Part shown: one piece after another, positions 1-64,000 of the stretch | How positions within the stretch are numbered: the first letter of the stretch is position 1 | Layout of the letters: every line of letters begins with the position of its first letter | NCBI GenBank assembly: GCA_016929445.1 | Contig: JAFGIU010000057.1 | Span: 3,867 to 67,866 of the forward strand | Length of the DNA: 64,000 nt | Source: Candidatus Omnitrophota bacterium | Lineage (GTDB): Bacteria; Omnitrophota; Gorgyraeia; JAFGIU01 | Reading direction: 5' to 3' | Position numbers and translations under genes: made by a program | Notes under the pieces: model-generated | What the model was told of the DNA's origin: nothing | Databases searched by the model: none | What the model saw: the letters and a program-made list of their open reading frames with translations, nothing else

Positions 1-3000
1 CACAGAAGCAAAGCCCTCCCCGATCAGTTGCCCCTGAGAATCCAAAACCCCGATTCGAACCGGACCGTAAGGCGCAAGTTCGGGAACCGGAATCCGGCCC
101 TCGAACTGCATCCCGGGCAAAGCACCCGTAAGCGCGATGTCCGCGCGCCGTCCGTCTGAGAAGGTCACAAAGGCGGAAGGCATCGTGTTAAGTGAGCGCT
201 CCGCAAATAAACTCACTTGAGCTTCAAGCCCCGGCACCATGGGATCGGGATTTACGCGCGCGGAGAAATGCATCATCTCGCCGTACTGCATGATCTGATT
301 TACGAGACCGTAGGGCCTCTCGGTGCGCGTCGGCCGCTCCGGGTTGACGATCCACATGGCAGGGCCCGGCATCCAGTGGCTGGGTATCCTGACCCCGGCG
401 CTGAAGAAACGCCCGCTGCCGGAAACCGGCACTTCCAAGCGCTGCCCCTGCGACTCCAGGACCAAACGCGGCATTCTTTCAACCGCTCGCGGAGCTTCCA
501 ACTGGATTTGGACTTCCCCGCCGATCAAACCCGGATCCGGCATCGCAGTGACCATAAAGAAGGCGCCGCCCATCCCATAAGTCCCCAGCGGATCAATCTG
601 ATAGGTGAAGCTTTGGTATTGATTCTTGGAGCTTATCTCCAATAGAGCCGGGCCCACGGGAGTTGTCACATCCGTTTGATAGAAGGCTTCAAATAATTGA
701 TCCTGGCCCGAGACCGGCAGCAGGACATTCATCCCGCCTTCCAAACGCAGCATCATTGCCGGAGGCTCCCGAAGAGCGCGCTGTGTTTCCACCCTAAAGT
801 GAACCGAATCCCCCGGATGCGCGACCGGCGGCTCAGCCAGCAGGCGGAAGAAACCTTGCCCCATGACCTCCGGCTCAGGCAACCGGACCAGAAGCACGAT
901 TTCCTCTGAACTCAAGCCTGCATAGTTACTGGCCTGTACGCGCACCTCCACCACTTCGCCCATGAGACGGAGTTCATCCAGCTCTGCGGCACTGAGAAGT
1001 TTGCGGAACATGAAGCGGCCGCTCGCGTCCGCCGGCAAATCCAGCGGGTTATAGTCAGCGGCCTTCAAACGCACCATGGCTTGGGGTACCGTGATTCCCT
1101 GCAAGATGAATTCCGTTCCTGTCATCTCATAACGTTCGATCACAAGATCCAGCTGATTCAGATTCGCCCGGAGGATTTCAAAGGAAAGCGTCTCAGCTTC
1201 GGACTGTCTGTTTCCGGCCACATCCAACCCATCGCTGACACGGAGAGTGCCCATCCCCGCCGGAATTTCTGCGGATAGAGTCAGCAGTGCATTCAGAAGT
1301 CCATCCGCCAGAGAACCGCTAAGGGCCGGATGCAGCAGCTCTCCACCCGGAAGCTCCACCTCCAGCTTGGGCAACTCGGAAAGACTCTCACTGGCCTGGA
1401 CCAGGATCGAAAAGCTTCCCCCCGCCTCAGGAGAAGGAGGATCCAATTGAGCGGCAAAGCTAGGCGGCACCAAGTCGGTGGCATTGATCAAGAACGATGC
1501 GGGGCCGAGGATTTCCTGGCCCTCATTTCCGGCTTCATCCCTTCCGCTAATCCGCAGCTCTGCAGTTCCCGCAGGAGCATCTGCCGGTAAGTCCAGCGTT
1601 GCGTAAAACACGGAACCCGAGCCCTGCAGCGGAATGGACTCCGTCTCCCCGGTGGAAAGAATCACAAGGAGTTCAGGGGTATTGTTTAACGCGTCCGGCA
1701 CCTCTGAATCCGCTCCGTTAAAGGCCTGCACATTAAAATTGAGCGGTGAGCCCACAAGCGCGGGTTGAGGAGAAATCTCGATGTTGAATACCGGCGCGGT
1801 TTGGTCCGGAGGCAAGACTTCCAGCACTTCGGAAAAGGTGACATTGCCCAAACGGTCCTCTGCAGACAACTGCAGCGTGCTCATCCCCAAAGCCAATCTC
1901 AGTTCAAAGGCAGATCCGTTCAGATCGGCATTGATTCCATTGGCCATAACTCGTTTGAGACCTGAGCCTTCATCCGTGGCTGTCCCCGAAACAATCACTT
2001 CATTCTCCCTGTACTCAAGAGGATTTAGCTCCAAAACCGGAGGCGTGGTCTCCAGACCCACAAGGAGAACCTCCGAATCAGTGCCGAAAGGATCCGTTCC
2101 GATGAGCTCCAACGAACGCAGTCCGGTGTCGAGCGACAAAAAGACTTCAAAATTCCCCGCATCGGTCAAATACGTTTCCCGGTTGATGGTGACAAGAAGA
2201 TCCCCATAACTCAAAGGATCGATTGGACTTTCAATACCGGCGGCTTCATTGCCTTCGAGGTCGGTCGCCGAGATTTGAATGGTCTTCGGAGTGAAGTCCC
2301 CCATTACAACCTCCCCAAGGACCCCGACCGTTCCTTCTCCGTAAACAAGTTCCGTCACTTTCACTTTGGGCTGTTCAATCGCTAAAGGCACAATGCGTTG
2401 ATAGGACCCGTTCTCATAGACTTCGGCGGGAACCCCGTTGATCCATAAACCGCCCACACCCACGTCATCAATGAGCTGGCCGGCCACGTGCACTTCCGGG
2501 CTTCCAAAACTCAGAGACTTCGTTTGCAGCAACGGAGGCGAGTTATCCTCCGGAGCGTTCAATTGTTTAGGACCGATTGAAGTCACATTTCCAAAACCGT
2601 CAATCGCCTCAACCGTATAGGACTCAAGACTGCGGTTCACGGCCAAACGCCGCATAAAGGACCCGTCCTCGTTGAGTTGAGCCGGAATATTGTTGACCCG
2701 GACTTCCTTTAAATAGACGTCATCCGAAGCCTGGCCGCTGATCTCCACAGCGCCTTCACTAAACACAGGCTCCGCCAGCTTCAGCTCAGGAGACACTTTG
2801 TCGGTCAAGACACGCAATGCTTGTGTCTGCTTGCCTGACCGGTCAGTGGCCAATACCTCGATTGATTCCCGACTCGAAGAAGCTTGCCCCTCCCAGACAA
2901 AATGACCGTCCTCATCGACTTCAAGGCTCTGCCCGTCAATCTGCAGGCCTTCAAGGGCCAGATCATCCCACACCCAACCTTCCAACTGGATGCGCGCCCC

Positions 3001-6000
3001 CCCCAAGCGCTTAACATTTGAAACAATAAGCTTTGGAGCCCGGTAGTCCACGCGCGCGGGCACTTGCAACGCGGTCTCCGAAGAACGATTTCCGGATGCA
3101 TCTACAGCCACAAAGCTGACAGCCTGATCTTCAAGTTTTCTCGGCAGAGAAAGGAGGAAATCCCCCTGGGTTCCGGCCTGTGCCAAAACCTCGCCATTAA
3201 CCTCCAAACGGGCCTCCGGCTCTGTGCGCCCCTGGATCATCAAGCGGTCTGCTGTTTCCAGTTTTTCAGCCAGTTCTATCTTCGGAGCAATGCGGTCGGA
3301 AACGCGCAATTCCTTTGTGGTAGCCTTGTTGCCGGCAGCATCCACTGCCCGGACACGAATCATCCTCACGCCCTCTTGCAGCGAAAATGCCTTTTCAAAC
3401 TCTCCCCCTTGACCCAAGGCCAGTTGTTCACTATTAACCGTCAGGATGGGCCGCAGATTAACGGCATCTATGGGCACCACAAACTCACTGGAATTACCCA
3501 ACTGGTCAACGGCACTCACTTTAATTCCGCCCTCCAACGCCTTCTTGGCGGTTATAGCCAAATGCGTCTTCAGAGCTCCGCCCTCTCCAAGTTCAACGGG
3601 CTGGCCGTCCACCCGGACTTCCTGGATTCCGCTGGCGTCCTGCACAATGCCCTTGAGAACAATACTCAATTCATCGCTGACACGGCCCTTGACTTCCACT
3701 GTGTCTCCCACGTAATCCAACGGCTGAACATTGATATTCGGAGGAACCATGTCCTCTGTGCGCACATGAGCCACTTGGATGGCCGGTCCCGCGGAATCGA
3801 CAACAGGCAGTTGTTGTTCGTGGCGGTTTTGCCCGGATGCATCCATAGAAACGAGCGTCAACCCTTCCTCAGCCCAGTCCGGATTCCATGCAAGCCTCAT
3901 GCTGAAACGGCCCCCGGCGTCCGCCAGAATCTTTTCCTCCCCGACTTGAAGAGTGGCGCCGGGCGCAGTGCTGCCTGCAAGCCTCAGATTAAGCCCCGCA
4001 ATTTCCAAAGAGGCCCGGGTATCCTCTAACTCCACAGGTTGAATGGCGGATCTCTGAGCGCTCAACCACTCCGCATCCAACGGCATCTGGACCACAGGAC
4101 TGCGATTTCCGCTGGTGTCCGTAGCCCAGACCTTGAGCTGATCCCACGAAGAGCTGACCTTCAGAACAGCCTCGAATTTCCCGTCCTCCCCGGCCTCCGT
4201 GCGATTGCCATTGATCCACACTGCCTCTAAGTCCACCTTGTCAAAGGCCAAACCGCTGAGCTTCACTTGGTCTCCTGCATAATCCAAGTCGCCCACCTGC
4301 AAAGAAGGAGGCGTAGTATCCTTGAGGGCCGATAAGGCTCTCAAACCTTCCCGATATTTCTCCTGAGCCAGAATCGGCAAACCTTGATTAACCAAAGTCT
4401 GCGCCTCTGCTTGCAGGGCAACCTGAGGCCGGACTTCATACCCGGCAGCTTTCTTTTCCTCGAGCAAAGTCTCAAAACGCTTCACAAGCGCCCCTACATG
4501 AGCCGGCATGGACAGCTTGCCCGCTTCATCACTCAAGGCATTCAAGTCCTTGTCCAGCTTCTCCGGCTTCATGGAAAACGCCATTTTCTTAAGAGCTTCA
4601 AAGCGGTTGCGGAGTTCTCCCAGCTCGTATCCGGCCTCGGCCTTGGTATCAAGAGTCTCTCCAAGCAACGCGATTTTGTACTGTGACTCCGCACTCAATT
4701 TTCGCCTTAAATTGGGCAATGCCGCAACGACATCGTCATAGAGCTGTGCAGCAGGTGATTTAAAACCGCGCTCGTTGTAAACGCGGGCCGTCTTGAGTTG
4801 CTCGGCTACCTCAGCCACGTCATAGCCTTCCCCGCCCATTGCTTTGACCTTTTCGGCCAGCGCCTGAAGATCCCCGGATAGCGTTTCCGAAACCTGTGTT
4901 CGCGCCATATTGGAGCGCTCTTGGGCCTCCAAGAGTAGAGACTCCGCGCGGGTGAGCTCGCCCCGATCCGCGTAGAACACGGCTTTGTTCAGAGAAAACT
5001 GCGCCCCGTCTACCAGATAGCCGCGTTGTTCCTTTTCCATCAGGCTCTGGTCGAACTCTTCAAGACGCTTCTTCAGAGAATCGATCTTGTCCAAACCCTG
5101 CTCATCAAGACTGATTGAGGCCACCTGCCTGTTCAAACGCTGCAGATGATCCCTCATCTCATCCAAATCCTTTTGTTTCCATGATTTTTCCGCCTCGTGC
5201 CAGACCGCAACCGCAGCGCGGGTCTTTTCCGTAGGACCTGCCTTGAGCAATGTGTCAAGCTGCGCCTTTGCTCCTGCCAGCTCTTGCCGCGCAGCCAAGA
5301 ACTCGGGAGTGTAACGTTCCTGCAGTCCTGCCATCTCTTGTTCTGCGCTGGCTAACAGCTTCTTCACCTTTTCAGAATAATTCAGACTCGCGGCCAAGAA
5401 GATTTCCTGCAATGCAGAGTTCAGCGAATCGGTGTTATAGCCTTGGAGTCGCTTTTGATCATAAGCTTCCAAAAATGCGTCCAAGCGCTGTACAAGACCC
5501 GGGTGCAATTCCGTAAATCCCTTTCCGGCAAGTTCCCCGGCAGTTGCTTTGCGGCGCAACGGGGCTTCCTCTCCGCCGATGGTCCACACATTGCCGGCCT
5601 TCAGCGCCACACCGTTCTGACCCTCTGCATCCATGTTGTATGTGCTGCCTTCGAGCAAAATATTGCTGGTTGGTTTCCCTTCGCCACCCGCAACAATAGT
5701 CCCCTCGGTTCCTGTAATGCCCACAATCGCAGTAGAGGAGTGAATTTTAAACTCGCTACCCTTTTCTTGGATTTTGCTGACCTTATAGTGCATACTTCCG
5801 AGATCGAGTTTGAGCTCGCGCCGGCTCGTGCCCGATTCCGAATCAAGGGAATCATCCGCTAAGGTCAAAACACTATTTTCTTTAAGAGTGAGAACTGTCT
5901 GATCTGCATACTCCAGCACCGCTCTGGAGTTCATGAGAGTGCGAACCGTCTCGCCCGCCTGCAAGAGGGTTCCGGATTCCAGAGTTTCCCAAGAGCCGCC

Positions 6001-6417
6001 GCTGACTCTGCGCTGGACCCGGCCTGTTGATTCACGCAAAAGGACCTCTCCTGCCTGAAGCGGAGACAGAGCCATAGCGTCAGGCCCTGCGCTCTGCGAA
6101 GCCATCAGTTCTTGCACAAGCAGGTTTTGTCCGGGTTCGACCATGAGCGTGGATCCGGTCCCGGACTTAAGGACCATCATGGACGCAGGGCTCACATCGA
6201 GCCGGTCCTGAGGACCCACCTGCATGCCCACGGCGCCCTGAACCCAGGATTCATCCCCGGATCTCTGGATGCGCACCTGTCCCTGAATGGAATCAATGGT
6301 GAGGTCCTGGTCTGCCGGGTACACGCGTTCCGGCACAAAACCGAAGACCATCGAGAAGCCGAGGCACAGCGCGATCAGCTTCAAAGCGATCTTTCGTTGG
6401 CGGTGATTGTTTTTCAT
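1..6417 (-). CDS. Giant secreted repeat protein (partial; C-terminus lies beyond the left edge). Signal peptide, two FecR-like domains, then many bacterial Ig-like (Big/cadherin-like) repeats. More than 2139 aa fall inside the window.
   Basis: Hand-translated the minus frame starting at ATG 6417 (MKNNHRQRKIALKLIALCLGFSMVFGFVPERVYPADQ...). I checked codons at 1-300, 1921-2160, 3001-3060, 4681-4800, 5401-5460 and 6301-6417 and found no stops. The frame carries no track ORF because it has no stop inside the window. Recurrent motifs such as VSGTATDEGSGLKRVMANGINADL and GQASDD are typical of Ig-like adhesin repeats. The N-terminal G.V.V.R.G..W...G..L..GD pattern is FecR-like. Confidence 0.6.
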   Translation of the reverse strand, partial: MKNNHRQRKIALKLIALCLGFSMVFGFVPERVYPADQDLTIDSIQGQVRIQRSGDESWVQGAVGMQVGPQDRLDVSPASMMVLKSGTGSTLMVEPGQNLLVQELMASQSAGPDAMALSPLQAGEVLLRESTGRVQRRVSGGSWETLESGTLLQAGETVRTLMNSRAVLEYADQTVLTLKENSVLTLADDSLDSESGTSRRELKLDLGSMHYKVSKIQEKGSEFKIHSSTAIVGITGTEGTIVAGGEGKPTSNILLEGSTYNMDAEGQNGVALKAGNVWTIGGEEAPLRRKATAGELAGKGFTELHPGLVQRLDAFLEAYDQKRLQGYNTDSLNSALQEIFLAASLNYSEKVKKLLASAEQEMAGLQERYTPEFLAARQELAGAKAQLDTLLKAGPTEKTRAAVAVWHEAEKSWKQKDLDEMRDHLQRLNRQVASISLDEQGLDKIDSLKKRLEEFDQSLMEKEQRGYLVDGAQFSLNKAVFYADRGELTRAESLLLEAQERSNMARTQVSETLSGDLQALAEKVKAMGGEGYDVAEVAEQLKTARVYNERGFKSPAAQLYDDVVAALPNLRRKLSAESQYKIALLGETLDTKAEAGYELGELRNRFEALKKMAFSMKPEKLDKDLNALSDEAGKLSMPAHVGALVKRFETLLEEKKAAGYEVRPQVALQAEAQTLVNQGLPILAQEKYREGLRALSALKDTTPPSLQVGDLDYAGDQVKLSGLAFDKVDLEAVWINGNRTEAGEDGKFEAVLKVSSSWDQLKVWATDTSGNRSPVVQMPLDAEWLSAQRSAIQPVELEDTRASLEIAGLNLRLAGSTAPGATLQVGEEKILADAGGRFSMRLAWNPDWAEEGLTLVSMDASGQNRHEQQLPVVDSAGPAIQVAHVRTEDMVPPNINVQPLDYVGDTVEVKGRVSDELSIVLKGIVQDASGIQEVRVDGQPVELGEGGALKTHLAITAKKALEGGIKVSAVDQLGNSSEFVVPIDAVNLRPILTVNSEQLALGQGGEFEKAFSLQEGVRMIRVRAVDAAGNKATTKELRVSDRIAPKIELAEKLETADRLMIQGRTEPEARLEVNGEVLAQAGTQGDFLLSLPRKLEDQAVSFVAVDASGNRSSETALQVPARVDYRAPKLIVSNVKRLGGARIQLEGWVWDDLALEGLQIDGQSLEVDEDGHFVWEGQASSSRESIEVLATDRSGKQTQALRVLTDKVSPELKLAEPVFSEGAVEISGQASDDVYLKEVRVNNIPAQLNEDGSFMRRLAVNRSLESYTVEAIDGFGNVTSIGPKQLNAPEDNSPPLLQTKSLSFGSPEVHVAGQLIDDVGVGGLWINGVPAEVYENGSYQRIVPLAIEQPKVKVTELVYGEGTVGVLGEVVMGDFTPKTIQISATDLEGNEAAGIESPIDPLSYGDLLVTINRETYLTDAGNFEVFLSLDTGLRSLELIGTDPFGTDSEVLLVGLETTPPVLELNPLEYRENEVIVSGTATDEGSGLKRVMANGINADLNGSAFELRLALGMSTLQLSAEDRLGNVTFSEVLEVLPPDQTAPVFNIEISPQPALVGSPLNFNVQAFNGADSEVPDALNNTPELLVILSTGETESIPLQGSGSVFYATLDLPADAPAGTAELRISGRDEAGNEGQEILGPASFLINATDLVPPSFAAQLDPPSPEAGGSFSILVQASESLSELPKLEVELPGGELLHPALSGSLADGLLNALLTLSAEIPAGMGTLRVSDGLDVAGNRQSEAETLSFEILRANLNQLDLVIERYEMTGTEFILQGITVPQAMVRLKAADYNPLDLPADASGRFMFRKLLSAAELDELRLMGEVVEVRVQASNYAGLSSEEIVLLVRLPEPEVMGQGFFRLLAEPPVAHPGDSVHFRVETQRALREPPAMMLRLEGGMNVLLPVSGQDQLFEAFYQTDVTTPVGPALLEISSKNQYQSFTYQIDPLGTYGMGGAFFMVTAMPDPGLIGGEVQIQLEAPRAVERMPRLVLESQGQRLEVPVSGSGRFFSAGVRIPSHWMPGPAMWIVNPERPTRTERPYGLVNQIMQYGEMMHFSARVNPDPMVPGLEAQVSLFAERSLNTMPSAFVTFSDGRRADIALTGALPGMQFEGRIPVPELAPYGPVRIGVLDSQGQLIGEGFASV

Positions 6418-6433
6418 TGCGGCTCACTCCAAA

Positions 6434-6466
6434 AAAAGTCCCGCACCTGTTCGGGTGCGGGACGTG
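6434..6466 (-). terminator. Terminator or attenuator-like hairpin in the 5' leader of the giant gene. On the minus strand it reads GTCCCGCACCCGAACAGGTGCGGGAC followed by TTTTTTT.
   Basis: The stem is a perfect 10-bp GC-rich pair (gtcccgcacc / ggtgcgggac) followed by a 7-U run. The RBS GGAGTGAG and ATG 6417 follow immediately, leaving no room for a promoter between the hairpin and the start codon. Confidence 0.4.
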
Positions 6467-6907
6467 CGCGATTGCGGTCCGAAGACCATCCAAGAATTCC
6501 AATCCTTGGCAGCCCAGCGCCCCCTCTCTCCCCCGGAAAGTCGGGTCTGTGGCTTTGCGTCCCACCCTTAGCGAAGTGGTTTGCCTTTGACAAGATTTGA
6601 TTCTTACCTTCAAAGAACAGATTGAGGACTATGTGTCCTCTGCTATTAGAGCAACTCTGATGCCAACTTAAAAAAAGCTACCTATGTTTCGAAGGCAACT
6701 TACACTAACCCATTTAATATAAAAGGGTTACAAAATTTGTCTTGGGATACGCAAATTCGGCCTTCAGCGGCTCCCCCTGAGATCCTGAGCCACTCATAGC
6801 TCCGTTTTGGAGCCCTGCTTGATACTTCTTTTTGTAACTTATTTATTGATAGAGTGTTACAGTTTGTTTCCATTTGGCAACACTTGGCTCCGTTCCGGAA
6901 CCAATCC

Positions 6908-7141
6908 CTAGGCAACCCGGTGCCGGTTCATTCCCTCTTCGAGCCACGCATCCAGCAAATCTTTGCGGAAACGCCATTGGCCACGCAACTTGACGGCCGG
7001 GATATCGGTTTCTTTCAGGAGCCGGTAGATGGTGACCTCATGAACCCCGCAATATCTTGCAACGTCTTTCAGTGTCATCATTTCCGGTCGGGAGTTCTGC
7101 TGGTTTTCTCCCTCGGCAGGGCCATAAATCCGACGAATCAT
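6908..7141 (-). CDS. Small helix-turn-helix DNA-binding protein of the excisionase/MerR-like HTH_17 type.
   Basis: The segment MTLKDVARYCGVHEVTIYRLLKETDIPAVKLRGQWRFRKDLLDAWLEEG matches the excisionase-family HTH signature. The track start at 7144 is GTG. An ATG at 7141 is preceded by the SD sequence AAGGGGG. Confidence 0.55.
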   Translation of the reverse strand: MIRRIYGPAEGENQQNSRPEMMTLKDVARYCGVHEVTIYRLLKETDIPAVKLRGQWRFRKDLLDAWLEEGMNRHRVA

Positions 7142-7262
7142 CACACCATGCCCCCTTTTATTAAGATAGCTTTTCAGGCAAAAGGTATCATAAATGAGCA
7201 GAAAATCAAGCTAATGCAGATCAATGAGGTACTTTAGGAAGAGTTGTCGCAAGGAGGACAAA

Positions 7263-7281
7263 GCTGATCAAGGCTGATCAA
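7263..7281. repeat. Tandem direct repeat GCTGATCAA(G)GCTGATCAA, two TGATCA palindromes about 120 nt upstream of the HTH gene. Candidate operator.
   Basis: Read directly at 7262-7281: agctgatcaa ggctgatcaa. Confidence 0.3.
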
Positions 7282-7438
7282 AAGAGGCCAAATGCCCAAA
7301 GGCAATGCGCCGCCTGCGCAGGAGAAGGCTCAAGGCCGTCAATTCCGGCTGTCTGGCCTCCCCGGCCTTTGGGCCTATGATTGGATCCACACCCAAAGCA
7401 CCCAACACCGAACGCTGTCGCTCGAGCAGCCGGTCTGA

Positions 7439-8947
7439 TCAAGAGTCCGCTTCCGGCCCGCGAAGACCGTAGGCCTCGATCTTCCGGTCCAATCGATTTC
7501 TGGAAACCTGCAGAATTGTCGCCGTCTTGCGCTTGTTCCAACCTGTGGACCGCAACACACGCTCGATATGCCTTCGCTCCATATCCGCCATGGTTTCGCT
7601 CGTCTCCGTGCCCCGGAGCTGCTGCAGCGTATGCGGCAAATCTTTAAGGGTCAGCCGAGGGCCGCTTCCGAGGACCACCGCATGTTCGATGGCATTCCGC
7701 AGCTCCCGGATATTCCCGGGCCAAGAATAGTGCTCCAGCACCCGCACCGCCTCCTCCTCAATGCCCGAAAATGTCTTGCCTACTTCCCCTCCAAACCGTT
7801 GCAAATAATAGGTTACTAACTCCTGGATATCTACCGGCCGCTGCCGCAAAGGCTCCAGTTGAATCTCCACCACCTTGAGGCGGTAGTAGAGGTCCTCCCG
7901 GAACTTGCCTTGGGCAATCGCCGATTCGAGTTCCTCGTTGGTCGCGGCAATGATCCGGGTATCCACTCTCAATGTCTCGGCACTTCCCACACGCTCAAAT
8001 TCCCGCTCCTGCAAAACGCGCAAAAACTTGACCTGAGTCTCTAAAGACATCACTCCGATTTCGTCCAAGAAAACCGTGCCCCCGTCCGCCAATTCGAAAC
8101 GGCCGATACGCTTGCGGTCTGCTCCGGTAAAAGCACCCTTTTCATGACCGAAGAGCTCGCTCTCCAAAAGAGACGCACTCAAGGCGGCACAATTAACACA
8201 GACAAAGGCCTTGGCAGAGCGACGGCTGGTTTGGTGCAAAGCGCGCGCCACCAGTTCCTTGCCGGTGCCGCTCTCCCCCCTGAGAAGAACCGTTGAATCC
8301 GTCGGGCCCACCTTGGCAATCAGATCCCGCAAACCCAGGCTATACGGGCTGCTGCCGACCATCTGGATTTTTTCTTCCAAAGCCTCCCGCAGATAGCGGC
8401 GTTCGCGATCCATGCCTTGCACCAAGATGGCATTTTGAACCGAGACCGCGGCTTGGCTGGAAAAGGCAATCAGCAGATCCAGATCTTCTTGCGTAAACCC
8501 CTCCTCACCTTGGGAATTAACCACTTCGAGCACCCCGAGGATCTTGTCGCGGATTTTTAAGGGAGTGCAGAGAATGGACTCCGTCATAAAGCCCGTGACC
8601 TCGTCCACCTTGGAGTAAAATCGTTTATCCTGCTTTACATCGCTCACCAGCAAGGGCTCCCCGCTCTGGGCCACCCACCCGGCAATGCCCTGGCCCAATT
8701 TGAGCCGGAACCATTCCTTAACCTGTTCCCTCTTCTCCCCCATGGCCACCTTGCAGGTGAGATCCCCTGAGGATTCATCCAAAAGGATGACCGAACCGGC
8801 CTGGGCCCCCACTGCTTTGGTCGCATTATCCAAGATGATTTGCAACAACTCGTCGAGCTGGAGGGTTGAATTCAGTTGAGCGCTGACCTCCAAAAGGGCA
8901 GTCAGGCGTTCGAGCTTTTTCTCGGGTCCGGATGAGCTTGGATTCAT
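7439..8947 (-). CDS. Sigma54-dependent Fis-family transcriptional activator with an N-terminal GAF domain (GAF, AAA+ sigma54-interaction domain, HTH).
   Basis: Motifs [19 protein letters not shown] and [15 protein letters not shown], plus a C-terminal HTH ([13 protein letters not shown]). I placed the start at ATG 8947 ([11 protein letters not shown]), which is preceded by the SD sequence AAGGAA. The track's 9106 start overlaps the upstream gene. Confidence 0.85.
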
Positions 8948-8967
8948 GGAAGTTCCTTCTGCCGGCA

Positions 8968-9708
8968 TCAAATCGCGAGCAGCAACATCCACATGGCCAC
9001 ACCGATGCAACCGGCAAACGCTAGATTCAGGCAGTAGTCCACCGAGACCCGGAGCTTGGGGAAAGGCAAGCGCAAAAGCCCGGCAAGGAGAATAAGGTAG
9101 AAACATCGATCCGGATAAAGAAAAGATGTGGTGATGAGTGTTCTCTCAAGAATCCCGAAACGCCGGTTCAGATTCTCCAGGGAGCGGTCTTCTGCGCCCT
9201 CCTGGGCTCGATAGAAGCTTGCTTTAAAGAAACTCAAAAAATACGTTCCTGCAAATAAGGAAAAGACATAGGCCGTAATGATCACCATGGCGTGGTTGTC
9301 CAGGTAGAGCTGCACCAGCCATGAACCTGTATTGGATAGGGTGGGTACTTCAGCAACGGGCAGATACCCAAGCGGAGTCAGAAAAATCACAAAGATGGTG
9401 ACCACATGGATGACCTGGTCCAGGAAGAAACCCCAGAATCCGTTGAGCGGGGCCCATCGCGAGTACACGTTGACTTTGGCCCAGTCCTCAACAGTGTGGG
9501 AAATAAGCACAAAGATCATGGCAGCCCAAAACCACCCGTATCCCCAATAGGGCAGGCCCATCAAACACATGGTAAAGGTCACAATGCCGGCGTGGAGGAT
9601 CGTGCCGCGCAGACTTTGAATCTTGAGGCGGTAAATTGTGCCGGTTTGGAGAGGGAAGTCCCCGATCAGGTGTCCGAGCAGAAGTCGACTAAAAAGAAAC
9701 CACTCCAT
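8968..9708 (-). CDS. Polytopic membrane protein, DUF3307-like (N-terminal LLLGHLIGDFPLQT).
   Basis: A 246-aa ORF with multiple hydrophobic helices. ATG 9708 is preceded by a GGGGG-type SD. Its stop lies 20 nt upstream of the regulator's start. Confidence 0.55.
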   Translation of the reverse strand: MEWFLFSRLLLGHLIGDFPLQTGTIYRLKIQSLRGTILHAGIVTFTMCLMGLPYWGYGWFWAAMIFVLISHTVEDWAKVNVYSRWAPLNGFWGFFLDQVIHVVTIFVIFLTPLGYLPVAEVPTLSNTGSWLVQLYLDNHAMVIITAYVFSLFAGTYFLSFFKASFYRAQEGAEDRSLENLNRRFGILERTLITTSFLYPDRCFYLILLAGLLRLPFPKLRVSVDYCLNLAFAGCIGVAMWMLLLAI

Positions 9709-9752
9709 AGGCCCCCAGGATGGTTTTTATGGCCTTGCCCCCGTTACATAAC

Positions 9753-9776
9753 CCCAACCATACCATACGTTTGGTA
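9753..9776 (-). promoter_or_regulatory. Sigma70-like promoter on the minus strand (TTGACG, 17-nt spacer, TATGGT) upstream of the membrane-protein/regulator pair.
   Basis: The reverse complement of 9753-9776 reads ttgacg tattaccaaacgtatgg tatggt. It sits about 45 nt upstream of ATG 9708. Confidence 0.35.
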
Positions 9777-9848
9777 ATACGTCAACCCAACCCGTTGCAC
9801 TGAGGGAGGGGTGGCGCGGCCGGGGGGGCTCACAGCCCCTGCGCTCGG

Positions 9849-11087
9849 TTAACCGTGTCCGCCCCGGAAGAGCTTGATCATGTTCCACATGGGCAGGAAG
9901 ATCGCGAGAGCCATTCCGAGCACCACGGTGCCGAGAACAGCGGTCATGAGGGGTTCTATCAGGGTGGTGAGGTTCTTAATCATGGACTTGATTTCCAGAT
10001 CATAGTATTCGGCCACAGAATGCAACATCTCGTCCAGTTCGCCTGTTTTCTCCCCAATGGAGATCATATGCCCCACCAAGGGAGGGAACGTCTTGCACTT
10101 AAGTACTGTGTCTGAAATCCCGCGTCCGTCTGCCACGGCCTGCCGGATTTTGGAGACTTCCTTTCCCACAACCACATTGCCGACCGTGCGGCTGACAATG
10201 TCAAAGGATTGCAGGATCGGCAGACCCGCGTGGTTGAGGGTCATCAGCATCATCGAAAAACGGGACATAGCGACCTTCTGAAAAAGCTGCCCAAAGACCG
10301 GTATCTTTAAGGAAAGAGAATCAAAATGCCAGGTACCGATCTTGGTCTTGGCATAAAATCGAATGGCAAAGAAGGCCCCTACCATGGCCGGCAAAACAAT
10401 GAACCAATAATTGGTTATCGCAAAATTCGCCCAAATAAGGACCTGAGTCGGTAAGGGTAAATCCGATTCGAACCGTGCATACATGGATGAGAATTTGGGA
10501 ACAACAAAGGTGACCAGCACAAACATAGCCACGCCCAAGGCCACCAAAGTCAGAATCGGGTATTGCATGGCTTGCTTTACGTTCTGCCGCGTCTCATTAT
10601 CCCGCTCAAGCATGTCGGACAGCTTCAGCAACACGCTTTCCAGCACACCACCCGATTCACCGGCCGCAATCGTGTTGATATAAATTTCGGAAAACACAGA
10701 TGGATGCTTCTTGATTGCATCCGACAGGTTGGTGCCGCTTTCAATATCTACGATGGCCTCTTTGAGCACCCGTTTAAGCCCGTCGCTCTCGGTTTGCTGG
10801 GCCAGAATACCCAGGCCTTGCACAATGGGCACACCCGCCTTGATGATGGTGGCGAATTGGCGTGTAAAGGCAATGAGATGCATCGCTTTGACCTTGGGGG
10901 GGCCAAAACTGATATTCATGTCACCCGAGAACTTGCTGGGGCCGCCTCCTTTGCTCAAGGTAATGGAGATCGGCGTGTACCCCATCTCATCCAAACGCGT
11001 TGAGACAGCGGTCTCGTCTCCGGCAGTTAGAGTGCCTTTGACAATCCTTCCCTCAGAGTCTGTGGCTTTGTAGCTATAGGCAGGCAT
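9849..11087 (-). CDS. pilC: Type IV pilus platform protein PilC (GspF family).
   Basis: A 412-aa protein with the two-repeat GspF architecture. It starts MPAYSYKATDSEGRIVKG and ends in a membrane-helix region (LIEPLMTAVLGTVVLGMALAIFLPMWNM). Confidence 0.9.
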   Translation of the reverse strand: MPAYSYKATDSEGRIVKGTLTAGDETAVSTRLDEMGYTPISITLSKGGGPSKFSGDMNISFGPPKVKAMHLIAFTRQFATIIKAGVPIVQGLGILAQQTESDGLKRVLKEAIVDIESGTNLSDAIKKHPSVFSEIYINTIAAGESGGVLESVLLKLSDMLERDNETRQNVKQAMQYPILTLVALGVAMFVLVTFVVPKFSSMYARFESDLPLPTQVLIWANFAITNYWFIVLPAMVGAFFAIRFYAKTKIGTWHFDSLSLKIPVFGQLFQKVAMSRFSMMLMTLNHAGLPILQSFDIVSRTVGNVVVGKEVSKIRQAVADGRGISDTVLKCKTFPPLVGHMISIGEKTGELDEMLHSVAEYYDLEIKSMIKNLTTLIEPLMTAVLGTVVLGMALAIFLPMWNMIKLFRGGHG

Positions 11088-11109
11088 GACAAATGGAACT
11101 GCTGGTGAA

Positions 11110-12339
11110 TCAGCCCTTCTGGCTATTGATGATGTCCTGGATCCAAGACCTCACAAGCTCGGCATCTTTGGCATTCGGGGCCAACTCCAGGTACTTCATG
11201 TAGTGGTTTAACGCCTCTTGGGGGGACTTCCCATACTCCTCCAAGAGCACTCCCAGATTATAGTGGGCTTGGGCATCTTGAGGATTGAGCGAGAGTACCT
11301 GGCGGTATGCGGCGATGGCAGGCTTATACTTACCGGCTCTCGCATGCTCTACGGCCAAGTCCGCCACAAGATTGGGGTTCTGCGGATCCAACTCAATTGC
11401 GGCACGGAAATTTTCGATAGCCTGGGGATACTTCCCCTCAGCTCCAAAATGCAACGCAAGACGGTGCCGAAGCTGAACCTCTCGATGAACCAGTTCTTGC
11501 TCCTGCGCCAAGAGCGCAAGCTGTTCCTGACCGTAGACCTTGAGACGGCCCTCGGAATCGGCAATACGGGCCTTTTCAGCTTGCCTGAGTTCTTCAGCCC
11601 TTTGAACACTGCGGCCAAAATGCAATACTTCGCGCTCAATCTTCACATACTCGGCAGGAATCTGGGCCTTCTGTGCCTCCAACTGGCTGCGCTCTCTCTG
11701 ATACGCCGCCTCGAGCTGGTCAATCTGCTTCTGTACTTCCTCGCTGAATTTTTCTTCGCTGATCTCGCCTTGGGGCAGAGTATAAACCTGACTCCGGAGC
11801 TCAGCCAGCTTGGCCTGGGCGTCGCGGGCCTTCTGCGCCGACATCCAATAGTCACGCTGCGCCTTGGAGACCTCTGTCTTAATTGCACCCCGCTGCTTAT
11901 CGATAAATTTACGGTTTGTTACGACCTCATTGAGCAAGGACTGCAGCAGCTCCATTTCCGAAGGAGCGCGTTTCGCAATCTCAGACGGTGCGTCAGTGGA
12001 CCGGACCGGAGAAAAGTCTTGAAGCGGCGCCGCAGTCTGTTCTCTTTCCGCCACCTGCCTTTCCGGGACGGCAATCGCAGCATTCTGGGTTGGGATTTGC
12101 GGCGCGGGAATGCTTTCAACGAAACTGACAGGAACACCCTGCAACACTTCATCGTTCAAACCCTTTGCAATCGCCTGTTTGTAAAGCTGCAAGGCCTCTT
12201 GAAAACGGCCTTCCTGGTACAGACTGCGCCCTTCTTCGTAAAGCGACTGAACCTCTGAGTTCCCGGCTAGGGCCACGGGAGCTCCCAGAACTGCACTCAA
12301 GGTCAGACTGATTAGAAGTCTACTCCAACCGTTTTGCAT
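11110..12339 (-). CDS. Secreted TPR-repeat protein with a central coiled-coil region. Candidate PilF/Tgl-like T4P accessory protein.
   Basis: Signal peptide MQNGWSRLLISLTLSAVLGAPVALAG. TPR-like segments at both ends (YEEGRSLYQEGRFQEALQLYKQAI; AIENFRAAIELDPQNP...AQAHYNLGVLL). It lies between pilQ and pilC. Confidence 0.65.
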   Translation of the reverse strand: MQNGWSRLLISLTLSAVLGAPVALAGNSEVQSLYEEGRSLYQEGRFQEALQLYKQAIAKGLNDEVLQGVPVSFVESIPAPQIPTQNAAIAVPERQVAEREQTAAPLQDFSPVRSTDAPSEIAKRAPSEMELLQSLLNEVVTNRKFIDKQRGAIKTEVSKAQRDYWMSAQKARDAQAKLAELRSQVYTLPQGEISEEKFSEEVQKQIDQLEAAYQRERSQLEAQKAQIPAEYVKIEREVLHFGRSVQRAEELRQAEKARIADSEGRLKVYGQEQLALLAQEQELVHREVQLRHRLALHFGAEGKYPQAIENFRAAIELDPQNPNLVADLAVEHARAGKYKPAIAAYRQVLSLNPQDAQAHYNLGVLLEEYGKSPQEALNHYMKYLELAPNAKDAELVRSWIQDIINSQKG

Positions 12340-13765
12340 CCCTCTGTGCCTCCTCTTCCTGAACGCTCAGCATCCACTCCAGCTCTTGCCCTAGAACTTC
12401 CGCGCGCTTTTGCGTTGCAGTATTTGTATCGGAAAGCGAACGGATCTCCTCGATCGCCCGCAATGCCTGGGACAATTCCACCAACTTTGCCTGCATCCCT
12501 TCGCTAACCTCAGCCGCTTGGACCAGCTGGGTTGAGGCTCGGCTCTGCACCGTGCGCGCCAAGGCCAGATCGGAGCTCATCTCCTCCTGTTGCCCTTCCA
12601 GCAGCACCACCCGGCCGCGCAAAATCCGGTTCTGCTCGGCTGTATTATCTAGAGAAAAGGCCAAGTCCGATATGGTCTGCCGGCTCTCGTCCAAAATACC
12701 CTGTGTTTCCGCAAGCCGCCCGCTAAGCTCAGCCTGCTGAAGTTGCTTGGCTTCAATCGCCTGTTCCAAGGCCGCGATCTCATCGGACTGGCGGACAATG
12801 ATCTTCTCCTTATTGACCAAAGCACGGCCCAAGTCATCGGCATCGTCCAAAGCCACGGTGTACATCCCCTCCACCTCTCCCATATGCCCCCGGATGTCGT
12901 TGACCTCCTGCTCCAGCTTGCTCTTGGAATCCTTCACGCGAGCCACCTGTTCGCGGAGCGCAGTCTCTTCCCGGCTCAAGGCCTCCAGATCCTCTGCTAA
13001 CGCGGCCAAGCGTTCTTCTTTTGCCCGCAAGGCATTGGTGAGATTGCCGATTTCCGATGTGAGGCCCTGGTTAACTTCCAACTGCTGGCTCAAGCGCTTG
13101 GAAGCGGTTCGCAAGAGGCCTTCGAGGGAGGCCTTACTCTCTTCGGCCTTGGCCAACTGCAACTCCAACTCCAAAATCCGGGCCTCGGCCCTGTCCGTCC
13201 CTTTCTTGCGATTCCCCTTTCTTGAGCTGTAACTCGCGACTTTGTCATTGAGACTTTCGTTAATGCGGGTGAGATTCTCCACATTTTCTGCAGCCTGGGA
13301 CATTTGCGCATCCAGTGCGGCAATCCGGGATTTGAGGTCCTTGTTCTCGCCCACAATGGCAGACAAAAATTTGGCGTCCTCAGACTGTTTAACATGAATA
13401 CGAATTTCTTCGAGATTTCTCTGGAGGGTGTTCACTTGGATCTCGGCCTGGGCAAGTTGAGACTCCAAATCCTGGTTGATGGCCTGCTGGATCTGAATTC
13501 CCTCATTGAGCTCATTGACTTGCGCCGTCAAACCCCGCCTGTCTTCCTCAGTGGACTTAAGCCGGACGTTCAGCGTATTGACATGGTTTAAGAGACCCTG
13601 AACCTGAGGCTGAATGCGATTCATGGCCCTAAGTTCAGCTGTCTGCTCCATGCGGTCTGCCGTGACCTTCCACAGAATTAATACAGCCACCAGGGCAACC
13701 GGCGCGATAAAAGCAAACACTCTAGAGACCCGGTCTCTTGCAGCGTCACCAAACCTAAGCTTCAC
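12320..13765 (-). CDS. Membrane-anchored long coiled-coil protein (N-terminal TM helix, then about 440 aa of heptad-rich sequence).
   Basis: GTG 13765 is preceded by GGAGGGG, which spans the pilQ stop. Hydrophobic anchor VFAFIAPVALVAVLILW. Composition rich in E, L, Q, A, R. Its last 20 nt overlap the TPR gene's start. Confidence 0.6.
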   Translation of the reverse strand: MKLRFGDAARDRVSRVFAFIAPVALVAVLILWKVTADRMEQTAELRAMNRIQPQVQGLLNHVNTLNVRLKSTEEDRRGLTAQVNELNEGIQIQQAINQDLESQLAQAEIQVNTLQRNLEEIRIHVKQSEDAKFLSAIVGENKDLKSRIAALDAQMSQAAENVENLTRINESLNDKVASYSSRKGNRKKGTDRAEARILELELQLAKAEESKASLEGLLRTASKRLSQQLEVNQGLTSEIGNLTNALRAKEERLAALAEDLEALSREETALREQVARVKDSKSKLEQEVNDIRGHMGEVEGMYTVALDDADDLGRALVNKEKIIVRQSDEIAALEQAIEAKQLQQAELSGRLAETQGILDESRQTISDLAFSLDNTAEQNRILRGRVVLLEGQQEEMSSDLALARTVQSRASTQLVQAAEVSEGMQAKLVELSQALRAIEEIRSLSDTNTATQKRAEVLGQELEWMLSVQEEEAQRDAKRLE

Positions 13766-13774
13766 AAACCCCTC

Positions 13775-15397
13775 CTATTCCTGGCCTCCAGCACCCCGGT
13801 GGTTCAATTTCAACGGCTTTTTGCTCTTGCCCGCAGATTCTTTCACAGGAGTCTCCACGGCCGCAGCCACCTCGGCAACTTCGGCCGTCTCCACCGGATC
13901 AACCAGAGGATCCGCAAAGAAACTGGGTTTGTCCACACGACTTATTGCATGCCGGGCGCTCCGGTCCACCATATCATCGTTCATGATATGGCCGGTGATA
14001 AACACCAAGAGATCCGTCTGGGTAAGGTCGTCCGTCTTTTGTTTAAAGAGGTAACCCAGTAGCGGGATATCTCCGAGCACCGGGACTTTGGTGCTCCCTT
14101 CCGTATTGACTTCTTCCAGCAAGCCGCCGATCACAACCGTATGCCCGTCCGGAACCCGCACGCTGGTATTGGCCGTTCGGGTAGAAACCACCGGCACTTC
14201 GAATTCAGAAGTAAAACGCAGGATGCTGCTGACTTCCGGAACGATATCCATGGTGATGTAATTGTCATGACTCACGTGCGGTGTGACCGTCAGGGTGATT
14301 CCCACTTCCTCTTTGTCAAAACCGGTGATTTCAAAACTACCCGTGTTTTCATTGCGCTCAAAGGTCGGGACCGGCGTGCGCGTTCCCACCACAATACGCG
14401 CTTCCTGGTTGTCCAGGGTTGTCACGCGCGGATTGGAGAGGGTTCGTGTCTCGCTGTTGCTGTAAAGGATCTGCAGTGCGGCTTGAAAAGCCGAAAAATC
14501 CAAGGTGCCGAAAACAAAGTCCGTGATCGCGGCCGCGGGAAACTGGGCGAACTGCAAAGTGTCGTTACCCAGAATAACCCCTTTGAGACCAAAGTCCGTG
14601 GCAATGGTGGTCTGGAACTGGTCCACGCCGTTGACTTCGACAACTTCCTGGGAGATCTCCCGCTCGTTCTGCGGGTATATGTCCTTGTCGCTACCCCAAT
14701 TTTTCCAGGGCGCTGTCGTGGGTCTGGAGGCCCCTCTGGCAGAAGCCTGCATATTCCAGTTGATTCCCAAAGCCTGGTTGTCGCCAAGCACTGTTTCAAT
14801 GATGCGTGATTCGATCAATACTTGCGGAGTCTGGTAATCCAGGTCATTAATCAGCTCTCCCACACTCTCCACCGCAGCCGCCGTATCGGTCACAATAATG
14901 GAGCGCGAACGCTCGTCCACCTGGATGGACCCCGTGGCCGTCAGCACGGGCTGCAATGCAGCCTGCAGGGTCGCCACACTGGCATTATTCACGGTAAATA
15001 CGCGGGTTACAGGAGGCTCGCGTTCCGCCGCTTCCGGAGTCGTGACCTTGATTACATTGCCGCGCCGGGTATAGGCATAGCCGTTGACGGTAATCACCGC
15101 ATCAATGGCCTCGTCCACAGTCACCTCTGAAAACTGCACAGTGATCGGGCCGCGCACCTCTTCGGAAAGAATAATATTCATGTCATGCTGCTTGGCCAGC
15201 AAACGCAGGACATCCCCAATTTCCGTATCCCGAAAATCCATCGTAATCAGAGACATCTGTTTGTGGCTCGAAGGGGGAGGAGTTCCCGGCGATTCCTGCG
15301 CCAAACCCAGAGAAGTCCCGCTCACAATTCCAAGCGTCAAAAGCAGAGCGGCCACAGAGGCCCTTCTGTAAAACTGACTGAGGTGTCGAATCGCCAT
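13775..15397 (-). CDS. pilQ: Type IV pilus secretin PilQ.
   Basis: C-terminal secretin motif VVIGGLLEEVNTEGSTKVPVLGDIPLLGYLFKQKTDDLTQTDLLVFITGHI. Signal peptide at the N-terminus. Sits in the pilMNOPQ order. Confidence 0.85.
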   Translation of the reverse strand: MAIRHLSQFYRRASVAALLLTLGIVSGTSLGLAQESPGTPPPSSHKQMSLITMDFRDTEIGDVLRLLAKQHDMNIILSEEVRGPITVQFSEVTVDEAIDAVITVNGYAYTRRGNVIKVTTPEAAEREPPVTRVFTVNNASVATLQAALQPVLTATGSIQVDERSRSIIVTDTAAAVESVGELINDLDYQTPQVLIESRIIETVLGDNQALGINWNMQASARGASRPTTAPWKNWGSDKDIYPQNEREISQEVVEVNGVDQFQTTIATDFGLKGVILGNDTLQFAQFPAAAITDFVFGTLDFSAFQAALQILYSNSETRTLSNPRVTTLDNQEARIVVGTRTPVPTFERNENTGSFEITGFDKEEVGITLTVTPHVSHDNYITMDIVPEVSSILRFTSEFEVPVVSTRTANTSVRVPDGHTVVIGGLLEEVNTEGSTKVPVLGDIPLLGYLFKQKTDDLTQTDLLVFITGHIMNDDMVDRSARHAISRVDKPSFFADPLVDPVETAEVAEVAAAVETPVKESAGKSKKPLKLNHRGAGGQE

Positions 15398-15400
15398 GGC

Positions 15401-15904
15401 CTATTCCCCTTCCTGAAGAGACAGAATGTAGCGGCGCCCCTCTCGCTCAAGGAGAACGCGCCTTGCCTCAATTTCGACAATGATATTTCTCTCGTACATA
15501 TCGCCGGTTTGGAGGATCTCTCCGTTCACAATAGCGTAGGATTTCCCATCCGGCCGCCAGGAAATTCCCTGCAAGTCCAGAGACGTCTCCCGCGCACTCA
15601 AAATAATTTCCTGCATAAAGAAAGGATCCCTGCCCCACGGCCGCTCCAGGCTGGCCAACTGTAAACGTCGCGACTCTTCATCAAAAGCTCCCATGGTAAC
15701 CACCGGTCTGGAGCCGCGTTCCGGAACAAATGCCGGGGTTTCGGCGTGTGGCTCAGACGCAGGCTCTTCAACATGGGCCTCACCGCCCCCGCCCTTGTGG
15801 CGGTTCTTGACCTTGAAAATGCTGTTCACAAAGGCAAAGAGCATAACCACGCAGAGAACCCCGATCATGATCAGTTGTTTTTTGCTCTTCTCATCAAGAG
15901 CCAT
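15401..15904 (-). CDS. pilP: PilP-like pilus assembly lipoprotein/inner-membrane protein.
   Basis: TM helix followed by a conserved RDPF motif and a C-terminal beta domain. Its position lies between pilO and pilQ. The start overlaps the pilO stop by 1 nt (TAATG). Confidence 0.6.
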   Translation of the reverse strand: MALDEKSKKQLIMIGVLCVVMLFAFVNSIFKVKNRHKGGGGEAHVEEPASEPHAETPAFVPERGSRPVVTMGAFDEESRRLQLASLERPWGRDPFFMQEIILSARETSLDLQGISWRPDGKSYAIVNGEILQTGDMYERNIIVEIEARRVLLEREGRRYILSLQEGE

Positions 15905-16482
15905 TAGCTGCTTCTCCCGGCAGTGAGCACATAACTGCTCACAATCAAATTCGCCTGAATCAGGCCTGCGGGGATATCCTTATTTGTTTCCAAGGTCATA
16001 TCCTCAATAGTGCACAAGAGGGTCAGGCCTCCGAGCTCCTCTATATACCGGCCCAGGGACTGGTAATCCGTTTGCAGCTGGACTTCAACATAAATTCGGT
16101 AGACACCTTGAGGAGCAGCCCCCTTCACGTTTTCAAAATCATCGCGGGGCCGGATAAAGGCAACCTCAATTTCCAATTCCTCGCTTTTGGAAGCCAGCTG
16201 CTGGATCAAACGCGGAATATCCATTGTCGCGGGGGCCATCTGCTCCAAACGCAAAGTCTCTTCGTTTATCCTTGCAATCGCACCGACCGGATCCGGGGCC
16301 CTCAAAATCATCCCTTCGTACTCCACCATTTGGTCGTGCAAAGGCTGTAATTGCTCCTTGAGCTTGGCCGTCTGCCGGATTTGGCCCTTGTACGGCCCGA
16401 TATAGAAGCCCACCAGAAACACAAGGAACCCGACGAGCCCCAAGAAAAGCATTTTGTTCTGCTGAATCAATGATTTAATCAT
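15904..16482 (-). CDS. pilO: PilO-like bitopic pilus assembly protein.
   Basis: N-terminal TM helix (LFLGLVGFLVFLVGFYIG), a coiled coil, then a ferredoxin-like periplasmic domain. Positioned after pilMN. Confidence 0.6.
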   Translation of the reverse strand: MIKSLIQQNKMLFLGLVGFLVFLVGFYIGPYKGQIRQTAKLKEQLQPLHDQMVEYEGMILRAPDPVGAIARINEETLRLEQMAPATMDIPRLIQQLASKSEELEIEVAFIRPRDDFENVKGAAPQGVYRIYVEVQLQTDYQSLGRYIEELGGLTLLCTIEDMTLETNKDIPAGLIQANLIVSSYVLTAGRSS

Positions 16483-16485
16483 GGA

Positions 16486-18498
16486 TTAGTACACCAACTG
16501 ACACGACACCTTGAACTCAGCACGCGGCGTCGGTGAGTACGGATCGCGGTCCGTGGAAACTAACTGCACCCTTTCGAAAAACGGGGATTCATCCAGCGCA
16601 ATCAAATACTGCGAGAGAGCCACATCCAGAGAGGTGTAGGTTTGGGCCACCAGCCCCTGCAACAGAAGCTGCTGAGGTTGTTCCTGCTCCATGACCTCAA
16701 TCTTTTTCAGCACAATATTGTCGCTTGTGATGTGGCTAAGCTCCTTCAAGACTCCGTGCCAAAGGGGTTGGCGTCCCACGGCCTTGTCCAGCAACCCTTT
16801 ACGTTTCTCATAATTCGCCTTTTTCTGATCCAGAATCTGAATCTGGGAAACCGTGACCTCCATCTGTTCCAGACCGGATTCCGCATTGGTAATGAGTCTC
16901 TTGTAGTTGGCCACTTGCGCAGAAACACCCAGGTACATAAAACCAGCGGCAAGCGCAAAAAGAGGAATGAGTAGTTTTAAACCGAGCTTAAGACTGGCCA
17001 GCCGGTATTTCAGAGCCAGCTCCGGCGGAGCCAGATTGAACTTCTGGCGCTTAGGACGCACCACAAGCCCCAGGGCCACGGCCAGATCCGGGGAAGCCGC
17101 CTTCAGACGTTTCCAATCGTAATTATCTGCGTCAACCCACTCCCCGACCAGCTGGAGGGAATTGAGCTCGGAAACCTGGACCTCGGGCAAATTCTTGCTG
17201 AGGTATTCCAGGAAGCCCTTCATGCGCGATGCTCCGCCGCAAATGAGCAAACGGTCTATCTTTGTAATCTTGAAGGTCTGCTTGTAGTAGTTGAGTGAGC
17301 GCTGAATTTCAGTACGCAGGCGCTCCAGCACCGGCCGGACCATGCCGGCAATCCCCCACCCCGTCAGACCCCCGAACTCGGCCTCGTGTTGGTCCGGTCC
17401 GGGAATCCCCACTTCCTTTTTAACTTGCTCTGATTCTTCGAAACTGACATCCCGCTTGCCGGACGCGGTCGTAACTGTGCGCATCATGGATTGGGTCAAC
17501 TGATCCCCGCCCATGGGAAGTTCCCGGAAGAACTGCAAACGGCCATGGGCAAAACAACTGAGGGCCGACCGCTTGGCCCCCAAATCCAACACGCCCACCA
17601 CCTCGTCTTCCCGGATCAAATTGGCCTGGGTCACCAAATTCTCCAAGGCAAAAGGAAGCACGTTGATTTGTGCGGGGTGCAAACCCACCTCTTCCATAAT
17701 GGCGACCGCATCGTCAATGTGATCCCGCTGCGAAGCCACAGTCAGAACCTGGAGCTTGCCCTTTTCCGGCGAGTCGGTCCCGGCCACATAGAAAAAATTA
17801 TTCGGATCCACGGAAAAGGCCGCTTGCTTTTTAGCCTCCATAATGAGCGCGCCCTTGAGGTCCTTGCCCGAAAGCTTGGGAACCAGCACAGAGGAAATGC
17901 TCACGGAATCCCCGCTGCAAAGCCACATGCCGTGAGCCACCACCCCCGGCTCCGGAACCACAAGCCCGCGCAGGTACTCAATCAAGTACTCGCGGCGCCT
18001 GTCACGCTTGGCGCAAACCGCCGGCGGAAGTTCTTGGTGCCAAAAATCCGCGAGCTGAAAGCCGGAAGCCACTTGGCGGACTTTGACCACCTTGACACTG
18101 CTGTCTCCCAAATCAATTCCGTAAATAATCTTCTTGGGGGAAAATTTCTCGGTGAGTTTGTGAACAAAAGAACGCGGAGGCTCCTCACTCAAAGAAGCAT
18201 CAATAAGTGTGGGCGCTTCCACTTCCGTGGCCCGGCCTGTAGTTGGGGCATTCTGGGCTGAGGCCCCGGGCGGCACAGACTCCTTGGGAGGCACTGAATT
18301 CTCTTCTCCTGCTGAAGGCGGCCACGAGGGGGCAGAAGACTTTTCTTCAGGTTGGGAACCTGAAGGAGGCGGAGGCCAGGCAGCAGGCTTGGGATCTTGA
18401 GGCTGCTCCGGAGACTTGCCTGCGTCTCCTTCTTCTCCTGGCTTCTTCTTTATGTAACCGGCGAATTCGTCAGGAATTTCTGAAGGGTCGACGACCAC
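16486..18498 (-). CDS. pilM: PilM-PilN fusion (actin-like ATPase PilM joined to a PilN-like TM/coiled-coil domain) with a roughly 120-aa Pro/Glu/Ser-rich N-terminal extension.
   Basis: PilM core KKIIYGIDLGDSSVKVVKV...GGASRMKGFLEYL. PilN-like C-terminal part FNLAPPELALKYRLASLKLGLKLLIPLFALAAG. GTG start at 18498; no internal ATG precedes the PilM core. Confidence 0.7.
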   Translation of the reverse strand: MVVDPSEIPDEFAGYIKKKPGEEGDAGKSPEQPQDPKPAAWPPPPSGSQPEEKSSAPSWPPSAGEENSVPPKESVPPGASAQNAPTTGRATEVEAPTLIDASLSEEPPRSFVHKLTEKFSPKKIIYGIDLGDSSVKVVKVRQVASGFQLADFWHQELPPAVCAKRDRRREYLIEYLRGLVVPEPGVVAHGMWLCSGDSVSISSVLVPKLSGKDLKGALIMEAKKQAAFSVDPNNFFYVAGTDSPEKGKLQVLTVASQRDHIDDAVAIMEEVGLHPAQINVLPFALENLVTQANLIREDEVVGVLDLGAKRSALSCFAHGRLQFFRELPMGGDQLTQSMMRTVTTASGKRDVSFEESEQVKKEVGIPGPDQHEAEFGGLTGWGIAGMVRPVLERLRTEIQRSLNYYKQTFKITKIDRLLICGGASRMKGFLEYLSKNLPEVQVSELNSLQLVGEWVDADNYDWKRLKAASPDLAVALGLVVRPKRQKFNLAPPELALKYRLASLKLGLKLLIPLFALAAGFMYLGVSAQVANYKRLITNAESGLEQMEVTVSQIQILDQKKANYEKRKGLLDKAVGRQPLWHGVLKELSHITSDNIVLKKIEVMEQEQPQQLLLQGLVAQTYTSLDVALSQYLIALDESPFFERVQLVSTDRDPYSPTPRAEFKVSCQLVY

Positions 18499-18567
18499 AG
18501 CTCAGCCCTCAAGGAAACAGGATTTCATTTTGAAGAATCTACAATTTAATTCAAATGCCCAGTGAGA

Positions 18568-18596
18568 ATTCTAACATTTATCAAAAAATTAGTCAA
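18568..18596 (-). promoter_or_regulatory. Sigma70-like promoter (TTGACT, 17-nt spacer, TAGAAT) for the pilMN-O-P-Q-...-pilC operon.
   Basis: The reverse complement of 18568-18596 reads ttgact aattttttgataaatgt tagaat. It lies in a roughly 150-nt AT-rich island about 70 nt upstream of the pilM start. Confidence 0.4.
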
Positions 18597-18653
18597 TCCT
18601 ATACACAATAGTACGCAACTTTTCTTATCTTTGCGAGGTATTTTCTTCCCGGC

Positions 18654-18956
18654 TCATTTTTGGCTCGCCCGGATCCGGATCACCCCCAACTCCTGGAGAA
18701 TCTGTTCCTGGTTCTTGAGCACCTGGGCCATCTGATTTGAGAGTGCCTCCAAACGTCCCGTGGAATCGCCGCTGTCACCGGCCCCCTTTATCCCGAATTT
18801 GCGTATGCGGGACACATCACCGGAGATCTCCTCGAGCTTCTTCATGATCTCCGAAATGGTGGCTTGAGGGACCGTGGTGGAACCGGCTTGAACAGGGGTG
18901 GAAACGGCTAGAAAAAGTAGCGAGAAAATAACTACGGCTCTAACAGCATGTTGCAT
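18654..18956 (-). CDS. Small secreted protein of about 100 aa (signal peptide plus coiled region); hypothetical.
   Basis: ATG 18956 is preceded by GGAGAGGG. Signal peptide MQHAVRAVVIFSLLFLAVSTPVQA. Confidence 0.45.
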   Translation of the reverse strand: MQHAVRAVVIFSLLFLAVSTPVQAGSTTVPQATISEIMKKLEEISGDVSRIRKFGIKGAGDSGDSTGRLEALSNQMAQVLKNQEQILQELGVIRIRASQK

Positions 18957-18970
18957 GACCCTCTCCTAAC

Positions 18971-19046
18971 TGTCATCCCCGCGCAGGCGGGGATCTATTT
19001 GGATGACTGAAACGACTAGATTCCCGCTTCCGCGGGAATGACACGC
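18971..19046. repeat. Family-A-like tandem palindromes, GTCATCC(CCGCGCAGGCGGGG)...GGATGAC and ATTCCCGC-TTCC-GCGGGAAT, immediately 3' of the stop of gene 19047..22718.
   Basis: Inverted repeats read directly; see the repeat-family finding. Confidence 0.4.
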
Positions 19047-22000
19047 CTAATTCTTCTGACTCAATTTAAAGAACGCGCTCGGAGTGGTGCTGCGCACCCC
19101 TCCTTCATTCAAGAACAGCAGTTGCACCACAAGCGAATGGGAAGCCCGCACCGTGCCCAAAAAACTCATCCTCCCATCCCCTGCAAATTCCCGCACCCCG
19201 CCCATACTGCGCACGGGATTGGGCCACTCCAAGGCCTCTTCCTCAACGACTTGCTGCTGCAACAAATAGCGCACACCCAACTCCATAACCTGGCGATAGA
19301 GCTGGGCCCGGTCCGGGAACCCGGCCTCCTCGGCCAAAGCCGAGGCCTCTCCCATAGATAACGAGAAAATTCCGGTATCTGCCGTGGAACCGTGAGGCCC
19401 GACCCCGCCGAAGATCTCCCAACCCTCTCCGAGCGAAGCACTTTGCAAAGGCACCAACCGGTCTGCGCTGCGCACCACCCAATCCGCATAAGCCTCCTCC
19501 CCCGTGGCCCGGTAGGCTTGGTGCAGGGACTGAATCAGCCAATAGGCGGTTTCCAGATCCTCGATCTGTCCCGCATACTCCGCCAGAAAAGGGAAGCTGG
19601 TCTCGACCCGTTTCAGGAAGATGTCGTGCCCGGTAAAATAATAGAGTTCCATAAAGGCCGATAGCGCATAGCCCACCTGCAAGAGAGAGGCCTCCTCCGG
19701 ATCGGACTTGAACACTCCGCTGCCCCAGCGCCCGTCCTCCTCCTGCAACAGACCCATGAAGCCCACCAGCTTCTCGAGTTGCCCCTGATACAGACGCGGC
19801 TCCCTCAACTGAATGATCCCCAAAACACCCAGAGCCGTGGGCCCCAGTTGGCCGCCCTGATCCGGCCCGCCCAAATACCCGAGCTGCAAGTTCCCGTCAA
19901 AATCCGCGCCTTCCAGGGTGTAGTCGTGATAGGCCTGCCTCAAATGCAAACCCAGTTTGTATTGGAAGAGTTTCTCCAAGTCATAGTTGGAGGTAAAGGC
20001 CGCCAGGAGACCCATGCGCAAGGAGCCCTCGAGCTGATCCGCCAGAGTCCCGGTGGAAAGGTAAAGATCCCGGGGCGCATCATAGGCGGCAGCCATCCAG
20101 CCCGTGTCATCCATATATCCCTGCAAACACCAGCGCGAGGCATCATAGAGCCGGCCCCACAGGGCCGTGGTATCGGCCAAGTCGGGATCCTTGAGACAGA
20201 ACTGGATAATTTCTTCCCGGCTCAGGGGCGCGACCAAGTCCCTGGCCTTTTGGATAAGCTCCCGGCGCTTATACGCATCAAAAAGCCTCAAGCGTCCGGC
20301 CAAACGGTGGCGCAGATCCGAGGTGCTTTCCTTGACCACTTTGTAGGGATCCGAAGGCAATGAAGACAAGAGCGATGCGTTCAAACGCGCCGTGGGCTGG
20401 TGCGTGGCATCCGGAGAGCGGAATTCCAGAATGAGGTCATCATCGGTGTGAAAGTCTCCTGCTCCCGCGTACTGGCGCAAACCTTCCTCGCCCAATACAA
20501 AACAACTGAGCAGATCATAGAGGGAGTCCACCCCAATGCGCGCAAGGTCCTGACGCAACTGCGTGCGTTTGAATTGCCCCCGGACCTTCTCCACATCAAA
20601 CTCCACAGGAACATCCGAACCCAGCAGGAGCACATCCACTCCGTGCGCCAGCTCCCAGACCTGCGTGTGCGGGAAGACTTCCCCAAAAGTGCGCGTGAGC
20701 AACTTAAGGTCCGCGGGATCGAGGCCGTCCAGAGGAATCCACTGACAAAAAACTCCGCCGCTTTTCAATGCCGCGCGCCCGGCAGCCAGACTTTCATAGG
20801 TGAGCAACGCCCCCGAAGGATAGCTCCACAAGTCCTGCGGCCCGGAGATAATGACATCGTAAACATCAGCCTGCGCGCGCAAGTACCCGCGCAAGTCTTC
20901 GCGCACTAAATGCACCCGGTGATCGGCCAGCACATTACGGTTGTGGAGAGTAAAGAACTGCGAGGCCTCCACTGCAGCCTGCTCCGGCTCCAGAATATCA
21001 ATCCCTTGCACCGCATGCGTGGCCACCGAACTGCTCAGGATCCCGGTTCCCAAACCCACCACCAGAACCTCCCGGGCCTCAGTATGCAACATGAACGGCA
21101 ACTGGCCGGCAAGCACTTCGCTCTCAAGCCGGCTCTTGGCCGCCCCGATAATCCGGCCGTTCCGGACCAAGTAACGGTCGGACCCATCCCGCTCGTCAAT
21201 CACACTCACGGTTTGCGCCGAGCCCTCCCGGTAATACCGCACATCATAACGCGAGTGCAAGTCCTGGCGGAAAGAAGCCCAGCTCGGATTCGCGGTCTGG
21301 AAAGAACTTTGATGCAAGTCGCGGGTAAAAAGGAGAGGATCCCAGGGGGCCAGATAGGCCACAATCAAGGTCAAACAAGGAAGCGCGGTCACGGCTGCAG
21401 CGCGCATTCCAAAAGAGTGACGCCGCGCAGAACGCCAATTCCACAACACAACACCCACCGAAAGATTCACGGCAATGGCCAGGATCACTCCCAAACGCCC
21501 GCCCACGGCAGGCACAATAGCCACGCCCAAGACCAAGGCCCCGCCCACAGCACCCAAAGCTCCCATAACGGTGAAAGCCGCCGCATCCCGGCCCATATGC
21601 CGGCGCCCGGTTGTGGCTGCATCCAAAGCCAAGGGAATCCCCGCGCCCATAAAAAAGGCTGTGGGCAAAAGGATAACGGTGGTTACCACAAGCATCCATC
21701 CCACCGTGGGGTAGAATTCCCCGCCAATGACCCGGCCGAACAAATAGTCAAAAACCGGCAAAAGCCCGCAAAGATAAAGAGTGGTGCAGGCCACAGCTCC
21801 CACCGAAAGCTGGGACACGGCCAGAAGCCGCAAGCGGTCCCCGCGCGACACACCGGGAAAACGCAGAACCGCCAAAATCCCCAACCCAATCCCGAGAAGA
21901 AAGGCGGAAAGCCCGAAGGAGAGCGTATAAATCGACCCGCCCGCATAGAAACTGAGGAAGCGCACCCAACTGACCTGATACACCAAGGCCGTGCCGCCGA

Positions 22001-22718
22001 TCAGGGCCAGAACCGCCAAACCCAGCGTGCGCCTTTGCTGCGCCAAAGGCGCCAGCCGCGCTGACGTGCGCATCACATGCGCGACGCGCCTGCGGCGCCG
22101 GACCCCCGGAGACGGCGGAGGCACACTGCGCTGGGATTCCGGCAGACTCCCCCAACCCAAAGCCGCGGCAATCACATGGCCCAGGGCTGTCAGGAAGACA
22201 GCCCCGGTCACACCCAAGAGCGCAAGGGAGAAAAACACACAGGCCAGGCAGCCCACCACCGCGCCCAGCATGCCAAAGCCGTAAAGCTGGGCCACCTCAT
22301 CCCCGCGCCGCTGCGGCAACTGCATCCAATAACGCGCCAAAACCGGCACACCTGCGCCGATAAAACCTGCAGGCACACCCAAGGCAAGGACCAGCGACAA
22401 GAGAAGAAAACCCCGCGGAGCGCCTTGAGCCAAAATTTGAATGAGAACCGGAAGGAGAAGAATGTAAGCGCCTGCGGCCAACTGAAAGACCGCGTATTTC
22501 CATAGCGCGCGGCGTCGATCCCACGCATCGGCAGTGCGGCCGCTTAAATAAGAGCCCGCGCTAATACCGCCGAAAAAAGCGAGGATAACAAGAAGGGTGG
22601 CGTGGAATTCTGAACCCACCAAGGGCAATACCAAACGCTGCCAAAGGATTTGGGCTGCCAAGGCGGCGCCCCCCGCCAAGGCAAGTGAAATCAGGAGCGC
22701 CTGATTTCTCCACTTCAT
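19047..22718 (-). CDS. Large membrane protein of 1223 aa: a multi-TM N-terminal region, a spermidine/spermine-synthase-like methyltransferase-fold domain, and a C-terminal alpha-helical domain of unknown function.
   Basis: SpeE-like segment VLVVGLGTGILSS...DVIISGPQDLWSYPSGALLTYESL. I placed the start at ATG 22718 (MKWRNQALLISLALAGG), preceded by AAGGAGA. The track's start at 22757 contains that SD. Confidence 0.65.
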   Translation of the reverse strand: MKWRNQALLISLALAGGAALAAQILWQRLVLPLVGSEFHATLLVILAFFGGISAGSYLSGRTADAWDRRRALWKYAVFQLAAGAYILLLPVLIQILAQGAPRGFLLLSLVLALGVPAGFIGAGVPVLARYWMQLPQRRGDEVAQLYGFGMLGAVVGCLACVFFSLALLGVTGAVFLTALGHVIAAALGWGSLPESQRSVPPPSPGVRRRRRVAHVMRTSARLAPLAQQRRTLGLAVLALIGGTALVYQVSWVRFLSFYAGGSIYTLSFGLSAFLLGIGLGILAVLRFPGVSRGDRLRLLAVSQLSVGAVACTTLYLCGLLPVFDYLFGRVIGGEFYPTVGWMLVVTTVILLPTAFFMGAGIPLALDAATTGRRHMGRDAAAFTVMGALGAVGGALVLGVAIVPAVGGRLGVILAIAVNLSVGVVLWNWRSARRHSFGMRAAAVTALPCLTLIVAYLAPWDPLLFTRDLHQSSFQTANPSWASFRQDLHSRYDVRYYREGSAQTVSVIDERDGSDRYLVRNGRIIGAAKSRLESEVLAGQLPFMLHTEAREVLVVGLGTGILSSSVATHAVQGIDILEPEQAAVEASQFFTLHNRNVLADHRVHLVREDLRGYLRAQADVYDVIISGPQDLWSYPSGALLTYESLAAGRAALKSGGVFCQWIPLDGLDPADLKLLTRTFGEVFPHTQVWELAHGVDVLLLGSDVPVEFDVEKVRGQFKRTQLRQDLARIGVDSLYDLLSCFVLGEEGLRQYAGAGDFHTDDDLILEFRSPDATHQPTARLNASLLSSLPSDPYKVVKESTSDLRHRLAGRLRLFDAYKRRELIQKARDLVAPLSREEIIQFCLKDPDLADTTALWGRLYDASRWCLQGYMDDTGWMAAAYDAPRDLYLSTGTLADQLEGSLRMGLLAAFTSNYDLEKLFQYKLGLHLRQAYHDYTLEGADFDGNLQLGYLGGPDQGGQLGPTALGVLGIIQLREPRLYQGQLEKLVGFMGLLQEEDGRWGSGVFKSDPEEASLLQVGYALSAFMELYYFTGHDIFLKRVETSFPFLAEYAGQIEDLETAYWLIQSLHQAYRATGEEAYADWVVRSADRLVPLQSASLGEGWEIFGGVGPHGSTADTGIFSLSMGEASALAEEAGFPDRAQLYRQVMELGVRYLLQQQVVEEEALEWPNPVRSMGGVREFAGDGRMSFLGTVRASHSLVVQLLFLNEGGVRSTTPSAFFKLSQKN

Positions 22719-22780
22719 AGACGCATCTCCTTGAGTGACATTGAATTGTAGCATCACTCAAGAATCGCAGTCAAACTGCA

Positions 22781-22890
22781 GGGACGGTTCTTACCGTTCG
22801 TTGAACTCGGCGGGCCGTAAGAACCGTCCCTGGTGTCAGGCACCGGTGCCAGGCACCGGTGCCTGACACCGTGAAACTATTCTGTTTCAC
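22781..22890. repeat. Cluster of three hairpins 3' of paralogue P1. (1) GTGAAAC-tattct-GTTTCAC spanning the stop codon. (2) A 39-nt near-perfect palindrome GGTGTCAGGCACCGGTGCC-a-GGCACCGGTGCCTGACACC. (3) A family-B hairpin GGGACGGTTCTTAC...GTAAGAACCGTCCC.
   Basis: Read directly at 22871-22890, 22832-22870 and 22781-22830. Confidence 0.5.
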
Positions 22891-24532
22891 GCCAGTCTAC
22901 CCAACGGTAAGGACGCACGGCAATTTCTGAGTCCACCAAATTCAAGACCTGTTCCGAATACAGGATGTCGCAATAGCCCTGGTCATTGGGAATGTGAAAC
23001 TCCCGGCCATTGAGAAGCACTGCGCCCAGAATCTGAGGCCGCTGATCCACGAGACTGCTCCCCCCTCCGAATGCGCTGTCCAGCACCAAGGGCACATTGA
23101 AGTGATTGTGGAATTCAATTTCCTTGGCTATAAAAGCGCCTCCCAAGTCAATATGGTTATTGCCCGTAAAAGAGCCGTTGGGCAAATACAGATTCGCGTA
23201 CATGACCACATGGTTGCGATCCACATCAAAATCGCCGGCCACATAGAGCACGCAATCCTTGGCGCTCAAACCGCTCCCCGCACCGGCCTGAAGCGTAAAC
23301 CCGTTGTCAATTGTGATGTCCCCAGCCACATGCAGGTTTGTTGGGGCCTGGAAGTAAATTTCACCCCAAACCCCCATGCTCAGGCTATTGAGATAGTAAT
23401 CCCCGCCGCTCAGGTAAAGCACGCAATGCCCGCCCATGCTGATGTTGCGGTAGGAGCCTGCGGCCAAAGTCTGCGTACTGTGATCGCCGAAAGCCAGATC
23501 CGTGGTGCCCGCGCTAAAGCTGGGGAAGCCAGGAAGGCTCATGAGCGGAAGACTCAGTGTGGTATGGGTTGTTCCTCCGATGCTCGAGTGATGACCCACA
23601 GAACCGGAATTGTAATGCAGATCTCCGGCCACTGTGGCGTGATGATCCAGGCTAAGGTTGTCGGCCATAATGCTTCCCCCCCAGACACCGTGAGAATCCG
23701 CGCTGAACCACCCCCCTGCGTTGACCACACCCACATTACCGGAAGCCACGTCCTGATGGTTGTGCATGGCCATGCGGTCCAGAGCCAGGAGCGCAAAGTC
23801 TCCCGCATCAAAGGGACTAGCCGGAGTCCCTATCAACTGCAGACGGGTCACATCCTCCACGCTGCCCGCGACATCGTGCTGATAAACCAACACCAAACCT
23901 GTCCACTGGGCATTGTTCTCCATGATCAGGCGCGGAGGCCTGGAAGCCGCAGGGGTCTTGTCTTCGATAAACAAGACCCCAAAACCTTGGAAGTCATCCT
24001 GGAGTGTGAGTCGGGCATCGTCCACATGCACGATCTTGTAGTTACCCGGGCTCCCGATGGCACTGCTGCCGTTATAAGTGGTGTCCGCTGAAATCACCAT
24101 ATCCGCGATCTGGCGAAAATAGTCGATCATCACTTCCACATCCACGGGAGTGACACCTCCCTCTATTGCAAGCGGGTCGCCGCTAATCGCTGTGTGAAGC
24201 ATGGAGATCACACCGGCATTCAAATCCGTCACTGCGCCGGGACGGTCCCCGGAGCCGGCCAAATTCCCCGATGTGTCAAAATTGTGGCCGTCAATGACCG
24301 CCTCTGCAGGGTAAGTAGGGCTCCCGTCGAGGCTCAGAGAATAACTCGCCTCCCCGGCACGCGAGACAAAGGATACAGCGCCCAGGCTCCCGGCCACTGC
24401 ACCGACCTGGGCCTTCTCGCCGGTCACGACGACTTTCTTGCCTTCAGCGGCAAGGGAAAGGGGCGCCACACACAGTGTGAACGCCCCTATTAACACCAAG
24501 CAGGTTGTTGGTTGCTGGATTCGCGTTCTCAT
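22877..24532 (-). CDS. Secreted His-rich beta-helix-like repeat protein, paralogue P1 (551 aa). Candidate pilus-associated or tip protein.
   Basis: ATG 24532 is preceded by GGGGGAGGAGG. Signal peptide LVLIGAFTLCVAPLSLAAEG. About 85% identical to P2 across long blocks (for example MHNHQDVASGNVGVVNAGG...HYNSGSVGHHSSIGG). Conserved C-terminus RPYRWVDWRETE. Confidence 0.75.
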   Translation of the reverse strand: MRTRIQQPTTCLVLIGAFTLCVAPLSLAAEGKKVVVTGEKAQVGAVAGSLGAVSFVSRAGEASYSLSLDGSPTYPAEAVIDGHNFDTSGNLAGSGDRPGAVTDLNAGVISMLHTAISGDPLAIEGGVTPVDVEVMIDYFRQIADMVISADTTYNGSSAIGSPGNYKIVHVDDARLTLQDDFQGFGVLFIEDKTPAASRPPRLIMENNAQWTGLVLVYQHDVAGSVEDVTRLQLIGTPASPFDAGDFALLALDRMAMHNHQDVASGNVGVVNAGGWFSADSHGVWGGSIMADNLSLDHHATVAGDLHYNSGSVGHHSSIGGTTHTTLSLPLMSLPGFPSFSAGTTDLAFGDHSTQTLAAGSYRNISMGGHCVLYLSGGDYYLNSLSMGVWGEIYFQAPTNLHVAGDITIDNGFTLQAGAGSGLSAKDCVLYVAGDFDVDRNHVVMYANLYLPNGSFTGNNHIDLGGAFIAKEIEFHNHFNVPLVLDSAFGGGSSLVDQRPQILGAVLLNGREFHIPNDQGYCDILYSEQVLNLVDSEIAVRPYRWVDWRETE

Positions 24533-24660
24533 GACATCCTCCTCCCCCTTCAGGGATTAGTTTTCAGGGCTTCAGATCCGGACCGGGCAGTGTCTCTAGG
24601 ACCCCCTTGCCGCAGTCCGCTGGTTTAGCCCCGGAGGATGTCACCTCCCGCTTACCAGCA

Positions 24661-24756
24661 CGTCATTGCCAGGAGCGCTACTCGTCATCCCGAGGAGCGA
24701 AGCGGCGGGGGGATCTATGTCCCGCAAAGATTGCTTCGCTACGCCCGCAATGACGA
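24661..24756. repeat. Family-A palindromic repeat copy A1 (CGTCATTGC...GCGAAGC...GCTTCGC...GCAATGACG).
   Basis: Nested inverted repeats at 24661-24669 / 24748-24756 and 24697-24703 / 24733-24739. Confidence 0.5.
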
Positions 24757-24786
24757 AGGAGGCTCACTCGCCATGACTACGGTGTT

Positions 24787-26454
24787 TTATTCGTCTTCCC
24801 TCCAATCCACCCACTTGAACGGGCGCGCTGCGAGCTCAGAGTCTACTGCTGTCAGGACCTCTGAGGAATATAGAATGTCCGCATAAGTCTCGCCGTTGGG
24901 AATGTGGAACTGGCTCCCTGCCATGAGCACCGCGCCCAGAATCTGCGGCCGCTCAGCAGAGCCTCCTCCAGCGCTACCAAAACCACTGTCGAGACTCGCC
25001 GGCACATTGAAGTGGTTGTGGAACTCGATACTTCTGGCGATAAACGCTCCACCCAACTCAATGTGATTATGGCCCGTAAATGATCCATTAGGCATATAGA
25101 GATTTGCGTAAATGACCACATGATTGCGATCCACGTCAAAATCGCCGGCCACGTAAAGCATGCAGTCCTTCGCACTCAAACCACTCCCTGCATCAGCCTG
25201 CAGCGTAAAACCATTATCAATATTGATATCGCCCGCCACATGCAAGGTTGTGGGAGCCTGGAAATACACTTCACCCCAAACCCCCATGCTCAAGTCTTCG
25301 ATATAGTAGTCACCACCGCTCAAATAAAGCACGCCATTGCTGCCAAAAGTAATATCCTTGTAGGATCCCGCTGCCAGTGTATGCGTTGCGTTGTTCCCCA
25401 AGCTGACATCTGCAACCCCTGCAGAGAAGCTGGGAAAAGTGGGCAGCGTCAACAAGGGCGTACTCAAAGTAGTATAGGTTGCGCCCCCTATGCTGGAGTG
25501 ATGATCTACAGAACCTGTGTTGTAGTGCAGGTCACCGGCTACCGTACAGTGATGGCCCAGCGAGAGGTTGTCGGCCATAATGCTTCCACCCCAGACCCCA
25601 TGGGCATCCGCCGTAAATGTCCCGCCTGCATTGACGACACCCACATCACCACTGGCCACATCTTGGTGATTGTGCATTGCAATGCTGTCAATACCCAACA
25701 ACACAAAATCACCCACATCAAAGCCGGTCGACGCCGCAGTCCCCATCATTTTCACGCGTGTCACGTCATCGGCGCTGCCGGCCCCATCGGCCTGGTTCAC
25801 AAGCACCAAACCTACCCATTTGGCGTTATTGAGCATGACCAGGCGGGGATCCCTGCTTGAAGCGGGGTTCTGGTCGTCGATCACTAACACGCCGTAGCCC
25901 TCAAAATCACCCTCAAGCGTGAGCTGCGCGTCCTGGACATAGACGATCTGGTAGTCCGCGGCCCCGCCGATGTTATTGGTTTCGTCGTAGGCCGTGTCCG
26001 CAGTGATCGTCAAATCAGCCGCATACTTAAAGTATGCAACCATTTCGGCTGGATCGACAGCACTGAGGTCTTCGCCTCCCAACAGGGCCGAAGGATCTCC
26101 GCTCACCACGGCATTGCTGGTTGAAAGAGACCCCACGACTTCATCCGTAACCAAGCCGGGCCGGTCCCCGGCGCCCGTCAGGTTGCCGCTGGCATCGTGG
26201 TTCTCGCCTTCAACCACCAGCTCGGATGCGGCTGAAGCGCTCCCGGCCACAGTCAACGCATAGGTCGTTTCTCCGGCGCGGCCCAAGAGACTTAAAGCAC
26301 CCAGACTTGCGGAAACAGTCCCCACAGCCGGCTTAATCCCTGTGACCGAGACCTTTTTCTCCTCTGCGGAAAATGCGGTGCCGGCGCTCAGGCAAAAAAT
26401 GCCGAAGCCCATCACTAGTAACAGGCTTATTGTGAGTACGCTCATTCGTTTCAT
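24787..26454 (-). CDS. Paralogue P2 (555 aa), a tandem duplicate of P1.
   Basis: Start moved to ATG 26454 (MKRMSVLTISLLLVMGFGIFCLSAGTAFSA), preceded by GAGGAGG. The track start at 26625 would read through repeat A2. C-terminus RPFKWVDWREDE. Confidence 0.75.
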   Translation of the reverse strand: MKRMSVLTISLLLVMGFGIFCLSAGTAFSAEEKKVSVTGIKPAVGTVSASLGALSLLGRAGETTYALTVAGSASAASELVVEGENHDASGNLTGAGDRPGLVTDEVVGSLSTSNAVVSGDPSALLGGEDLSAVDPAEMVAYFKYAADLTITADTAYDETNNIGGAADYQIVYVQDAQLTLEGDFEGYGVLVIDDQNPASSRDPRLVMLNNAKWVGLVLVNQADGAGSADDVTRVKMMGTAASTGFDVGDFVLLGIDSIAMHNHQDVASGDVGVVNAGGTFTADAHGVWGGSIMADNLSLGHHCTVAGDLHYNTGSVDHHSSIGGATYTTLSTPLLTLPTFPSFSAGVADVSLGNNATHTLAAGSYKDITFGSNGVLYLSGGDYYIEDLSMGVWGEVYFQAPTTLHVAGDINIDNGFTLQADAGSGLSAKDCMLYVAGDFDVDRNHVVIYANLYMPNGSFTGHNHIELGGAFIARSIEFHNHFNVPASLDSGFGSAGGGSAERPQILGAVLMAGSQFHIPNGETYADILYSSEVLTAVDSELAARPFKWVDWREDE

Positions 26455-26551
26455 GACATGCCTCCTCAGTGTCCCTGTTTCAAGGCCATTGCCGCCCGGC
26501 CCACGCCCTTGAAACACACAGTATGCAACCCCCGTCTTGTGTCGTTGCCTC

Positions 26552-26652
26552 AAAAACGCCGTCATTGCGAGCCGAACCTGGCGAGGCGCGGCAACCTTTA
26601 CGGAACGCGGAACAAAGATCACCACGTCGCTTCGCTCCTCGCGATGACGAGG
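26552..26652 (-). terminator. Family-A repeat copy A2 acting as a rho-independent-type terminator between P3 and P2: hairpin CCGTCATTGCGAGC...GCTCCTCGCGATGACG, followed on the minus strand by CGTTTTTG.
   Basis: Inverted repeat at 26559-26572 / 26635-26652. The U-run corresponds to plus-strand caaaaacg at 26551-26558. Confidence 0.45.
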
Positions 26653-26661
26653 TCCCGCATC

Positions 26662-28290
26662 TTATTCTGCTTCCCGCCAATCCCTCCAAGCATAGGCCCG
26701 GTCATCAATCAAGGCCTCACATGCATCCAAGGCCTGTTCCGAATAGAACACATCAAAAAAGGTCTCTGTATTGGGTAAATGCATCGTGCTCCCCGACAGC
26801 AGCACAGCCCCCAAGATCATGGGACGCTCTTCCGCCCGCCCCCCAATAAAAGCCGAGTCTCCGTTGACTGCTGTGGCCAGGTTATTACTGAAGTCCACGA
26901 CGTTGGCAATCACCGCTCCCTGGAAATCAGCGCCGTTGCCTACCACAATGGACCCGTTGGGAATGTAGATATTGGCATGCACGACCGGGTTGTTGAAGGT
27001 GCAGTCAAAGGTGCCCGTAATATAAATCATCATATCTTTCGGCCCCAAGCCCGCAGCCCCCTCGATCAAGGAAAATCCGTTGGTCACATCAATATCCTCG
27101 GCCACGTAGAGATTGGTGGCTGCAGTGTAATACACGGTGCTGTTTTGGCCCATTTGCAGGCGCCGGATGTAGATATCCCCTCCGGTGAGATAGAGCGTCG
27201 CGTTGTTGCCCATGCGGATCTCGTCATAGGAGCCCGCAGCCGCGCTTTCGATTGCGCCATTGGCCGTGTTGATGATGTCGTCGCCTGGCGCGCCCGCGGA
27301 AAAGACCGGATAGGGCGGCAAAGCCACGTCTGAAAAATCCAGACTGGGATAAACAGTGCCCACCACTGTGACGTTGTTGTCCACGGTCAAATTATTCGAG
27401 TGCACGTCCTCGTTGATAATCACATTCTCCTCGAGATACACCGAATCCGCCAGCACACTCCCGTTAATCACGGCGCCGTTTTCGACAGTCAGAGTATTTC
27501 CCGCGTTGGCGATCCCGATATCCCCGTTGATGATGGCTCCGGTACCGATGATCAAGTCCGAAAGACCCAGCAGCGCATAATCCTGCATGAGAATTTCCAT
27601 GCGGCCTTCCAAAGTGACCCGCGTGACCTGGGAAGCCACAGTCGAATCCTGATATACCACCACCAAGCCCGTCCAAGTCGCGGTGTTGTGCATGACCAGC
27701 CTCGGAGTAGTCCCATCACCGCTCCTGTCCCAAATAGCCAAGACGCCGAAGCCTGCGAAATCCTCTGCCAGAGTGAGCGTCGCGTCATCCACAAAAACAA
27801 TCTGGTAATTTCCGGCGCTGCCGATGCTCCCGCCGTTGTACGTGGTATCCCCGGTAAAAATGATATCCGCGCGGTCCCTGTACCACTCCACCATCTCGAA
27901 GACATCAATGGAGGCCACACCCCCCAGCTGGCCTGAGGGATCTCCCGTCACAACCAGGTTCGAGGCCGTGATCGTCCCAACCACCTGGTCCGTGGCAATC
28001 CCGGCCTGGTCGTCCGCCCCGGTAGCTGTGGCAGTCAAATCGTAATTCGTGCCGTCAATCACGCCCTCCAGCGGCTCCCCGGGTTCCCCGGCAGCCACCA
28101 GGGAATAGCTCGCGGCTCCGTCCCGGCCCATAAAGTTCACGGCCCCAAAGGTCAAGGCATCCAAGGCCGGACGGGTCGCGGTCACTTCCACCTTTTTGGC
28201 TTCAAACCCAAAAGTCCGGCTTGCCGCGCCCAAGGCATTCATGGCCACAAACACCGCCAAAATAAAGACACTCCCCAAGAACCTCTTCAT
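26662..28290 (-). CDS. Paralogue P3 (542 aa), a divergent member of the same family.
   Basis: Start moved to ATG 28290 (MKRFLGSVFILAVFVAMNALGAA), preceded by GGGGGAAAGGG. The track start at 28305 is GTG. Shares the C-terminal block ...YIPNGS...FQGAVIANVVDF...RPMILGAVLLSG...AWRDWREAE. Confidence 0.75.
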   Translation of the reverse strand: MKRFLGSVFILAVFVAMNALGAASRTFGFEAKKVEVTATRPALDALTFGAVNFMGRDGAASYSLVAAGEPGEPLEGVIDGTNYDLTATATGADDQAGIATDQVVGTITASNLVVTGDPSGQLGGVASIDVFEMVEWYRDRADIIFTGDTTYNGGSIGSAGNYQIVFVDDATLTLAEDFAGFGVLAIWDRSGDGTTPRLVMHNTATWTGLVVVYQDSTVASQVTRVTLEGRMEILMQDYALLGLSDLIIGTGAIINGDIGIANAGNTLTVENGAVINGSVLADSVYLEENVIINEDVHSNNLTVDNNVTVVGTVYPSLDFSDVALPPYPVFSAGAPGDDIINTANGAIESAAAGSYDEIRMGNNATLYLTGGDIYIRRLQMGQNSTVYYTAATNLYVAEDIDVTNGFSLIEGAAGLGPKDMMIYITGTFDCTFNNPVVHANIYIPNGSIVVGNGADFQGAVIANVVDFSNNLATAVNGDSAFIGGRAEERPMILGAVLLSGSTMHLPNTETFFDVFYSEQALDACEALIDDRAYAWRDWREAE

Positions 28291-28547
28291 GGCCCTTTCC
28301 CCCACAATAAAATGACCGGAACTCCGAACTTGCGCACCTGCTCCACGCGAGCCTCCCCTTCAAATCCTGCCCTCTCAGACTGTTCTCCCTAACCGTCGTC
28401 TCAAACGACTGACCCCGTACCCCTGAGGCAATGACGGCCTACCCCCATCAGGACAAGAACTTGGGCCCGCAGGCTACCCCTTCAGGCTGTTCGGTTTCCC
28501 GGCCAGATACACTTGCTGTATCGTGGACATAACAAGATCCATCTGGG

Positions 28548-28575
28548 AGTATAACACCAATTAGAATATTTTCAA
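28548..28575 (-). promoter_or_regulatory. Sigma70-like promoter (TTGAAA, 16-nt spacer, TATACT) for the P3-P2-P1 unit, with a leader of about 250 nt.
   Basis: The reverse complement of 28548-28575 reads ttgaaa atattctaattggtgt tatact. It lies in an AT-rich island between the pseudopilin gene and P3. Confidence 0.35.
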
Positions 28576-28627
28576 GGACTCTTTTAATATCGTATTGTTA
28601 AGTTGTTTAATGCACATTTTGGCAGGA

Positions 28628-29032
28628 CTATGCACCCAGCATGGAGGATTCAATCGTCACTTCGATATTGGCCCCCACCGTGTTCACGGTAATGTCATAG
28701 GAACCCGTGGTTCCGCTGATGGTGAAGGTCTCGGTGAGCACGCCCCCGCCCGGGGTCCAGGAAGGATCTTCCGCCAAGAGCTGCTTGGCCCGTTCATAAC
28801 CCGAATCCGCCACATACAGGGCCTGCGCTTCGCGGTAGTTGGAGCGCGCGCCCTCAAGCTGCCCTGCTGAAATTGAGACCAGAACCATGCCCATGGCCGA
28901 GAAAAGCATCATCACAAAGACTGCGATGATGGTCGCAAAACCCGATTGGGAATTCAGCCCGCTCCGCTTGGGCACCGGACTAGGGTCTGAGGTTCCGCGG
29001 GAAAATAATGGAATTATAGGTAATCGATTCAT
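28628..29032 (-). CDS. Minor pseudopilin, GspK/PilX-like (lacks Glu5).
   Basis: The segment SGFATIIAVFVMMLFSAMGMVLVSISAGQLEGARSNYREAQALYVADSGYERAKQLL matches the GspK-type N-terminus. The start is uncertain (ATG 29032 or GTG 28975). Confidence 0.55.
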   Translation of the reverse strand: MNRLPIIPLFSRGTSDPSPVPKRSGLNSQSGFATIIAVFVMMLFSAMGMVLVSISAGQLEGARSNYREAQALYVADSGYERAKQLLAEDPSWTPGGGVLTETFTISGTTGSYDITVNTVGANIEVTIESSMLGA

Positions 29033-29477
29033 TTCCGCTCGCCACGGTTATGCTCACTCCGACACGCCAGATATCCGTCACATCCCCGACCGGCGTTGCA
29101 AGAGCGGCATTGTTTTCGTCAAAATAGGTAAAAAGCAGGTTGGTCACATTCCTGCACAGCGGGTCACTGTTCCGCTGCAACTCACTCCCGGACAGCTCAA
29201 ACACGATATTGACATCATCCCCGTCAAAGAAATCAAACTCATCCGTATCCGCCACCTGGATATCTGCCGCGTCATTCCCCCGCAAAGTCCGGATTTCGCG
29301 GGTCATCCAGTCGATGGCCATCTTGCCCATCACGGCTTCGTCATTGCGAAAGCTCACAAAAGACCACAGGTCGACCACGGCCAGCACCGTGCCCGCAACG
29401 CCGGCACTCAAAATGCCGGCCACAGCGATCACCGCGACCAGCTCGATTAATGTGTGGCCTTTGTGGTCTTTCTTCAT
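28980..29477 (-). CDS. Minor pseudopilin with a prepilin-type cleavage/methylation N-terminus, GspJ/PilW-like.
   Basis: MKKDHKG|HTLIELVAVIAVAGILSAG. Confidence 0.65.
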   Translation of the reverse strand: MKKDHKGHTLIELVAVIAVAGILSAGVAGTVLAVVDLWSFVSFRNDEAVMGKMAIDWMTREIRTLRGNDAADIQVADTDEFDFFDGDDVNIVFELSGSELQRNSDPLCRNVTNLLFTYFDENNAALATPVGDVTDIWRVGVSITVASGNESITYNSIIFPRNLRP

Positions 29478-29490
29478 TGTTTCAGCTCTG

Positions 29491-29660
29491 TGATTCCGTC
29501 ATTGCGCGTCACTGGTTCGTCATTGCTGGCATCCCACCGTCATTGCGAGCATAGCGAAGCAATCTATGCTCCACAACGATCGCTTCACTCCGTTCGCAAT
29601 GACGAATTCAGCTCGATGACGCTTCGCGTTAGATAACCACGCTTCGCCCGCCATGACGGG
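29491..29660. repeat. Family-A repeat array A3: three direct CGTCATTGC units plus inverted GCAATGACG, GATGACG and CATGACGG units.
   Basis: Direct units at 29498, 29517 and 29538. Inverse units at 29596-29604, 29615 and 29652. Confidence 0.5.
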
Positions 29661-29668
29661 CTCACCCG

Positions 29669-30271
29669 TCAATTTCCGCTATGGCTCGAACTCACAACCT
29701 CGCTAAAGGTCATGGTGCCCACTTTTGCGTGAGTCACCGTGACATCGATCCGTTTGTAATTGGTCCGGGCGGTGTCCAGCCTGACCGTGTCAAAATCCGT
29801 GTTCAGGGGATCATCATCCGCATACACATAGTAGACCGTGGCTGAGCGGGTAAAGCCCGGATACCCGGCAATTGCCGTCTCAGAGTAACCGTCGTAATCA
29901 TCCACATCATCAAAGTCGGCATTGGTGGACTCCCCTGCATTTGTCCCCAAAGCATTACTCCAATTGGTGGGCCAAACAGTGATGGGGTCCCCGGAGGGAG
30001 GAAAGGGTGTGGAAGAGCTGTTCTCATCAAAGTCCTTGGCAATGATCTCTTCCATCAGGGCGCGGCCCACGACCGTGGCCGTATTCTGGAACTCCGAATG
30101 AACGGATTCAATGGCGACCATGGAATACATATCCATGAGAGGCAGGGCGCAAAGGCCCAGAATGACGATGGCAAAACTGAGCTCCATCAGACTCATCCCG
30201 GACTGAGTCAGAAGTTTTGCCTTCAGGATGGATTTAAGAGACGCTCCCCGCAGGTCCCCCATGAATCTCAC
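29669..30271 (-). CDS. Minor pseudopilin, GspI/PilV-like.
   Basis: Prepilin N-terminus LTQSG|MSLMELSFAIVILGLCALPLM. Confidence 0.6.
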   Translation of the reverse strand: MRFMGDLRGASLKSILKAKLLTQSGMSLMELSFAIVILGLCALPLMDMYSMVAIESVHSEFQNTATVVGRALMEEIIAKDFDENSSSTPFPPSGDPITVWPTNWSNALGTNAGESTNADFDDVDDYDGYSETAIAGYPGFTRSATVYYVYADDDPLNTDFDTVRLDTARTNYKRIDVTVTHAKVGTMTFSEVVSSSHSGN

Positions 30272-30381
30272 CTCCCCAATAAGTCCGGATATTGCACAAG
30301 TATATCATGCAAGTGCCCCACAAACTCCCTGGAATGAAGGACTTATGCGCAAAATAACGCAAGGGTCCGTAAGTCGGCGCG

Positions 30382-31341
30382 TTATTTGGCCGAGGCCGTG
30401 TGCCACTGCCACATCCACTCCAGAGTCTCGCGAAGTGTGTAACGCAGTTCCCATCCCGTGGCCAGTTTGAAGCGGGAGCAATCCCCCAGGAGGATGGGCA
30501 CATCACTGGGACGCATGGCCTGAGGGTCGGTCTCCACCTCATTGCTCACACCCGCGATCCCGCTCACCATATCAACCACCTCGCGAATAGTCACCGTCTT
30601 GCCGGAACAAATATTGTAGACCTCGCCGGGTTCCGCCTTTTCCAAGGCCAGCCAATAGGCTCTCACCATATCGCGCACATCCGTGAAGTCCCGCTTTGCA
30701 TCCAAATTGCCCAGGCTGTAGCGCTCGCGCTTGCCCTGCTTGATCTCCAAGGCCTGCTTTACCACCTTGCCGCAAATAAACTCCGCAGGCCGGCGCACGC
30801 CCGTATGGTTAAAAGCGCGCGTGCGCACAATGTGCAACCCGTAAGAACGGTGGTACTGAAAGCCCAAGAGATCCTGCGTTACCTTGCTCACTCCATAAGG
30901 ACTCAAAGGCCTTAACGGATTCGTCTCTTTGACCGGGGTTTCCTCTTCATGCACCAAGCCGTATTCCTCGCTGCTGCCGCACACCAAAAACCGGATCGGG
31001 TAATCCGCCCGCCTCATGGCTTCCATCAGATTGAGTTGGGAGATCACGTTATTGTCCAAGGTCTCTTTGGGCGCAATCCAGGAAGTGGGAACGTGGGATT
31101 GAGCTGCCAGGCCGAAGATCCGTTCCGGCAGAGTCTCTTTCACGACGCGCTCAACAGCCGAGGGGTCGCGCAAATCACACTCATAGAGTTGGACCCTGTC
31201 TTCGAGATGTTCAATATTGTCATGGCGGGAACGCCAACGGATGGTCCCTACCACCTTCCAGTCGGGATGCTCTGAAAGAATATGTTCCGCAAGGTGGGAA
31301 CCCACAAATCCGGATATCCCGGTAATCAAGCAAGTTTGCAT
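30382..31341 (-). CDS. gmd: NAD(P)-dependent short-chain dehydratase of the GDP-mannose 4,6-dehydratase family (Gmd/Rmd-like).
   Basis: N-terminal GISGFVGSHL Rossmann motif. Catalytic SPYGVSKVTQDLLGFQY and the RAFNHTGVRR signature (compare the Gmd NHESPRR motif). ATG at 31341. Confidence 0.65.
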   Translation of the reverse strand: MQTCLITGISGFVGSHLAEHILSEHPDWKVVGTIRWRSRHDNIEHLEDRVQLYECDLRDPSAVERVVKETLPERIFGLAAQSHVPTSWIAPKETLDNNVISQLNLMEAMRRADYPIRFLVCGSSEEYGLVHEEETPVKETNPLRPLSPYGVSKVTQDLLGFQYHRSYGLHIVRTRAFNHTGVRRPAEFICGKVVKQALEIKQGKRERYSLGNLDAKRDFTDVRDMVRAYWLALEKAEPGEVYNICSGKTVTIREVVDMVSGIAGVSNEVETDPQAMRPSDVPILLGDCSRFKLATGWELRYTLRETLEWMWQWHTASAK

Positions 31342-31371
31342 AGGGCAGGCGCTCCGAGAGAATGAAACACA

Positions 31372-31875
31372 CTAGTCGACCCAAGTAAGACCTGTATTTT
31401 GGTTTACCGTAACCGTCCGGCTATTTCCACGGCAAGCAACCACAACGCTCCCGTTGGCCCCCAAATCCACTCCGGCAGCGTCCTGGGGCACACCCAATGA
31501 GCTGAAGACCAAGGTGGCGCCCCCGTCAAAATCAGCGCTGGTGATCGTGACATCCTGAAGCTCCGGGTCATTGGGGTAGTCTATGGTCATGGCACCGCGG
31601 GTATGCGGGCTGATCACATCCGCGCCGGTGGAGACCACGTAAACCTGGTAGGTTTCGTTCACCGTGCTGAAGGCAATCCCGATGGCTTCGTGGGTATTGA
31701 TGGCCAGCTGCTGGGCAAAGCGCAGATCCGACACCAACTTACGCGCCGCGCCCTCAGCCTGCATACTGTAATAACTGTCGAAACTGGGAATGGCCAGAGC
31801 GGCCAGGATACCGATAATGACCATCACCATGGTCAACTCGATGGCGGTAAAACCGGACTGTTTTCCCCTCCCCAT
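31372..31875 (-). CDS. Minor pseudopilin GspH/FimT/FimU-like.
   Basis: Start moved to ATG 31875 (MGRGKQSG|FTAIELTMVMVIIGILAALAIP). The downstream ...ARKLVSDLRFAQQLAIN... block is GspH-like. The track start at 32007 adds 44 residues that do not fit a prepilin. Confidence 0.7.
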   Translation of the reverse strand: MGRGKQSGFTAIELTMVMVIIGILAALAIPSFDSYYSMQAEGAARKLVSDLRFAQQLAINTHEAIGIAFSTVNETYQVYVVSTGADVISPHTRGAMTIDYPNDPELQDVTITSADFDGGATLVFSSLGVPQDAAGVDLGANGSVVVACRGNSRTVTVNQNTGLTWVD

Positions 31876-32027
31876 GACGCCCCCCCGGTAGTCCGTGGCA
31901 GGATTCGGAACCCAAGTAGTAAGTATACCATTACTTGCAAATCCGATCTCCGGCCATTCAAGCAGCCTGGGTAAAGTTGGAGGCACTGTTTCGCTTCTCA
32001 GGCCCAATGGAGATAGTCACTGCATCA

Positions 32028-32083
32028 GGGACGGTTCTCGCCTATTCTCTGCGTGGCCGAGAGTTATGCGAGAACCGTCCCCT
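32028..32083. repeat. Family-B hairpin copy: GGGACGGTTCTCGC, a 25-nt loop, then GCGAGAACCGTCCC.
   Basis: A perfect 14-bp inverted repeat. Confidence 0.45.
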
Positions 32084-32299
32084 TAAGCTGAAAACAACCC
32101 AGCATACGCTAAGGGAGGGGCGGCGCCTCACGGAGGAGCTCAAAATCGCTGAAGCCATAAATGTCTTTCCAGCGTGTGCCCTGCGATTTTGGGCAGCCCC
32201 CCGTACTTCACCTATTGCGGAACAGAATAGCTAAGGCGATCCGGAGTGAGGACGACCGGCCCGATCCTTGGGGATGCAGATCCAATACCCCTGCCAAAA

Positions 32300-32353
32300 G
32301 GGACGGTTCTCGCGTAAGTCCATGTTGCGTATGGAATTGGCGAGACCTGTCCC
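32300..32353. repeat. Family-B hairpin copy (imperfect): GGGACGGTTCTCGCG...CGAGACCTGTCCC.
   Basis: Read directly. It lies 3' of the TMTC-like gene's stop at 32415. Confidence 0.4.
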
Positions 32354-32414
32354 TGATTTAATTGCTGAACAAGGATCCCCACGCCTGCGGCTCGTGATGA
32401 CGGCTGCGGAGAAA

Positions 32415-33923
32415 CTACAACGCCTTCCGGGCGGCGGAGTGCAGGGGTTCGAATTCGAGGACTTGCTCGAAATACCCGCGCGCGATTTCGGAATTACCCA
32501 GGCAGGTCTCCACTTGGCCCAGCAAATAAAGCGTGTGCGTGGAACCGGGCTCAAGGCTGAGGGCCTGCATAAAGGCCCGGCGAGCCTGCGCATACCGCCC
32601 CCGCACCAAAAGGGCCACACCCAACTCGTGATAAGCCTTGTGCGAAGCGGGCGAATAGGTTGTTTCCAGCTCCCACATCAAAACCGGCTGGGCCCAAACC
32701 TCATTCCGCGCAAAAGTCCCGACTCCATACCCGGTCAACAGCAATGCCACGCACAAAATCCCCGCGGCATGCCAGGCCCTCTGCCGCTCCTGGGCGGTTA
32801 TGAGGATCCACACCAAACCCATACCCACAGCCCAATGCCAGGTGAGCCCGGATAGATACACCAAATGCTCCACCAAAAGTCCGCCAAAGGGCACCAAGTT
32901 TGAAACCGGCAACATCAGAATCCAAAACCACCCCAGCACAAAGAAGCCCAATCCATTCTTGCGCAGGCGCCAGAATAAAAACCCGTTGAGCAACAGAAAG
33001 AGCAGGCCGCCGATCACCCGCGGATTCATCACCGAATGCCGGATCGCAATGGTATGCAGTACGTGCAAATCGGAAGGAAAGAGCAGAAGCCTCCAGTATT
33101 CCAGCCACACAGGCGCCATGGTCATCATGGTCGCGTACAAACTGCCGCCCCAATACTCGCGCTGCGCTACGCTGTGCAACAGGTGAGTCCTCAAAGCCAA
33201 GTAGAACCCGCCCACGGCAAAGAAAAACAACCACACAGGCAAACGCTTGCGCCATGCCGCTTCCGGTCTCAAGCATCTATCCAAAAGGAGGAGGACAAGA
33301 GGCAAAACAATCCCGCTCTCTTTGGAGAGCAAGGAAGCACAATAGGCCAAAAGGCTGAAGACCAGAACTCCGGGCCTCAAGCCTTTCCCCTCAGTGGCCG
33401 CCAGGTATAGCAACAGGGCCAGGAGAAAGAAAAAGGCATAGAGCAAATCTCCGCGGGAAGCAATCCAGGCCACGGATTCGGTCTGAACCGGGTGCAGCCA
33501 AAAAAGCATCGTGCTCAGGAGCGACGCGCTCCAGTTCAGATTGGAATCCCGGGAGGAGAATTTAATCAGGCGCAGGGTCAGGAGAAAAACCAGGAGTCCG
33601 TTGGCCCAATGAAGGAACACATTGTGCAAGTGATAGCCCAAAGGATTCAAGCCCCAGAGGGAATAATCCACGGCAAAGGAGAGCGTGCGCAAAGGCCGCC
33701 ACAGGGCGTGAAACCCGAAGGCCGCGCTGTCCGGGTCACTAAAGAATCTCGTCCACACCTTGGACAGAGGGCGAAGGGCGTCGTTGGTAACGATGAATGA
33801 AAAGTCGTCGTAGAAAAATTCCCCGCGCAGAGCGGGCAAATACAAAAGGAGGACGGCCGACATCCCCGCAATCAGCCAGAAGATACTCCGTTTCTTCCAA
33901 CGGCCATATTCAATCGGTCGCAT
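32415..33923 (-). CDS. TMTC-like GT-C-fold membrane glycosyltransferase: DUF1736-like multi-TM N-terminus with a YDD motif, plus C-terminal TPR repeats. Paralogue A.
   Basis: MRPIEYGRWKKRSIFWLIAGMSAVLLLYLPALRGEFFYDDF..., 10 or more TM helices, and C-terminal TPR (YHELGVALLVRGRYAQARRAFMQALSLEP...). ATG at 33923. Confidence 0.75.
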   Translation of the reverse strand: MRPIEYGRWKKRSIFWLIAGMSAVLLLYLPALRGEFFYDDFSFIVTNDALRPLSKVWTRFFSDPDSAAFGFHALWRPLRTLSFAVDYSLWGLNPLGYHLHNVFLHWANGLLVFLLTLRLIKFSSRDSNLNWSASLLSTMLFWLHPVQTESVAWIASRGDLLYAFFFLLALLLYLAATEGKGLRPGVLVFSLLAYCASLLSKESGIVLPLVLLLLDRCLRPEAAWRKRLPVWLFFFAVGGFYLALRTHLLHSVAQREYWGGSLYATMMTMAPVWLEYWRLLLFPSDLHVLHTIAIRHSVMNPRVIGGLLFLLLNGFLFWRLRKNGLGFFVLGWFWILMLPVSNLVPFGGLLVEHLVYLSGLTWHWAVGMGLVWILITAQERQRAWHAAGILCVALLLTGYGVGTFARNEVWAQPVLMWELETTYSPASHKAYHELGVALLVRGRYAQARRAFMQALSLEPGSTHTLYLLGQVETCLGNSEIARGYFEQVLEFEPLHSAARKAL

Positions 33924-35622
33924 GACCCAACCCTTCCAGTCTCTTCAGATTCTCCATGGCCTCACGCGCTGCCAATGACCCGGGCTGGACCTCAACCGCC
34001 TTTTCAAAAAACCCCTGCGCTGCTACCGGGTCCCGCACATAAGCAGCCTGAATAATCCCGAGTTTGTTATAGCTGTAGGCAAAAGCGGGATTGGCAGAGA
34101 CCGCCCGGTAGTACTGGGCTTGGGCCCCCTTCCAGTCCCCCGCCTCTTTGAGCAAATCCCCGATCGCCACAAAGAGCTCTGCCCCGCCCGGCGCAAATTC
34201 CAATCCTTGTTCATAGGCAGAACGCGCTTCGGCGCGGCGCCCCAAACCCTCGAGGGCTTTCCCCCGCCCCAACCAAGCACCCGCGTTTTCAGGCTGCACC
34301 CGCAGCAGCTGCGCATAAAGATCCAGCGCCCTGCCGAATTCCTTCTCCTGCAAATGAAGCGTGGCCCGCCCCAGCAAAGCCTGCGGATGCCAGGGAGAAA
34401 CGCGCAACAAGCTGTCCAAACGTTTTTTAGCCGCGTAACTGTCCCCTGCCTGATAGAGCGCCCAACCCAAGCCAAACTGCGACTTCGGACTTTGCGGATA
34501 GTGGTAATAGGCGGCAGACCACAGCGCCAAATCATCGGCCCACACCCCTGACTGCCGCACTGTGAGAAAAGAAAAACCCGCAAAAGCAATGAGTGCCACC
34601 CCGCCGGCAACCTTTCTCCAAATACGGTGCGCTTTCAAGGCAGCGACGAGCCACCCGCAAAATTCCGCCACGAGCATCACAGCCCCGAACATGGGCAGAT
34701 AGAAGAAGCGCTCCGCCCCGGGATTGGCCACAGGATAGAGCCCGAGCGCGGGCACCAAGCCCGCACCCAGCCAAAGCAGCCCGGCTTGGAGACGAAGATT
34801 CCGGGACCGCGCCCGCAACACCCCACCCAAACCCAGGCCGGCCAAACCCAATGCCGCCCACAAGCGCCAATCACTCAGACCGACCACTGCCTCAAACTCA
34901 TGAACCGGCGACAAGGCCACCGGCCAAAAGAAAGACCGCAGGTAGTGCACCCAAACCCAGAGTCCTGTCCCCAGCGCCGTGACAAGACTCCCCCCGGGAT
35001 AGGGCGGGAGTGTATCTGCATGATGGCTCATCCATCCAAAACGCAAGAGCACATAAGCGCTGATCACCAGCCAGTACCCTAACCAAGGTTTCTTCCAAAA
35101 CCGCAATACAGAGTCAAAGGTTCCGGCCTGTTGATCAGCCGCCAACACAAAGCCCACTAACAAAGGTAAGACCAATGCCGATTCCTTGGACAACAAGGCC
35201 AAGGCCCCCACTAAATAAGCCCATCCATGCCGGCCTGCCAATGCCAAACGCACGGCCGCCAGCACCCCCGCCACCATCAACAAATCTTTACGGTAGGTCA
35301 CGCACATCACTGCCTCCGAAGGAAGCGGATGCACACCAAACAGCAAAGTCCCCACAAAGGCCGGGATCTCGCCAAATCCAAGGCGCGTGAGCAAGGACCA
35401 CACCAGCACACAAGCCCCCAAATGCCACAGAAGATTCACCAAGTGAAGGGTCCAGGGATTGAATCCGTACAAATGGACGTCAATCCAATACGAGAGGGTG
35501 GTCAGGGGGCGGTAGGTGAATTCACCCGAGGCATTAAAGTATTCCTGCGTAAACCACAGGGAGGGATCCAAGGGCACTCTCAGGATCTTGGCGTTGAGCA
35601 GGACTGAATAGTCGTCATACAC
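33910..35622 (-). CDS. TMTC-like GT-C glycosyltransferase, paralogue B. Its first TM helix is encoded upstream in the same frame with no start codon. An ATG with a good SD sits at 35710 in the +1 frame, so this looks like a frameshift (see finding).
   Basis: The ORF begins MYDDYSVLL (GTG 35622). In-frame upstream codons encode ...QRSFYFLIIALLGIAITYLPSLSNGF, which parallels the N-termini of the other paralogues. The in-frame stop is at 35788-35790. Confidence 0.65.
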   Translation of the reverse strand: MYDDYSVLLNAKILRVPLDPSLWFTQEYFNASGEFTYRPLTTLSYWIDVHLYGFNPWTLHLVNLLWHLGACVLVWSLLTRLGFGEIPAFVGTLLFGVHPLPSEAVMCVTYRKDLLMVAGVLAAVRLALAGRHGWAYLVGALALLSKESALVLPLLVGFVLAADQQAGTFDSVLRFWKKPWLGYWLVISAYVLLRFGWMSHHADTLPPYPGGSLVTALGTGLWVWVHYLRSFFWPVALSPVHEFEAVVGLSDWRLWAALGLAGLGLGGVLRARSRNLRLQAGLLWLGAGLVPALGLYPVANPGAERFFYLPMFGAVMLVAEFCGWLVAALKAHRIWRKVAGGVALIAFAGFSFLTVRQSGVWADDLALWSAAYYHYPQSPKSQFGLGWALYQAGDSYAAKKRLDSLLRVSPWHPQALLGRATLHLQEKEFGRALDLYAQLLRVQPENAGAWLGRGKALEGLGRRAEARSAYEQGLEFAPGGAELFVAIGDLLKEAGDWKGAQAQYYRAVSANPAFAYSYNKLGIIQAAYVRDPVAAQGFFEKAVEVQPGSLAAREAMENLKRLEGLGHATD

Positions 35623-35764
35623 AAAGCCGTTGGAAAGCGAGGGCAGATAGGTAATCGCGATGCCTAATAAGGCGATGATGAGGAAGTAAAACGAACGTTG
35701 GTGGGGACATAGATCCTTCGTCGCTTTTCTCCTCAGGATGACAGCAGAGTTTCTTGGCCTGACA

Positions 35765-37030
35765 CTAGGATTTCTTGGCTTTGATGATCAGCTCGGACCC
35801 CGCAACATAACGCACTTCCTGGATCTCACAGCCACGGCTTAGCAGTGCAGCCTTAAGACTGGCTTGGGTGTAGTGAGTCACGTGCTCATCCGCATATCCT
35901 CCCCGGTGCACCCAGCCATAAACCTTTTCAATCCACACCCACGAGATCCTGTCGTAGTCGGGCGTCCCCACAATCAAGGACCCGCCCGGGGCTGCCACGC
36001 GCACAAGCTCGTCCAGAATTTCTTCGGCATCCAAACAGTGTTCAATCACCTGTGAGCTAATGACGGTTTCAAAGAGATTGTCCGCAAAAGGCAGTCTTGC
36101 ACCGCTTCCCCGAAGCAAACGGGTGTTGGTTCGCCTCATGAAACGCAATTTACCCATGCTGGGATCCAAGCCAACAGCCAAAGGCAAGTCGACAAGGATC
36201 TTGCTGGAACCGCAGCCCACATCCAGGATGCTGGTGCCGGGCTTTACCAACTCGCGAATATGGCGGTGCCTTTGGCGCTGCCACCAACGCTGCAACGGGA
36301 TCCGGCTGTAAAAGGCCCTGAAATCATAGTCTGCGCATTGGATGGAATTGCGCAACTGCCACAAGGAGCCCAAGGTCTTCAAATAGGACCGGGCAAAGGA
36401 GATGAGACGCGCGTGCGTCCGGCCTTCTTTGCGCGGCCGGTATTCGAAGGGAACTTCCTGTAAACGCCACCCCCCCGCATAGATTTTGAGAAGCAGCTCT
36501 TCCAACAGATCAAAATCCCGGCCCTGCGTTTGAATCTGCCGCAGGACTGAACTCCGGTACATGCGGAAGCCGCTGGACATGTCCTTGACCCCGATCGCCA
36601 AGACATGGCCATAAATCACATTTAGACAACGACTTAGAACCCACCTAAACCAGGGCATTTCCGCGCTGCCCCCGCTCACATAACGTGAGGCAATCACCAC
36701 ATCCGCGCGATCGCGCCAATCCCACATGCGCGCGATAAACTCCGGATCGTGCGAAAGGTCCGCGTCCAAACACAGAACATACTCCCCGCGCGAACGTTCA
36801 AACCCCTCCCTCAAAGCATTCCCATAGCCGGGGTTTGCCTGCACAAAAACTTTTGCGCCTGCGGCCTCGGCCTCCGCACAGGTTCCGTCTATGGAACCGC
36901 CATCGATGACCACCACTTCCCAGCTCAGCTCCATCCGGCTGAGCACTTGCGAAGTCCGTTCAATCAGCGGCCCCAGATTCCCGCCCTCGTTATGGGCTAA
37001 GATGAGAATGCTGAGATTCAACTCACTCAC
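35765..37030 (-). CDS. Bifunctional protein: GT2 polyprenyl-phosphate glycosyltransferase (Ppm1/DPM1-like) fused to a C-terminal class I SAM-dependent methyltransferase.
   Basis: LSILILAHNEGGNLGPLIERT...CLDADLSHDP is the GT2 DxD region. ILDVGCGSS...GGSLIVGTPDY is the methyltransferase part. I propose a GTG start at 37030 with the SD GGAGAGG, forming a GTGA overlap with the upstream stop. Confidence 0.75.
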   Translation of the reverse strand: MSELNLSILILAHNEGGNLGPLIERTSQVLSRMELSWEVVVIDGGSIDGTCAEAEAAGAKVFVQANPGYGNALREGFERSRGEYVLCLDADLSHDPEFIARMWDWRDRADVVIASRYVSGGSAEMPWFRWVLSRCLNVIYGHVLAIGVKDMSSGFRMYRSSVLRQIQTQGRDFDLLEELLLKIYAGGWRLQEVPFEYRPRKEGRTHARLISFARSYLKTLGSLWQLRNSIQCADYDFRAFYSRIPLQRWWQRQRHRHIRELVKPGTSILDVGCGSSKILVDLPLAVGLDPSMGKLRFMRRTNTRLLRGSGARLPFADNLFETVISSQVIEHCLDAEEILDELVRVAAPGGSLIVGTPDYDRISWVWIEKVYGWVHRGGYADEHVTHYTQASLKAALLSRGCEIQEVRYVAGSELIIKAKKS

Positions 37031-39447
37031 TTCTTGCGTCCTCTCCACAGGGAAACTCCCCCTGCAAGCAATATCCACACAAAAACCGACCCCAAGGCTC
37101 CTGCCGAGACCGTTGCCAAACGCTGAAAATCATAAGAAGCCACCCACTGGCAATGAGTGACGGATTCTCCTTGGGGAAGCATCCAAACAGGGAAGCCCGG
37201 CGCAAGCATGCCAATGACAGCACGCCTTTCATTCACGCGAATTTGCCAGCCTGGATCCGCCGTCATTTTCAGAAAAGCAGCGCCCCCCTCCGGCGCCTTG
37301 GAAAGCATGGAATGCCGGCCCCCGCCCCCCACATTCACCCACTGTACCTGAGGCACTGCAACATCGTCCAGCTCCTGAGGCAACGGGCCCAGTTCACGCC
37401 ACAACCCGGGCACAGAGGGCAAACCCGGTTCCAAGGCCGTGTAAGAACTCAAGCGAAGATTCTGATTCGAGTAAACAGAAATCCCCTTGTCCGCGCAACG
37501 CTGCAACAGCGTCCTCCAAAACGGGCTCTCTATCCCAAACTGTCCGGGCTCCAAAAGCACGAGCGCGCGCACCTTGCCTCCTTCTATCCAGGTTTCAAAG
37601 TCCCGAGGCCGGGGGCTTAGCCGCACCAAAGGCCAAACCTGCCGGTAGCCGCCTTCGCGCATAGCCCACATAAACCAGCTGTGGCTGAGTTCGTACCAAT
37701 CCCGCAGATTGGATAAAACCAGAACAGGGGAAGCCCAGAGAGGATCAGCCAGACTTGCGGGGACGCTTCTCTGAGTGAGAGCCAGACGATCCAAGAGAAA
37801 CGTCCCTGGCGCACTGAGTCCGCCGAGATGAGTGACTCCATAAAGATCCAAAATCCACGGATGCTCCTCTGCCGCGTTATCCGGCCACCAAAACTTCGGC
37901 GTCCCTCCCCAATTCGACGCGCTGCTCGAGCCACGGGCCTTGGGATGGGACAAGCCCGAGAGCGTGGCCAGGTCCTCCAGCCCCGGACTCCGCGCCTCAT
38001 ACAACACGCGCGCGCCCGGATTCTCTGCCCGGATTTGGAGAAGCTCCCCGGTCACGGCCTCCATAAACTGCTCTGCGTCGCGCTGTCCCAATTCGCGCGC
38101 CGTGCGCAGGCGCTCATACAATGCCGGCGCTGAAAGAACCAGGATCAAGGTCAAACACAAGACAATGCCTTCGCGGGTGCGCGCCACCATGGGATTAACT
38201 GTCTCCCTGTAAAAAAATTCCCGCACCCAGCGCGTCAGCGCCGTCACCACGGAGGCGGCCAAAACTGCGGTGCCTATCTGCAGGAGAAACACCGCGCGCC
38301 ACTGCATAAGTTCCCCCCACATAGGAACACGGTTCATCCCCGGAATCTCATCGGCGCCCAATATCAGCGCCAAAGAAACACACAGAAGAGACAGAACCAT
38401 CACCTCACCTGTCTCCCACTCCCCGGGTCTGCACAAGTAATAGACCAAACCAAGGACCGCCATCCCCGTCAGGACAGGCCAGCGCCCTTCACTAAGAGTC
38501 GGCTGCAAAAATGCCGGCCCCAATTGGATCCACGTCTCCGGCAAAGCCACGCCTTCGAAAAGCGCTCCCAAAAACCAGGAATGCAGGAGCGCCGGAACCG
38601 ACGGGCTCTGCCACAAGCCTGTAAAACGATAGAGTTCAGGCTGAGGGATAACTAAATGGAATTGGCTATAGGCAATCGCGGGCCACACCCACAAGCACCC
38701 TATAGCCAGAGCAAACACGAAAACTAAAAATAATTTGAGGACCGGCCATGCGCTTCGCCGGCCCTTGCGGGAGAGCAAAATGAGAACTTCAAGGATCGCC
38801 ACCCAGCAGAGGAAGAAGGCGGCAATGGGATGGGCCAATAGCAAGAGTCCCGTGCCCAAAGCAGCCCAGGCCCAGGAGCCTTTGTGCCAAAGGCAGCGGT
38901 GCAGGGCGCTAAAGGCCAGACAAAAGAGCACATAGCCCAGCAACTGCGCTTGCAATCCAATTAATGTGTAGGCTTCCAGGCTGTGGCCCCAAGGATTGAA
39001 GAAGAGCAAACAGAAAAGACTCGCGCCCCCGGCAGTCAAGGCAGGCAAATCCAGCGACCGGAGACACCGGTATAATGCCAGGGGAAAAGCGCTCCACAAG
39101 ACCACCGTCGAAAGCCAAACCCATACCACAGCCCCCAGCAGGGGAAACACCGCGCGCAATCCCCCCGCAATCAAAGCATGCAAGGGCGGATAAGCGCTCC
39201 ACAAAGGCACACCCAATCCCGCAGTCCAAAAACAAAAGGGGTGCTTGTGGGCCAGGAATTGGCGGGCAAAGGCCTCCGCATGAGCGGTATGAAAGTAGAA
39301 GTCCTCCGAAAGCACAGCGTGAGAATGGCCCAGGGCTAAGGCCCCCAGGACTGCGGCCAAAATGCAGGCCAAAAAAGCCAAAGCCCGCCCTGCCGTGTGA
39401 TCCCAAGCATCGGCTTCGGGAAAGGGCGCTCCCATCACCGGCAACAT
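37027..39447 (-). CDS. Large polytopic membrane protein with a C-terminal periplasmic beta-rich domain. YfhO/GT-C-like; family uncertain.
   Basis: About 800 aa with 12 or more predicted TM helices. The C-terminus (...GWQIRVNERRAVIGMLAPGFPVWMLPQGESVTHCQWVASYDF...) resembles a YfhO-type tail. The start is ambiguous (ATG at 39447, 39465 or 39435). ATG 39447 lies 1 nt after the upstream stop. Confidence 0.55.
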   Translation of the reverse strand: MLPVMGAPFPEADAWDHTAGRALAFLACILAAVLGALALGHSHAVLSEDFYFHTAHAEAFARQFLAHKHPFCFWTAGLGVPLWSAYPPLHALIAGGLRAVFPLLGAVVWVWLSTVVLWSAFPLALYRCLRSLDLPALTAGGASLFCLLFFNPWGHSLEAYTLIGLQAQLLGYVLFCLAFSALHRCLWHKGSWAWAALGTGLLLLAHPIAAFFLCWVAILEVLILLSRKGRRSAWPVLKLFLVFVFALAIGCLWVWPAIAYSQFHLVIPQPELYRFTGLWQSPSVPALLHSWFLGALFEGVALPETWIQLGPAFLQPTLSEGRWPVLTGMAVLGLVYYLCRPGEWETGEVMVLSLLCVSLALILGADEIPGMNRVPMWGELMQWRAVFLLQIGTAVLAASVVTALTRWVREFFYRETVNPMVARTREGIVLCLTLILVLSAPALYERLRTARELGQRDAEQFMEAVTGELLQIRAENPGARVLYEARSPGLEDLATLSGLSHPKARGSSSASNWGGTPKFWWPDNAAEEHPWILDLYGVTHLGGLSAPGTFLLDRLALTQRSVPASLADPLWASPVLVLSNLRDWYELSHSWFMWAMREGGYRQVWPLVRLSPRPRDFETWIEGGKVRALVLLEPGQFGIESPFWRTLLQRCADKGISVYSNQNLRLSSYTALEPGLPSVPGLWRELGPLPQELDDVAVPQVQWVNVGGGGRHSMLSKAPEGGAAFLKMTADPGWQIRVNERRAVIGMLAPGFPVWMLPQGESVTHCQWVASYDFQRLATVSAGALGSVFVWILLAGGVSLWRGRKK

Positions 39448-39448
39448 C

Positions 39449-39835
39449 TCAGCGCGCGGGAACATAGGCCCTCGTTTTGAATTGCCCGGCCCGGCTCCAG
39501 CGCAGAGCTTTTTCCTCCTGCCAGGCACGGACCTGCCAGAAGTACCCGGTCTCGGGCTCCAAGGCGGTCACATAGATTTCCGGAGCTTGTATCTCTTTAT
39601 TCTCCAATGTCGCGGGGACTTCTCCGGGCAAACCCTGAAAAATTTGGACTTCGTATTGAATCTCTTCTCCGGGCACGGGATTCCAAACAAGGTGAACCGC
39701 ATCCGGATTGAGCAGCGCCCCGTCTGCCGGACGAATCAGCACAGGCTTGAGCCAAAGCATTTGCTGCAGGTAGCAGCCCAGGAGCCAGCTCAGAAACAAC
39801 AATACCACCAGCCTGGATAAATGAGGCACTCTCAT
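39449..39835 (-). CDS. Small membrane-anchored or secreted protein with a fibronectin type III-like domain.
   Basis: ATG 39835 (MRVPHLSRLVVLLFLSWLLG) forms an ATGA overlap with the upstream stop. FN3-like W...W pattern (LVWNPVPGEEIQYEVQIF...YFWQVRAW). Confidence 0.5.
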   Translation of the reverse strand: MRVPHLSRLVVLLFLSWLLGCYLQQMLWLKPVLIRPADGALLNPDAVHLVWNPVPGEEIQYEVQIFQGLPGEVPATLENKEIQAPEIYVTALEPETGYFWQVRAWQEEKALRWSRAGQFKTRAYVPAR

Positions 39836-42276
39836 AACATCGGCCAGTTCTTTTTCCAAGAGTAAAGCTCTTTTAGCGCCGCGCGCACCTGGAGCGATTC
39901 CGGTTGTAAACCTTGGGCCTGGTGCAAAGAGGCAAGTGCCTGGGGCCAACGCCCGAGCACCGCATATAAGCGGCCCATCTCCAAAAGAGCCGCAATCTGT
40001 TCCTCGGGAGACAGACCCTTAAACTCATTTTTCAACACAAGGATGCGGCGCTGCAACCCTTCCTCATGGGCTTGGCGCTTGTTCAAAACCAAAGTCCTCC
40101 CGAACACCAGGCCCCCGTGGTAAAACCAGCGAGGATCCTGGCGCGCCAACGCATTGCCTACCCGCTGCATGTATTCTTGTTGCGCCTCCAAAGCCGCCCC
40201 GTAGTCTCCGGCCTCTTCGTAAAGGTACGCCAGATTAGCCCACGCATCCACAAACCAGGGTTCCTTTTCCACCACCGCGCGGGTCAGTTTAACAGCGGTA
40301 TCCAAATCTCCGTCCGCCCAGGCCCAGTAGCCTTGGTTGCAACGCGTGCGGAGACGCGCCAAACCACTCTCGCCCATCTCTGTGCGGGGATCCGGCATGA
40401 CCGGGGCTCTCAGATAGGATTCCAGCATGCGGTGGTGATGGGCCAGACGCATGTGTTTTCCGGGCGCACCCTCCCCGGACTCCAATTCCAACCAGGCCAA
40501 GTCCTCAAAGACCCGGTACGAGTGCGGGGACTCTGCGGCACGCCGCATTTGCTTGAGCGCTCCGCTGAGATTTCGCTCCCGGCGATAGATATCCCCCAAA
40601 ATCTGCGCTCGGCGGCTGTCCAGCCCGCTCTCCCCTTCCAGTCCTTGGAGGAGCAGGGTCTTGGCCTTATCCAATAAGCCTTCCTCTCTATAAAGAGAAA
40701 CCAAACGCAGGCGTGCCTCAGAATTTTCCGGGCCACTGCCCCAGACTGCCAGCGCCTTTCCCAAGGTAATTTGATAGACCTTCCAGGAATAGCCGATGTA
40801 GTCCACAGGTTCAAAATCGAGCAACCATTCAACCTGTCCCTCGCTCCCCAAATACCCCCTCAAACTGTTCACACTCGCCAAAACAAGACCGGTGGCGGGC
40901 TCAGGCGGTTCCAAACGAACGCCCGGATGATCGGCAATATAGGCTTCCACAAAACCCAGGTCCTGTTGCCAGTCCAGATTCGAGTCGATCAACCACTGGT
41001 CTCCCCTTTCCGGCCCGCCCGCCGCACGGTTAAAGAAGGCCAAGTAATGCGGATAAATCAATGCCGACTCCAGGACAAAACCAATCAAACACAACCCGGC
41101 CAAGACAGAAGACCAAAGCCGCCTGGGGGAATCTCCTGCCCTTGGCAGGATAGCGGCGGCAATAAACAGAAAGGCAAAGGGATAGATCAAGAGCACATGG
41201 CGCAGGCCGATTTGGAACTCGCTCACAAAACTGAAGTAAACAAAAAAGACCAGGGGCGGCCATAACAAAAAGGCCCGGTCTGTCCACCTCAGCCGGCCAA
41301 TGCATAAAAGCGATAGCAGAAACAGGATGAGTAAACTCAGCGGCGTTTTCACGGCCATTGCAACCGCATAGTAATTCGGGAATCCTTTGACTGAGAACTC
41401 GCCCATCAAATAATTCAAAAAGCCGTATTCGGTAAAGTATTTCTGAAAATCCAGGCCGTTAAGATAGGGCAAAGGAAAGAACCATAGCAGCCCTCTGCCC
41501 AATAAGGTCTGGGATAAGTTGTCGAAGAACGCACTCTGCCATAAGAAACCGGCCTTGGAGCTAAAGGCCCCTTGAAACCCATAGCCCAAAACCAAGATGA
41601 AAAAGGACACGCCCAAGAGGATGCCCGCGGCAGAGAGCATTCTCCAAACAGAGCGCCTTTCAAGAAGCATGGCCCAGAGGAGCAGGGGGAGCAAAACCCC
41701 GGACATTAAGACAGCCGTGTATTTGCTCAGCAGGGCCAAGCCCAAATAAACTGCAGACAAGAGGAGTTGATTGAGCCGGTGTTCAGCCGCAAAACTCCAC
41801 AAGTGATAGGTACTCGCCAAGGAGACGCTGACAAAACAAATATCCGGAGTCACCAAGCGGCTGTGAGCCAAAAGGTTGGGACTGAAGGCCCAAAGTGTTA
41901 AGACAAATAGAGCCCCGCGGCGGCCGTTCAAGCGCCGCGCCCATAAAAAGAGATAAAAACCCAGCAAGAGCCCCCAGACCAAATTCAAGAGGCGCGCGGG
42001 CAGAAGCCGGTCCGCCAAATCCTCCTGCCCCCAGCGCAACGGCAACCAACCATGCACATACGCAGTCAAGGGCGCATGCATCACATTGACCCGCTGCTGC
42101 CAGTGCGAGCCGCGCACCAAACTCACGGCCGACCGCAAATAGAGGTCCTCGTCGCTGGTCATGGACTTGACCGACAAACTGGACACAGTCTGAAAAAGCC
42201 AGAAGAACACTAGGAAGGCAAGAAGAACCGCAGTCCAGACACGTTGATTTGTGCTTTCTTCTTTGGGTTGTTCCAT
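39832..42276 (-). CDS. PMT_2/ArnT-like GT-C glycosyltransferase (GT39/GT83 type) with C-terminal TPR repeats.
   Basis: Start moved to ATG 42276 (MEQPKEESTNQRVWTAVLLAFLVFFWLF), which overlaps the upstream stop as TGATG. Motifs SDEDLY, ...SKYTAV and LLAHSRLVTPD fit the PMT_2 family. TPR repeats at the C-terminus. Confidence 0.75.
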   Translation of the reverse strand: MEQPKEESTNQRVWTAVLLAFLVFFWLFQTVSSLSVKSMTSDEDLYLRSAVSLVRGSHWQQRVNVMHAPLTAYVHGWLPLRWGQEDLADRLLPARLLNLVWGLLLGFYLFLWARRLNGRRGALFVLTLWAFSPNLLAHSRLVTPDICFVSVSLASTYHLWSFAAEHRLNQLLLSAVYLGLALLSKYTAVLMSGVLLPLLLWAMLLERRSVWRMLSAAGILLGVSFFILVLGYGFQGAFSSKAGFLWQSAFFDNLSQTLLGRGLLWFFPLPYLNGLDFQKYFTEYGFLNYLMGEFSVKGFPNYYAVAMAVKTPLSLLILFLLSLLCIGRLRWTDRAFLLWPPLVFFVYFSFVSEFQIGLRHVLLIYPFAFLFIAAAILPRAGDSPRRLWSSVLAGLCLIGFVLESALIYPHYLAFFNRAAGGPERGDQWLIDSNLDWQQDLGFVEAYIADHPGVRLEPPEPATGLVLASVNSLRGYLGSEGQVEWLLDFEPVDYIGYSWKVYQITLGKALAVWGSGPENSEARLRLVSLYREEGLLDKAKTLLLQGLEGESGLDSRRAQILGDIYRRERNLSGALKQMRRAAESPHSYRVFEDLAWLELESGEGAPGKHMRLAHHHRMLESYLRAPVMPDPRTEMGESGLARLRTRCNQGYWAWADGDLDTAVKLTRAVVEKEPWFVDAWANLAYLYEEAGDYGAALEAQQEYMQRVGNALARQDPRWFYHGGLVFGRTLVLNKRQAHEEGLQRRILVLKNEFKGLSPEEQIAALLEMGRLYAVLGRWPQALASLHQAQGLQPESLQVRAALKELYSWKKNWPML

Positions 42277-44402
42277 CAATACCGCCTGCGCCTGATGAAG
42301 GCCACGGCCCCCAACAGCAGCCAAAGGGAAGGTGCAATCAGAAATCCCAGTGTCACACTCCTGGGCCGGTAGTCCATTCGCACCGTGTGCTGGCCACTGG
42401 GCAAATATACTGCGCGCATCAAATAGTTGGCGCACAAAAGCTCTGCTGGCTCGCCGTCGAGAGTAGCCCACCAGCCGGGATAGTAGGTGTCCGAGACCAC
42501 CAGAAATCCCGGGTCCTCGGACACTGTATCAATTATCAAAGAATGAGGATTCGAAGACACCACGGTGGCTGCGGAAAACCCGGGCGAATCCACCTGCGGC
42601 AGATCGATCGGCGCCTTATCCCATTCCAGGAAGACTTCTTCCTCATAAGCCCGCCCTTTGCTCAATAACTGAGTCAGGGCGGATTCGTCATCAAAAACCA
42701 CTTTGGCCCGGTGCACCACCCAAGCCCGGGGGCGCGCGCCCAAACTCCCCCAGACTTGATAGCGTGAATTCTGAAAAATAACAGGCAAAGACGGATCCGG
42801 CGCCGGCAAGGGCGAACGCTTGTCACTCACCCAGAGCCGTGCAGACAACAAGTCAAAATCCTGCACTCGAATTTTTTTGAGAGTCTGGCGCTGCGCCTGG
42901 GCTGTGTCTGCGGGCAGTCCCTGGATCCGGTTCAAGTAAGCAGACAAGGGACCCGGCATCAAGCCCTCATTGCCGAGACAATTCTGCAAACCTTCAAAAG
43001 AACCGCCGTTAAATCCGGGCCAAAGCACACGCCCGGATCCCACATAAGAGCGAAGAAAGTGCCCGAGTTCCGGATCGATGCGATAAGGATGAGCTTCCAT
43101 AACGCGCACAAAAGAGGCCCCGTGAAAAAAGAGTTCCATCACCAGGCACACGGCAATGACTCGTGTCAGCACACGCGCCCTATCCTTTCCCGCCCCCTGG
43201 CTCACTCCTTCAAAAAGGCGCTGCATCCCCAGGGCTGCCAAGAAAGAAAGCGCAAAGGCAAACACATACAGCCAACGGCCCGGCACACGAAAGTATCCGT
43301 AGGTCGGCACCAAGCGACGGACCCATCCTTCCAAAGGGAGCGCAGGACCCAGTGCCAATGCTAAGGAGATTAGAGCCAGGAGCGCGGCAGTCATTTGAAA
43401 GGGTCTTCTTCGGCCCAGTAACCCGGCCAAGATTAACAGCAATGCCACCCACCCCGTATAGATCTGCGGGGCCCCAGACGCGCGTCCCTCCGCCCGGGCA
43501 GAGGGAGCGGGGTTCTCCGTTCCGGAGGGAGGCATCACCAAACCCAGGAGATTTTGGGGAGCCAGCGAATTCTCCCGGGAGGAAACCACATGAGTCAGCA
43601 AAGAACGATCACTGAGATGCGCATACTCCAAGGATGGCAAGACGCGCGGAGCAGCCAAACCCGCCGCAAGCAAGGCAATGCCCGCGGCCACAAAAAAAGC
43701 TTCGCCCAATCCATGCCAAATCTCCGAAGCCTCCTCCCCTTGCGCGCCCACCCCAATCAAATATAAGAGCCCGGCTACCCCCATCATCCAAGTGCCCTGA
43801 GAATGCCCGGTCATGCACAGCAAGGCCAAAGCGATCGCCGCCCAAATCGCGGCGCCCAAAGTGCGCCGGATCACATATCTTCGAAGCGCCGCCCACCACC
43901 AGGGACTCATCCAGTACACGGAAACAAGCCCGATGTGGCCGGCAAAGAAGCTTTGCAGTACATATCCGTTCCCCACAAACACGAACACACCGATCGCGCT
44001 GGATAAGGGATTCAACTCACTCAACCGGCAGAGCCAGTAAAATCCCAGGGCACCCACAAGCAAATGCGTGAGCAAACTCAAATTAACGACACGCTCCAAG
44101 GACAGCGGCGTAAACACCCAAACCAAATTCAAGGGATCCACAAAACTGAAAGTCGCGGTGGGAAGGTACGGAACCCCGCAAAAGATATTCGGATTCCACA
44201 AAGGCAGGCTGCCCAGACTCAAGGCTTGCCGGCCCAAATTGACCAAGGCAAGTTTTTGGTAAACCAGATCCAGCCCCAAAAGCACGCGCGGGCCCAGAAG
44301 CACCCACCCCAAGCTCAACACAAGAAGGGCAAGAATCGTGAGTACAGGCACTATGTCTTGGCGAAGGGAACGTTCGTGGGTCATTGAGCCGCTAAGAGTC
44401 AT
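42276..44402 (-). CDS. YfhO-family GT-C-like membrane protein, paralogue 1.
   Basis: The N-terminal LPLWNPNIFCGVPYL motif and the C-terminal ...YYPGWWATLDGEPAELLCANYLMRAVYLPSGQHTVRMDYRP followed by a TM helix match the YfhO architecture. Probable start at ATG 44402 or 44384. Confidence 0.7.
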   Translation of the reverse strand: MTLSGSMTHERSLRQDIVPVLTILALLVLSLGWVLLGPRVLLGLDLVYQKLALVNLGRQALSLGSLPLWNPNIFCGVPYLPTATFSFVDPLNLVWVFTPLSLERVVNLSLLTHLLVGALGFYWLCRLSELNPLSSAIGVFVFVGNGYVLQSFFAGHIGLVSVYWMSPWWWAALRRYVIRRTLGAAIWAAIALALLCMTGHSQGTWMMGVAGLLYLIGVGAQGEEASEIWHGLGEAFFVAAGIALLAAGLAAPRVLPSLEYAHLSDRSLLTHVVSSRENSLAPQNLLGLVMPPSGTENPAPSARAEGRASGAPQIYTGWVALLLILAGLLGRRRPFQMTAALLALISLALALGPALPLEGWVRRLVPTYGYFRVPGRWLYVFAFALSFLAALGMQRLFEGVSQGAGKDRARVLTRVIAVCLVMELFFHGASFVRVMEAHPYRIDPELGHFLRSYVGSGRVLWPGFNGGSFEGLQNCLGNEGLMPGPLSAYLNRIQGLPADTAQAQRQTLKKIRVQDFDLLSARLWVSDKRSPLPAPDPSLPVIFQNSRYQVWGSLGARPRAWVVHRAKVVFDDESALTQLLSKGRAYEEEVFLEWDKAPIDLPQVDSPGFSAATVVSSNPHSLIIDTVSEDPGFLVVSDTYYPGWWATLDGEPAELLCANYLMRAVYLPSGQHTVRMDYRPRSVTLGFLIAPSLWLLLGAVAFIRRRRY

Positions 44403-46452
44403 CCTTGGCCCCGCCCCAAACACGGCGGACCCGCGGAAATGACAGCATGAGTAACAGACATATTGTAACGAGTGTAATAGCAATACCTAAGAAAACTGAG
44501 CGCGAGCAGTATCGGAATTCCACCCGGTGTTCCCCGGCAGGGACCCGGACCGCGCGTATCAGCCCATTGGCAGGATAGACGTTAACAGGACTTCCGTCGA
44601 GCCCGGCCCTCCACGCCGGGTCATACGGCTCCGAGAGCACCAGCCAGCAGGGCGAAGAGGCGCGGACCCCCATCTCCATCTCATGAGGGCTCTCACTCAG
44701 GAATTCAATCTCCCCCTGCACCCAATCCGCGGACGCCGGCCACTGGCCCTCGCCCTCCAAATAAAGAGTCTGAACCGGATCAAATCCGGGCTTTGCAATG
44801 CGTTGCCAAATTTCCCGGCGGTCCCGCACCCAGCGGGCCTCAGGGATCAACCAAGCCCGCGGGGAAGTTTGAATACGGCGGTAAAGCGCCAAGCTCTCTG
44901 CATTCAGCACTTTTTCCCATTCAGAATCCGGAGGCTCCACATCCGCAGATTGAATCAGATACCTCAGATTCAGGAGCTGCCAGAGCGGGTGACCGGGATA
45001 GCGCAGGTATTTCAGATAGCTGACGGGCCGGTCCAAAGGCGCCCCTTCGAGAGTGTTCACAAACTCCGCATAGCGCTGGGTGGCAATGGGCTTGTATCCG
45101 TTAACCAAAGGAATTCCGGCCAACATCTCCAAATTTGTGAGGGCCTGGCCCTGCCAAAGCACCCGAAAAGGTTCCTCATCCTGAAGCAAAGCCCGGACGA
45201 TTGAATCGGGCATCTTAAAGATGCCGGGATGCGCGGGTTGGATATACCGGCTCCCAAAAGAGTGCATGTCCAGGACCACCACGAGCAGAACCATGGACGG
45301 AAGAATCTTCGAGCGCCGATAAAACTCGGGTTGCTCGAAAATACGCGAACAAAGCACGGCCCCGCTCACAGCGATTCCCAAATTCCAAAAGAGCAGGAAG
45401 CGGCCCGGTTCCCTAAAAACGGAAAAACCCGGCAGATATTGGTAAAGAAATCCGTACACGGGCGTGTGATTACCCAGGGCGAGCAGAAGTCCCCCGAGCG
45501 CCATAAAACACCAGAGCCTTGCGGCGGGCGGGCCGAAAAAAAGCGCAAGCAATCCCAGGATTGTGAGAAAAACCCCGGCATAGGCGGTCCGCTCCCACCA
45601 CAGGCCCGCCCCCCGGTAGCGGGTAGTGATTTGATCGCCCAAGGCCCAAGGCTGAATCAAAGTAATGAGTTCCCGCGGCGCAAGGGAGCGCGCTGCTGCC
45701 TGGTCCCAGCTCAAGCCCCCGGCCCTCTCGGAATCTTTCTGGAATTCCATCGCAGGCATCCACTGTGCCGCACCCAGGCCTGCAAAAAGTCCAAAGGCCA
45801 GGAATAATCCCAGAACGGAGTGCCCGGTTTTCGCCCTGTCTCGCTTAAGAAGCTGCGCAAGAACGAAAATACATAGAAAACCCGCAGTCATCAAGCTGAG
45901 CTGGACATGGCCGGTATAAAGCATGAGTCCCAAACACAAACCCACCGGAACCCAACTCCTGATCCGGTTCTTGCGCAAAGCCCGCAGAGTCCACATAAAA
46001 ACAAAGGGCACCAAAGCCGCTGTGTACACTATGTCAAAGTGCCCGGCAAAAAGACGCCCTATTTGGTGTCCTCCGAATCCAAAAGAAAAACCCGCCATCA
46101 AAGCTGCGGCTCTGATCCCGCCCGTGCGCCTTACAAGACGGTAAGCCCCCCAAGCTCCGAGAGTGAGAAAGAACGCATGGAGGAAGTTCAGTTTCTGGAA
46201 AATTGAAAGGCCCGGCAGCAAGAACTCGGCACCCAGGCGCGGCAGCAAGGTACGGATATCCGTGGCTGCCCAAAAGGGCATGCCCCCGTGCACAAAAGGA
46301 TTCCAGAGCGGAAGTTCGCCGGCCCGCAAACATCGCAGCGCAAACTCCTGATAGCAGAACAGGTGGCGGTCCAGTGTATATAGAGGAAGGCCTGAGGCAA
46401 ACAAGGGTCCCAGGTACAAGAGCGGAAAGAGCAAGAGCAGAAGTGCGATCAC
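44392..46452 (-). CDS. YfhO-family GT-C-like membrane protein, paralogue 2.
   Basis: ...GELPLWNPFVHGGMPFW... and C-terminal ...YDPAWRAGLDGSPVNVYPANGLIRAVRVPAGEHRVEFRY. Probable GTG start near 46452, overlapping the upstream stop as GTGA. The track's ATG at 46575 overlaps the upstream gene by 127 nt. Confidence 0.65.
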   Translation of the reverse strand: MIALLLLLFPLLYLGPLFASGLPLYTLDRHLFCYQEFALRCLRAGELPLWNPFVHGGMPFWAATDIRTLLPRLGAEFLLPGLSIFQKLNFLHAFFLTLGAWGAYRLVRRTGGIRAAALMAGFSFGFGGHQIGRLFAGHFDIVYTAALVPFVFMWTLRALRKNRIRSWVPVGLCLGLMLYTGHVQLSLMTAGFLCIFVLAQLLKRDRAKTGHSVLGLFLAFGLFAGLGAAQWMPAMEFQKDSERAGGLSWDQAAARSLAPRELITLIQPWALGDQITTRYRGAGLWWERTAYAGVFLTILGLLALFFGPPAARLWCFMALGGLLLALGNHTPVYGFLYQYLPGFSVFREPGRFLLFWNLGIAVSGAVLCSRIFEQPEFYRRSKILPSMVLLVVVLDMHSFGSRYIQPAHPGIFKMPDSIVRALLQDEEPFRVLWQGQALTNLEMLAGIPLVNGYKPIATQRYAEFVNTLEGAPLDRPVSYLKYLRYPGHPLWQLLNLRYLIQSADVEPPDSEWEKVLNAESLALYRRIQTSPRAWLIPEARWVRDRREIWQRIAKPGFDPVQTLYLEGEGQWPASADWVQGEIEFLSESPHEMEMGVRASSPCWLVLSEPYDPAWRAGLDGSPVNVYPANGLIRAVRVPAGEHRVEFRYCSRSVFLGIAITLVTICLLLMLSFPRVRRVWGGAKDDS

Positions 46453-47189
46453 CACTTGAGCCTCTCCCGGCGATCCCTCACAGCCCGGTACACCTGCTCC
46501 ATCTCCTGCGCAGTCTGGACCCGGCCCGGATCCAACAATAAAGCCCAACGGTAATGCAGGAGCGCGCGCTCCCACTCACCCTGGACCGTGAGCAATGCCC
46601 CCAAGCTCGATTGGAGATCCGCTTGTGCAGGATGATAGCGCAAAGAAGTGCGCAAGGCTTCCGTCGCATCCCTCACCCGCTCCTGGTCCAGATAGAGATG
46701 GGCCAAAGAGCGGGCAGGTTGCCAGGCATTGGGCCGGATGGATTGCGCTTCGAGGAAATAGGATTCCGCCTTGGGGTAATAACCCGCAAAATGCATGAGC
46801 CTTCCCAGAAGGAGCGCCCCCCAATACGCATCGTACGGCTTTCCCGGATTCCAGATCATGAGATCAGGGCGAATCTCGAACTTCTGCACAAAATCCTGAT
46901 TCTGGATGCTGCGTTTGAGAAGCACGGCATGACTCTCGTCCAAATAGACCACGGCCCAATCCGGATTTCCCCAGAGCTGCGCCAGCCACTCGGGCCGTTC
47001 CAGACTGTGCGAAGCAGTCCGGCAAGTCGCGGTCTCCTGCAGCCCCTGTTGGGCAATCCAGCTTTGAGCCTGTTGGGATTCGCGATAGCGCAAAGGCACG
47101 CGTTCCGAACGGGTCGCCCGCGCCTGCTCCGCTGCGGTTAAGGAGGCAAGAAGAATCCAACACAAAGTAATGACAAGGGGACGCTTCAT
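46449..47189 (-). CDS. Secreted TPR-repeat protein (246 aa).
   Basis: ATG 47189 (MKRPLVITLCWILLASLTAAEQ) overlaps the upstream stop as ATGA. TPR-like repeats (AESYFLEAQSIRPNAWQPARSLAHLYL...). Confidence 0.65.
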   Translation of the reverse strand: MKRPLVITLCWILLASLTAAEQARATRSERVPLRYRESQQAQSWIAQQGLQETATCRTASHSLERPEWLAQLWGNPDWAVVYLDESHAVLLKRSIQNQDFVQKFEIRPDLMIWNPGKPYDAYWGALLLGRLMHFAGYYPKAESYFLEAQSIRPNAWQPARSLAHLYLDQERVRDATEALRTSLRYHPAQADLQSSLGALLTVQGEWERALLHYRWALLLDPGRVQTAQEMEQVYRAVRDRRERLKW

Positions 47190-49612
47190 CTCCGGTACTG
47201 GGCGAGCAAGGCCTTTTTCCAAACGGCCGACTCTTCCCCCAATTCTCCTTGTGCTTTGATTTGGGCATCTTCCAAGGCCATCCAGGCGCGCGCCGTCTCG
47301 CGCTGCTGTGCATAGTGTTGGGCCAAGGCCAAGTAAATCCTCGGATCCTGGATGTCCCGGCCGAGCTGCTTGAGCTCGATCTCGTACCGCAACTGCCTCC
47401 AACGCAAAGGCGCGTGCGTTTTGATCATCAATTCCTCAGTCAGGTACACAACGCGGTCCCCGTAAATGACCATGGGCAGTTTGATGCCATCCGCAGAAAG
47501 GGCCGTTTCCAGGGCGCGGTCAAACGAAGCCATGGCCCTGATTCCAAGGCCCATGCTGTCCTCGATCACTGCCCGGTTTAAAAGCACGGCCGGCCTGCGC
47601 GGGTCCAAATCAAAGGCCTTATCCAAGGCCTCCAAAGCAACGCGATTATCCCCCTGCACCCAAAGTGCGACGGCCAGATTATTCCAATTCACAGGCTGAG
47701 CCGCGTCCGCCTCCGCCTTCTGACGCCAGTGCGTGGAGTCCAACTGCAGTTCTTGAAAAGTGCACAACTCCATGCGGCGCAGGTGCTGCCGGCCGAGGAC
47801 CTCCAAGGCCTCGGCCCTTCTGCCCTCTTGAAGCAAGGCAAAAGCTAAGGCATCGTAGACCTCTTCAAAAGCCGCTGCAGACTTGGCAGCCGCGGACAAC
47901 CATTTCACTGCCTCTGCATCTTTCCCCTGGGCCAAGGCCCCCAATCCCCTGTAATAAGCCCAAACCCAATAATCCGCTTCGGATTGCAGAAGGCGGGCAG
48001 TGCGCATTTCGAGTTCTGCTATTTCTCCCCGGCGATACAGAAGCTGCAGAAGGGCCCGCTGAAGTTCATCATCCTCCGGCGACGCTTCGCTGAGCCTGCG
48101 AATCTCTTCCAAATCCACCTCGTACACAAGATGCGTGTGCCCGATTTGGTCCACAGGCTTGAGGCGCTTCAACCAGGCCGCCCGGTCCTCTTGGTTCAGG
48201 TAGTTCTGAAGCATTCCGGCCTTCACAATCACCTTCCCCTCCATTGCATCTTTGGGGTTAAGGTGTGCGCCCGGATGTCTCTTCATATAGCGCTGAACCA
48301 AAAAAGCATCCTGCCCCCAGTCCAGATTGGAGTCCAACAGCAAACGGTATCCCGCTGACGGGCCGCCCGCAGCCTCATTAAAATACGGCAGGTAATGCGG
48401 CCAGGTCCCAAGAGTGCCCATGACAAACCATGCACACAAGAAAGCAACACCCATGCGTCCCGTTCTTCCCCAATTCCACAAACTCCAGGCCCCGTAGGCG
48501 CTCAGCAGAAGGACCAGCGGGGTGAGCGGCAAGAGGTGGCGGTAGCCGATATTGTAGTGATTGAGAAACAGGAAGTAGAAAGCAATGCAGATCAGCGGAA
48601 CAAAGAGAACCCCTTGCAAGCGGCGGTTTTGACCCTCCTTGGGACGGAACAGAAGGATCTTGCCCGCACCAAAAAGTGCGATTAGAGGCAAGGGTGTCTT
48701 GGCCAGCCACACCACCGGGAAGTAATACCACCAGCCGTAACGGGAGTGCGCGCCCATGAGAAAATTGGGAAATCCGAATTCGCTGTAGTGGCGCTGAAAA
48801 TCCAAACCCCAGATATACGGCGCGGGCAAGAGGCCAAGCAGACTGCGCACGGGTTCGCGAGTTCCCCAATGGCTGAAGAGATCACTCGTAAACCAGCGCG
48901 CGTCCGGGGCCTCTCCGACCCCCTGCCATCCGTAAAGTGTGCAAAGCACAATCCAGGAAACCAGACAGACAATCCCGAGATAGCCCAGCCCCTTGTGATT
49001 TCGCGGCGCGAAAATTCCCAGAATGAGAAAAGCACTCAGCCAAACAAGGACTGCCGTGAATTTGGTGCCCAGGGCCAAGCCCATGCAAAGCCCGGCCAAC
49101 GCATAGCCCAATGCAGACGGTTTTTCAATGGCCCGCCAAACCGCGTAAAAGCACAGCAAGGCCATGGCTGCCATGGGAAAGTCCGTGTTCACCAGCCGTG
49201 CATGCGCTAAGAGATTGGGCTCAAAAGCTGCCAAGCCTGCAGCCCAAAGCCCGGCAGCCGGGGCCCAGGCCCTGCGGCCCCAAAGCCAGAGAATTCCAAA
49301 AAAAAGAAACACAAAGGGAAGCATGCAGAGACGGCACAGCATGAGTCGCACAGCAGGGTTCTTATAATCAAAAGAAGCCGAAAGCCACCCGTGCAAATAG
49401 GAAGTCAGCGGCGTGTGGGTGAGGTTTTCGCGCACAGCCCAGCGCGAGCCTTCGTAGAGATACTGAGCGGAGTCCATGTAGAGCAACTCATCGCCCGCAG
49501 GAGCCTTGAGAACAGCACTCGAGAAAGCCTGCACGAGGAATACCCCCATCAGCATCCAAATAACAATGCGTTCCTTCTTCCGGCTCTGAGCAAAAATATG
49601 CATATTCGCCAT
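47186..49612 (-). CDS. PMT_2/ArnT-like GT-C glycosyltransferase with a long C-terminal TPR domain, paralogous to 39832..42276.
   Basis: APAGDELLYMDSAQY..., GTKFTAVLVWL and FEPNLLAHARLVNTD, plus a multi-TPR C-terminus. ATG at 49612. Confidence 0.75.
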   Translation of the reverse strand: MANMHIFAQSRKKERIVIWMLMGVFLVQAFSSAVLKAPAGDELLYMDSAQYLYEGSRWAVRENLTHTPLTSYLHGWLSASFDYKNPAVRLMLCRLCMLPFVFLFFGILWLWGRRAWAPAAGLWAAGLAAFEPNLLAHARLVNTDFPMAAMALLCFYAVWRAIEKPSALGYALAGLCMGLALGTKFTAVLVWLSAFLILGIFAPRNHKGLGYLGIVCLVSWIVLCTLYGWQGVGEAPDARWFTSDLFSHWGTREPVRSLLGLLPAPYIWGLDFQRHYSEFGFPNFLMGAHSRYGWWYYFPVVWLAKTPLPLIALFGAGKILLFRPKEGQNRRLQGVLFVPLICIAFYFLFLNHYNIGYRHLLPLTPLVLLLSAYGAWSLWNWGRTGRMGVAFLCAWFVMGTLGTWPHYLPYFNEAAGGPSAGYRLLLDSNLDWGQDAFLVQRYMKRHPGAHLNPKDAMEGKVIVKAGMLQNYLNQEDRAAWLKRLKPVDQIGHTHLVYEVDLEEIRRLSEASPEDDELQRALLQLLYRRGEIAELEMRTARLLQSEADYWVWAYYRGLGALAQGKDAEAVKWLSAAAKSAAAFEEVYDALAFALLQEGRRAEALEVLGRQHLRRMELCTFQELQLDSTHWRQKAEADAAQPVNWNNLAVALWVQGDNRVALEALDKAFDLDPRRPAVLLNRAVIEDSMGLGIRAMASFDRALETALSADGIKLPMVIYGDRVVYLTEELMIKTHAPLRWRQLRYEIELKQLGRDIQDPRIYLALAQHYAQQRETARAWMALEDAQIKAQGELGEESAVWKKALLAQYRR

Positions 49613-49617
49613 TCTTA

Positions 49618-49757
49618 GGGACAGGTCTCGCCATCCCTATACCGTATAATAGGTTACATGAGATCCGTCCCCATCCCCTTCACCGGTGATGAACGGCGAT
49701 AGGGGGACGGACCTCGCGTAACCCGCTATGCTGCAATGGATTCGAGAGACCTGTCCC
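49618..49757. repeat. Family-B nested inverted repeats. The outer pair is GGGACAGGTCTCG...CGAGAGACCTGTCCC and the inner pair is GAGATCCGTCCCC...GGGGGACGGACCTC. The element overlaps the 3' end of the TMTC-like gene 49680..51341.
   Basis: Read directly: 49618-49630 / 49743-49757 and 49660-49672 / 49702-49716. Confidence 0.45.
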
Positions 49758-51341
49758 TGGTTGTGGGGGGTTCCCGGTGTGCTGCAAATAGCAAGTCACG
49801 GTTTGGTTTTCCGGATACGCCTGATGCAGCTCTTCAAAGATCTTCCTTGCCTCCACCAGGTCTCCCTGTTTCCAACGGAGAACCCCGAAATCAAAAAGCA
49901 CATTGGCGTAGTCCGGGACCAGTTGCAAAGCCCGCTCGTAATGCCTCTCTGCCGCCCCCAGATTGCCCTCCTGCATATAGTCGGAACCCAGGTAGTAGTG
50001 CGCATGCGCATTGTCCGGCTCCAAAGCCACGGCCTTACGCAGATGCGCCAAGGCCGCTGAGTAAGCGCCTGCGCCCTTGAGACGGATACCGGTATTGAAG
50101 TGCGCGGCAAAACTCTGCGGCTCTGCCTGTAAAGCAGAGTCCCACAACTGGGCATCATTCCTCCACACTGCAGCCTGCGCAAGTGTCAGCGCCCCCAGCA
50201 CGCATACAAGCAGCACCCCCACATATTGAGGGCCCTGCTTTCCTTTATCCCAAAGATAACGACCCAGCAACCCGGCCAATCCGATTAGCGGCAAATACAA
50301 AAATCGCTCAGCCACCAACGCATTTAAGGGAACTAAACTCGAGGTAGGCAGATAGACCAGGAAAGAAAAAGCAATCAGGAAAACCGCAATCCGGTCCCCG
50401 CGCCTTAGGCGATCAGCGACACAAAACAACAGGAAACCCGCAAAGCCCAAGCCCACCCAAAGTCTGGGCTCAATGCCTGTAATGGGCGGCACCGGATGGT
50501 CGGGCGCCAAACCAAGCGGCATAAGCAGCAGCGAAAAGGCCCTCGCCCAGGCATAGTAGGCAGTCGCCAAATTCGTCCACGGCGTGCCGCCATGCCATGT
50601 GCGCTGACTCGTCCTTCCGAGAACGCCCATCCAAATCGCGGCATAGATGACTGCCGTGGCAAAAAACGGAATCAAGAAACGGTACCGGGAAAAGGCTCCG
50701 GAACTTTGCTCAGCTCTCTTGGATCCAAACAAAGCCTCCCAAACCAAAAGAACCAGCGGCAGCGTAAGGGCCACTTCCTTGGCCAGGGCCGCCAACAGAA
50801 ACAGACTCCAGGAAAACAGGCGCAAGCCTTGGCCGCCGGCTTCTGTACGCCTCGAACGCACATAGCAGAGAAAGGCGCCCAAATACAGCGGCGCGCACAA
50901 GACATCCGCCCGGCTCGAAATCCAGGCCACAGCTTCAACATTCACAGGGTGCAAGGCGAATAGGGCCGTCCCCCAGAGCGCTGCTTCAGATTCCAGAAAC
51001 TTACTAAGAAACAAGAAGACCAACAGGACGGTCAAAAGGTGGAGACCCAGACTGCTCAAGTGATAGCCCAGCGGATTAAGCTTCCACACAAAATAATCCA
51101 AGGCAAAACTCGTGGTGCGCAAAGGCCTGAAAATATCGTCCCAGACAATATCATCCGCCAGGGTATGCTGCGGCCGCAGAAAGAAATCGGGGATATTTCT
51201 CAAGGTCTGAAGATGCGAGTTGCCTGCGATAAAGAAGTGGTCGTCGTAGACAAAGCCTGCTTTGAGCACCGGTAAATAGGCCACAAAAGCCAGAAGAAGA
51301 ATTGCCCACAGCTGGATGCGAACAGACGGGCGTTGCAGCAT
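49680..51341 (-). CDS. TMTC-like GT-C glycosyltransferase with TPR, paralogue C.
   Basis: MLQRPSVRIQLWAILLLAFVAYLPVLKAGFVYDDHFF... and C-terminal TPR. ATG at 51341. The last roughly 25 codons run into the family-B repeat. Confidence 0.75.
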   Translation of the reverse strand: MLQRPSVRIQLWAILLLAFVAYLPVLKAGFVYDDHFFIAGNSHLQTLRNIPDFFLRPQHTLADDIVWDDIFRPLRTTSFALDYFVWKLNPLGYHLSSLGLHLLTVLLVFLFLSKFLESEAALWGTALFALHPVNVEAVAWISSRADVLCAPLYLGAFLCYVRSRRTEAGGQGLRLFSWSLFLLAALAKEVALTLPLVLLVWEALFGSKRAEQSSGAFSRYRFLIPFFATAVIYAAIWMGVLGRTSQRTWHGGTPWTNLATAYYAWARAFSLLLMPLGLAPDHPVPPITGIEPRLWVGLGFAGFLLFCVADRLRRGDRIAVFLIAFSFLVYLPTSSLVPLNALVAERFLYLPLIGLAGLLGRYLWDKGKQGPQYVGVLLVCVLGALTLAQAAVWRNDAQLWDSALQAEPQSFAAHFNTGIRLKGAGAYSAALAHLRKAVALEPDNAHAHYYLGSDYMQEGNLGAAERHYERALQLVPDYANVLFDFGVLRWKQGDLVEARKIFEELHQAYPENQTVTCYLQHTGNPPQPGTGLSNPLQHSGLREVRPPIAVHHR

Positions 51342-51342
51342 C

Positions 51343-52902
51343 TCAAACCCCTAGCAAAGACAGGTGCCGGAGCAGTTGGCCGGCCTGCGGATAGTTGAAC
51401 TGCTGCGCCAGAAGCGCATGAACCATGGACTCCTCCAAACGCTGGGGGTTCTGATGCATGAGCGTGAGCGATAAACCGTAATGAGCCAACCCACTGTCCC
51501 CGCGCAAGGAAATGGCTTTACGGAATTGATCCTCGGCCAGGAGAAAATCCTGGCGATGCGCGGCCGCCAGGCCCAAACCAATATGAGCCTGAAATGAGGC
51601 CGGCGCGGCTTCCACCTCATGACTCCAAAGAGTCCATTCATTCTGCCAGTCCTCTCCCCGCTCCAGTGTGAACAGGCCATAGGACAAAAGCATCGTAAAC
51701 GCCAAAAGGCTGGGCACCAGGCGCTCCTTCTTGTGGGCGCGGTCCTCATTCCAGGACCGGTTCCACAGCCGCACAAAAACCGCTCCCAAAATCCAGCCAA
51801 AACCCAGCACCGCCAAATAGAGAAAATGCTCGGCCATGATCCCCCGGAAAGGAACCAGATTGGAAACAGGCAGAAGAGTCCAAAAGGCCAAGGCCAAAGC
51901 CATAATGATCCAACGCCGGCCCAGGCCTACCCACAAGAGCGCGCCCGCCAAGGTCCCCATCAAAATCAGCGGCTGCCAAAAAGCGCCACTCGAAGCAGTG
52001 CTCACAGCCGAAACCTGCCGGATCACATAGAGCGGATGCGGAAAAAGCAGGAGTTCAAAATACCCATAGACAATACTGGGCACGGTCCACAAGGTGGGCC
52101 AAAATCCTCCGGCCCAATACCCCCTCTGCGCCACCGAACCGACCACAAAAAGACGCACCAGAAAGAAGACGCCTACCAAAATAAGATGCGGTTTAATAGT
52201 CCGAATGAGTCTGCCCAAACGCCGGATACGGATACGGTCTCCAAGACAAAAGGCATAGGTCAGGAGCAAGAAAGGCAGTACCACGGCAGTCTCCTTACTC
52301 AAAAGCGCAAGGAGCGTGGCCGCAGTACTGAAGAAATGGGCCCAGCGTTTGCCTTCAACCAGATAGAGCCTATAGGCCAAGAGCGCCCACAGGGCAAAGA
52401 ATGCATAGAGCAAATCCCCGCGCGAGGAAATCCAATACACGCTCTCGACCTGCACCGGATGCAAAAGAAAGACCGCAGCCCCAAACCAGGCCGCCTCCAT
52501 AGCGCGTTTCTGATCCATCCAGGCAAAATCACCGAACACCCGGATCCCCAACCACCAGGCCAACAGGACATTGAGCAAATGCAAGACCACCTGTGTGCAA
52601 TGGTAACCCCAGGGATGCGCCCCAAAGGCCCGCCACTCCAGGGCATAAGAAAGGGTGCGCAAGGGCCGGTAAATTTGATGATCCTCGGAAGAAACTGCCC
52701 GGGAACTCAGAAAATAGGAAGGCCATTGAGACAAGTCGTGTTTGGCCGTGTTTTCCACGATAAAGGAAACATCGTCGTACACAAACTCCCCTTGAAGGCT
52801 CGGCAAATAAGCCAAAGCCCCCAAAAGCACAAGGGCGAGTCCCCCGATCAGGTACCGGGTGAATCTGCCTCTGAAAATGGTTTCAGCATTTGATAAAAAC
52901 AT
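51343..52902 (-). CDS. TMTC-like GT-C glycosyltransferase with TPR, paralogue D.
   Basis: ...YLIGGLALVLLGALAYLPSLQGEFVYDDVSF.... Probable start ATG 52902 (MFLSNAETIFRG), 2 nt after the upstream stop. The track's 52980 start overlaps by 76 nt. Confidence 0.7.
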   Translation of the reverse strand: MFLSNAETIFRGRFTRYLIGGLALVLLGALAYLPSLQGEFVYDDVSFIVENTAKHDLSQWPSYFLSSRAVSSEDHQIYRPLRTLSYALEWRAFGAHPWGYHCTQVVLHLLNVLLAWWLGIRVFGDFAWMDQKRAMEAAWFGAAVFLLHPVQVESVYWISSRGDLLYAFFALWALLAYRLYLVEGKRWAHFFSTAATLLALLSKETAVVLPFLLLTYAFCLGDRIRIRRLGRLIRTIKPHLILVGVFFLVRLFVVGSVAQRGYWAGGFWPTLWTVPSIVYGYFELLLFPHPLYVIRQVSAVSTASSGAFWQPLILMGTLAGALLWVGLGRRWIIMALALAFWTLLPVSNLVPFRGIMAEHFLYLAVLGFGWILGAVFVRLWNRSWNEDRAHKKERLVPSLLAFTMLLSYGLFTLERGEDWQNEWTLWSHEVEAAPASFQAHIGLGLAAAHRQDFLLAEDQFRKAISLRGDSGLAHYGLSLTLMHQNPQRLEESMVHALLAQQFNYPQAGQLLRHLSLLGV

Positions 52903-52904
52903 GG

Positions 52905-53921
52905 TTATTGAAATAGAGTTTTGGAGAGCTGAGAGAGAATGGTCTGATAGGCCTCGCAAGGCGTCCAGCACTGCGGGCACTTCCCCTCTTCGATCTCCTT
53001 CCTTAGATTCTTGGTTTCATTCTCTTGCCAAAAACGGGCCAGATCGTAATCGCAACCGCGCAGACTGCCCGCCTTCCGGTCATAAATCGAACAAGGATAA
53101 ATATCCCCGAAGGGATCGATAAAAACCGAGGAGGCTAATGCCTGGCATACCATAGGCGACTGACCCGAGCGCGCAAACTCCGGGGCCAGAGCCAAGTAAC
53201 GGTCTTCCAGCCAGGCCACAGGATTTCTTGGCTTCCCCCTGAGCTTTCGGATCTCCCCCAGGATCTCCTGCAGTCCCTCAAGCGAGGCCCGGGGCATCCC
53301 CCCGTTTTGATAGTAATGCCCGGACTCGTGCGCCACGTTAACATGAAAATCCTTGTGCGTCACATAGGGCAGCTTAGCCTGCACATCCTTCACCGCCTGA
53401 GGGAACTGGCCCTCATTAAAACCGGAAAGCGTGAGCCCAAAATAGACTCCGAAATTTTCGCGGTTAATTTGCCGCAAAAGATTGAAGGTATCCGTGCATC
53501 GCTCCCATGCCCCCTCCACTTGCCGAATCTCATCGTGACCTTCCCGCGTGCCGTCCAGGCTCAGCGTGACCAAGAGCCGCTTGGGTTTGAGATCGAGGAT
53601 CTCCCGCACCTTCTTCTCAATATACTGGGTCTGCTGACCTGTGCTCGGGAAATCAATCAAGTACAAGTCTTTGCAGTTCCCGATCATGAGCTTCACGATC
53701 TCAATAAGATCCGGGCGCATAAAAATCTCACCGCCGCTCAAATTAATCCAGGAAAACCGGTTGGACTTCTGAAAAAATTCGCGGTATTCGTCCAGGCTCA
53801 TCTGAGCGCTGGAATCGCGTTGCCAAATATTGCACATCTTGCAGCGGCAATTGCAGGTGTACGTCAAGATGAGTGTGAGCTTATAGGGAAAAGGCAGGCG
53901 TTTGAAGTTGGTGGCGAACAT
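52905..53921 (-). CDS. Radical SAM enzyme with a C-terminal SPASM-type Cys-rich domain.
   Basis: CNCRCKMC is a CxxxCxxC cluster near the N-terminus; the C-terminus carries CPQCWTPCEAY. I propose the start at ATG 53921 (MFATNFKRLPFPYKLTLILTYTCNCRC). The track start at 54017 overlaps the upstream gene by 70 nt. Confidence 0.7.
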   Translation of the reverse strand: MFATNFKRLPFPYKLTLILTYTCNCRCKMCNIWQRDSSAQMSLDEYREFFQKSNRFSWINLSGGEIFMRPDLIEIVKLMIGNCKDLYLIDFPSTGQQTQYIEKKVREILDLKPKRLLVTLSLDGTREGHDEIRQVEGAWERCTDTFNLLRQINRENFGVYFGLTLSGFNEGQFPQAVKDVQAKLPYVTHKDFHVNVAHESGHYYQNGGMPRASLEGLQEILGEIRKLRGKPRNPVAWLEDRYLALAPEFARSGQSPMVCQALASSVFIDPFGDIYPCSIYDRKAGSLRGCDYDLARFWQENETKNLRKEIEEGKCPQCWTPCEAYQTILSQLSKTLFQ

Positions 53922-53947
53922 GCGCGCGGCCAGTGCGGAGAGCGCGT

Positions 53948-56125
53948 TCACCCGTTCAGCTCCGCGGCCTCGGGTTTTTGCCCATAGACCCCGATGCGAT
54001 ACTGCCCGCCCAGCCACCGCGCTGTCTGATTCACCGCGGCAATCCCTGCGCGCGTGACTTTATTCAAGGAACCGGGTTTATCCCAGCGCTTGCTGGGGTC
54101 GGCGTCCTCCCCCACAACTTGAACCACTTGCAGGCCCTCATTCTGAAAAAGCTGTTTGAGCGATTGGAGTCCGAAGAAATACGTATGGCTATTATCGTAT
54201 AAATCGTAGACGTAACGGTCAAAGAAGTGAAAGCTGCCCAAGTAGATCATGCGCGCCACGCGCATCAACAGGCTTTCCGCATTCTGGGCCACCACTAAAA
54301 GCAGACCGCCTGGCCGCAGCAAGCGGTAGGCTGTGCGCAGATCCGTGAATGGATCCGGCAAGTGGTCCAAGGTATCCCAGAACACCACCACATCAAAGGA
54401 GGCATCGGCATGAGGCACATCTTGAAGCGTGCCGCAGTGGACATCAACGCCGAACTGCTCCATCGCGTACTCCGCTGCATGCCGGGAGATCTCAACCCCG
54501 CAAGGCTCGGCCCAACCTGCCCCCTTGGCCATGTCCAAAAAAATACCCATGCCCGAGCCCACTTCCAGGATGCGCCCCTTTTGACGGTATTTGAGCATTT
54601 CCCAAAGAGCCCGCCGGTAGAGCGCTATCTCCTTACGGCTCAAACGCCTGCGATAATCCTGTCCATAGCGATGCAACTGACCTTGTTCAAAATACGTGCG
54701 ATCATTATAAAAACTCAGCAAGGCCCGTTCCGAACCCTCCATCAAACGTCTCTGCATCAAACCGCAATCCGCGCAGCGATAGAGCTCTCCGAAAAAATAG
54801 GGATAGCGCCGCTGCTGCAAGGGGTAATACATCCGCACCTGCGCAGACCCGCAAAGATGGCACTTTCCGTGCTCCGGCACTGCCATGGATAACTCCTCTT
54901 GCCAATTCGTGTCCAAGCCCTGCCCAGGCTCTTCCCGGGGCTCATCAGAAAAATAGCGCGCCTTGAGCGTGTCAAAAACCTCTTGCACGCTAATGCTCCA
55001 AATACACACCGGAAACTGGCAACTGCTGGTTTTTTGATTGAGATTCGTAATGCAAGGGCTGCAGGGCAGGCGATGGTAAAAGGCCGTGTGCTGCTCCCCG
55101 CCCCAGGGGCCGTAAAGGACCGGGGTGTTGGGCCCATAAAAACCTGCCACAGGCGTGGACATGGCGCACCCGAAATGCGCCAGGGCCGTATCATTGGAAA
55201 GAACCAAGTAAGCCCGGTCTGTGAGAGCGGCCAGTTCAGTGAGATTGATTTTCCCGGCCACGCTCGCGGAAGAAGCCTCCATCTTGTTACGGATGCGCTC
55301 AATAAGAGCGTTTTCCGCGCGTGTGCCCGTAAACACCACCCGCGCCCCGCACTCCGCGGCCAACCGGTCTGCGAGTTGGGCAAAAGAGTTCTCCGGCCAG
55401 CGCCGCTCCGCAAAATTCTCCCCGGATCCCGCATGGATCAAGACAATGCGGCCCTCTTGCCCGATGCCCTGATCCGCCAATAAGCGCTCCACGCGCCGGG
55501 CCTCTTCTGCTTTATAAGGAATAGCCACCGGCTCCAGATTCTCACAAGGCACTCCGGCGGCTTGCGCAATTGCGGCAAAGGCCGGCACCATGTGCCGGTT
55601 TTCCGGATAGTCAACGGGATGGGTATACACAAAGCCCCGCATCTGCCCGGGCGTCTCAAATCCGTAACGGTAGGGCGCGGCAGTCAAAGCGCTAAAAACA
55701 CTGGCGGTCTTGGCAAACTGTTCAAAATCCAGGACCATATCGACCCGCTCCACGGACAGATGCCAGAAGAGTCTCAACAGGCTAACAGCAAAATGAAAGG
55801 CGCTGGTCGTATCCAGATAAAGCACTCTGTCCACATCCGGAACGGATTCCATCAAGCCCGCGTTTTGGCGCAAGGTAAGAAACAGAATCTCGGACTGGTC
55901 AAAATGGACGCGAAGCGCCCGCACAGTGGGCAGAAGCATCACAAGGTTCCCGATACCCGGAAACTTGATGAGGAGAATCTTGGATGGAGATTGAGAATCC
56001 GGCGGGATAATCCCCAGAAGCCGGCGTAAAAACAAACGCAAGGGCAACACAAGCTGAAGCGCCACACAGAGCACATAGCAGGCGTACTTATCCAGAATCC
56101 GAATACCTTTAGAGTTTAGGGTCAA
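53948..56125 (-). CDS. Bifunctional protein: GT9 (heptosyltransferase-family) glycosyltransferase fused through a Cys4 zinc ribbon to a class I SAM-dependent methyltransferase.
   Basis: SKILLIKFPGIGNLVMLLP...TGTRAENALIERI is the GT9 part. CHLCGS...CADCG is the zinc ribbon. RILEVGSGMGIF...LLRPGGLLLV is the methyltransferase part. TTG start 56125 overlaps the upstream stop as TTGA. Confidence 0.7.
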   Translation of the reverse strand: MTLNSKGIRILDKYACYVLCVALQLVLPLRLFLRRLLGIIPPDSQSPSKILLIKFPGIGNLVMLLPTVRALRVHFDQSEILFLTLRQNAGLMESVPDVDRVLYLDTTSAFHFAVSLLRLFWHLSVERVDMVLDFEQFAKTASVFSALTAAPYRYGFETPGQMRGFVYTHPVDYPENRHMVPAFAAIAQAAGVPCENLEPVAIPYKAEEARRVERLLADQGIGQEGRIVLIHAGSGENFAERRWPENSFAQLADRLAAECGARVVFTGTRAENALIERIRNKMEASSASVAGKINLTELAALTDRAYLVLSNDTALAHFGCAMSTPVAGFYGPNTPVLYGPWGGEQHTAFYHRLPCSPCITNLNQKTSSCQFPVCIWSISVQEVFDTLKARYFSDEPREEPGQGLDTNWQEELSMAVPEHGKCHLCGSAQVRMYYPLQQRRYPYFFGELYRCADCGLMQRRLMEGSERALLSFYNDRTYFEQGQLHRYGQDYRRRLSRKEIALYRRALWEMLKYRQKGRILEVGSGMGIFLDMAKGAGWAEPCGVEISRHAAEYAMEQFGVDVHCGTLQDVPHADASFDVVVFWDTLDHLPDPFTDLRTAYRLLRPGGLLLVVAQNAESLLMRVARMIYLGSFHFFDRYVYDLYDNSHTYFFGLQSLKQLFQNEGLQVVQVVGEDADPSKRWDKPGSLNKVTRAGIAAVNQTARWLGGQYRIGVYGQKPEAAELNG

Positions 56126-57213
56126 CTAAACCTCGGGCTCGCTTCCGGGCTGCGGTATTCCCCGCAGTCCTTACATACGCTAAAGAACTTCTTGCGCCGG
56201 TGACTGCGGCGCAATGCGCGCATCTTGCCGCCGTTCCACAAATCCCTAACCGGAGTCTCCCGCGCATTGCCGATCACCAGATCACCCTCCGAATCGGCAC
56301 AGCACACGGTCACCCGCCCGTCCCACAAGACAATGGCACTCCCGCGCCAAAGCTCCCGGCATTTGTGCTCCCGCGGGTGCTCCTCCAATTTGGGAATGAG
56401 CTGCACGCGATCCGCGATCGGCCCCCATTCCTGCCGGTAGCCCGCAACGTCCCGCTCAGTTTCCTCCCAAACCACCATGGAAGTATCGATCTTGAGAGGG
56501 CTATGGGTCGCATCACGCATCTTTTTGAATTCCAGAATATTGCGTTTGAGTTGCTCGTACTCAAAGCCGCGAATCTTTGTGTGTGTGTCCCCCAAGCCGT
56601 CCACTGAAAACGTAATGCGATCCAGGCCGGACTCCAGGATACGCTTAATGGCCTGCGGGCTCATGAAAGTCCCGTTTGTGGTCATCATGGTGCGGATGCC
56701 CCGGTCATGCGCGTAGCGAATCATCTCCAGAATCCGCCGGTGCAACATGGGCTCACCCCACTGAAATACCAGGATGAATTCCAGCTCCGGGTGCTCATCC
56801 ACAATTTTTTTGTAAAGATCGAAATCCAACAGGCCCTTTTTGCGCTCCATCCCGTGATTGACGGGACACATGGCACAAGCCAAATTGCAGGCATTCGTGG
56901 CTTCCAGATTGATGGTCACCAGCTTGAATCCCCGCTCCCGGCCCAAAACAAAATAAAGTTCATTCATGAAACCATGGAAGGCGGACTTGAAATCGGGAAA
57001 CTTGACGGCCAGGATACCTGCCTGATCCGGACGCCGCAAATACCAACGGGCCACAAACCCCATAAAGCGTTCCATAATCCAGGATTCCCACACCCGGACC
57101 TTGGCCGTGGCCGGCGGGATAAGCACATCCTCCGGCCGGATTTGCTCCGTCTCCGGGCTGGACTTAGAATGAGCTATGGCCTCTTCGACAATCGGATCTT
57201 TTTCTTCCGGCAT
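56122..57213 (-). CDS. Radical SAM/SPASM-domain enzyme (second copy).
   Basis: CNLACAMC is the CxxxCxxC motif, with C-terminal Cys clusters (CCADSEGD...CKDCGEY). The start is uncertain: ATG 57213 overlaps the divergent plus-strand gene by 38 nt. An alternative is ATG 57078 (MERFMGF). Confidence 0.7.
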   Translation of the reverse strand: MPEEKDPIVEEAIAHSKSSPETEQIRPEDVLIPPATAKVRVWESWIMERFMGFVARWYLRRPDQAGILAVKFPDFKSAFHGFMNELYFVLGRERGFKLVTINLEATNACNLACAMCPVNHGMERKKGLLDFDLYKKIVDEHPELEFILVFQWGEPMLHRRILEMIRYAHDRGIRTMMTTNGTFMSPQAIKRILESGLDRITFSVDGLGDTHTKIRGFEYEQLKRNILEFKKMRDATHSPLKIDTSMVVWEETERDVAGYRQEWGPIADRVQLIPKLEEHPREHKCRELWRGSAIVLWDGRVTVCCADSEGDLVIGNARETPVRDLWNGGKMRALRRSHRRKKFFSVCKDCGEYRSPEASPRFS

Positions 57214-59053
57214 TCTCTTTACACTCTGGATTTGGCTCGTATTTTACGAGCTGGGTCGTTTTGTCCTCAACCGGTTCAGGTTCTCTCCTGCTCCGGAAAT
57301 CCAAACACTGAGCTTTGCAGGCCTGGGCTTTCTGCTCTTTTCCCTGCTCACCCTCGGTCTCGGCCTCCTGGGAGGCTTTCATATCCCCGTCTTTCGATCT
57401 CTCTACGCGGCGGGCTGGACCGGACTCTGCCTGCGATGGGCTCAGCGCTCCCTCCCCTATTTGTTAAGGAAGAAGCCGCTTTGCCTAAAGCTGCCTCCCG
57501 CTGCCTGGGGCTGGACCCTGATTTTCTTGCTCTTTGCCTTACAAGCTTACTTGTCCTTTGGCCCGCCCATTGGCAGGGATGCTCTCAACTATCATCTCAC
57601 TTTGCCGCAGTTCTACCTGCAAACCGGGGGTATTGCCCTCATGCCCCAGAATCTGTACTCCAGCTTCCCCCAATCTCTGGAAATGGTCTATACCTGGGCC
57701 CTGGCCCTTGCCCCGGACTACTCGCCCAAACTTCTGCACACGCTCATGGGCCTTGCCTGCGCGCTCACACTTTTTGCCGCTTTGAGAAAACGCTGCCCCG
57801 ACGGCATCGCCCTTCTGGCAACGAGTCTATTCTATTCCACTCCTTTGCTCGGCCAAATAGGACCTTGGGCTTATGTGGATCTGGCCTTGGCCTGGGCCGA
57901 GCTCCTCGCCCTGCTCTATGTGTTGGACTGGATGGAAAACGCCAATCCGCAGCGTCTTTGCATAGCCGGCGCTTTCACGGGATTGGCCCTAGGCGTCAAA
58001 TACTTGGGCATGCGGCTCCTGCTGATGCTGCCGCTTCTCGTCCTGGCCTACACATTCAATGAACGAAAATCCTTTAAAGAGACTTTTAAGCTCCTCGGCC
58101 TGTTTCTGTTGCCCGCCCTGGTCTTGGGAGCCCCCTGGTATCTCAAAAACCTGGCCTTTACCGGGAATCCCATCATGCCCTTCTTGTATTCCGTGTTCGG
58201 CGGGCCGGACTGGGATGCAGAACGCGCCGCCCTCTTTGCTCAATTTCTCAGAACCTATGGCTTTGGAACCCGAGTCCCGGACCTGCTGCTATTGCCCTGG
58301 CGGCTGAGCGCGTACGGTACCGAAGGGATTGCTCACTTTGACGGCTGGATCGGCCCCGGATACTTGCTCATGACTCCCGCCCTGTTAGGCATCGGTCGAG
58401 TGGCGCGCCCAATACGCTTTGTCGCGCTCTATGCAGGCCTCTCTTTTGCGCTCTGGACCGGGATGAGCCAACAAGCCCGCCTGCTGTTGCCGGGCCTTGC
58501 AATCTTTGCGCTGGGCTGGGGCCCTTGTTTCAGAGAATTCCGCGCAGCTTGGCCGCGAGCGGCACAGTGGCTGGGGATCGTACTCGCACTCACCTGCGTT
58601 TGGAACATTGGCCCCACTCTGGCTCGCGCCATTAACGACGGGCCCGCCCCTATTTGGAAGAGGGAAGTTTCACGCGAGCACTGGCTCGCGTCCAGGCTGC
58701 CCAGCTACACAGCTGTCAATCACATGAATCGAAACCTGCCTCACGACGCCCGCGTGCTCTTTGTGCACTTGGGGAATATCGCCTACTATGCGAATCGTTC
58801 GTATATTGAAGATCCGCTTTTCCAGGAGCACACGCTTCTGGAAAACATCCGCCACAGCGCTTCAGATTCCGGTCTGGCAATGGCGCTCTCCCAAGATGGG
58901 GTGACTCACCTACTTATCAACGAGCAGGCCTGGGCCGAGTTCGGAGCACCGGAACTCAGCAAGGCTGAAGCAGAGCGCTTCCAAAGGTTTCGGGACAACC
59001 ACCTCAAACCCCTTGCAGGCGACGGGACTTATTACTTGTATGAGCTAAGTTAA
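57176..59053 (+). CDS. Polytopic membrane protein, probably a GT-C-fold glycosyltransferase (ArnT/PMT-like; family uncertain). The only plus-strand gene in the window.
   Basis: A 625-aa ORF with 12 or more hydrophobic helices. It has a periplasmic loop with RDALNYH and a C-terminal soluble domain. ATG at 57176. It is convergent with the pilin genes. Confidence 0.55.
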   Translation: MASSTIGSFSSGILFTLWIWLVFYELGRFVLNRFRFSPAPEIQTLSFAGLGFLLFSLLTLGLGLLGGFHIPVFRSLYAAGWTGLCLRWAQRSLPYLLRKKPLCLKLPPAAWGWTLIFLLFALQAYLSFGPPIGRDALNYHLTLPQFYLQTGGIALMPQNLYSSFPQSLEMVYTWALALAPDYSPKLLHTLMGLACALTLFAALRKRCPDGIALLATSLFYSTPLLGQIGPWAYVDLALAWAELLALLYVLDWMENANPQRLCIAGAFTGLALGVKYLGMRLLLMLPLLVLAYTFNERKSFKETFKLLGLFLLPALVLGAPWYLKNLAFTGNPIMPFLYSVFGGPDWDAERAALFAQFLRTYGFGTRVPDLLLLPWRLSAYGTEGIAHFDGWIGPGYLLMTPALLGIGRVARPIRFVALYAGLSFALWTGMSQQARLLLPGLAIFALGWGPCFREFRAAWPRAAQWLGIVLALTCVWNIGPTLARAINDGPAPIWKREVSREHWLASRLPSYTAVNHMNRNLPHDARVLFVHLGNIAYYANRSYIEDPLFQEHTLLENIRHSASDSGLAMALSQDGVTHLLINEQAWAEFGAPELSKAEAERFQRFRDNHLKPLAGDGTYYLYELS

Positions 59054-59058
59054 ATAAG

Positions 59059-59171
59059 CCGTCATCCCGAGCCGCCATAACTTGTGGCGGAGAAGGGATC
59101 TGTGTTCCGTAAAGATCACCGTGTCGCGGAGTTTACCCTGAGCCCGGCCGAAGGGTTCCTCGTGATGACGG
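59059..59171. repeat. Family-A repeat copy A4: CCGTCATCCCGAG...CTCGTGATGACGG, with an internal hairpin CCGCCATAACTTGTGGCGG.
   Basis: Inverted arms at 59059-59071 / 59159-59171. It lies immediately 3' of the plus-strand gene's stop. Confidence 0.45.
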
Positions 59172-59290
59172 ACTCTGCTCCGCAGCGGGTGTCGAGCACC
59201 TAGCAGTTCCGCCAACCTCACCGATAGTAACCGCTTCTTCAAACCCGAATATGCTGGTTGACCGGGTGCCTGACACCCAAAAAGCTCAGT

Positions 59291-59328
59291 TAAAAACGAA
59301 AAAGGGGAGAAGGCAATGCCTTCTCCCC
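59291..59328 (-). terminator. Rho-independent terminator downstream of the tandem pilin genes. On the minus strand it reads GGGGAGAAGGC-att-GCCTTCTCCCC followed by TTTTTCGTTTTTA.
   Basis: A perfect 11-bp GC-rich stem (59304-59314 / 59318-59328) with a 3-nt loop. On the plus strand it is preceded by taaaaacgaaaaa, which is the U-run on the minus strand. It lies about 25 nt 3' of the pilin stop at 59353. Confidence 0.6.
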
Positions 59329-59352
59329 TTTCGACTCCCCCCTCCAAACCGG

Positions 59353-59679
59353 TCAACCGGTAGTTACCTTATTGACCACGCCTGTTCCGGAGGCATAAGT
59401 GTAAGAGTACGGCGAATCAAAGGTCGGAACCTGAGCATCAGCAAACAAACTGGTCATAATGGTCGCTGGAAAGGTGGCACCCGATGCCAAAGTCGCGGCG
59501 GTCTCACCATAATAACTGCCTACTGCCGTCCGCATATTCCCCACATTCCCTTCTGCAGCAGCGTTGGACGCCTCATCCCTCAATTCGACAAATCTAGGAA
59601 TTGCCACAGCGGCCAAGATACCGAGAATAACAATCACCATGACCAATTCGATCAATGTAAACCCTTCAGCCGGTCTCAT
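59353..59679 (-). CDS. Type IVa pilin (major pilin candidate), copy 1.
   Basis: MRPAEG|FTLIELVMVIVILGILAAVAIPRF is a class III prepilin signal. The start is ATG 59679 with the SD GGGGTGG. The track start at 59685 is GTG. Confidence 0.8.
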   Translation of the reverse strand: MRPAEGFTLIELVMVIVILGILAAVAIPRFVELRDEASNAAAEGNVGNMRTAVGSYYGETAATLASGATFPATIMTSLFADAQVPTFDSPYSYTYASGTGVVNKVTTG

Positions 59680-59712
59680 ATCCACACCCCAGGCTCGACT
59701 CGGCCATACTGT

Positions 59713-60039
59713 TTAACCGTTTGTACCCTTGGTCACAACACCGGTACCCGAGCTATAACTGTACGTGTACGGTGATTCAAAGGTCGGAACTGTACCATCG
59801 GCAAATAATGATGTCGCCATCGCCGCCGGGAAAGTCGCACCCGATGTCAATGTAGCGGCTGTCTCAGCATAGTAGCCGCTTACGGCTGTTCTCATACCAC
59901 CAATACTTCCCTCAGCAGAGGCATTACGCGCTTCATCCTGCAAACTTACAAAACGCGGAATCGCCACAGCGGCCAGGATACCGAGAATAACGATAACCAT
60001 GACCAGCTCGATGAGGGTGAAACCTGATCTTTTTTGCAT
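59713..60039 (-). CDS. Type IVa pilin, copy 2 (tandem paralogue).
   Basis: MQKRSG|FTLIELVMVIVILGILAAVAIPRF. The start is ATG 60039 with the SD GGAGGTG. The track start at 60105 adds 22 non-pilin residues. Confidence 0.8.
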   Translation of the reverse strand: MQKRSGFTLIELVMVIVILGILAAVAIPRFVSLQDEARNASAEGSIGGMRTAVSGYYAETAATLTSGATFPAAMATSLFADGTVPTFESPYTYSYSSGTGVVTKGTNG

Positions 60040-60140
60040 CCGTATCACCTTGCACCTCCAGCGGTTGATTTGTACCCTTGATACCCACAGCCCTGCCCGT
60101 TCCAATGGGGACAGAATAGGAGTTCAGGTTATGTAAGGTA

Positions 60141-60156
60141 GCAAGCTATGTGCCAA
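60141..60156 (-). promoter_or_regulatory. Sigma54 (RpoN) promoter, -24/-12 elements TTGGCAC-ATAGC-TTGCT, about 100 nt upstream of the pilin genes.
   Basis: The reverse complement of 60141-60156 is ttggcacatagcttgc. The GG-N10-GC spacing is exact and matches the TGGCAC-N5-TTGCW consensus. A sigma54-type PilR-like regulator is encoded immediately upstream. Confidence 0.6.
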
Positions 60157-60283
60157 TTTTGAGAATGTGTTCTTCTTTTTCAGTAGGGTCTATTGTGATT
60201 TATGTTAAGGGCTTTCTTAGAGAGTTTAACCTGATGTGTATCAATGAACTTCCGGGAAAGACATTACTCAGATGGGTAATCGC

Positions 60284-61687
60284 TTACCCGTTTTCCGGAT
60301 TGTCCTCGTCCCCCTTCTCAAAGAGATTATACTTCTTCATCTTGTTGTGCAGGCTCTTGCGGCTAATACCCAACTCCTCCGCAGCACGCGTCCGGCTACC
60401 CCGCACGCGTCCCAGGGCCTCTGCAATCGCCCTTTTTTCCACTTGAGCCACGACATCCTCGAGCATTTCCCTGAGAGGACGCGACGGGTCCACATTCGAA
60501 AGATCCAAACCCGGCTTTGGTTTCGTCTTGCGCAGCAAATCCGGCAAATCTTCAAGACCCAATTCTTCACACTTGGCCAGCACTATAGCCTGCTGCAAAA
60601 CATTCTCGAGCTCGCGCACATTGCCGGGCCAGTCATAGTTCATCAGCACTTCAACCGCTTCAAGAGTAATGTGGTGTATCCGGCGATTCAGCGCTCCGTT
60701 ATACTGGGAGATTAGGTGATCTAAAAGCTGGGGGATATCTTCGCGGCGATCCCTCAAACTGGGAATCCTCAAGGGAACCACGCTCAACCGGTAAAAGAGG
60801 TCCCCGCGAAAGTTCCCTTTTTCGACTTCGGCCTCCAGATTCTTGTGTGTGGCGGCGATAATCCGCACATCCACCTGAACCGGCCCGGTCCCTCCGACCC
60901 GCACATATTCCTTTTCCTGGAGCACACGCAACAACTTGGCTTGGGTAAAAAGACTCATGTCGCTGACTTCATCGAGAAACAGCGTCCCCCCTTCGGCCAG
61001 CTCAAACTTGCCGGGCTTTGCGGATTCTGCGCCGGTAAAAGCCCCCTTCTCATGGCCGAAGAGTTCACTTTCCAAGAGAGTCTCGGGAATCGCAGAACAG
61101 TTGAGGCCCACAAAAGGCCTGTTTGCCCTAGCTCCTTCGCGATGAATCGCGCGCGCGACCAACTCTTTCCCTGTACCGCTCTCGCCCTGAATGAGAATCG
61201 TGACATCCGTATCAGCCAAAGTCGCAATCATCTCCCGCACTCGCGTCATGCCCATCCCGGTTCCGACAATCTCCCCGCCAACCAGAAAGTCCCCGCCAAC
61301 CAACGTATTTGTCTGCCCTATGGCCCGGGCCACCGACTCGCGGATCTTGCTCAACTCAAAGGGCTTGGTCAGGTACTCCACCGTCACCTTCCCCAGTTCG
61401 CCGGTCGGCATGCGCTCCTGTCCGTGGGCTGTGATCACAATGGATGAAAAATGTTCCCGGATACGGCTCATCTCCTCCAGGGCGTCCAAACCGCTCATTC
61501 CCGGCATGCGAATATCCGTGACCACGACCTTATAAGGAAAACGGCGCATCTCTTCCAAGGCTTCTTCGCCCGAGGATGTGAGCACTACTTCATATCCCAC
61601 CTTCTGCAGGGCATCCCGCAGGTACAGACGCATCCCCTCTTCATCGTCCACCACCAGAACTTTTTCTCTATCTTCGGCTTTGCTCAT
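60284..61687 (-). CDS. Sigma54-dependent response regulator, NtrC/PilR-like (REC, AAA+ sigma54-activation domain, Fis-type HTH).
   Basis: REC domain VLVVDDEEGMRLYL...[27 protein letters not shown] and [16 protein letters not shown]-terminal AAEELGISRKSLHNKMKKY. The start is ATG 61687, 2 nt after the kinase stop. Confidence 0.85.
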   Translation of the reverse strand: MSKAEDREKVLVVDDEEGMRLYLRDALQKVGYEVVLTSSGEEALEEMRRFPYKVVVTDIRMPGMSGLDALEEMSRIREHFSSIVITAHGQERMPTGELGKVTVEYLTKPFELSKIRESVARAIGQTNTLVGGDFLVGGEIVGTGMGMTRVREMIATLADTDVTILIQGESGTGKELVARAIHREGARANRPFVGLNCSAIPETLLESELFGHEKGAFTGAESAKPGKFELAEGGTLFLDEVSDMSLFTQAKLLRVLQEKEYVRVGGTGPVQVDVRIIAATHKNLEAEVEKGNFRGDLFYRLSVVPLRIPSLRDRREDIPQLLDHLISQYNGALNRRIHHITLEAVEVLMNYDWPGNVRELENVLQQAIVLAKCEELGLEDLPDLLRKTKPKPGLDLSNVDPSRPLREMLEDVVAQVEKRAIAEALGRVRGSRTRAAEELGISRKSLHNKMKKYNLFEKGDEDNPENG

Positions 61688-61689
61688 CC

Positions 61690-63162
61690 TCAACCTTTGT
61701 TCTGAGACTGCAACGGCAGTGTCACTGTAAAATTTGTGCCTTGCCCTTCCACGCTCGTCACCTGGATCTCTCCCCCATGATGGTTTACATTTCTTTGGGC
61801 AATGGCCAAACCCAATCCCGTTCCTCCCGTGCGGGTGGAAAAGAAGGGTTCAAAAATCTTGTCGAGTCTTTCCGCAGGAATCCCGAAGCCTGTATCCCGG
61901 ATCTCCACCTGGGCCTTTGCCCCTTCGTCGATGGCCCGGGTTTTCAAGGTCAGGATACCGCCATCAGGCATGGCATGGGCGGCATTCAATACAATATTCA
62001 AGAAAGCCTGCTGAAGCAAATCCAGATTCCCATACAGCTTGGCCGCCTCTTGCTTGTACTCCCGGACAATAGAAATTCGCTCCTTCCCCAACTCCTTGAG
62101 TCCGGCTAAGAGCAAACAGTGGTCCAGCAGCTTGTGCAGGTCTAAGGCCTCGTGAACTTTCTCCTCGGGCTCAGGGCGTGAAAGACGCAGCAATCGTTCT
62201 ACCAAAAGATTGACCCGGTCCACTTCCTTTAGAAGCAAACCCACGTACCGTCTATTCGGCGCATCCTCGGGCATGTCCTCGCCGATAAGCTCCACAAAGC
62301 CCTTGATCGACCCCAGCGGATTGCGGATTTCATGCGCCAGATTGGCAGCCAGTTCCCCCAATCCCACGAGCTTGTCCAGACTGGCCATACGCCGGTTTTC
62401 TTCCTCAAGTTCATTGAGGTCTTTTAGGTGAATGGCCACGCCCACAACCGTGTCGTCCTCGCGCTTCAGCAAAGCGGTGTTGAGTTTGACAGAGACCGAG
62501 CGGCCTTCCGCAGTATGCAAGGTCATGTCCGAGGACTTATTGACACGCCCTCCTTTCATGGCCCAGTCCAGAACTTCATAGAAGGGAGCGTTCTCTTGGA
62601 TCTTGGGAAAGACTTCGGAAATTTTCTTGCCCACCGCGCTTTGTGAGTCCGCGCCCAAAATCAAACGCGCAGTGGTGGGATTCATGGCCACAACACGCCC
62701 CTTCTGGTTCAAACTCAAGAACCCGCTCCCCAATCCCTGGAGAATGTGCCGGTTCACGGACACAAGGATCTCGTCAAAGGCCGCTCCCACCGAACCGATT
62801 TCGTCCGTCCGCAGCATACCCAGGGTCTGGGTTAGGTCCCCTCCGGAAACGCGTTCAGCTGCGGTAATCATGTGGCGCAAAGGCAGGGTGATGCCGTAGG
62901 CCAAACCTGCGCCGATAATCAAGGAGATAAACAGACTCGAAATAAGCAGGGTCTTTAGGCGGTCCATGGCCCTGGCAAGCTCCGCAGCGCCTGCCGGGGC
63001 CGCGCCGCTGGACACAAAGGAATCAAAGACACCCAGGTAGATGATCCCATAGCCAAAAACCAAGGCAGCAATGGTCAGAGGAATCGCAACGGTAAGACTG
63101 ATATAGACGCGTTTACCGCGAAGGCTGGAATAGAGGGGGCTGGAAACGTATCTCGCGGGCAT
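61690..63162 (-). CDS. Sensor histidine kinase (TM, HAMP, PAS, HisKA, HATPase_c), NtrB/PilS-like partner of the regulator.
   Basis: H-box LANLAHEIRNPLGSIKGF and G-boxes DTGFGIP / GGTGLGLAIAQ. ATG 63162 is preceded by GAGGA. Confidence 0.8.
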   Translation of the reverse strand: MPARYVSSPLYSSLRGKRVYISLTVAIPLTIAALVFGYGIIYLGVFDSFVSSGAAPAGAAELARAMDRLKTLLISSLFISLIIGAGLAYGITLPLRHMITAAERVSGGDLTQTLGMLRTDEIGSVGAAFDEILVSVNRHILQGLGSGFLSLNQKGRVVAMNPTTARLILGADSQSAVGKKISEVFPKIQENAPFYEVLDWAMKGGRVNKSSDMTLHTAEGRSVSVKLNTALLKREDDTVVGVAIHLKDLNELEEENRRMASLDKLVGLGELAANLAHEIRNPLGSIKGFVELIGEDMPEDAPNRRYVGLLLKEVDRVNLLVERLLRLSRPEPEEKVHEALDLHKLLDHCLLLAGLKELGKERISIVREYKQEAAKLYGNLDLLQQAFLNIVLNAAHAMPDGGILTLKTRAIDEGAKAQVEIRDTGFGIPAERLDKIFEPFFSTRTGGTGLGLAIAQRNVNHHGGEIQVTSVEGQGTNFTVTLPLQSQNKG

Positions 63163-63168
63163 GCGTCC

Positions 63169-64000
63169 TCAGGTCTGGGACCGGGCATTCACCCAGCGGT
63201 CCAACGCCTGGGCTGTCTCCGAGTCCAGATCTAAAAACTCCACGCCTAGGACATAGGGATCTGAACCGTCCTTGGCCGGAAAGCTTCTGGAAGCATGGGC
63301 CACTCGCGCCATCGCGCACACAGGGGCCGGCCCGCCCCAATCGCGCTGGGCCGCCAAATCCAAGGTCACCTTCACAGGCGTGCCCTTAGGCAGAAAGACC
63401 GCTGTGCGCACGGAAACCCCCTTGGCACTGAGATCTTCGGTGTAAGCTTGGACAGGACCGTCGGTAATCAATCGAATTGAGTGGTCGGTGAACTCCAAAG
63501 TCGCTGGATTCACGAAAGGCACGCGCGTGGATTCCCGCGTTTGCGGGGAACCCGGAGCAACGGAACCTTCATAATAAGAAAAGGCATCCAGCGGCGGCCC
63601 CGGACTTCCGTAAATGGCGTCCAGCGCCGAAAAAACCTGTCTTCCCGAGGCAATCACCGCCTCCACATCGAGCTGGGAACTGCGCCGGATCTCATCCAGC
63701 GCCGAAAGATTCAAGGGATTGGCCATGGCCACATAGAGCGTTCCCTCCACTTCAAAGAGCGGAGCAGCCAAAAACTCACGGGCCAAGTGTTCGGGAACAT
63801 ATTGGGAAAGGTTCAGACCCAAGCGGTAGGCGGAAAGGTCCACATAGGGCACAGATAGCTGGGCTCCGAAAAAACACGCCAGCTGTTCCTGGTTTAGAAG
63901 GCCTGAACGGACAAGTTCCGCCCAAATAGAACGCTCGCTGTTGCGCGCGCTCCATCGAACTTCATCCAGTTGCTGCCGGGTCAGAAGACCCGATTCAATA
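63169..64000 (-). CDS. GspE-N (T2SSE N-terminal domain)/PilZ-domain protein. Partial: the N-terminus lies beyond the right edge.
   Basis: The frame is open from 63999 (IESGLLTRQQLDEVRWSARNSERSIWAELVRSGLLNQEQLACFFGAQLSVPYVDLSAY...) and matches the GspE N-terminal domain. The C-terminal PilZ-like beta-barrel segment is ...VRTAVFLPKGTPVKVTLDL.... Confidence 0.6.
   Translation of the reverse strand, partial: IESGLLTRQQLDEVRWSARNSERSIWAELVRSGLLNQEQLACFFGAQLSVPYVDLSAYRLGLNLSQYVPEHLAREFLAAPLFEVEGTLYVAMANPLNLSALDEIRRSSQLDVEAVIASGRQVFSALDAIYGSPGPPLDAFSYYEGSVAPGSPQTRESTRVPFVNPATLEFTDHSIRLITDGPVQAYTEDLSAKGVSVRTAVFLPKGTPVKVTLDLAAQRDWGGPAPVCAMARVAHASRSFPAKDGSDPYVLGVEFLDLDSETAQALDRWVNARSQT

Follow-up and report, generated by a model that had tools for sequence, protein, structure and literature searches.

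The 64,000-nucleotide stretch of DNA analysed here (the window) comes from an uncultured Omnitrophota bacterium and begins inside a reading frame of the reverse strand that has no end within it. We asked what protein this frame encodes, how its expression may be controlled and whether its product may be, as an earlier note on this DNA had proposed, the substrate of a glycosylation cluster in the same window.

The open frame encodes the N-terminal part of a giant protein

1..6417 (-): 5′ part of the gene of a giant FecR/Ig-repeat protein (aa 1-2139), continuing past the window's left edge; assigned by translation and identity to P0001

Translation of positions 1-6417 gives 2,139 codons with zero stops, beginning with an ATG at 6417-6415 that has a Shine-Dalgarno sequence (GGAG, 6427-6430) 9 nt to its 5′ side. 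The unbroken frame of more than 2139 residues described in the earlier note is thus confirmed, also by 100% identity to the start of the NCBI record P0001 ("FecR domain-containing protein, partial", 3,427 aa, from a Ca. Omnitrophica MAG); that the frame is missing from the list of open reading frames, as had been noted too, is solely due to its running off the left edge. A rough estimate, assuming about 4% stop codons per position, puts the probability of a stop-free frame of this length arising by chance at ~1e-38, and the frame is coding because a relative matches it at 31% identity across 99% of the query. The gene contains no tandem repeats at the DNA level, so that a collapse of repeats during assembly is unlikely. 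P0001 itself still ends at a contig edge, while the complete relatives comprise 4,100-4,450 aa and the largest family member 5,045 aa. Hence, the full-length protein has at least 3,427 aa in the public record and probably about 4,000+ to ~4,300 aa or more, and the window would hold its N-terminal two thirds or less, a proportion that forms part of the overall reading we favour below. The combination of a FecR domain with the stalk described in the next section is a rarity, with 19 clusters found across 1.84 billion representatives, and the family is small and mostly from Omnitrophota.

A helical stalk is followed by two kinds of Ig-like repeat

4282..5520 (-): helical stalk (aa 300-712), whose ~65-aa repeats show the motif G-[YF]-x-[VL]; repeat analysis
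1834..4281 (-): eight Glucodextran_B/Big_6/Big_13-type Ig-like modules and intervening beta segments (aa 713-1528); Pfam and own HMM
1..1755 (-): first five copies of a ~95-aa C-terminal repeat (aa 1555 onward), the fifth cut by the window edge; repeat HMM and AF2

The helical region that had been described is borne out and is built of ~65-aa repeats, four of which are detectable here and six in most relatives. Many Ig-like repeats of roughly 90-100 residues with GTATD/GQASD-type motifs had been proposed to follow it. Their Ig-like fold stands, but they are of two kinds, and the motifs belong to the modules of aa 713-1528, for which Pfam reports Glucodextran_B at 3.3e-27 and Big_6 at 8.4e-21 and our own HMM counts eight copies. 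The second kind, the ~95-aa repeat, has no Pfam match and occurs in 18 copies in P0001 and in 8-18 across the family. AF2 models this unit as an Ig-like 7-strand beta-sandwich (pLDDT 91.4), which in a fold search resembles E-set, MG and Ig domains generically. The cadherin-like character also suggested for the repeats is contradicted by Pfam, which detects no cadherin domain. In the complete relatives, the repeats are followed by fn3 and other beta domains and then by a conserved C-terminal module; these proteins carry neither an enzymatic Pfam domain nor a hydrophobic C-terminal anchor. No recognised anchor (LPXTG, SLH, PEP-CTERM, T9SS CTD, RTX) was found, the window protein's own C-terminus being absent, nor was there a binding or tip domain with a known specificity.

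The N-terminus combines a signal peptide with a conserved FecR domain

6313..6417 (-): signal peptide (aa 1-35), with a basic n-region, hydrophobic LIALCLGFSMVFGFV and then VYPA/DQD; read by eye from the sequence
6082..6300 (-): partial N-terminal FecR-like copy (aa 40-112); profile match P0001/40-112
5590..6036 (-): full FecR domain (aa 128-276), its core SSTAIVGITGTEG...GKP..NIL.EG.TYN invariant in the family; Pfam PF04773, conservation and fold
5707..5712 (-): Gly236-Thr237, positional equivalent of the self-cleavage sites G181-T182 of FecR and G191-T192 of FoxR; bridged profile alignment

The Sec signal peptide claimed previously is well founded, as the N-terminus is signal-peptide-like and the relatives possess canonical A-x-A type cleavage sites (V-S-A/A-S-A). 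Of the two FecR-type beta domains reported, one is a full domain (PF04773 at 7.9e-10, 39.5 bits versus a cutoff of 24), while the second is only a partial N-terminal copy, which is restricted to P0001, P0002 and the relative at locus L002. The model of the N-terminal FecR region (AF2 pLDDT 87.9) is matched in Foldseek by 4m0n (E=3e-7) and by the CCSSD of PupR (6ovk_R, E=4e-6). Unlike FecR/PupR-type proteins, however, the giant protein lacks a cytoplasmic anti-sigma domain, a C-terminal STN subdomain and any transmembrane helix beyond the signal peptide, its FecR domain is joined to a rod of 4,000+ aa, and neither an ECF sigma factor nor a TonB-dependent transducer is encoded near its gene. Leptospira LipL45 and Lsa33 likewise use a FecR domain in the setting of exported surface proteins or adhesins. 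The respective NCBIfam models match the FecR region (Lsa33 at 9e-11, LipL45 at 5e-8) with scores far below the family cutoffs (41 vs 420 and 32 vs 350 bits), and the Leptospira proteins are lipoproteins of ~300-400 aa that possess neither stalk nor repeats.

FecR and FoxR have been documented to cleave themselves (PMC9249621), and the bridged profile places G181-T182 of E. coli FecR (E=4e-13) onto G236-T237, within a core that is unusually conserved across the family; all 24 full family copies keep the G-T pair. The module may thus be self-cleaving, with an N-O acyl shift breaking this bond and freeing an N-terminal piece of ~21 kDa from the rod, which would serve non-covalent anchoring, regulated release or signalling. 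We regard this as unlikely: G-T also marks 142 of the 165 other FecR domains (86%), so that it is a hallmark of the fold and does not prove cleavage, G-T-E is followed by Gly in the giant protein instead of the usual Phe, and an anti-sigma domain as well as a nearby ECF sigma factor or TonB transducer is missing, as stated above. Self-cleavage would in any case be compatible with the attachment fibre that we propose below.

The leader carries a sigma-54 promoter and a c-di-GMP-I riboswitch

7439..9106 (-): GAF / sigma-54 AAA+ / HTH_8 enhancer-binding protein; Pfam
8968..9708 (-): DUF3307 membrane protein; Pfam, recurrent family neighbour
6908..7141 (-): small HTH_17 (excisionase/MerR-like) DNA-binding protein; Pfam PF12728 at 2.5e-16
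6650..6665 (-): sigma-54 type promoter TGGCATCAGAGTTGCT (-24 GG / -12 GC); consensus match
6505..6595 (-): c-di-GMP-I (GEMM-I) riboswitch aptamer; Rfam RF01051
6438..6463 (-): intrinsic terminator, a hairpin whose 10-bp stem has 8 G-C pairs, with T7 behind it (6431-6437), the expression platform of the riboswitch; hairpin in sequence and pairing

Directly upstream of the giant gene lie a sigma-54 promoter, a c-di-GMP-I riboswitch and an intrinsic terminator, which the earlier note did not mention. The promoter is one of two matches to the sigma-54 consensus in the 64 kb (0.25 expected), and its TGGCAT-N5-TTGCT motif recurs at loci L001 and L002. A gene for a GAF/sigma-54 enhancer-binding protein also precedes the relative at L001, so that it is adjacent in two loci; the protein is the likely activator of the promoter at 6650. 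Other neighbours recur as well: the HTH_17 gene directly upstream of family members at four further loci (L001, L003, L009, L010) and the DUF3307 gene near relatives at L006, L007/L008 and L010.

The aptamer matches RF01051 over its full length (50.2 bits versus a gathering score of 35, E=7.5e-7). Homologous aptamers precede the relatives at L001, L003 and L011; with four of ten family loci equipped in this way, the riboswitch is not intrinsic to the family. All four aptamers possess the canonical G20/A47/C92 equivalents and have a terminator 3′ of them, and 9 of 15 aptamer pairs show compensatory changes. Here, the 5′ arm of the terminator can alternatively pair with the aptamer bases GGGUGGGAC, and such complementarity is found in three leaders whose terminator sequences are unrelated. 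Through its complementarity to the core of the aptamer, this arm can give the ligand-free leader an antiterminator that would permit read-through into the giant gene, whereas binding of c-di-GMP would free the terminator and stop transcription. The layout of the leader thus predicts that c-di-GMP would switch the gene off. The full leader at its thermodynamic minimum holds the aptamer helices and the terminator together, so that the direction of the switch rests on a kinetic argument.

The predicted response is opposite to the usual one, in which c-di-GMP turns adhesins on. It likewise differs from the c-di-GMP-I riboswitches known at adhesin and pilus genes (such as Vibrio gbpA, the Bc2 element of a Bacillus thuringiensis collagen adhesin, Clostridioides difficile elements), which share with the present one a canonical aptamer above the gathering score, a transcription terminator as expression platform and a large surface-protein gene downstream; a further difference is that the present one is coupled to a sigma-54 promoter as well as a dedicated GAF enhancer-binding protein. 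In the literature searched, no paper combined "c-di-GMP riboswitch" with Omnitroph*.

The protein may best be explained as a surface attachment fibre

Taken together, we consider it fairly probable that the giant protein is a Sec-exported, enzyme-free, rod-like fibre at the cell surface, gated doubly by the sigma-54 promoter, presumably activated by the adjacent GAF-domain protein, and by the c-di-GMP riboswitch. From the order of its parts (signal peptide, FecR-type beta module(s), helical stalk, about eight Ig modules and 8-18 repeats of ~95 aa) we infer that its role is most likely to attach to cells or particles, with the conserved FecR/helical part lying close to the cell and the distal tip formed by the conserved C-terminal end.

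This plausible reading agrees with giant Ig-repeat adhesins (such as SiiE, MpIBP/LapA-type BIg adhesins, the 7,651-aa adhesin of Mobiluncus), which also span several thousand residues with a stalk of tandem Ig-like beta-sandwiches, lack enzymatic domains and carry different modules at their two ends. In contrast to these, the giant protein is Sec-dependent and not a substrate of a T1SS or of sortase, it is without an RTX, LPXTG or autotransporter anchor, a FecR domain and a helical repeat stalk make up its N-terminus, and its main repeat belongs to no Pfam family. LapA-type adhesins are under c-di-GMP control, which is a hallmark of their surface display; here, c-di-GMP would act on the RNA and repress.

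The protein might nevertheless be retained in the manner of LapA, its N-terminal beta module(s) acting as a periplasmic plug that stalls export while the rod is threaded through an outer-membrane pore, for which the neighbouring secretin would be a candidate. The NCBIfam model "retention_LapA" matches aa 129-190 (E=2.2e-7), though with 31 bits against a cutoff of 50, and the N-terminal model matches the "cell surface anchoring domain" 5ix9 (target TM 0.70, rmsd 1.8 A over 61 columns), though at E=0.06. The control of surface display by c-di-GMP, typical of LapA systems, would also suit such retention. A T4P/T2SS-like cluster (secretin/PilMNO/GspF) sits right upstream on the gene's own strand, but T2SS-like genes are absent from the other family loci (flanks of up to 10 kb a side, shorter at contig ends). 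LapA-type adhesins have no Sec signal peptide and leave the cell C-terminus first through a T1SS, whereas the giant protein has such a peptide, its complete relatives show neither RTX repeats nor a T1SS signal, and T1SS, LapD or LapG genes were not seen. We thus judge this mode of retention quite improbable.

An adhesin or S-layer-like protein, as suggested earlier, would be a sensible reading of an all-beta protein of 4,000+ aa that is exported by Sec and free of enzymatic domains; no SLH or other S-layer anchoring domain was found. That the protein, instead of being an adhesin, forms a structural part of the envelope, a sheath or an S-layer-like component would fit its repetitive all-beta architecture without recognisable binding domains and the resemblance, by eye only, of the relatives' C-terminal modules to S-layer Ig-like (SbsA/Big_5-type) motifs. 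Tight regulation in two layers is atypical of a constitutive envelope layer, however, and the length and stalk-like layout suit a fibre better, which makes such a component very unlikely.

The proposed attachment fibre also has counterparts within the phylum. Giant genes of Omnitrophota (Archaeovorins, Dockerin-type; West-Roberts et al.) lie downstream of a same-strand T2SS/T4P-like locus (bioRxiv 10.1101/2023.11.21.568195), the arrangement seen here, and an attachment role is proposed for both. A link to c-di-GMP is given there by PilZ genes and here by the riboswitch and an MshEN+PilZ gene in the window. Those proteins reach tens of thousands of residues, however, compared with at most 5,045 aa in the present family, which also lacks SecA-like, glycosyltransferase, peptidase and dockerin domains; neither FecR nor riboswitches are mentioned in that preprint or in a 2026 complete-genome survey.

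Glycosylation genes of the window are distant from the giant gene

A link of the giant protein to the distant glycosylation genes is unsupported. The cluster called downstream is transcriptionally upstream of the giant gene, and the two PMT_2+TPR genes (39832-42471 and 47186-49612) begin 33 kb or more from its start codon, with the T4P/T2SS-like cluster in between. O-glycosylation of the Ig-like repeats by these "TMTC-type" GT-C enzymes draws on the same-strand genes that encode GT-C (PMT_2/YfhO) proteins whose C-terminal part bears TPRs, GT2 and GT9 fusions as well as a sugar epimerase/dehydratase, and on the repeats being extracytoplasmic beta-sandwiches with Ser and Thr. We hold it to be highly doubtful: at the other family loci (flanks of up to 10 kb a side, shorter at contig ends) no PMT_2+TPR genes occur except for one weak PMT_2 match at L006, and besides the missing cadherin domain there is no DUF1736/TMTC-specific match. 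Compared with the giant gene, two type IV pilin genes lie closer to the GT-C genes, with ~10 kb between them and the closest PMT_2+TPR gene, and pilins, as classical targets of GT-C glycosylation, are the more conventional substrates.

A continuous frame encodes the N-terminal part of a giant, probable surface protein

The earlier note had described a continuous frame of more than 2139 aa that runs off the left edge and is hidden from the ORF track. On the minus strand, window 1–6417 translates into 2,139 codons with zero stops, starting from an ATG at 6417–6415 with a GGAG nine bases 5′ of it, and the frame is missing from the ORF table solely because it exits the window edge. The encoded protein is 100% identical to residues 1–2,139 of a 3,427-aa public record (P0001, from a 72,310-bp contig), and a second Omnitrophica protein (P0002) shares 31% identity with it across 99% of length. 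The frame is coding. Since Tandem Repeats Finder detects zero DNA-level repeats, a collapse of the assembly is unlikely. The feature is real and already deposited in a public database under automatic annotation. By analogy with complete relatives, the window protein would be without roughly its final 700–1,300 residues; the full product is expected to have about 4,300–4,700 aa and to close with the C-terminal module conserved in the family (…KVCWYG..VTLHL…KNACGYLTGSN…).

A word-indexed homologue search returned 2 matches for the whole window protein and 1 for aa 1–720; the family surfaced via the locus L003 and an exhaustive search. The latter (phmmer with aa 1–720 against 1.84 billion representatives) yielded 19 clusters with FecR domain and helical stalk at E≤1e-30, below which tier only generic FecR domains were matched. 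Fourteen members were retrieved, the longest family member has 5,045 aa, and a metagenome scan contributed just one 1-kb contig. Two relatives, P0005 (4,452 aa) and P0007 (4,162 aa), are complete, as neither gene touches a contig end. In complete members, 12–16 copies of a ~95-aa repeat (the C-repeat) are followed by fn3 and further beta domains and, at the end, by a conserved C-terminal module; enzymatic Pfam domains and a hydrophobic tail were looked for in these members and neither was found. The window protein is of a known kind, the giant surface or fibrillar proteins with repetitive Ig-like domains, and its family, marked by an unclassified repeat and a distinctive N-terminus, is small, undescribed and mainly from Omnitrophota.

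The N-terminus carries a FecR-type domain with a retained Gly-Thr motif

Residues 1–35, as read from the translation, resemble a Sec signal peptide, and the signal peptides of the relatives possess canonical V-S-A or A-S-A cleavage sites, in agreement with the export signal proposed before. Two FecR domains had been claimed as well. Pfam reports a sole above-threshold FecR match (PF04773, aa 157–257, 39.5 bits against a gathering cutoff of 24), which an iterated profile extends to a full copy at aa 128–276; the other copy (aa 40–112) is only partial and restricted to P0001, P0002 and the locus L002. The AlphaFold (AF2) model of aa 36–300 has a pLDDT of 87.9 (13-sequence alignment) and was matched by Foldseek to 4m0n, a FecR-family periplasmic domain (E=3.3e-7), and to the cell-surface-signalling domain of PupR (6ovk_R, E=4e-6, rmsd 2.3 Å over 139 columns). 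The N-terminus is hence predicted, on the basis of this model, to adopt the fold of FecR/PupR periplasmic domains. At the sequence level, searching PDB sequences with the FecR region by phmmer gave nothing meaningful, and the direct family HMM falls short of E. coli FecR; a profile bridged via generic FecR domains matches it at E=4e-13.

The FecR core is near-invariant (RELKL.LG...YKV...FK..SSTAIVGITGTEG...GKP..NIL.EG.TYN) in proteins that elsewhere are just 27–30% identical. In the bridged profile alignment, G181-T182 of FecR falls on G236-T237 of the window protein, and FecR and FoxR undergo non-enzymatic self-cleavage at exactly this Gly-Thr bond (PMC9249621). The Gly-Thr pair is present in 24 of the 24 full family copies and in 142 of 165 (86%) unrelated FecR domains, so that the motif is retained but not diagnostic; we treat putative self-cleavage at G236-T237 as a side hypothesis. 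The N-terminal beta modules may anchor the protein close to the cell, as hinted at by two weak matches: one to the LapA retention module, below threshold (NF033682 of NCBIfam, 31.1 bits, cutoff 50), and a structural one to 5ix9, a "cell surface anchoring domain" (Foldseek, E=0.06, target TM 0.70).

The idea that the FecR module docks on the secretin encoded nearby, through the latter's STN/N0 domain, was rejected as weak, since the fold match covers ~140 of 213 residues and the STN subdomain is missing; the contact between PupR and PupB is reportedly made via PupR's own STN subdomain. Foldseek matches to the grappling-hook protein GhpA (probabilities 0.02–0.06) were disregarded.

A helical stalk precedes two kinds of Ig-like repeats

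The helical region noticed earlier spans aa 300–712 and consists of ~65-aa repeats (consensus EKLKELEEEIEEKKSEGYDVDELEDLLEQIEKALEKGDYAKAEELLDQA), of which 4 copies are detectable here and six in most relatives. BLASTP self-comparison is blind to the repeats of this protein, which are too diverged, and iterated HMMs were used in its place. Eight Ig modules of the Glucodextran_B/Big_6/Big_13 type follow at aa 713–1528, and the C-repeat array starts at aa 1555; five copies fall within the window, and the 3,427-aa record contains 18. Scanning of 31 C-repeat copies revealed no matching Pfam family. Their AlphaFold model (pLDDT 91.4, 31-copy alignment) is a seven-strand beta-sandwich whose likeness to E-set, macroglobulin and Ig domains is generic only (best TM ~0.64, E ~1e-3). 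The Ig-like fold attributed to the repeats consequently holds in the model; what has to be amended is that the repeats are of two kinds and that the GTATD/GQASD motifs belong to the modules at aa 713–1528. A cadherin-like nature is not borne out, as a Cadherin match is absent in Pfam and the repeats are either of Glucodextran_B/Big_6 type or unclassified.

In composition, the 18-copy C-repeat array of P0001 (aa 1555–3408, the first part of which is window 1–1755 on the minus strand) contains 5.0% Met, 8.1% Pro and 0.8% Lys, and the repeat arrays of relatives range from 1.8 to 5.2% Met and from 0.8 to 6.2% Lys. The whole 3,427-aa protein has one cysteine; the only one in the window's 2,139 aa lies within the signal peptide. 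Binding of Cu(I) by the Met-rich C-repeats was rejected, its sole support being a weak CopC-like Foldseek match, and family members differ in this composition.

A predicted sigma-54 promoter and a c-di-GMP riboswitch precede the giant gene

The following elements lie 5′ of the giant gene; promoter, riboswitch and terminator had escaped the earlier note:

Elements preceding the giant gene
6438–6463, minus strand: strong intrinsic terminator followed by T7, 5′ of the giant-gene ATG
6505–6595, minus strand: c-di-GMP-I riboswitch aptamer (RF01051, 50.2 bits against a gathering cutoff of 35, model positions 1–87 of 87)
6650–6665, minus strand: predicted sigma-54 promoter TGGCATCAGAGTTGCT (consensus TGGCAC-N5-TTGCW, -24 GG / -12 GC)
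6908–7141, minus strand: small HTH_17 gene (Pfam)
7439–9106, minus strand: GAF/sigma-54-AAA+/HTH_8 activator (enhancer-binding protein; Pfam), two genes 5′ of the giant gene

Read 5′ to 3′, the order leading to the giant gene is sigma-54 promoter, aptamer, terminator and ATG; a DUF3307 gene also lies 5′, with the HTH_17 and activator genes. The 64-kb window contains 2 matches to the sigma-54 consensus against 0.25 expected, and consensus, distance and the enhancer-binding protein together mark 6650–6665 as a predicted promoter. The relative at L001 repeats the order activator, HTH_17, sigma-54 promoter, aptamer (71.2 bits), terminator and giant gene. At L003, aptamer (72.7 bits) and terminator are located between HTH_17 and the giant gene, and at L011 the aptamer (61.1 bits) heads an apparent three-gene operon with the giant gene last. 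The riboswitch is absent at six other loci (L002, L005, L006, L007/8, L009 and L010), of which L002 has kept the sigma-54 motif.

Comparison of the four aptamers reveals compensatory changes at 9 of 15 predicted pairs, and the GGCAAAC, GCAAA and GCC contexts are kept in 4/4. Since each of the four has canonical equivalents of G20, A47 and C92 (Vc2 numbering), c-di-GMP rather than cGAMP is indicated as the ligand. A cGAMP-type (GEMM-Ib) or variant specificity was rejected on the basis of these same positions; where the 'GGC' model scores better, at L001 and L011, no G at position 47 is behind it.

At three loci (the window, L001 and L003), a self-contained hairpin 3′ of the aptamer forms the terminator, and its 5′ arm is complementary to the aptamer core. 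This complementarity persists despite terminator sequences that show no relation to one another. In the window leader, bases 34–42 (GGGUGGGAC) pair with the 5′ arm before transcription has reached the 3′ arm. OFF riboswitches have this layout: when no ligand is present, an antiterminator could form in the leader, and when c-di-GMP is bound, the aptamer would be locked, the terminator would form and the giant gene would be OFF. As the terminator is present even in the full leader's equilibrium minimum, the OFF direction is a kinetic prediction, and we regard switching off by c-di-GMP as the somewhat better bet. If this logic is true, an adhesin-like gene would be repressed, not induced, by c-di-GMP. 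The explicit circuit of a GAF-sigma-54 activator and a c-di-GMP riboswitch is amenable to in vitro study without culturing, and a search of the available literature retrieved no paper that combines 'c-di-GMP riboswitch' with Omnitroph*.

Pilus and glycosyltransferase genes lie upstream of the giant gene

Nearly all larger ORFs of the window are on the minus strand, and the clusters at higher coordinates consequently lie upstream of the giant gene, although the earlier note had called a glycosylation cluster downstream.

Gene clusters upstream of the giant gene
9849–18498, minus strand: GspF/PilC, TPR, coiled-coil, secretin, T2SSB-like, PilO and PilM-PilN fusion genes (Pfam)
22877–28305, minus strand: three consecutive DUF7305 paralogues (551, 612 and 547 aa; weak DUF7305 matches)
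28980–29477 and 31372–32007: pseudopilin-like genes (N_methyl and GspH-like, respectively) beside the DUF7305 set
35765–37078 and 52905–57213, minus strand: GT2-methyltransferase and GT9(heptosyltransferase)-methyltransferase fusions and two radical-SAM/SPASM genes, among the GT-C genes
39832–42471 and 47186–49612, minus strand: PMT_2+TPR GT-C genes (Pfam)
42276–46575 and 57176–59053, minus strand: PMT_2/YfhO GT-C genes (Pfam)
59353–60105, minus strand: two tandem type IV pilin genes (N-termini ...GFTLIELVMVIVILGILAAVAIPRF)
60140–60155, minus strand: second sigma-54 consensus promoter TGGCACATAGCTTGCT, ahead of the tandem pilin genes
60284–63162, minus strand: PilS/PilR-like pair (histidine kinase and NtrC-type response regulator), ahead of the second sigma-54 promoter
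63169–63852, minus strand: MshEN+PilZ fusion (227 aa), at the edge of the pilus/secretion region

An epimerase/dehydratase gene also lies upstream, beyond the PilM-N/GspF cluster. The stretch 59353–63162 on the minus strand is a classic PilSR/sigma-54/pilA arrangement, and the MshEN+PilZ protein, both domains of which are c-di-GMP-binding modules, is a second c-di-GMP input in the window.

The earlier note saw in the giant protein a plausible substrate of TMTC-type glycosylation. Within the available flanks (≤10 kb per side) of the other family loci, no T2SS-like and no PMT_2+TPR genes were found except for a weak PMT_2 match at L006. TMTC enzymes use cadherin/protocadherin EC domains as acceptors, and the window protein has no Pfam match to Cadherin. 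The substrate idea is without positional or comparative support, and the proposed link to the giant gene should not be carried forward. The pilins adjoin the GT-C genes more closely than the giant gene does and are more conventional glycosylation candidates.

Between the PilMN and DUF7305 genes, a 1,236-aa ORF (19047–22757, minus strand) contains a spermidine-synthase-like methyltransferase fold at aa 552–672 and is otherwise unannotated; two ORFs of 833 aa (37027–39528) and 545 aa (51343–52980) have no Pfam match. The plus-strand AT skew is strongly positive (up to 0.33) at 20000–24000 and 32000–52000, so that in the GT-C region, rich in membrane proteins, the coding (minus) strand is T-rich.

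Comparison with known systems

FecR-type anti-sigma factors carry a cytoplasmic anti-sigma domain at the N-terminus, where the window protein has a signal peptide, and a TM helix with a C-terminal STN subdomain, whereas helical repeats begin after aa 276 in the window protein. No Pfam match to an ECF sigma factor or TonB-dependent receptor was found among 37 of the larger window ORFs, which were scanned. The window protein thus lacks the architecture of an anti-sigma factor, and the partner genes are missing among these ORFs. LapA-type retained adhesins possess RTX repeats and a T1SS signal and no Sec signal peptide, unlike the window protein with its Sec signal peptide. RTX repeats have no match in the complete relatives, and no T1SS genes lie next to the giant gene, the neighbours of which are T4P/T2SS-like. 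The C-terminal, T1SS, LapD and LapG hallmarks of this type were accordingly not found, the window protein's own C-terminus lying beyond the contig.

A survey of Omnitrophota genes of at least 25 kb reported products with SecA-like, GT, peptidase or dockerin domains, the longest exceeding 85,000 aa (bioRxiv 10.1101/2023.11.21.568195). These Archaeovorin/Dockerin-type proteins are far larger than the family studied here, and none of the four domain types occurs in the window protein or its complete relatives. What the window shares with them is the setting, since a T2SS-like locus that precedes a very large gene and has PilZ genes in its vicinity was described in the same survey (bioRxiv 10.1101/2023.11.21.568195): the PilM-N/PilO/secretin/TPR/GspF locus at 9849–18498 lies 5′ of the giant gene on the same strand, and a PilZ gene is present. 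This T2SS/T4P-like locus is seen at the window only, not in the available flanks of other family loci. FecR and riboswitches are mentioned neither in bioRxiv 10.1101/2023.11.21.568195 nor in a 2026 genome survey.

The locus contributes a compact, well-delimited family (~19 clusters) with a clear modular plan and an unclassified ~95-aa Ig-like repeat; its added value lies in the conserved Gly-Thr core of FecR, in the gate of sigma-54 promoter and c-di-GMP riboswitch (predicted OFF) and in the negative result on the glycosylation link. Omnitrophota are uncultured, mostly ultra-small and suspected to depend on hosts or prey, and their attachment apparatus is most often sought among their very large surface proteins, which are leading candidates. 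Of the description as adhesin or S-layer-like, the second half found no support from anchoring domains, as neither Pfam nor NCBIfam matched an SLH or other S-layer anchoring domain in the window protein and its complete relatives; attachment function and localisation, like the switch direction, are what we infer. A far-reaching and improbable reading would make the family a capture fibre of ultra-small Omnitrophota, namely a Sec-exported rod of 4,000–5,000 aa that a FecR module self-cleaved at Gly-Thr keeps at the envelope by non-covalent contacts, perhaps with the secretin encoded nearby, and that is GAF/sigma-54-licensed only at low c-di-GMP (riboswitch OFF). If true, the fibre would be made in a searching state and shut off after attachment, and an autoproteolytic domain of anti-sigma factors would have been repurposed as adhesin anchor or release device.

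Genes adjoining the relatives

HTH_17, DUF3307 and GAF sensors are recurrent neighbours of the family. A ~750–880-aa TPR protein is encoded beside the giant gene at six loci (regions L003 2007–5295, L006 6367–9875, L007 579–3059, L009 13961–17745, L010 16130–19485 and L011 2711–6171), joined at most of them by a ~300–370-aa TPR/fn3/Glucodextran_B protein; the two may act as partners or in assembly. For the window gene, the corresponding side falls past the contig end. Genes for CHASE2/class III nucleotide cyclases of 815–871 aa (L006 3064–5649, L009 17751–20366 and L010 20175–22622) and GAF-histidine kinases recur beside members without riboswitch, and the recurring cyclases suggest a cyclic-nucleotide input to GAF sensors, with cAMP or cGMP as candidate GAF ligands. 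Incidental Rfam matches comprise a D1-D4 fragment of a group II intron at the contig end of L007 (31751–31859) and a tmRNA gene adjoining smpB at L010 (26–455).

What the first reader, a model, noticed from the sequence alone, without database searches (positions are those of the whole stretch)
22877..28290. Three paralogous secreted His-rich beta-helix-like proteins sit in the PilY1 slot after a complete minor-pilin set and share an invariant C-terminal W-x-D-W-R-E-x-E tail
In transcription order on the minus strand the genes run GspH-like, gmd, GspI/V-like, GspJ/W-like, GspK/X-like, then P3, P2 and P1. This mirrors the fimU-pilVWX-pilY1 arrangement. No PilY1 or von Willebrand/beta-propeller protein is present. 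The P proteins have Sec signal peptides and no prepilin motif. Repetitive Gly/Asn/His-rich blocks suggest a beta-helix. Conserved His clusters such as HNHQDVASG and GHHSSIGG may bind metal. All three end in R-[PA]-[YF]-x-W-[VR]-D-W-R-E-x-E at the C-terminus. P1 and P2 are about 85% identical, a recent tandem duplication. P3 is divergent. The unit has its own sigma70-like promoter in an AT-rich island and a roughly 250-nt leader. These are candidates for a new class of pilus tip or adhesin, or pilus-associated secreted proteins.
Basis: partly seen in the sequence, partly recalled or inferred. Interest (0 to 1): 0.8.

Follow-up and report, generated by a model that had tools for sequence, protein, structure and literature searches.

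The report
Omnitrophota pilus-tip beta-solenoid protein family
Three neighbouring genes in an uncultured Omnitrophota bacterium encode secreted beta-solenoid proteins that most likely sit on the tip of its type IV pili, clipped on by a conserved eight-residue tail. They would stand in for the PilY1 adhesin that this locus lacks.

Summary
Three paralogous Sec-secreted proteins (P1 22877-24532, P2 24787-26454, P3 26662-28290, minus strand) follow a GspH/PilV/PilW/PilX-like minor-pilin set, and all end in W-x-D-W-R-E-x-E.

Corrections:
- P1 and P2 are 64% identical, not 85%.
- Only P1 and P2 are mildly His-rich. Their His residues replace the Asn of solenoid turns and are not conserved.

The order H-V-W-X-P recurs in seven other loci. 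The K-family pilin just upstream is truncated. Long PilX-like pilins of the same phylum carry a solenoid plus a similar Trp-containing terminal strand in cis.

Best reading: a PilY1/PilC/MshQ analogue anchored by C-terminal beta-strand complementation of the short PilX. This is inferred, not modelled as a complex. I rate it a new variant of a known kind.

The parts
22877..24532 (-). P1, 551 aa: Sec signal peptide, N-domain (about residues 30-235), inserted beta-solenoid (235-490), C-terminal segment with the tail
   Evidence: (identical to P0001, Omnitrophica MAG JW937_04990)
23063..23830 (-). P1 beta-solenoid module (residues 235-490). It is DUF7305-like and has an ice-binding-protein/ComZ-like triangular fold.
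22880..22915 (-). P1 C-terminal tail RPYRWVDWRETE, a predicted terminal beta-strand (residues 543-549)
24787..26454 (-). P2, 555 aa, 64% identical to P1. The tail RPFKWVDWREDE is encoded at 24790-24825.
   Evidence: (identical to P0002)
26662..28290 (-). P3, 542 aa, 41% identical to P1. The tail RAYAWRDWREAE is encoded at 26665-26700. It is the only paralogue above the Pfam DUF7305 threshold.
   Evidence: 32.2 bits against a cut-off of 27; identical to P0005
28628..29032 (-). Short PilX/GspK(K-family)-like minor pilin, the proposed docking partner. It lacks Glu5. Its globular part is about 75 aa and stops where long PilX-like proteins continue into a further strand, a solenoid and a terminal strand.
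   Evidence: PilX_N E 0.025 and GspK E 0.013. 3 of 11 family members hit PilX_N or GspK, best E about 1e-3. Alignment A6. Orthologues sit immediately before P in L006, L007, L009, L013, L017 and L026.
28980..29477 (-). PilW/GspJ-like minor pilin (G|HTLIE, Glu5 present)
   Evidence: N_methyl E 6e-6. Orthologues in related loci at E 1e-22 to 1e-41.
29669..30271 (-). PilV/GspI-like minor pilin (G|MSLME, Glu5 present)
   Evidence: TIGR02523 PilV E 0.005, N_methyl. Orthologues.
30382..31341 (-). NDP-sugar 4,6-dehydratase/epimerase (SDR) inserted in the minor-pilin operon
   Evidence: Pfam GDP_Man_Dehyd at 288 bits. It falls below the NCBIfam gmd equivalog cut-off.
31372..32007 (-). GspH/FimU-like minor pilin (G|FTAIE, Glu5 present)
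   Evidence: Pfam GspH E 3e-7, TIGR01708 E 9e-12
28548..28575 (-). Sigma70-like promoter candidate, TTGAAA-16-TG-TATACT, in the 322-nt gap between pilX-like and P3
   Evidence: 10 of 12 matches, extended -10. The count in the region is not above chance.
22780..22870 (-). Two perfect hairpins (18- and 15-bp stems) directly after the P1 stop. This is the likely 3' end of the P3-P2-P1 unit.
   Evidence: (-69 kcal/mol, z -9.6)
19047..22757 (-). Fused MFS/spermidine-synthase-like membrane protein (1236 aa) downstream of P1. A spermidine-synthase-like gene also follows the P genes in L012-L014.
16486..18498 (-). PilM-PilN fusion, first gene of the pilMNOPQ-type assembly block (PilO 15904-16482, PilP-like 15401-15904, secretin 13775-15397, PilC 9849-11087)
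   Evidence: PilMN directly follows P in L007.

Best explanation
P1, P2 and P3 are non-pilin, Sec-exported accessory proteins of the type IVa pilus of an Omnitrophota bacterium. They are functional analogues of PilY1/PilC/MshQ.

Proposed mechanism:
1. Each P protein is exported to the periplasm.
2. Its extreme C-terminus (W-x-D-W-R-E-x-E, a predicted beta-strand) adds in trans the missing last strand to the small beta-sheet of the truncated K-family minor pilin encoded just upstream (28628-29032).
3. That pair is joined by the PilV-, PilW- and GspH-like pilins to form the priming complex.
4. The P protein therefore ends up locked on the pilus tip.
5. The inserted ice-binding-protein/ComZ-like beta-solenoid is the exposed plug or adhesive surface.
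6. The three paralogues share the docking tail but differ in the body, giving alternative tips or possibly a hetero-complex.

What is shown: the genes, signal peptides, tail conservation, fold, conserved synteny, the truncation of the short PilX, and the presence of a solenoid plus a Trp-containing terminal strand in cis in long PilX-like pilins of the same phylum.

What is inferred: physical docking of the tail on PilX, tip location and adhesion.
For: (1) Conserved synteny. GspH-PilV-PilW-shortPilX-P is found in the window and in L007/L018, L017, L009, L026 and L012-14 (three P paralogues there too, followed by a spermidine-synthase-like gene and later PilM). It is rearranged to X-P-H-V-W in L006/L016, and in L025 P follows GspH with the other pilins a few kb downstream.

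(2) The tail is at the very C-terminus in 29 of 29 family ORFs against 2 of about 578 other ORFs. W544, W547, R548, E549 and E551 carry 3.1-3.9 bits, and the 8-mer ranks 7th of the protein. It is modelled as a beta-strand.

(3) Solenoid-less relatives (283-344 aa, some longer through low-complexity inserts) keep the N-domain and the tail and sit in the same slot. The conserved function therefore resides in the core plus tail, and the solenoid is an accessory insertion.

(4) The short PilX-like pilins (113-162 aa) lack Glu5. They align only to the first about 120 residues of long PilX-like pilins (355-373 aa) of the same phylum. Those long forms continue into a solenoid and end in ...LVITEWREL...VIVSQWQEQ...VSRWEEVP...VSNWQAQ...VSGWRSL or ...VASWKAL. 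L025 has one V-W-longX set and one V-W-shortX set plus one P gene.

(5) Published precedent. The last roughly 10 residues of PilC/PilY1, and by modelling MshQ, strand-complement PilK/PilX. GspK and CpaL supply the same strand in cis (PMC12918778; also PMC13190605).

(7) No PilY1, vWA or propeller protein was found in the 64-kb locus.
Against: - No complex was modelled or measured. The structure-prediction quota allowed monomers only, and I could not see which strand the tail pairs with in the monomer model.
- In about eight loci (Kaelpia, Saelkia and relatives) the genes form a tandem pair with no pilin gene within 8-10 kb.
- That pair always consists of two anciently diverged subfamilies. This fits a heterodimer better than interchangeable tips.
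- Assignment of the short pilin to the K family rests on gene order, lack of Glu5 and weak profile hits (E 1e-3 to 3e-2).
- The similarity between the P tail and the long-PilX tail is limited to a Trp followed by a basic or polar residue near the C-terminus. hhalign finds no significant homology between the P core and long PilX.
- The key precedent is a 2026 preprint.
Confidence: 0.55

Rival explanations
1. P proteins are cargo, or released exoproteins or adhesins, of this type IV pilus / type II secretion-like machine. They are exported by Sec and pushed through the secretin, not stably tip-anchored. The tail would then be a recognition, quality-control or retention signal rather than a complementing strand.
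For: They have Sec signal peptides, and the locus has GspH/GspK-like hits. The solenoid module is widespread in large surface proteins combined with PKD, Ig, cadherin and lectin domains. Half of the lineages keep the genes away from pilin genes. P3-P2-P1 may have its own promoter and terminator.
Against: The machine has PilM/N/O/P/Q and PilC but no GspC/L/M. Type II substrates are not known to carry a linear C-terminal signal (established knowledge). The strict position directly after the K-family pilin, the truncated K pilin and the cis tail in long PilX are not explained.
Confidence: 0.15
2. P proteins are periplasmic or outer-membrane structural or assembly factors of the pilus machine, for example secretin-associated or alignment-complex components, rather than tip proteins.
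For: They sit between the minor pilins and pilMNOPQ. In L007 the P gene directly precedes pilMN. The mature N-terminus (E-x-KK-V-x-V-T) is conserved as well as the C-terminus.
Against: Three divergent paralogues and a variable or absent solenoid fit a variable exposed module better than a fixed machine part. The fold relatives are tip and adhesin proteins.
Confidence: 0.12
3. They are ice-binding/antifreeze-type or other surface-binding solenoid proteins unrelated to pili, and the adjacency to pilins is incidental.
Against: There is no Pfam Ice_binding hit for P1-P3 even at E 0.1. Solenoid-less members keep the slot and the tail. ComZ has the same fold with no ice-binding role (PMC6561018). 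The synteny is conserved in seven other loci.
Confidence: 0.05
4. They are beta-helix polysaccharide lyases or hydrolases acting on the glycans made by the neighbouring glycosyltransferase genes.
Against: These scores are far below those for the ice-binding/ComZ fold. There is no Pfam or NCBIfam enzyme hit and no PDB sequence hit. Solenoid-less members cannot carry such an active site.
Confidence: 0.03

Closest known systems
PilY1 / PilC (type IVa pilus tip adhesins) and MshQ
   Same: They are non-pilin, Sec-exported large proteins encoded directly after the pilV-W-X (I-J-K) minor pilins. Multiple paralogues per genome are possible (PilC1/PilC2; three PilY1 in Myxococcus). Function depends on an extreme C-terminal peptide of about 10 residues that strand-complements the K-family pilin (PMC12918778, PMC13190605).
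   Different: P has no beta-propeller, no vWA domain and no Pfam PilY1/PilC match. The P body is an unrelated N-domain plus a triangular beta-solenoid. The tail motif W-x-x-W-[RK]-E-x-E is family-specific. Docking is inferred here, not shown.
ComZ (Thermus thermophilus, PDB 6QVI) and cyanobacterial beta-solenoid PilX
   Different: ComZ and PilX are pilins: an N-terminal hydrophobic helix and a GspK-like fold, with the solenoid inserted before the last strand of the same chain. P proteins have a cleavable Sec signal, no pilin helix and a separate about 200-aa N-domain. The pilin part sits on a separate short polypeptide. There is no significant sequence homology.
[quoted passage not shown]
   Different: They come from Gram-positive hosts, have a different N-terminal domain and have no reported conserved C-terminal docking tail. 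P1-P3 do not hit NCBIfam tapirin.
DUF3494 ice-binding proteins / Pfam DUF7305
   Different: P1-P3 do not hit the Ice_binding Pfam model. DUF7305 covers only part of the solenoid and says nothing about function. The family-defining N-domain and tail lie outside both models.

Membership tests
PilY1/PilC family | C-terminal seven-bladed beta-propeller (Pfam PilY1/Neisseria_PilC domain) | tested here: not met
   No such Pfam or NCBIfam hit at E up to 0.1. The model is a beta-solenoid, not a propeller.
PilY1/PilC family | Sec-exported non-pilin encoded after the pilV-W-X minor pilins | tested here: met
PilY1/PilC family | Extreme C-terminal beta-strand that complements the K-family pilin | tested here: inconclusive
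   A conserved terminal strand is present and the partner pilin is truncated. No complex model or binding data exist.
ComZ / beta-solenoid PilX (K-family minor pilins) | Pilin N-terminal hydrophobic helix / class III signal and GspK-like pilin fold | tested here: not met
   P1-P3 have Sec signals and no N_methyl or PilX_N hit.
ComZ / beta-solenoid PilX (K-family minor pilins) | Ice-binding-protein-like triangular beta-solenoid | tested here: met
Pfam DUF7305 (PF23981) | Score at or above the gathering threshold of 27 bits | tested here: inconclusive
   P3 scores 32.2 bits (met). P1 scores 22.5 and P2 22.8 bits (below). The match covers only residues about 357-480.
DUF3494 ice-binding proteins (PF11999) | Sequence match to the Ice_binding model | tested here: not met
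   P1-P3 give no hit at E up to 0.1.
DUF3494 ice-binding proteins (PF11999) | Ice-binding / recrystallisation-inhibition activity | not testable with these tools
   Needs a biochemical assay.
Tapirins | NCBIfam tapirin model (NF051896) / cellulose binding | tested here: not met
Pectate-lyase-like beta-helix enzymes (PL/GH28) | Family profile match and catalytic site | tested here: not met
K-family minor pilin (PilX/GspK) for the upstream 134-aa gene | Fourth gene of the H-I-J-K set, pilin-like N-terminal helix without Glu5, PilX_N/GspK profile | tested here: met
   Order and lack of Glu5 come from the sequence. The profile hits are weak: PilX_N E 0.025-0.0011 and GspK E 0.013-0.0012.

The most novel reading that the evidence does not exclude
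Omnitrophota have replaced PilY1 by a modular, phylum-specific tip system. A universal docking peptide (W-x-x-W-[RK]-E-x-E) lets interchangeable secreted modules clip in trans onto one truncated PilX. The modules may carry a solenoid, lack it, be His-laddered, or carry a low-complexity insert. Sister pilus sets keep the same strand in cis on a ComZ-like long PilX. The module repertoire (three in this genome, conserved pairs elsewhere) would then set host or surface specificity of these ultra-small, probably host-dependent bacteria. It would also give a natural cis/trans pair showing how tip adhesins evolved from K-family pilins or were captured by them.
Probability: 0.3. Interest if true: 0.75.

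Novelty: new variant of a known kind. Interest (0 to 1): 0.62.

Why it matters
Type IVa pili are almost universal in Omnitrophota and are thought to mediate attachment to hosts or prey (PMC10066038). That survey does not mention PilY1 at all, and I found no described tip adhesin for this phylum.

A defined tip-protein family with a recognisable docking tail would say which proteins touch the host. It would give a sequence handle (N-domain plus W-x-x-W-R-E-x-E) for finding them in MAGs.

It would also offer an independent natural test of the recent proposal that C-terminal strand complementation of the K-family pilin, in cis or in trans, licenses assembly of all type IV filaments.

Finally, it would give function to an unannotated core domain and to one context of the widespread DUF7305 solenoid.

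Tried and rejected
- Word-indexed homologue searches with family profiles returned only 3-4 proteins, because candidate lists were saturated. The exhaustive HMMER search was needed.
- PDB sequence searches with the family profile and with a long PilX found nothing.
- PHROGs gave no hit.
- hhalign of the P profiles against long PilX-like proteins was not significant. I therefore dropped 'fission of a ComZ-like gene' as a sequence-supported claim.
- The first structure model (4 sequences) was poor (pLDDT 64). The 15-sequence model was used instead.
- The afdb50 fold library was unavailable, so the fold of the N-domain alone could not be assessed.
- The combined 28-sequence alignment was too diverse for a locus scan.
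- The riboswitch idea for the 255-nt leader was rejected: no Rfam hit at E up to 1 and fold z -1.1.
- Metal-binding His clusters were rejected as a family feature.
- The lyase reading was rejected on weak scores.
- A literature search for DUF7305 found no paper.

Full report
WHAT IS THERE

The window is a large minus-strand type IVa pilus locus of an uncultured Omnitrophota bacterium. P1 and P2 are identical to hypothetical proteins JW937_04990 and JW937_04995 of a 'Candidatus Omnitrophica' MAG. In transcription order it contains:
- an MshEN-PilZ protein, a PilS/PilR-like sensor kinase and sigma54 regulator, and two small pilin genes (63852-59353);
- about 25 kb of PMT_2/TPR glycosyltransferases, methyltransferases and radical-SAM/SPASM genes;
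- a GspH-like pilin, an SDR sugar dehydratase, and PilV-, PilW- and PilX/GspK-like pilins (32007-28628);
- P3, P2 and P1 (28290-22877);
- a fused MFS/spermidine-synthase-like protein and a small secreted protein;
- a PilM-PilN fusion, PilO, a PilP-like protein, a secretin, coiled-coil and TPR proteins, and PilC.

No PilY1, vWA or beta-propeller protein was found among the window ORFs scanned.

CHECK OF THE OBSERVATION

Confirmed:
- The three ORFs, their Sec-type N-termini, the absence of a prepilin motif and the identical C-terminal motif are all real.
- The H, V and W pilins have Glu5. The X pilin (G|FATII) does not, as expected for the distal K-family subunit.

Corrected:
- P1/P2 identity is 64% and P1/P3 is 41%, not 85%.
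- His content is 3.8%, 3.1% and 0.7% for P1, P2 and P3.
- The His residues of P1 occupy columns that are mainly Asn in relatives, in 'GNN' solenoid turns. The quoted His clusters are absent from P3 and from orthologues.

Transcription signals:
- A good sigma70-like site with an extended -10 lies in the 322-nt gap before P3.
- The leader has no Rfam match and no unusual stability.
- Two perfect hairpins follow the P1 stop (z -9.6). A separate P3-P2-P1 transcript is therefore plausible but unproven.

ANATOMY OF THE FAMILY

- An exhaustive profile search found only about 13 full-length cluster representatives.
- The central part (profile positions about 235-490, ending '...LDSAF') matches more than 3,000 proteins of many architectures. 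These carry PKD, Ig, cadherin, Calx-beta, lectin and Kelch domains. Pfam labels part of the module DUF7305.
- A second set of 283-344-aa proteins, plus some longer ones with low-complexity inserts, matches the N-terminal about 200 residues and the last about 55 residues. These end in the same W-x-x-W-[RK]-E-x-E.
- The family core is therefore the N-domain plus the C-terminal segment, and the solenoid is an insertion.
- Neither Pfam nor NCBIfam covers the core.
- A 15-sequence AlphaFold model (pLDDT 85) shows a mostly beta N-domain, a long solenoid, then strands, a helix (527-538) and a terminal strand (543-549).
- The tail is at the exact C-terminus in 29 of 29 family ORFs against 2 of about 578 other ORFs in the fetched loci. 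It ranks 7th among non-overlapping 8-residue windows for conservation.

GENOMIC CONTEXT ELSEWHERE

Every locus whose record names a phylum is from Omnitrophota; three records carry only generic labels such as 'uncultured bacterium' or 'uncultured Planctomycetia'.

| Context | Loci |
|---|---|
| GspH-PilV-PilW-shortPilX-P | L007/L018 (then PilMN), L017, L009 (then a pilin), L026 (solenoid-less P), L012-14 (three solenoid-less paralogues, then a spermidine-synthase-like gene and later PilM) |
| Rearranged to X-P-H-V-W | L006/L016 |
| GspH, then P, then a V-W-longX set and a V-W-shortX set | L025 |
| Tandem pair of two anciently diverged subfamilies, no pilin gene within 8-10 kb | Kaelpia, Saelkia and relatives (L001-4, L010, L011/L023, L019-L022, L024) |
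| Uninformative | three loci |

The unlinked arrangement resembles the Neisseria gonorrhoeae exception, where pilY1/pilC is not organised with the minor-pilin genes (PMC13190605).

THE DOCKING PARTNER

The short PilX-like pilins (113-162 aa) align with only the first about 120 residues of a family of long PilX-like pilins (355-373 aa) from the same phylum. They stop after the third strand.

The long forms continue with another strand, an ice-binding-like solenoid and a conserved terminal strand. One long form hits Pfam Ice_binding at E 0.0085. The terminal strands end ...LVITEWREL...VIVSQWQEQ...VSRWEEVP...VSNWQAQ...VSGWRSL or ...VASWKAL. The long forms thus have the ComZ/cyanobacterial-PilX architecture, with the solenoid before the last strand (PMC6561018; bioRxiv 10.64898/2026.02.12.705559).

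The short forms lack both the solenoid and the last strand. They are always followed by, or lie close to, a P gene that ends in a Trp-[RK]-Glu strand.

MECHANISM

Ellison et al. (PMC12918778) report the following:
- The last roughly 10 residues of PilC/PilY1 complement the small sheet of the K-family pilin.
- That strand is necessary and partly sufficient for assembly and for tip retention.
- By modelling, MshQ does the same.
- GspK and CpaL supply the strand in cis.

The Omnitrophota data reproduce that cis/trans dichotomy inside one phylum. I therefore propose that P1-P3 dock by their tail on the short PilX, join the V/W/H pilins in the priming complex and end up at the tip with the solenoid exposed.

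The steps from 'conserved tail plus truncated partner' to 'strand complementation', 'tip location' and 'adhesion' are inference. I could not run a complex prediction.

Points that do not fit neatly:
- the conserved tandem pairs in unlinked loci, which suggest a heterodimer;
- the equally conserved mature N-terminus (E-x-KK-V-x-V-T);
- the absence of detectable homology between the P core and long PilX.

RIVALS

- Released cargo of the machine: 0.15.
- A machine or assembly component: 0.12.
- Ice-binding or another pilus-independent function: 0.05.
- Glycan-degrading enzyme: 0.03.

None of these explains the truncated K pilin, the cis tail in long PilX and the persistence of slot and tail in solenoid-less members.

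NOVELTY AND VERDICT

The proteins are not members of the PilY1/PilC, ComZ/PilX, tapirin or DUF3494 families, because defining features were tested and not met. They work most like PilY1/PilC/MshQ.

This is a new, phylum-specific variant of a recently recognised kind: non-pilin tip proteins held by C-terminal strand complementation. The His/metal and 'recent duplication' details do not.

Interest is 0.62. Confidence in the specific docking mechanism is 0.55. Confidence that the family is functionally tied to the minor-pilin complex is about 0.8.

Noticed in passing
window 6505-6595 (-) and 1-6423 (-): A c-di-GMP-I riboswitch (RF01051, 50.2 bits against a gathering score of 35, E 7.5e-7) lies directly upstream of a giant ORF. 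The ORF has more than 2,141 codons, a signal-peptide-like start (MKNNHRQRKIALK...) and runs off the window start.
   Followed up: partly
window 24681-24725 and 26607-26651: P2 is bracketed by an inverted 45-nt repeat (87% complementary), one copy in each flanking intergenic region. These are the only two copies in the window, against 0 expected by chance. Each spacer also contains a partner half-site, so both look like palindromic intergenic elements.
   Followed up: partly
window 22780-22870 (-): Two adjacent perfect hairpins (18- and 15-bp stems, -69 kcal/mol, z -9.6) follow the P1 stop without a U-tract. Next comes a promoter-like TTGACT-18-TACAAT for the following gene.
   Followed up: partly
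window 32415-57213 (-): About 25 kb of PMT_2/TPR and YfhO-like glycosyltransferases, GT2/GT9-methyltransferase fusions and two radical-SAM/SPASM genes separates the two small pilin genes (59353-60105) from the minor-pilin operon. An SDR sugar dehydratase is inserted between the GspH-like and PilV-like genes. TPR/glycosyltransferase and SDR genes also flank the related loci L012-13 and L025. Together this suggests pilin or tip-protein glycosylation.
   Followed up: no
window 19047-22757 (-); L012/L013 9875-11407: A fused MFS/spermidine-synthase-like membrane protein (1236 aa, with a long C-terminal region that has no Pfam hit) follows the P genes. A 510-aa spermidine-synthase-like gene follows the three P paralogues in L012-14 too. 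Its role in a pilus locus is unknown.
   Followed up: partly
window 60284-63852 (-): An MshEN-PilZ two-domain protein (both are c-di-GMP-binding modules) and a PAS/HAMP histidine kinase with a sigma54-type response regulator sit just upstream of the two pilin genes. A second GAF-sigma54 activator lies at 7439-9106.
   Followed up: no
L013 6491-7831; P0019, P0024, P0025, P0034, P0085 (alignment A4): Solenoid-less family members carry Gly/Ser/Asp/Glu low-complexity inserts at two fixed sites, one of them the solenoid insertion site. Each insert embeds a conserved motif resembling P-S-L-W-E-R-A-L-A-W-V-G-L...A-Y-A.
   Followed up: no
L001, L010, L011, L019-L022, L024: Where the family is not next to pilin genes, it is always a tandem pair made of the same two anciently diverged subfamilies. 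This hints at a heterodimer.
   Followed up: partly
L025 10331-14002; L006 4584-5678: One Omnitrophota contig carries two minor-pilin sets side by side. One set has a 362-aa solenoid-bearing long PilX ending ...VITEWREL, and the other has a 145-aa short PilX. L006 likewise has both a short and a long PilX.
   Followed up: yes

Follow-up and report, generated by a model that had tools for sequence, protein, structure and literature searches.

We read a run of 16 genes spanning ~27 kb (32415-59053) in a Candidatus Omnitrophica MAG, with a probability of roughly 0.5, as an envelope glycosylation island in a type IV pilus locus, which would operate by a lipid-phosphate-sugar/GT-C route with the pilins as its most likely acceptors. 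If so, the island is an enlarged version of bacterial systems already known, decorating pilus subunits or other envelope molecules. Within the window (the whole 64,000-nucleotide stretch analyzed), the island is embedded in the pilus locus: pilS-pilR-pilA1-pilA2 flank it on one side, and minor pilin genes, three DUF7305 genes, pilMNO and the secretin gene on the other. Ten of its genes encode GT-C-fold membrane proteins (four TMTC-like, T1-T4; two PMT_2 with TPR, P1 and P2; one PMT_2 with DUF8201, P3; three YfhO-like, Y1, Y2 and U833), and the other six encode a GT2-methyltransferase, a GT9-methyltransferase, two radical SAM/SPASM proteins, a TPR protein and a small FN3-like lipoprotein. Profile searches found every gene class of a preliminary description of this DNA where that description had placed it; the continuous minus-strand string it described is unbroken over 32415-57213, but the final gene, P3, lies on the plus strand, divergent from the string and convergent with the pilins.

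All ten membrane proteins have the GT-C fold, and their transfer activity is predicted. This GT-C reading, already made earlier, was borne out by PMT_2 or YfhO matches of P1-P3 and Y1-Y2, and by hhalign, which linked the U833 family to Y2 (probability 98.3%) and the T family to the P3 family (91%). P3 (57176-59053, plus strand) carries PMT_2 (E 3e-7) and DUF8201, and the identical protein at NCBI is named "glycosyltransferase family 39", with PF26626. On the minus strand lie P1 (39832-42471; PMT_2 E 1e-16, PMT E 2e-6, TPR_19), whose real start is probably near 42276, and P2 (47186-49612; PMT_2 E 1e-10, TPR_2; 34% identity to P1). Y1 (42276-44483, minus) and Y2 (44392-46575, minus) match the YfhO C-terminal model (E 3e-11 and 9e-9 respectively, plus a weak PMT_2 match in Y2) and are 26% identical over 677 aa; the two YfhO-like proteins counted previously thus stand, and U833 (37027-39465, minus) is a third and divergent GT-C of the YfhO type, whose periplasmic domain combines alpha/beta and beta-sandwich parts and which ends in an anchor helix. 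AftA was among the top structural matches of U833, and sequence identity to solved GT-C members was only 7-13%. T1 (32415-33923), T2 (33910-35787), T3 (49680-51341; the protein chosen for structure modelling) and T4 (51343-52980; TMTC motifs, 32-37% identity to T3 and T1), all on the minus strand, are TMTC-like GT-Cs with TPR tails, long in T2 and weak in T4. The first periplasmic loop carries an acidic, presumably catalytic motif (DD in T1-T4, DE in P1/P2). Also on the minus strand are the genes for a secreted TPR protein (46449-47189; TPR_1/TPR_2 matches, signal-peptide-like N-terminus after an internal Met) and for the FN3/Ig-like lipoprotein (39449-39835; 128 aa, LLGC lipobox), whose fn3 (E 5e-4) and Ig_Rha78A_N (E 8e-5) matches are both under Pfam cut-offs and whose domain types occur fused to 5 of 25 U833 homologues.

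On the donor side, the GT2-methyltransferase fusion (35765-37078, minus; Glycos_transf_2 E 5e-25, class I Methyltransf_11 E 2e-14) matches, in its GT2 domain, polyprenyl-phosphate glycosyltransferases only (AglJ, Dol-P-hexose transferase, ArnC, PpgS and PgfS), with the best NCBIfam matches (the first four) all under cut-off. The GT2 is Dpm1/AglJ-like, in line with the lipid-sugar donor synthase proposed earlier; mannose as the transferred sugar is not established. The fusion belongs to a very large family (~50-56% identity across phyla). In four loci (L001, L002, L005 and L006) a methyltransferase gene and then a PMT_2 gene come after it, and in two (L003 and L004) it is divergent from a PMT_2 gene; pairing of a GT-C with a GT2 is thus a conserved module. 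The second fusion joins a GT9, of the heptosyltransferase family and GT-B type, via a Cys-rich linker to a class I methyltransferase (53948-56125, minus; Glyco_transf_9 E 6e-32, Methyltransf_23 E 7e-24) which resembles the stand-alone methyltransferase after GT2-methyltransferase in L001 and L005. Radical SAM/SPASM protein 1 (56122-57213, minus; Radical_SAM E 2e-19, SPASM E 9e-14), the first of the minus-strand string, reached the cut-off of no NCBIfam model, and protein 2 lies at 52905-54017 (minus; Radical_SAM E 1e-9, SPASM E 7e-5); the roles of these two proteins and of the GT9 are unexplained by the pilin reading. Because GT-C folds occur together with a polyprenyl-phosphate-type GT2, periplasmic glycosylation fed by a lipid-phosphate sugar is the natural reading, and such transfer is well supported as a prediction from fold and family. 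Methylated sugars are plausible in view of the two methyltransferase domains.

On the pilin side, the pilus genes include those for a PilS-like sensor histidine kinase (61690-63162, minus; HAMP, PAS, HisKA, HATPase_c) and a PilR-like sigma54-dependent response regulator (60284-61693, minus; Response_reg, Sigma54_activat, HTH_8). Upstream of pilA1 is a sigma54 -24/-12 promoter consensus (60140-60155, minus; TGGCACATAGCTTGCT), the sole zero-mismatch match within the window. The major pilin gene pilA1 (59713-60039, minus; N_methyl motif GFTLIEL) encodes a candidate acceptor whose mature form of 102 aa lacks Cys, is 23% S+T and has 43% S/T/Y in its last 30 aa; the paralogue pilA2 (59353-59685, minus) is 77% identical in the mature part. 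S+T content is 19-23% in the mature pilins versus 10.4% in the remaining window proteins, and the pilin C-terminal tails are S/T/Y-rich. An intrinsic-terminator-like hairpin (59300-59332, minus; 15-bp stem, then a T run) follows pilA2, suggesting that the pilins form a separate transcription unit. Directly past the island, pilus genes resume with a GspH-type minor pilin (31372-32007, minus; GspH and N_methyl matches), an extended-SDR NDP-sugar 4,6-dehydratase/epimerase (30382-31341, minus; GDP_Man_Dehyd 288 bits) and additional prepilin-type (N_methyl) minor pilin genes (28628-30271, minus). A GDP-mannose-dehydratase-family gene had been placed just upstream; this SDR gene is downstream by the direction of transcription, and scores 187 bits against NCBIfam gmd, whose cut-off is 415.

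A link to pili had been proposed, and it is supported by the position of the island and by the neighborhoods of P3. Genes of the P3 type occur near pil genes in at least five loci of several phyla, and relatives of P3 have pilB/C/S/R or pilA as neighbors in four or more other phyla. In L007 the homologue comes after pilB-pilC-pilS-pilR; in two Planctomycetota loci, L013 and L023, it comes after pilC-pilS-pilR, with an intervening GT2 in L023; and in Elusimicrobia L012 it precedes a pilin 42% identical to PilA2. Furthermore, Syntrophobacteraceae L048 reads pilR, pilA, YfhO-like, PMT, GT2, methyltransferase, cupin, P3-like, GT2, with minor pilins ~7 kb on, and is a miniature of the island layout (pilA, then GT-C, GT2 and methyltransferase, then minor pilins). 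A short GT2 directly follows the P3 homologue in ~27 of 52 genome loci. Called unusual in the preliminary description, the density of GT-C paralogues is high but not unique: ~seven GT-C genes in a row follow a secretin gene in L009, and several T-family metagenome loci hold tandem runs of 4-6 TMTC-like genes.

In the proposed route, GT2-methyltransferase would charge polyprenyl phosphate at the cytoplasmic face with a hexose-type sugar taken from a nucleotide-sugar donor; both methyltransferase domains and the SDR close by would tailor this sugar, perhaps together with the radical SAM enzymes. The lipid-linked sugar would then be flipped (the island holds no flippase gene), and in the periplasm the ten GT-C-fold enzymes may pass it to acceptors. 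As ten transferases would share one donor synthase, the paralogues probably differ by acceptor site or linkage, not by donor. The TPR tails on six of the ten GT-Cs would probably be acceptor-binding modules. The S/T/Y-rich PilA1 and PilA2 are the most likely acceptors, possibly with other pilus or adhesin proteins of the locus, and P3 is the strongest candidate for starting pilin glycosylation; a glycolipid may instead be the target of GT9-methyltransferase together with T4/T3. Against the pilin reading, pilA1 and pilA2 are served by a sigma54 promoter and a terminator of their own, with P3 encoded on the other strand, so that co-transcription does not link P3 to them. Also against it count the O-antigen-like clusters that hold the closest GT2-methyltransferase homologues, the lack of pilus linkage in the TMTC-like family as a whole, and the stretches retrieved for L007, L013 and L023, in which no pilin gene accompanies the genes for pil assembly and regulation. 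The GT2-methyltransferase fusion has no predicted membrane helix and the island no GtrA-type flippase ORF, both of which were counted against the proposed route.

The preliminary description knew of no characterized bacterial counterpart; several exist. i) TfpW O-arabinosylates pilin in Pseudomonas aeruginosa group IV pilin loci, where this GT-C, with a predicted C-terminal TPR, adjoins pilA (10.1101/2020.04.19.049825). Shared with the island are a GT-C gene beside the major pilin gene, an acidic motif in periplasmic loop 1 (DDx in TfpW) and a polyprenyl-phosphate monosaccharide donor from clustered genes. However, all ten island GT-Cs lack the proline-rich TfpW/Emb motif YX6PFX7P, the donor pathway is GT2 plus methyltransferases rather than PRPP/DprE1/DprE2, there are ten GT-Cs rather than one, and the tail of the pilin-adjacent P3 is DUF8201, not TPR. 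ii) GtrB/PgtC2 and streptococcal Pgf (PgfS/PgfM1/PgfE/PgfM2) combine a GT-A that makes Und-P-sugar with a YfhO-family GT-C that transfers it outside the cytoplasm to Ser/Thr-rich, often C-terminal, tails (10.1101/2024.05.05.592596), with an epimerase/dehydratase-type gene nearby. Island proteins match PgfS and PgfM1/M2 weakly, far under cut-offs; the host is no Gram-positive coccus but an Omnitrophota bacterium that has secretin and pilMNO genes, and the island adds PMT_2 and TMTC-like enzymes and methyltransferase fusions. iii) Gtr-type systems (GtrA/GtrB/GtrC; ArnC/ArnT) likewise use a GT2 polyprenyl-phosphate glycosyltransferase and a periplasmic GT-C (PMC11127046), and GT2-GT-C gene pairs are kept in island relatives; unlike them, the island has no GtrA-like gene, a methyltransferase-fused GT2 and ten GT-Cs, and lies in a pilus rather than an O-antigen or prophage locus. 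A further related system, the protein O-mannosylation by actinobacterial Pmt/Ppm1, also feeds a PMT-type GT-C from a polyprenyl-phosphate sugar synthase, but the island has neither a MIR domain nor the Ppm1-type Lnt fusion.

The eukaryotic cadherin O-mannosyltransferases TMTC1-4 resemble the T proteins in a ~11-helix GT-C domain followed by TPR repeats, and in having several paralogues for one presumed donor. Five of the seven published TMTC motifs are present: M1 (DD), part of M2 (YRP), M3 (RxD), M4 (KExxT) and M7 (E-R/H-x-x-Y). In addition, LFAxHPxxxE of the T proteins resembles LLFAVHPIHT of TMTC3 (PMC7801869). On the other hand, Pfam DUF1736 was undetected in all four T proteins even at E<=5, so the "DUF1736-type N-terminus" assigned to them earlier is not borne out; they lack the DUF1736 loop and its DW motif, and the loop joining helices 7 and 8 is short. 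Their donor would be a sugar on a bacterial polyprenyl phosphate, and an LPS locus holds at least one of their bacterial relatives.

The same polyprenyl-phosphate sugar and periplasmic GT-C chemistry could instead serve a glycan or glycolipid acceptor (LPS core, O-antigen or another envelope polysaccharide), the pilus-locus position being incidental or due to co-regulated surface remodelling; we consider this possible, if doubtful. It would be modelled on three-component systems of the Gtr/ArnT type and on the GT-C assembly lines of mycobacteria (Emb, Aft and Pim, including PimE), where one or two lipid-linked donors serve numerous GT-C paralogues. Several observations point this way: i) the closest GT2-methyltransferase homologues (54-55% identity) sit in clusters with Wzy_C, a Wzx-type flippase, GT1/GT2, DegT and sugar dehydratases; ii) the T-family gene of L088 lies in a lipid A/core LPS locus, between LpxK, a lipid A acyltransferase, GT4-GT9, GT4 and two GT9 genes on one side and, past one unassigned ORF, pfkB kinase, KdsB, KdsA, KdsD and LptC/A on the other; iii) the GT9 family is that of the LPS heptosyltransferases, and a GT9 gene comes ahead of T genes not only in the window but also in L088 and L115; iv) glycans are the targets of most characterized three-component systems (PMC11127046). 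The dedicated periplasmic protein O-glycosylation proposed at first thus keeps its lipid-phosphate-sugar route, plausible methylated sugars and pilus link, but these O-antigen-like, lipid A/core and heptosyltransferase relationships weaken its protein acceptor. Against a glycan acceptor stand the P3-pil associations and the repeated layout of L048, the TPR tails, which accompany protein substrates in TMTC, OGT and TfpW, and the lack of Wzx, Wzy, WaaL and Lpt genes among the window proteins in domain searches. Many P3 homologues are also from Chloroflexota, which generally lack LPS.

A general envelope protein O-glycosylation system, modelled on Pgf and GtrB/PgtC2 of streptococci or TMTC1-4 for cadherins, is unlikely. 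It would act on Ser/Thr-rich or Ig-like segments across a wide set of periplasmic and surface proteins (the giant Ig-repeat protein, DUF7305 proteins, lipoproteins), consistent with the many Ser/Thr-rich tails glycosylated by YfhO-type enzymes (10.1101/2024.05.05.592596). Tandem T-family arrays are often away from pilus genes: among 38 T-family metagenome loci of at least 8 kb, one was a clear T2SS locus, a few had PilS/R-like regulators and one (L088) was the lipid A/core locus, and the TMTC-like family as a whole has no pilus linkage. Moreover, in L115 an HYR/Ig-like surface protein is encoded directly upstream of the GT9 gene and four T genes. The window itself encodes a giant protein of at least 2141 aa (open frame 1-6423) with Ig-like repeats, FecR and a PilN-like segment; of its earlier "Ig/cadherin-like" label the Ig-like repeats stand, but the domain search detected no cadherin domain. 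This protein is 26 kb from the island, a loose adjacency, and the pil-specific synteny of P3 speaks for a dedicated, pilus-related role of at least one of the enzymes.

That some paralogues are inactive, being scaffolds that bear TPRs or decayed copies within a locus of fast-evolving surface variation, is very improbable: the N-terminal helix of T2 is in frame but has no ATG/GTG/TTG start before it, the Arg of ERxxY is His in T1 and T4, and T4 has no Pfam match at E<=0.01 and only a residual TPR signal, but DD, YRP, RxD, KE and E..Y are kept in all four T proteins and all frames are open along their whole length. The T paralogues are 27-37% identical to each other, which marks them as old, maintained duplicates.

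Profile searches (Pfam and NCBIfam) together with prepilin motifs revealed the 64-kb window as essentially a single type IV pilus super-locus read from the minus strand. First in transcriptional order come genes for an MshEN+PilZ protein, a PilS-like kinase and a PilR-like sigma54 activator, then two tandem pilin genes. The 27-kb glycosyltransferase island (32415-59053) is next, and after it a GspH-type minor pilin, a gene of the NDP-sugar dehydratase/epimerase family and further prepilin-type genes. Beyond these lie three DUF7305 paralogues, a 1236-aa membrane protein resembling MFS/spermidine synthases, PilM/N, PilO, a secretin, a TPR protein, a platform protein of PilC type, a second sigma54 activator and, last, an open frame of at least 2141 aa that carries Ig-like repeats. 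The island genes abut, the sole extra gap ORF encoding an FN3-like lipoprotein, and their base composition carries no mark of foreign DNA. For most of the island proteins examined the next-best relatives were only ~28-35% identical, the exception being GT2-MT, a GT2-methyltransferase fusion (~55%).

The gene inventory of the preliminary description was correct, and Pfam and NCBIfam profiles confirmed its PMT_2, YfhO, GT2, GT9, methyltransferase, radical SAM/SPASM and TPR classes. Profiles and paralogue comparisons together give the island ten genes of GT-C type, which fall into four groups: i) the TMTC-like T1-T4; ii) P1 (39832-42471) and P2 (47186-49612), both PMT_2 with TPR repeats (61.8 and 42.3 bits against a Pfam gathering cut-off of 26.1); iii) P3 (57176-59053, plus strand; PMT_2 at 31.1 bits against the same cut-off), a member of the PMT_2+DUF8201 family; and iv) the YfhO-like Y1 (42276-44483), Y2 (44392-46575) and U833 (37027-39465, minus strand). 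Y1 and Y2 gave C-terminal YfhO matches (42.9 and 34.7 bits against a cut-off of 28.5) confined to the final 60-70 residues of the 835-position model, and Y2 scored slightly under the PMT_2 cut-off (25.1 bits). U833 itself had no Pfam YfhO match, while 10 of its 25 homologues have one and its alignment with Y2 reached a probability of 98.3%. All ten proteins are of GT-C type, two by structure comparison, in which the multi-helix membrane core superposed on solved GT-C enzymes, and the rest by profile. The acidic catalytic motif of the first extracytoplasmic loop reads YDD in T1-T4, SDED in P1, GDE in P2 and SED in U833; the acidic residue of P3 is an invariant D135 within RDALNYH, and a search for the motif in Y1 and Y2 gave no confident location. 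Such a density of GT-C genes is indeed high and unusual but not unique, since multi-copy GT-C arrays were found in other uncultured bacteria. Tandem arrays of 4-7 GT-C genes occur in L009 (4365-17861), L099, L102, L124, L085 and L115, loci from other genomes or metagenomes, their genes being of the PMT_2, PMT_2+TPR, Dpy19+TPR or T-like types.

T1 (32415-33923), T2 (33910-35787), T3 (49680-51341) and T4 (51343-52980) are true paralogues with mutual identities of 27-37%, and Pfam detected just the TPR tails in T1-T3 and nothing in T4. The published TMTC definition comprises an 11-helix domain, a luminal TPR tail, a DUF1736 loop that joins helices 7 and 8, and the seven motifs M1-M7, which include M3 RxD, M4 KE(T/Q)xxT, M5 DW and M7 ERxxY (PMC7801869). 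T1-T4 keep the M1 DD (as F-V/F-Y-D-D), YRP, RxD, KE and E..Y, with D33/D34, R72/P73, R144/D146, K188/E189 and E345/Y349 invariant across the four. Of the published M2, (SHKS)YRP, the YRP alone is kept; the Arg of M7 is His in T1 and T4; and DW is absent from T1, T3 and T4 and not conserved in the alignment of the T family (T1-T4 and their homologues). Moreover the T-family consensus LFAVHPVHVEAVAWIS is similar to the TMTC3 segment LLFAVHPIHT (PMC7801869), and the structure model of T3 has ~11 long helices (counted on the model) ahead of TPR repeats beginning near residue 396. On the other hand, Pfam DUF1736 (PF08409) gave no match in any of T1-T4 at E<=5 and was present in one of 120 T-family homologues among the matches listed. 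Hence, of the earlier designation "TMTC-like, DUF1736-type", the first half stood, with four paralogues carrying TMTC motifs, and the second did not. Because DUF1736 is absent, T1-T4 are placed outside the strict TMTC family; as judged from their sequences, they are TMTC-like homologues that lack the defining loop and fall outside the family in the Pfam sense. JGI calls several T homologues "protein O-mannosyl-transferase", and most database names are merely "tetratricopeptide repeat protein"; in the literature found, no tested function was reported for bacterial TMTC relatives. T2 (minus strand) also shows a start anomaly: its N-terminal membrane helix is in frame, yet the stretch from the upstream stop to GFVYDD contains none of ATG, GTG and TTG. 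Early decay, an error in sequencing or the use of a rare start codon could explain this.

On the donor side, GT2-MT (35765-37078, minus strand) joins a Glycos_transf_2 domain to a class I methyltransferase. The best NCBIfam matches of its GT2 domain were AglJ, dolichyl-phosphate hexose transferase, ArnC, PpgS and PgfS, all polyprenyl-phosphate glycosyltransferases, every score being far under the equivalog cut-off (AglJ, 88 bits vs 325), and membrane helix prediction was negative; family resemblance thus suggests a polyprenyl-phosphate transferase type. This architecture is common, with thousands of proteins at ~50-56% identity, including records from Margulisiibacteriota, Binatia and a Woesearchaeota archaeon. 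Among the homologues P0121-P0240, such identity across distant phyla is unusually high for a surface-glycan enzyme. In four loci (L001, L002, L005 and L006) the GT2-MT homologue precedes a methyltransferase similar to the methyltransferase portion of GT9-MT, the island's GT9-methyltransferase fusion; a PMT_2 GT-C comes next in L001 and L002, its equivalent in L005 being a 528-aa gene with no recorded Pfam match. The cluster around these genes is O-antigen-like, its other members being Wzy_C, a flippase of Wzx type, GT1/GT2 genes, DegT and sugar dehydratases. In L003 and L004, the GT2-MT homologue is divergent from a PMT_2+NPCBM protein. Synthase and GT-C thus form a conserved pair, which is the signature of a lipid-phosphate-sugar route of the kind reviewed for Gtr-type systems (PMC11127046).

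Several further enzymes could be assigned at the family level. GT9-MT (53948-56125, minus strand; Glyco_transf_9 plus methyltransferase) scored 90-100 bits against the NCBIfam heptosyltransferase I/II/III equivalogs, whose cut-offs are 135-185, and the family-level Glyco_transf_9 match alone passes. The NDP-sugar dehydratase/epimerase-family gene near the minor pilins, an SDR of GDP_Man_Dehyd type, reached 187 bits against the NCBIfam gmd cut-off of 415, with dTDP-glucose dehydratase, LegB and GalE scoring similarly. Two Radical_SAM + SPASM proteins (56122-57213 and 52905-54017) were assigned to a defined family by no NCBIfam model; a RiPP reading of the two genes was dropped, as no precursor-peptide-like ORF was found beside them and nothing further supported it. 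The island also encodes a TPR-repeat protein (46449-47189) and, in the gap directly upstream of U833, the 128-aa FN3-like lipoprotein (39449-39835, minus strand), which has sub-threshold fn3/Ig matches. In 5 of 25 U833 homologues, Ig_Rha78A_N, Pur_ac_phosph_N or fn3-type domains are fused into the same protein; the lipoprotein and U833 look like a fission/fusion pair, suggesting that the two proteins work together.

The most probable route would run as follows: i) GT2-MT would make a lipid-phosphate hexose; ii) methyltransferases and the SDR would tailor the sugar, perhaps together with the radical SAM enzymes; iii) a flippase would turn it across the membrane; iv) the GT-C paralogues would transfer it in the periplasm, presumably differing in acceptor or linkage because a single donor synthase is encoded; and v) pilin glycosylation would most plausibly be started by P3. 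As a general scheme, transfer by periplasmic GT-Cs from a lipid-phosphate sugar has a much higher probability than any one choice of acceptor.

As for the acceptor, we put the probability that pilus proteins serve at least part of the island at about 0.5. The tandem major pilin genes pilA1 (59713-60039) and pilA2 (59353-59685), both on the minus strand, encode mature proteins of 102 aa that are 77% mutually identical, Cys-free and rich in Ser+Thr (19-23%, vs 10.4% for the other window proteins), Ser/Thr/Tyr making up 37-43% of the last 30 residues. P3 ends 300 bp from pilA2, the two genes being convergent. A scan for the P3 family (one genome per species; window proteins mapped onto the loci and prepilin motifs searched) returned 52 loci spanning Omnitrophota, Elusimicrobia, Planctomycetota, Chloroflexota, Acidobacteriota, Binatia and Deltaproteobacteria, and in ~27 of them a short GT2 immediately follows the P3 homologue. 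P3 homologues lie beside pil genes in five loci (L007, L012, L013, L023 and L048). In L007 pilB-pilC-pilS-pilR precede the homologue, and a 6TM_PilS domain is recorded there; in the Planctomycetota loci L013 and L023 it is preceded by pilC-pilS-pilR, with a 376-aa GT2-like ORF (assigned by eye from its DDGSSDG and DSD motifs) between pilR and the homologue in L023; and in the Elusimicrobia locus L012 it stands ahead of a pilin 42% identical to PilA2. The Syntrophobacteraceae locus L048 runs pilR, pilA, a YfhO-like gene (822 aa), a PMT (541 aa), GT2, methyltransferase, cupin, P3-like and GT2, with minor pilins ~7 kb beyond the last GT2; in gene order it reads as a small version of the window layout, with GT2 and methyltransferase as separate genes. 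In L009, a secretin is followed by ~seven GT-C genes, T-like ones included. Judged by gene order, both the GT2/GT-C pairing and the adjacency to pil genes recur in other lineages.

Several observations argue against an exclusively pilin-directed island. First, no pilin gene was found by strict or relaxed prepilin patterns in the stretch fetched for L007, L013 or L023. Second, transcription of the pilin operon appears to be independent of the island, with its own sigma54 promoter (consensus at 60140-60155, minus strand, ~100 nt upstream of pilA1 and the only perfect match in the window) and a strong terminator hairpin after pilA2 (59300-59332, minus strand, 15-bp stem). Third, the T family at large has no pilus linkage: among 38 T-family metagenome loci of at least 8 kb, 18 have T genes in tandem (at least two, up to 5-6), a single one, L121, is a T2SS locus, and a YfhO-like gene is adjacent in three. 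An acceptor of glycan or LPS nature is a less likely alternative that still has an appreciable chance. In L088 (1623-17901), a T-like GT-C+TPR gene 28% identical to T1 sits inside a lipid A/core LPS locus, with LpxK, a lipid A acyltransferase, GT4-GT9, GT4 and two GT9 genes upstream and, past one unassigned ORF, pfkB kinase, KdsB, KdsA, KdsD and LptC/A downstream. GT9 genes directly precede T genes there and in L115, which runs HYR/Ig-like surface protein, GT9 gene, four T genes. Since the window has GT9-MT just upstream of T4 and T3, this sub-module may serve a glycolipid acceptor.

Pilus acceptors and the T proteins are brought together in a further proposal, which we consider unlikely: that T1-T4 and the PMT_2+TPR proteins are the bacterial counterpart of the eukaryotic TMTC1-4 pathway, paralogues sharing one (methylated) polyprenyl-phosphate hexose donor and each O-glycosylating its own site or fold class, with type IV pilins, minor pilins and giant Ig-repeat adhesins as the targets. 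If true, the attachment organelle of a possibly host-dependent nanobacterium would bear a multi-site, variable sugar coat, and the large bacterial TMTC-like family would be protein O-glycosyltransferases. Broad protein glycosylation, not specific to pilins, is likewise unlikely. The pilus, glycan/LPS and broad-protein readings overlap and are not fully exclusive.

The preliminary description saw no characterised bacterial counterpart to the island, a view that has to be given up: its logic is known from the TfpW, Pgf, GtrB/PgtC2 and Gtr/Arn systems. Actinobacterial Pmt/Ppm1 and the mycobacterial GT-C assembly lines are likewise known systems of the same logic. TfpW is a GT-C with a predicted TPR tail whose gene lies beside pilA, and the island shares with it a GT-C gene adjacent to a major pilin gene (P3); however, the island is outside the TfpW family because neither a strict nor a relaxed search found the TfpW/Emb proline-rich motif of periplasmic loop 4 (YX6PFX7P) in any of the ten GT-Cs. 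Pgf and GtrB/PgtC2 each combine a GT-A with a YfhO-type GT-C acting on Ser/Thr-rich tails, the same logic as the island. The three-component Gtr/Arn systems (PMC11127046) also follow it, whereas the island has no ORF for a GtrA-type flippase, nor is there a small multi-helix ORF among the unassigned stretches and leftover ORFs of the window. What is new is the combination of ten GT-Cs of four kinds in one pilus-embedded island, the fusion of a methyltransferase to both GT2 and GT9 with two radical SAM/SPASM genes alongside, and, on the evidence of gene neighbourhoods, a cross-phylum association of PMT_2+DUF8201 genes with pil genes. No literature on this association was found, and searches on DUF8201, LIC_10190 and bacterial TPR-bearing O-oligosaccharyltransferases returned only TMTC and TfpW papers.

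In metagenomes, the human TMTC cadherin O-mannosyltransferases have a great many bacterial relatives, for which the locus provides a concrete, testable setting: two small pilins rich in Ser/Thr, a single donor synthase and ten candidate transferases. It also provides a GT-C subfamily, PMT_2+DUF8201, that recurs beside pilus genes across phyla. If the pilins are the acceptors, GT-C-mediated pilin glycosylation would reach well past the TfpW case and surface sugar coats would be implicated in Omnitrophota attachment to other cells; if LPS is, the TMTC-like family would constitute a new class of enzymes that modify LPS in the periplasm. In both cases, large families that now lack an assigned function would gain one.

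Other features of the flanking genes are as follows. MshEN and PilZ, both c-di-GMP-binding modules, occur in one protein (63169-63852, minus strand) upstream of pilS/pilR. At the left, the giant open frame (1-6423, minus strand; at least 2141 aa) continues past the window end and contains FecR, a PilN-like segment and Ig-like repeats (four Glucodextran_B, three Big_6 and a Big_13); a 2026 preprint describes secretion or pilus genes as the usual neighbours of giant Omnitrophota proteins. Between it and the sigma54 activator (7439-9106) is a small HTH_17 (excisionase/MerR-like) ORF (6908-7144, minus strand). The 1236-aa membrane protein (19047-22757, minus strand), between the DUF7305 genes and pilM/N, matched NF037959, "fused MFS/spermidine synthase" (67.7 bits vs a cut-off of 40), and also Spermine_synth. 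The three tandem DUF7305 paralogues (551, 612 and 547 aa; 22877-28305, minus strand) lie just downstream of the minor pilin genes and may be pilus-tip or pilus-associated proteins.
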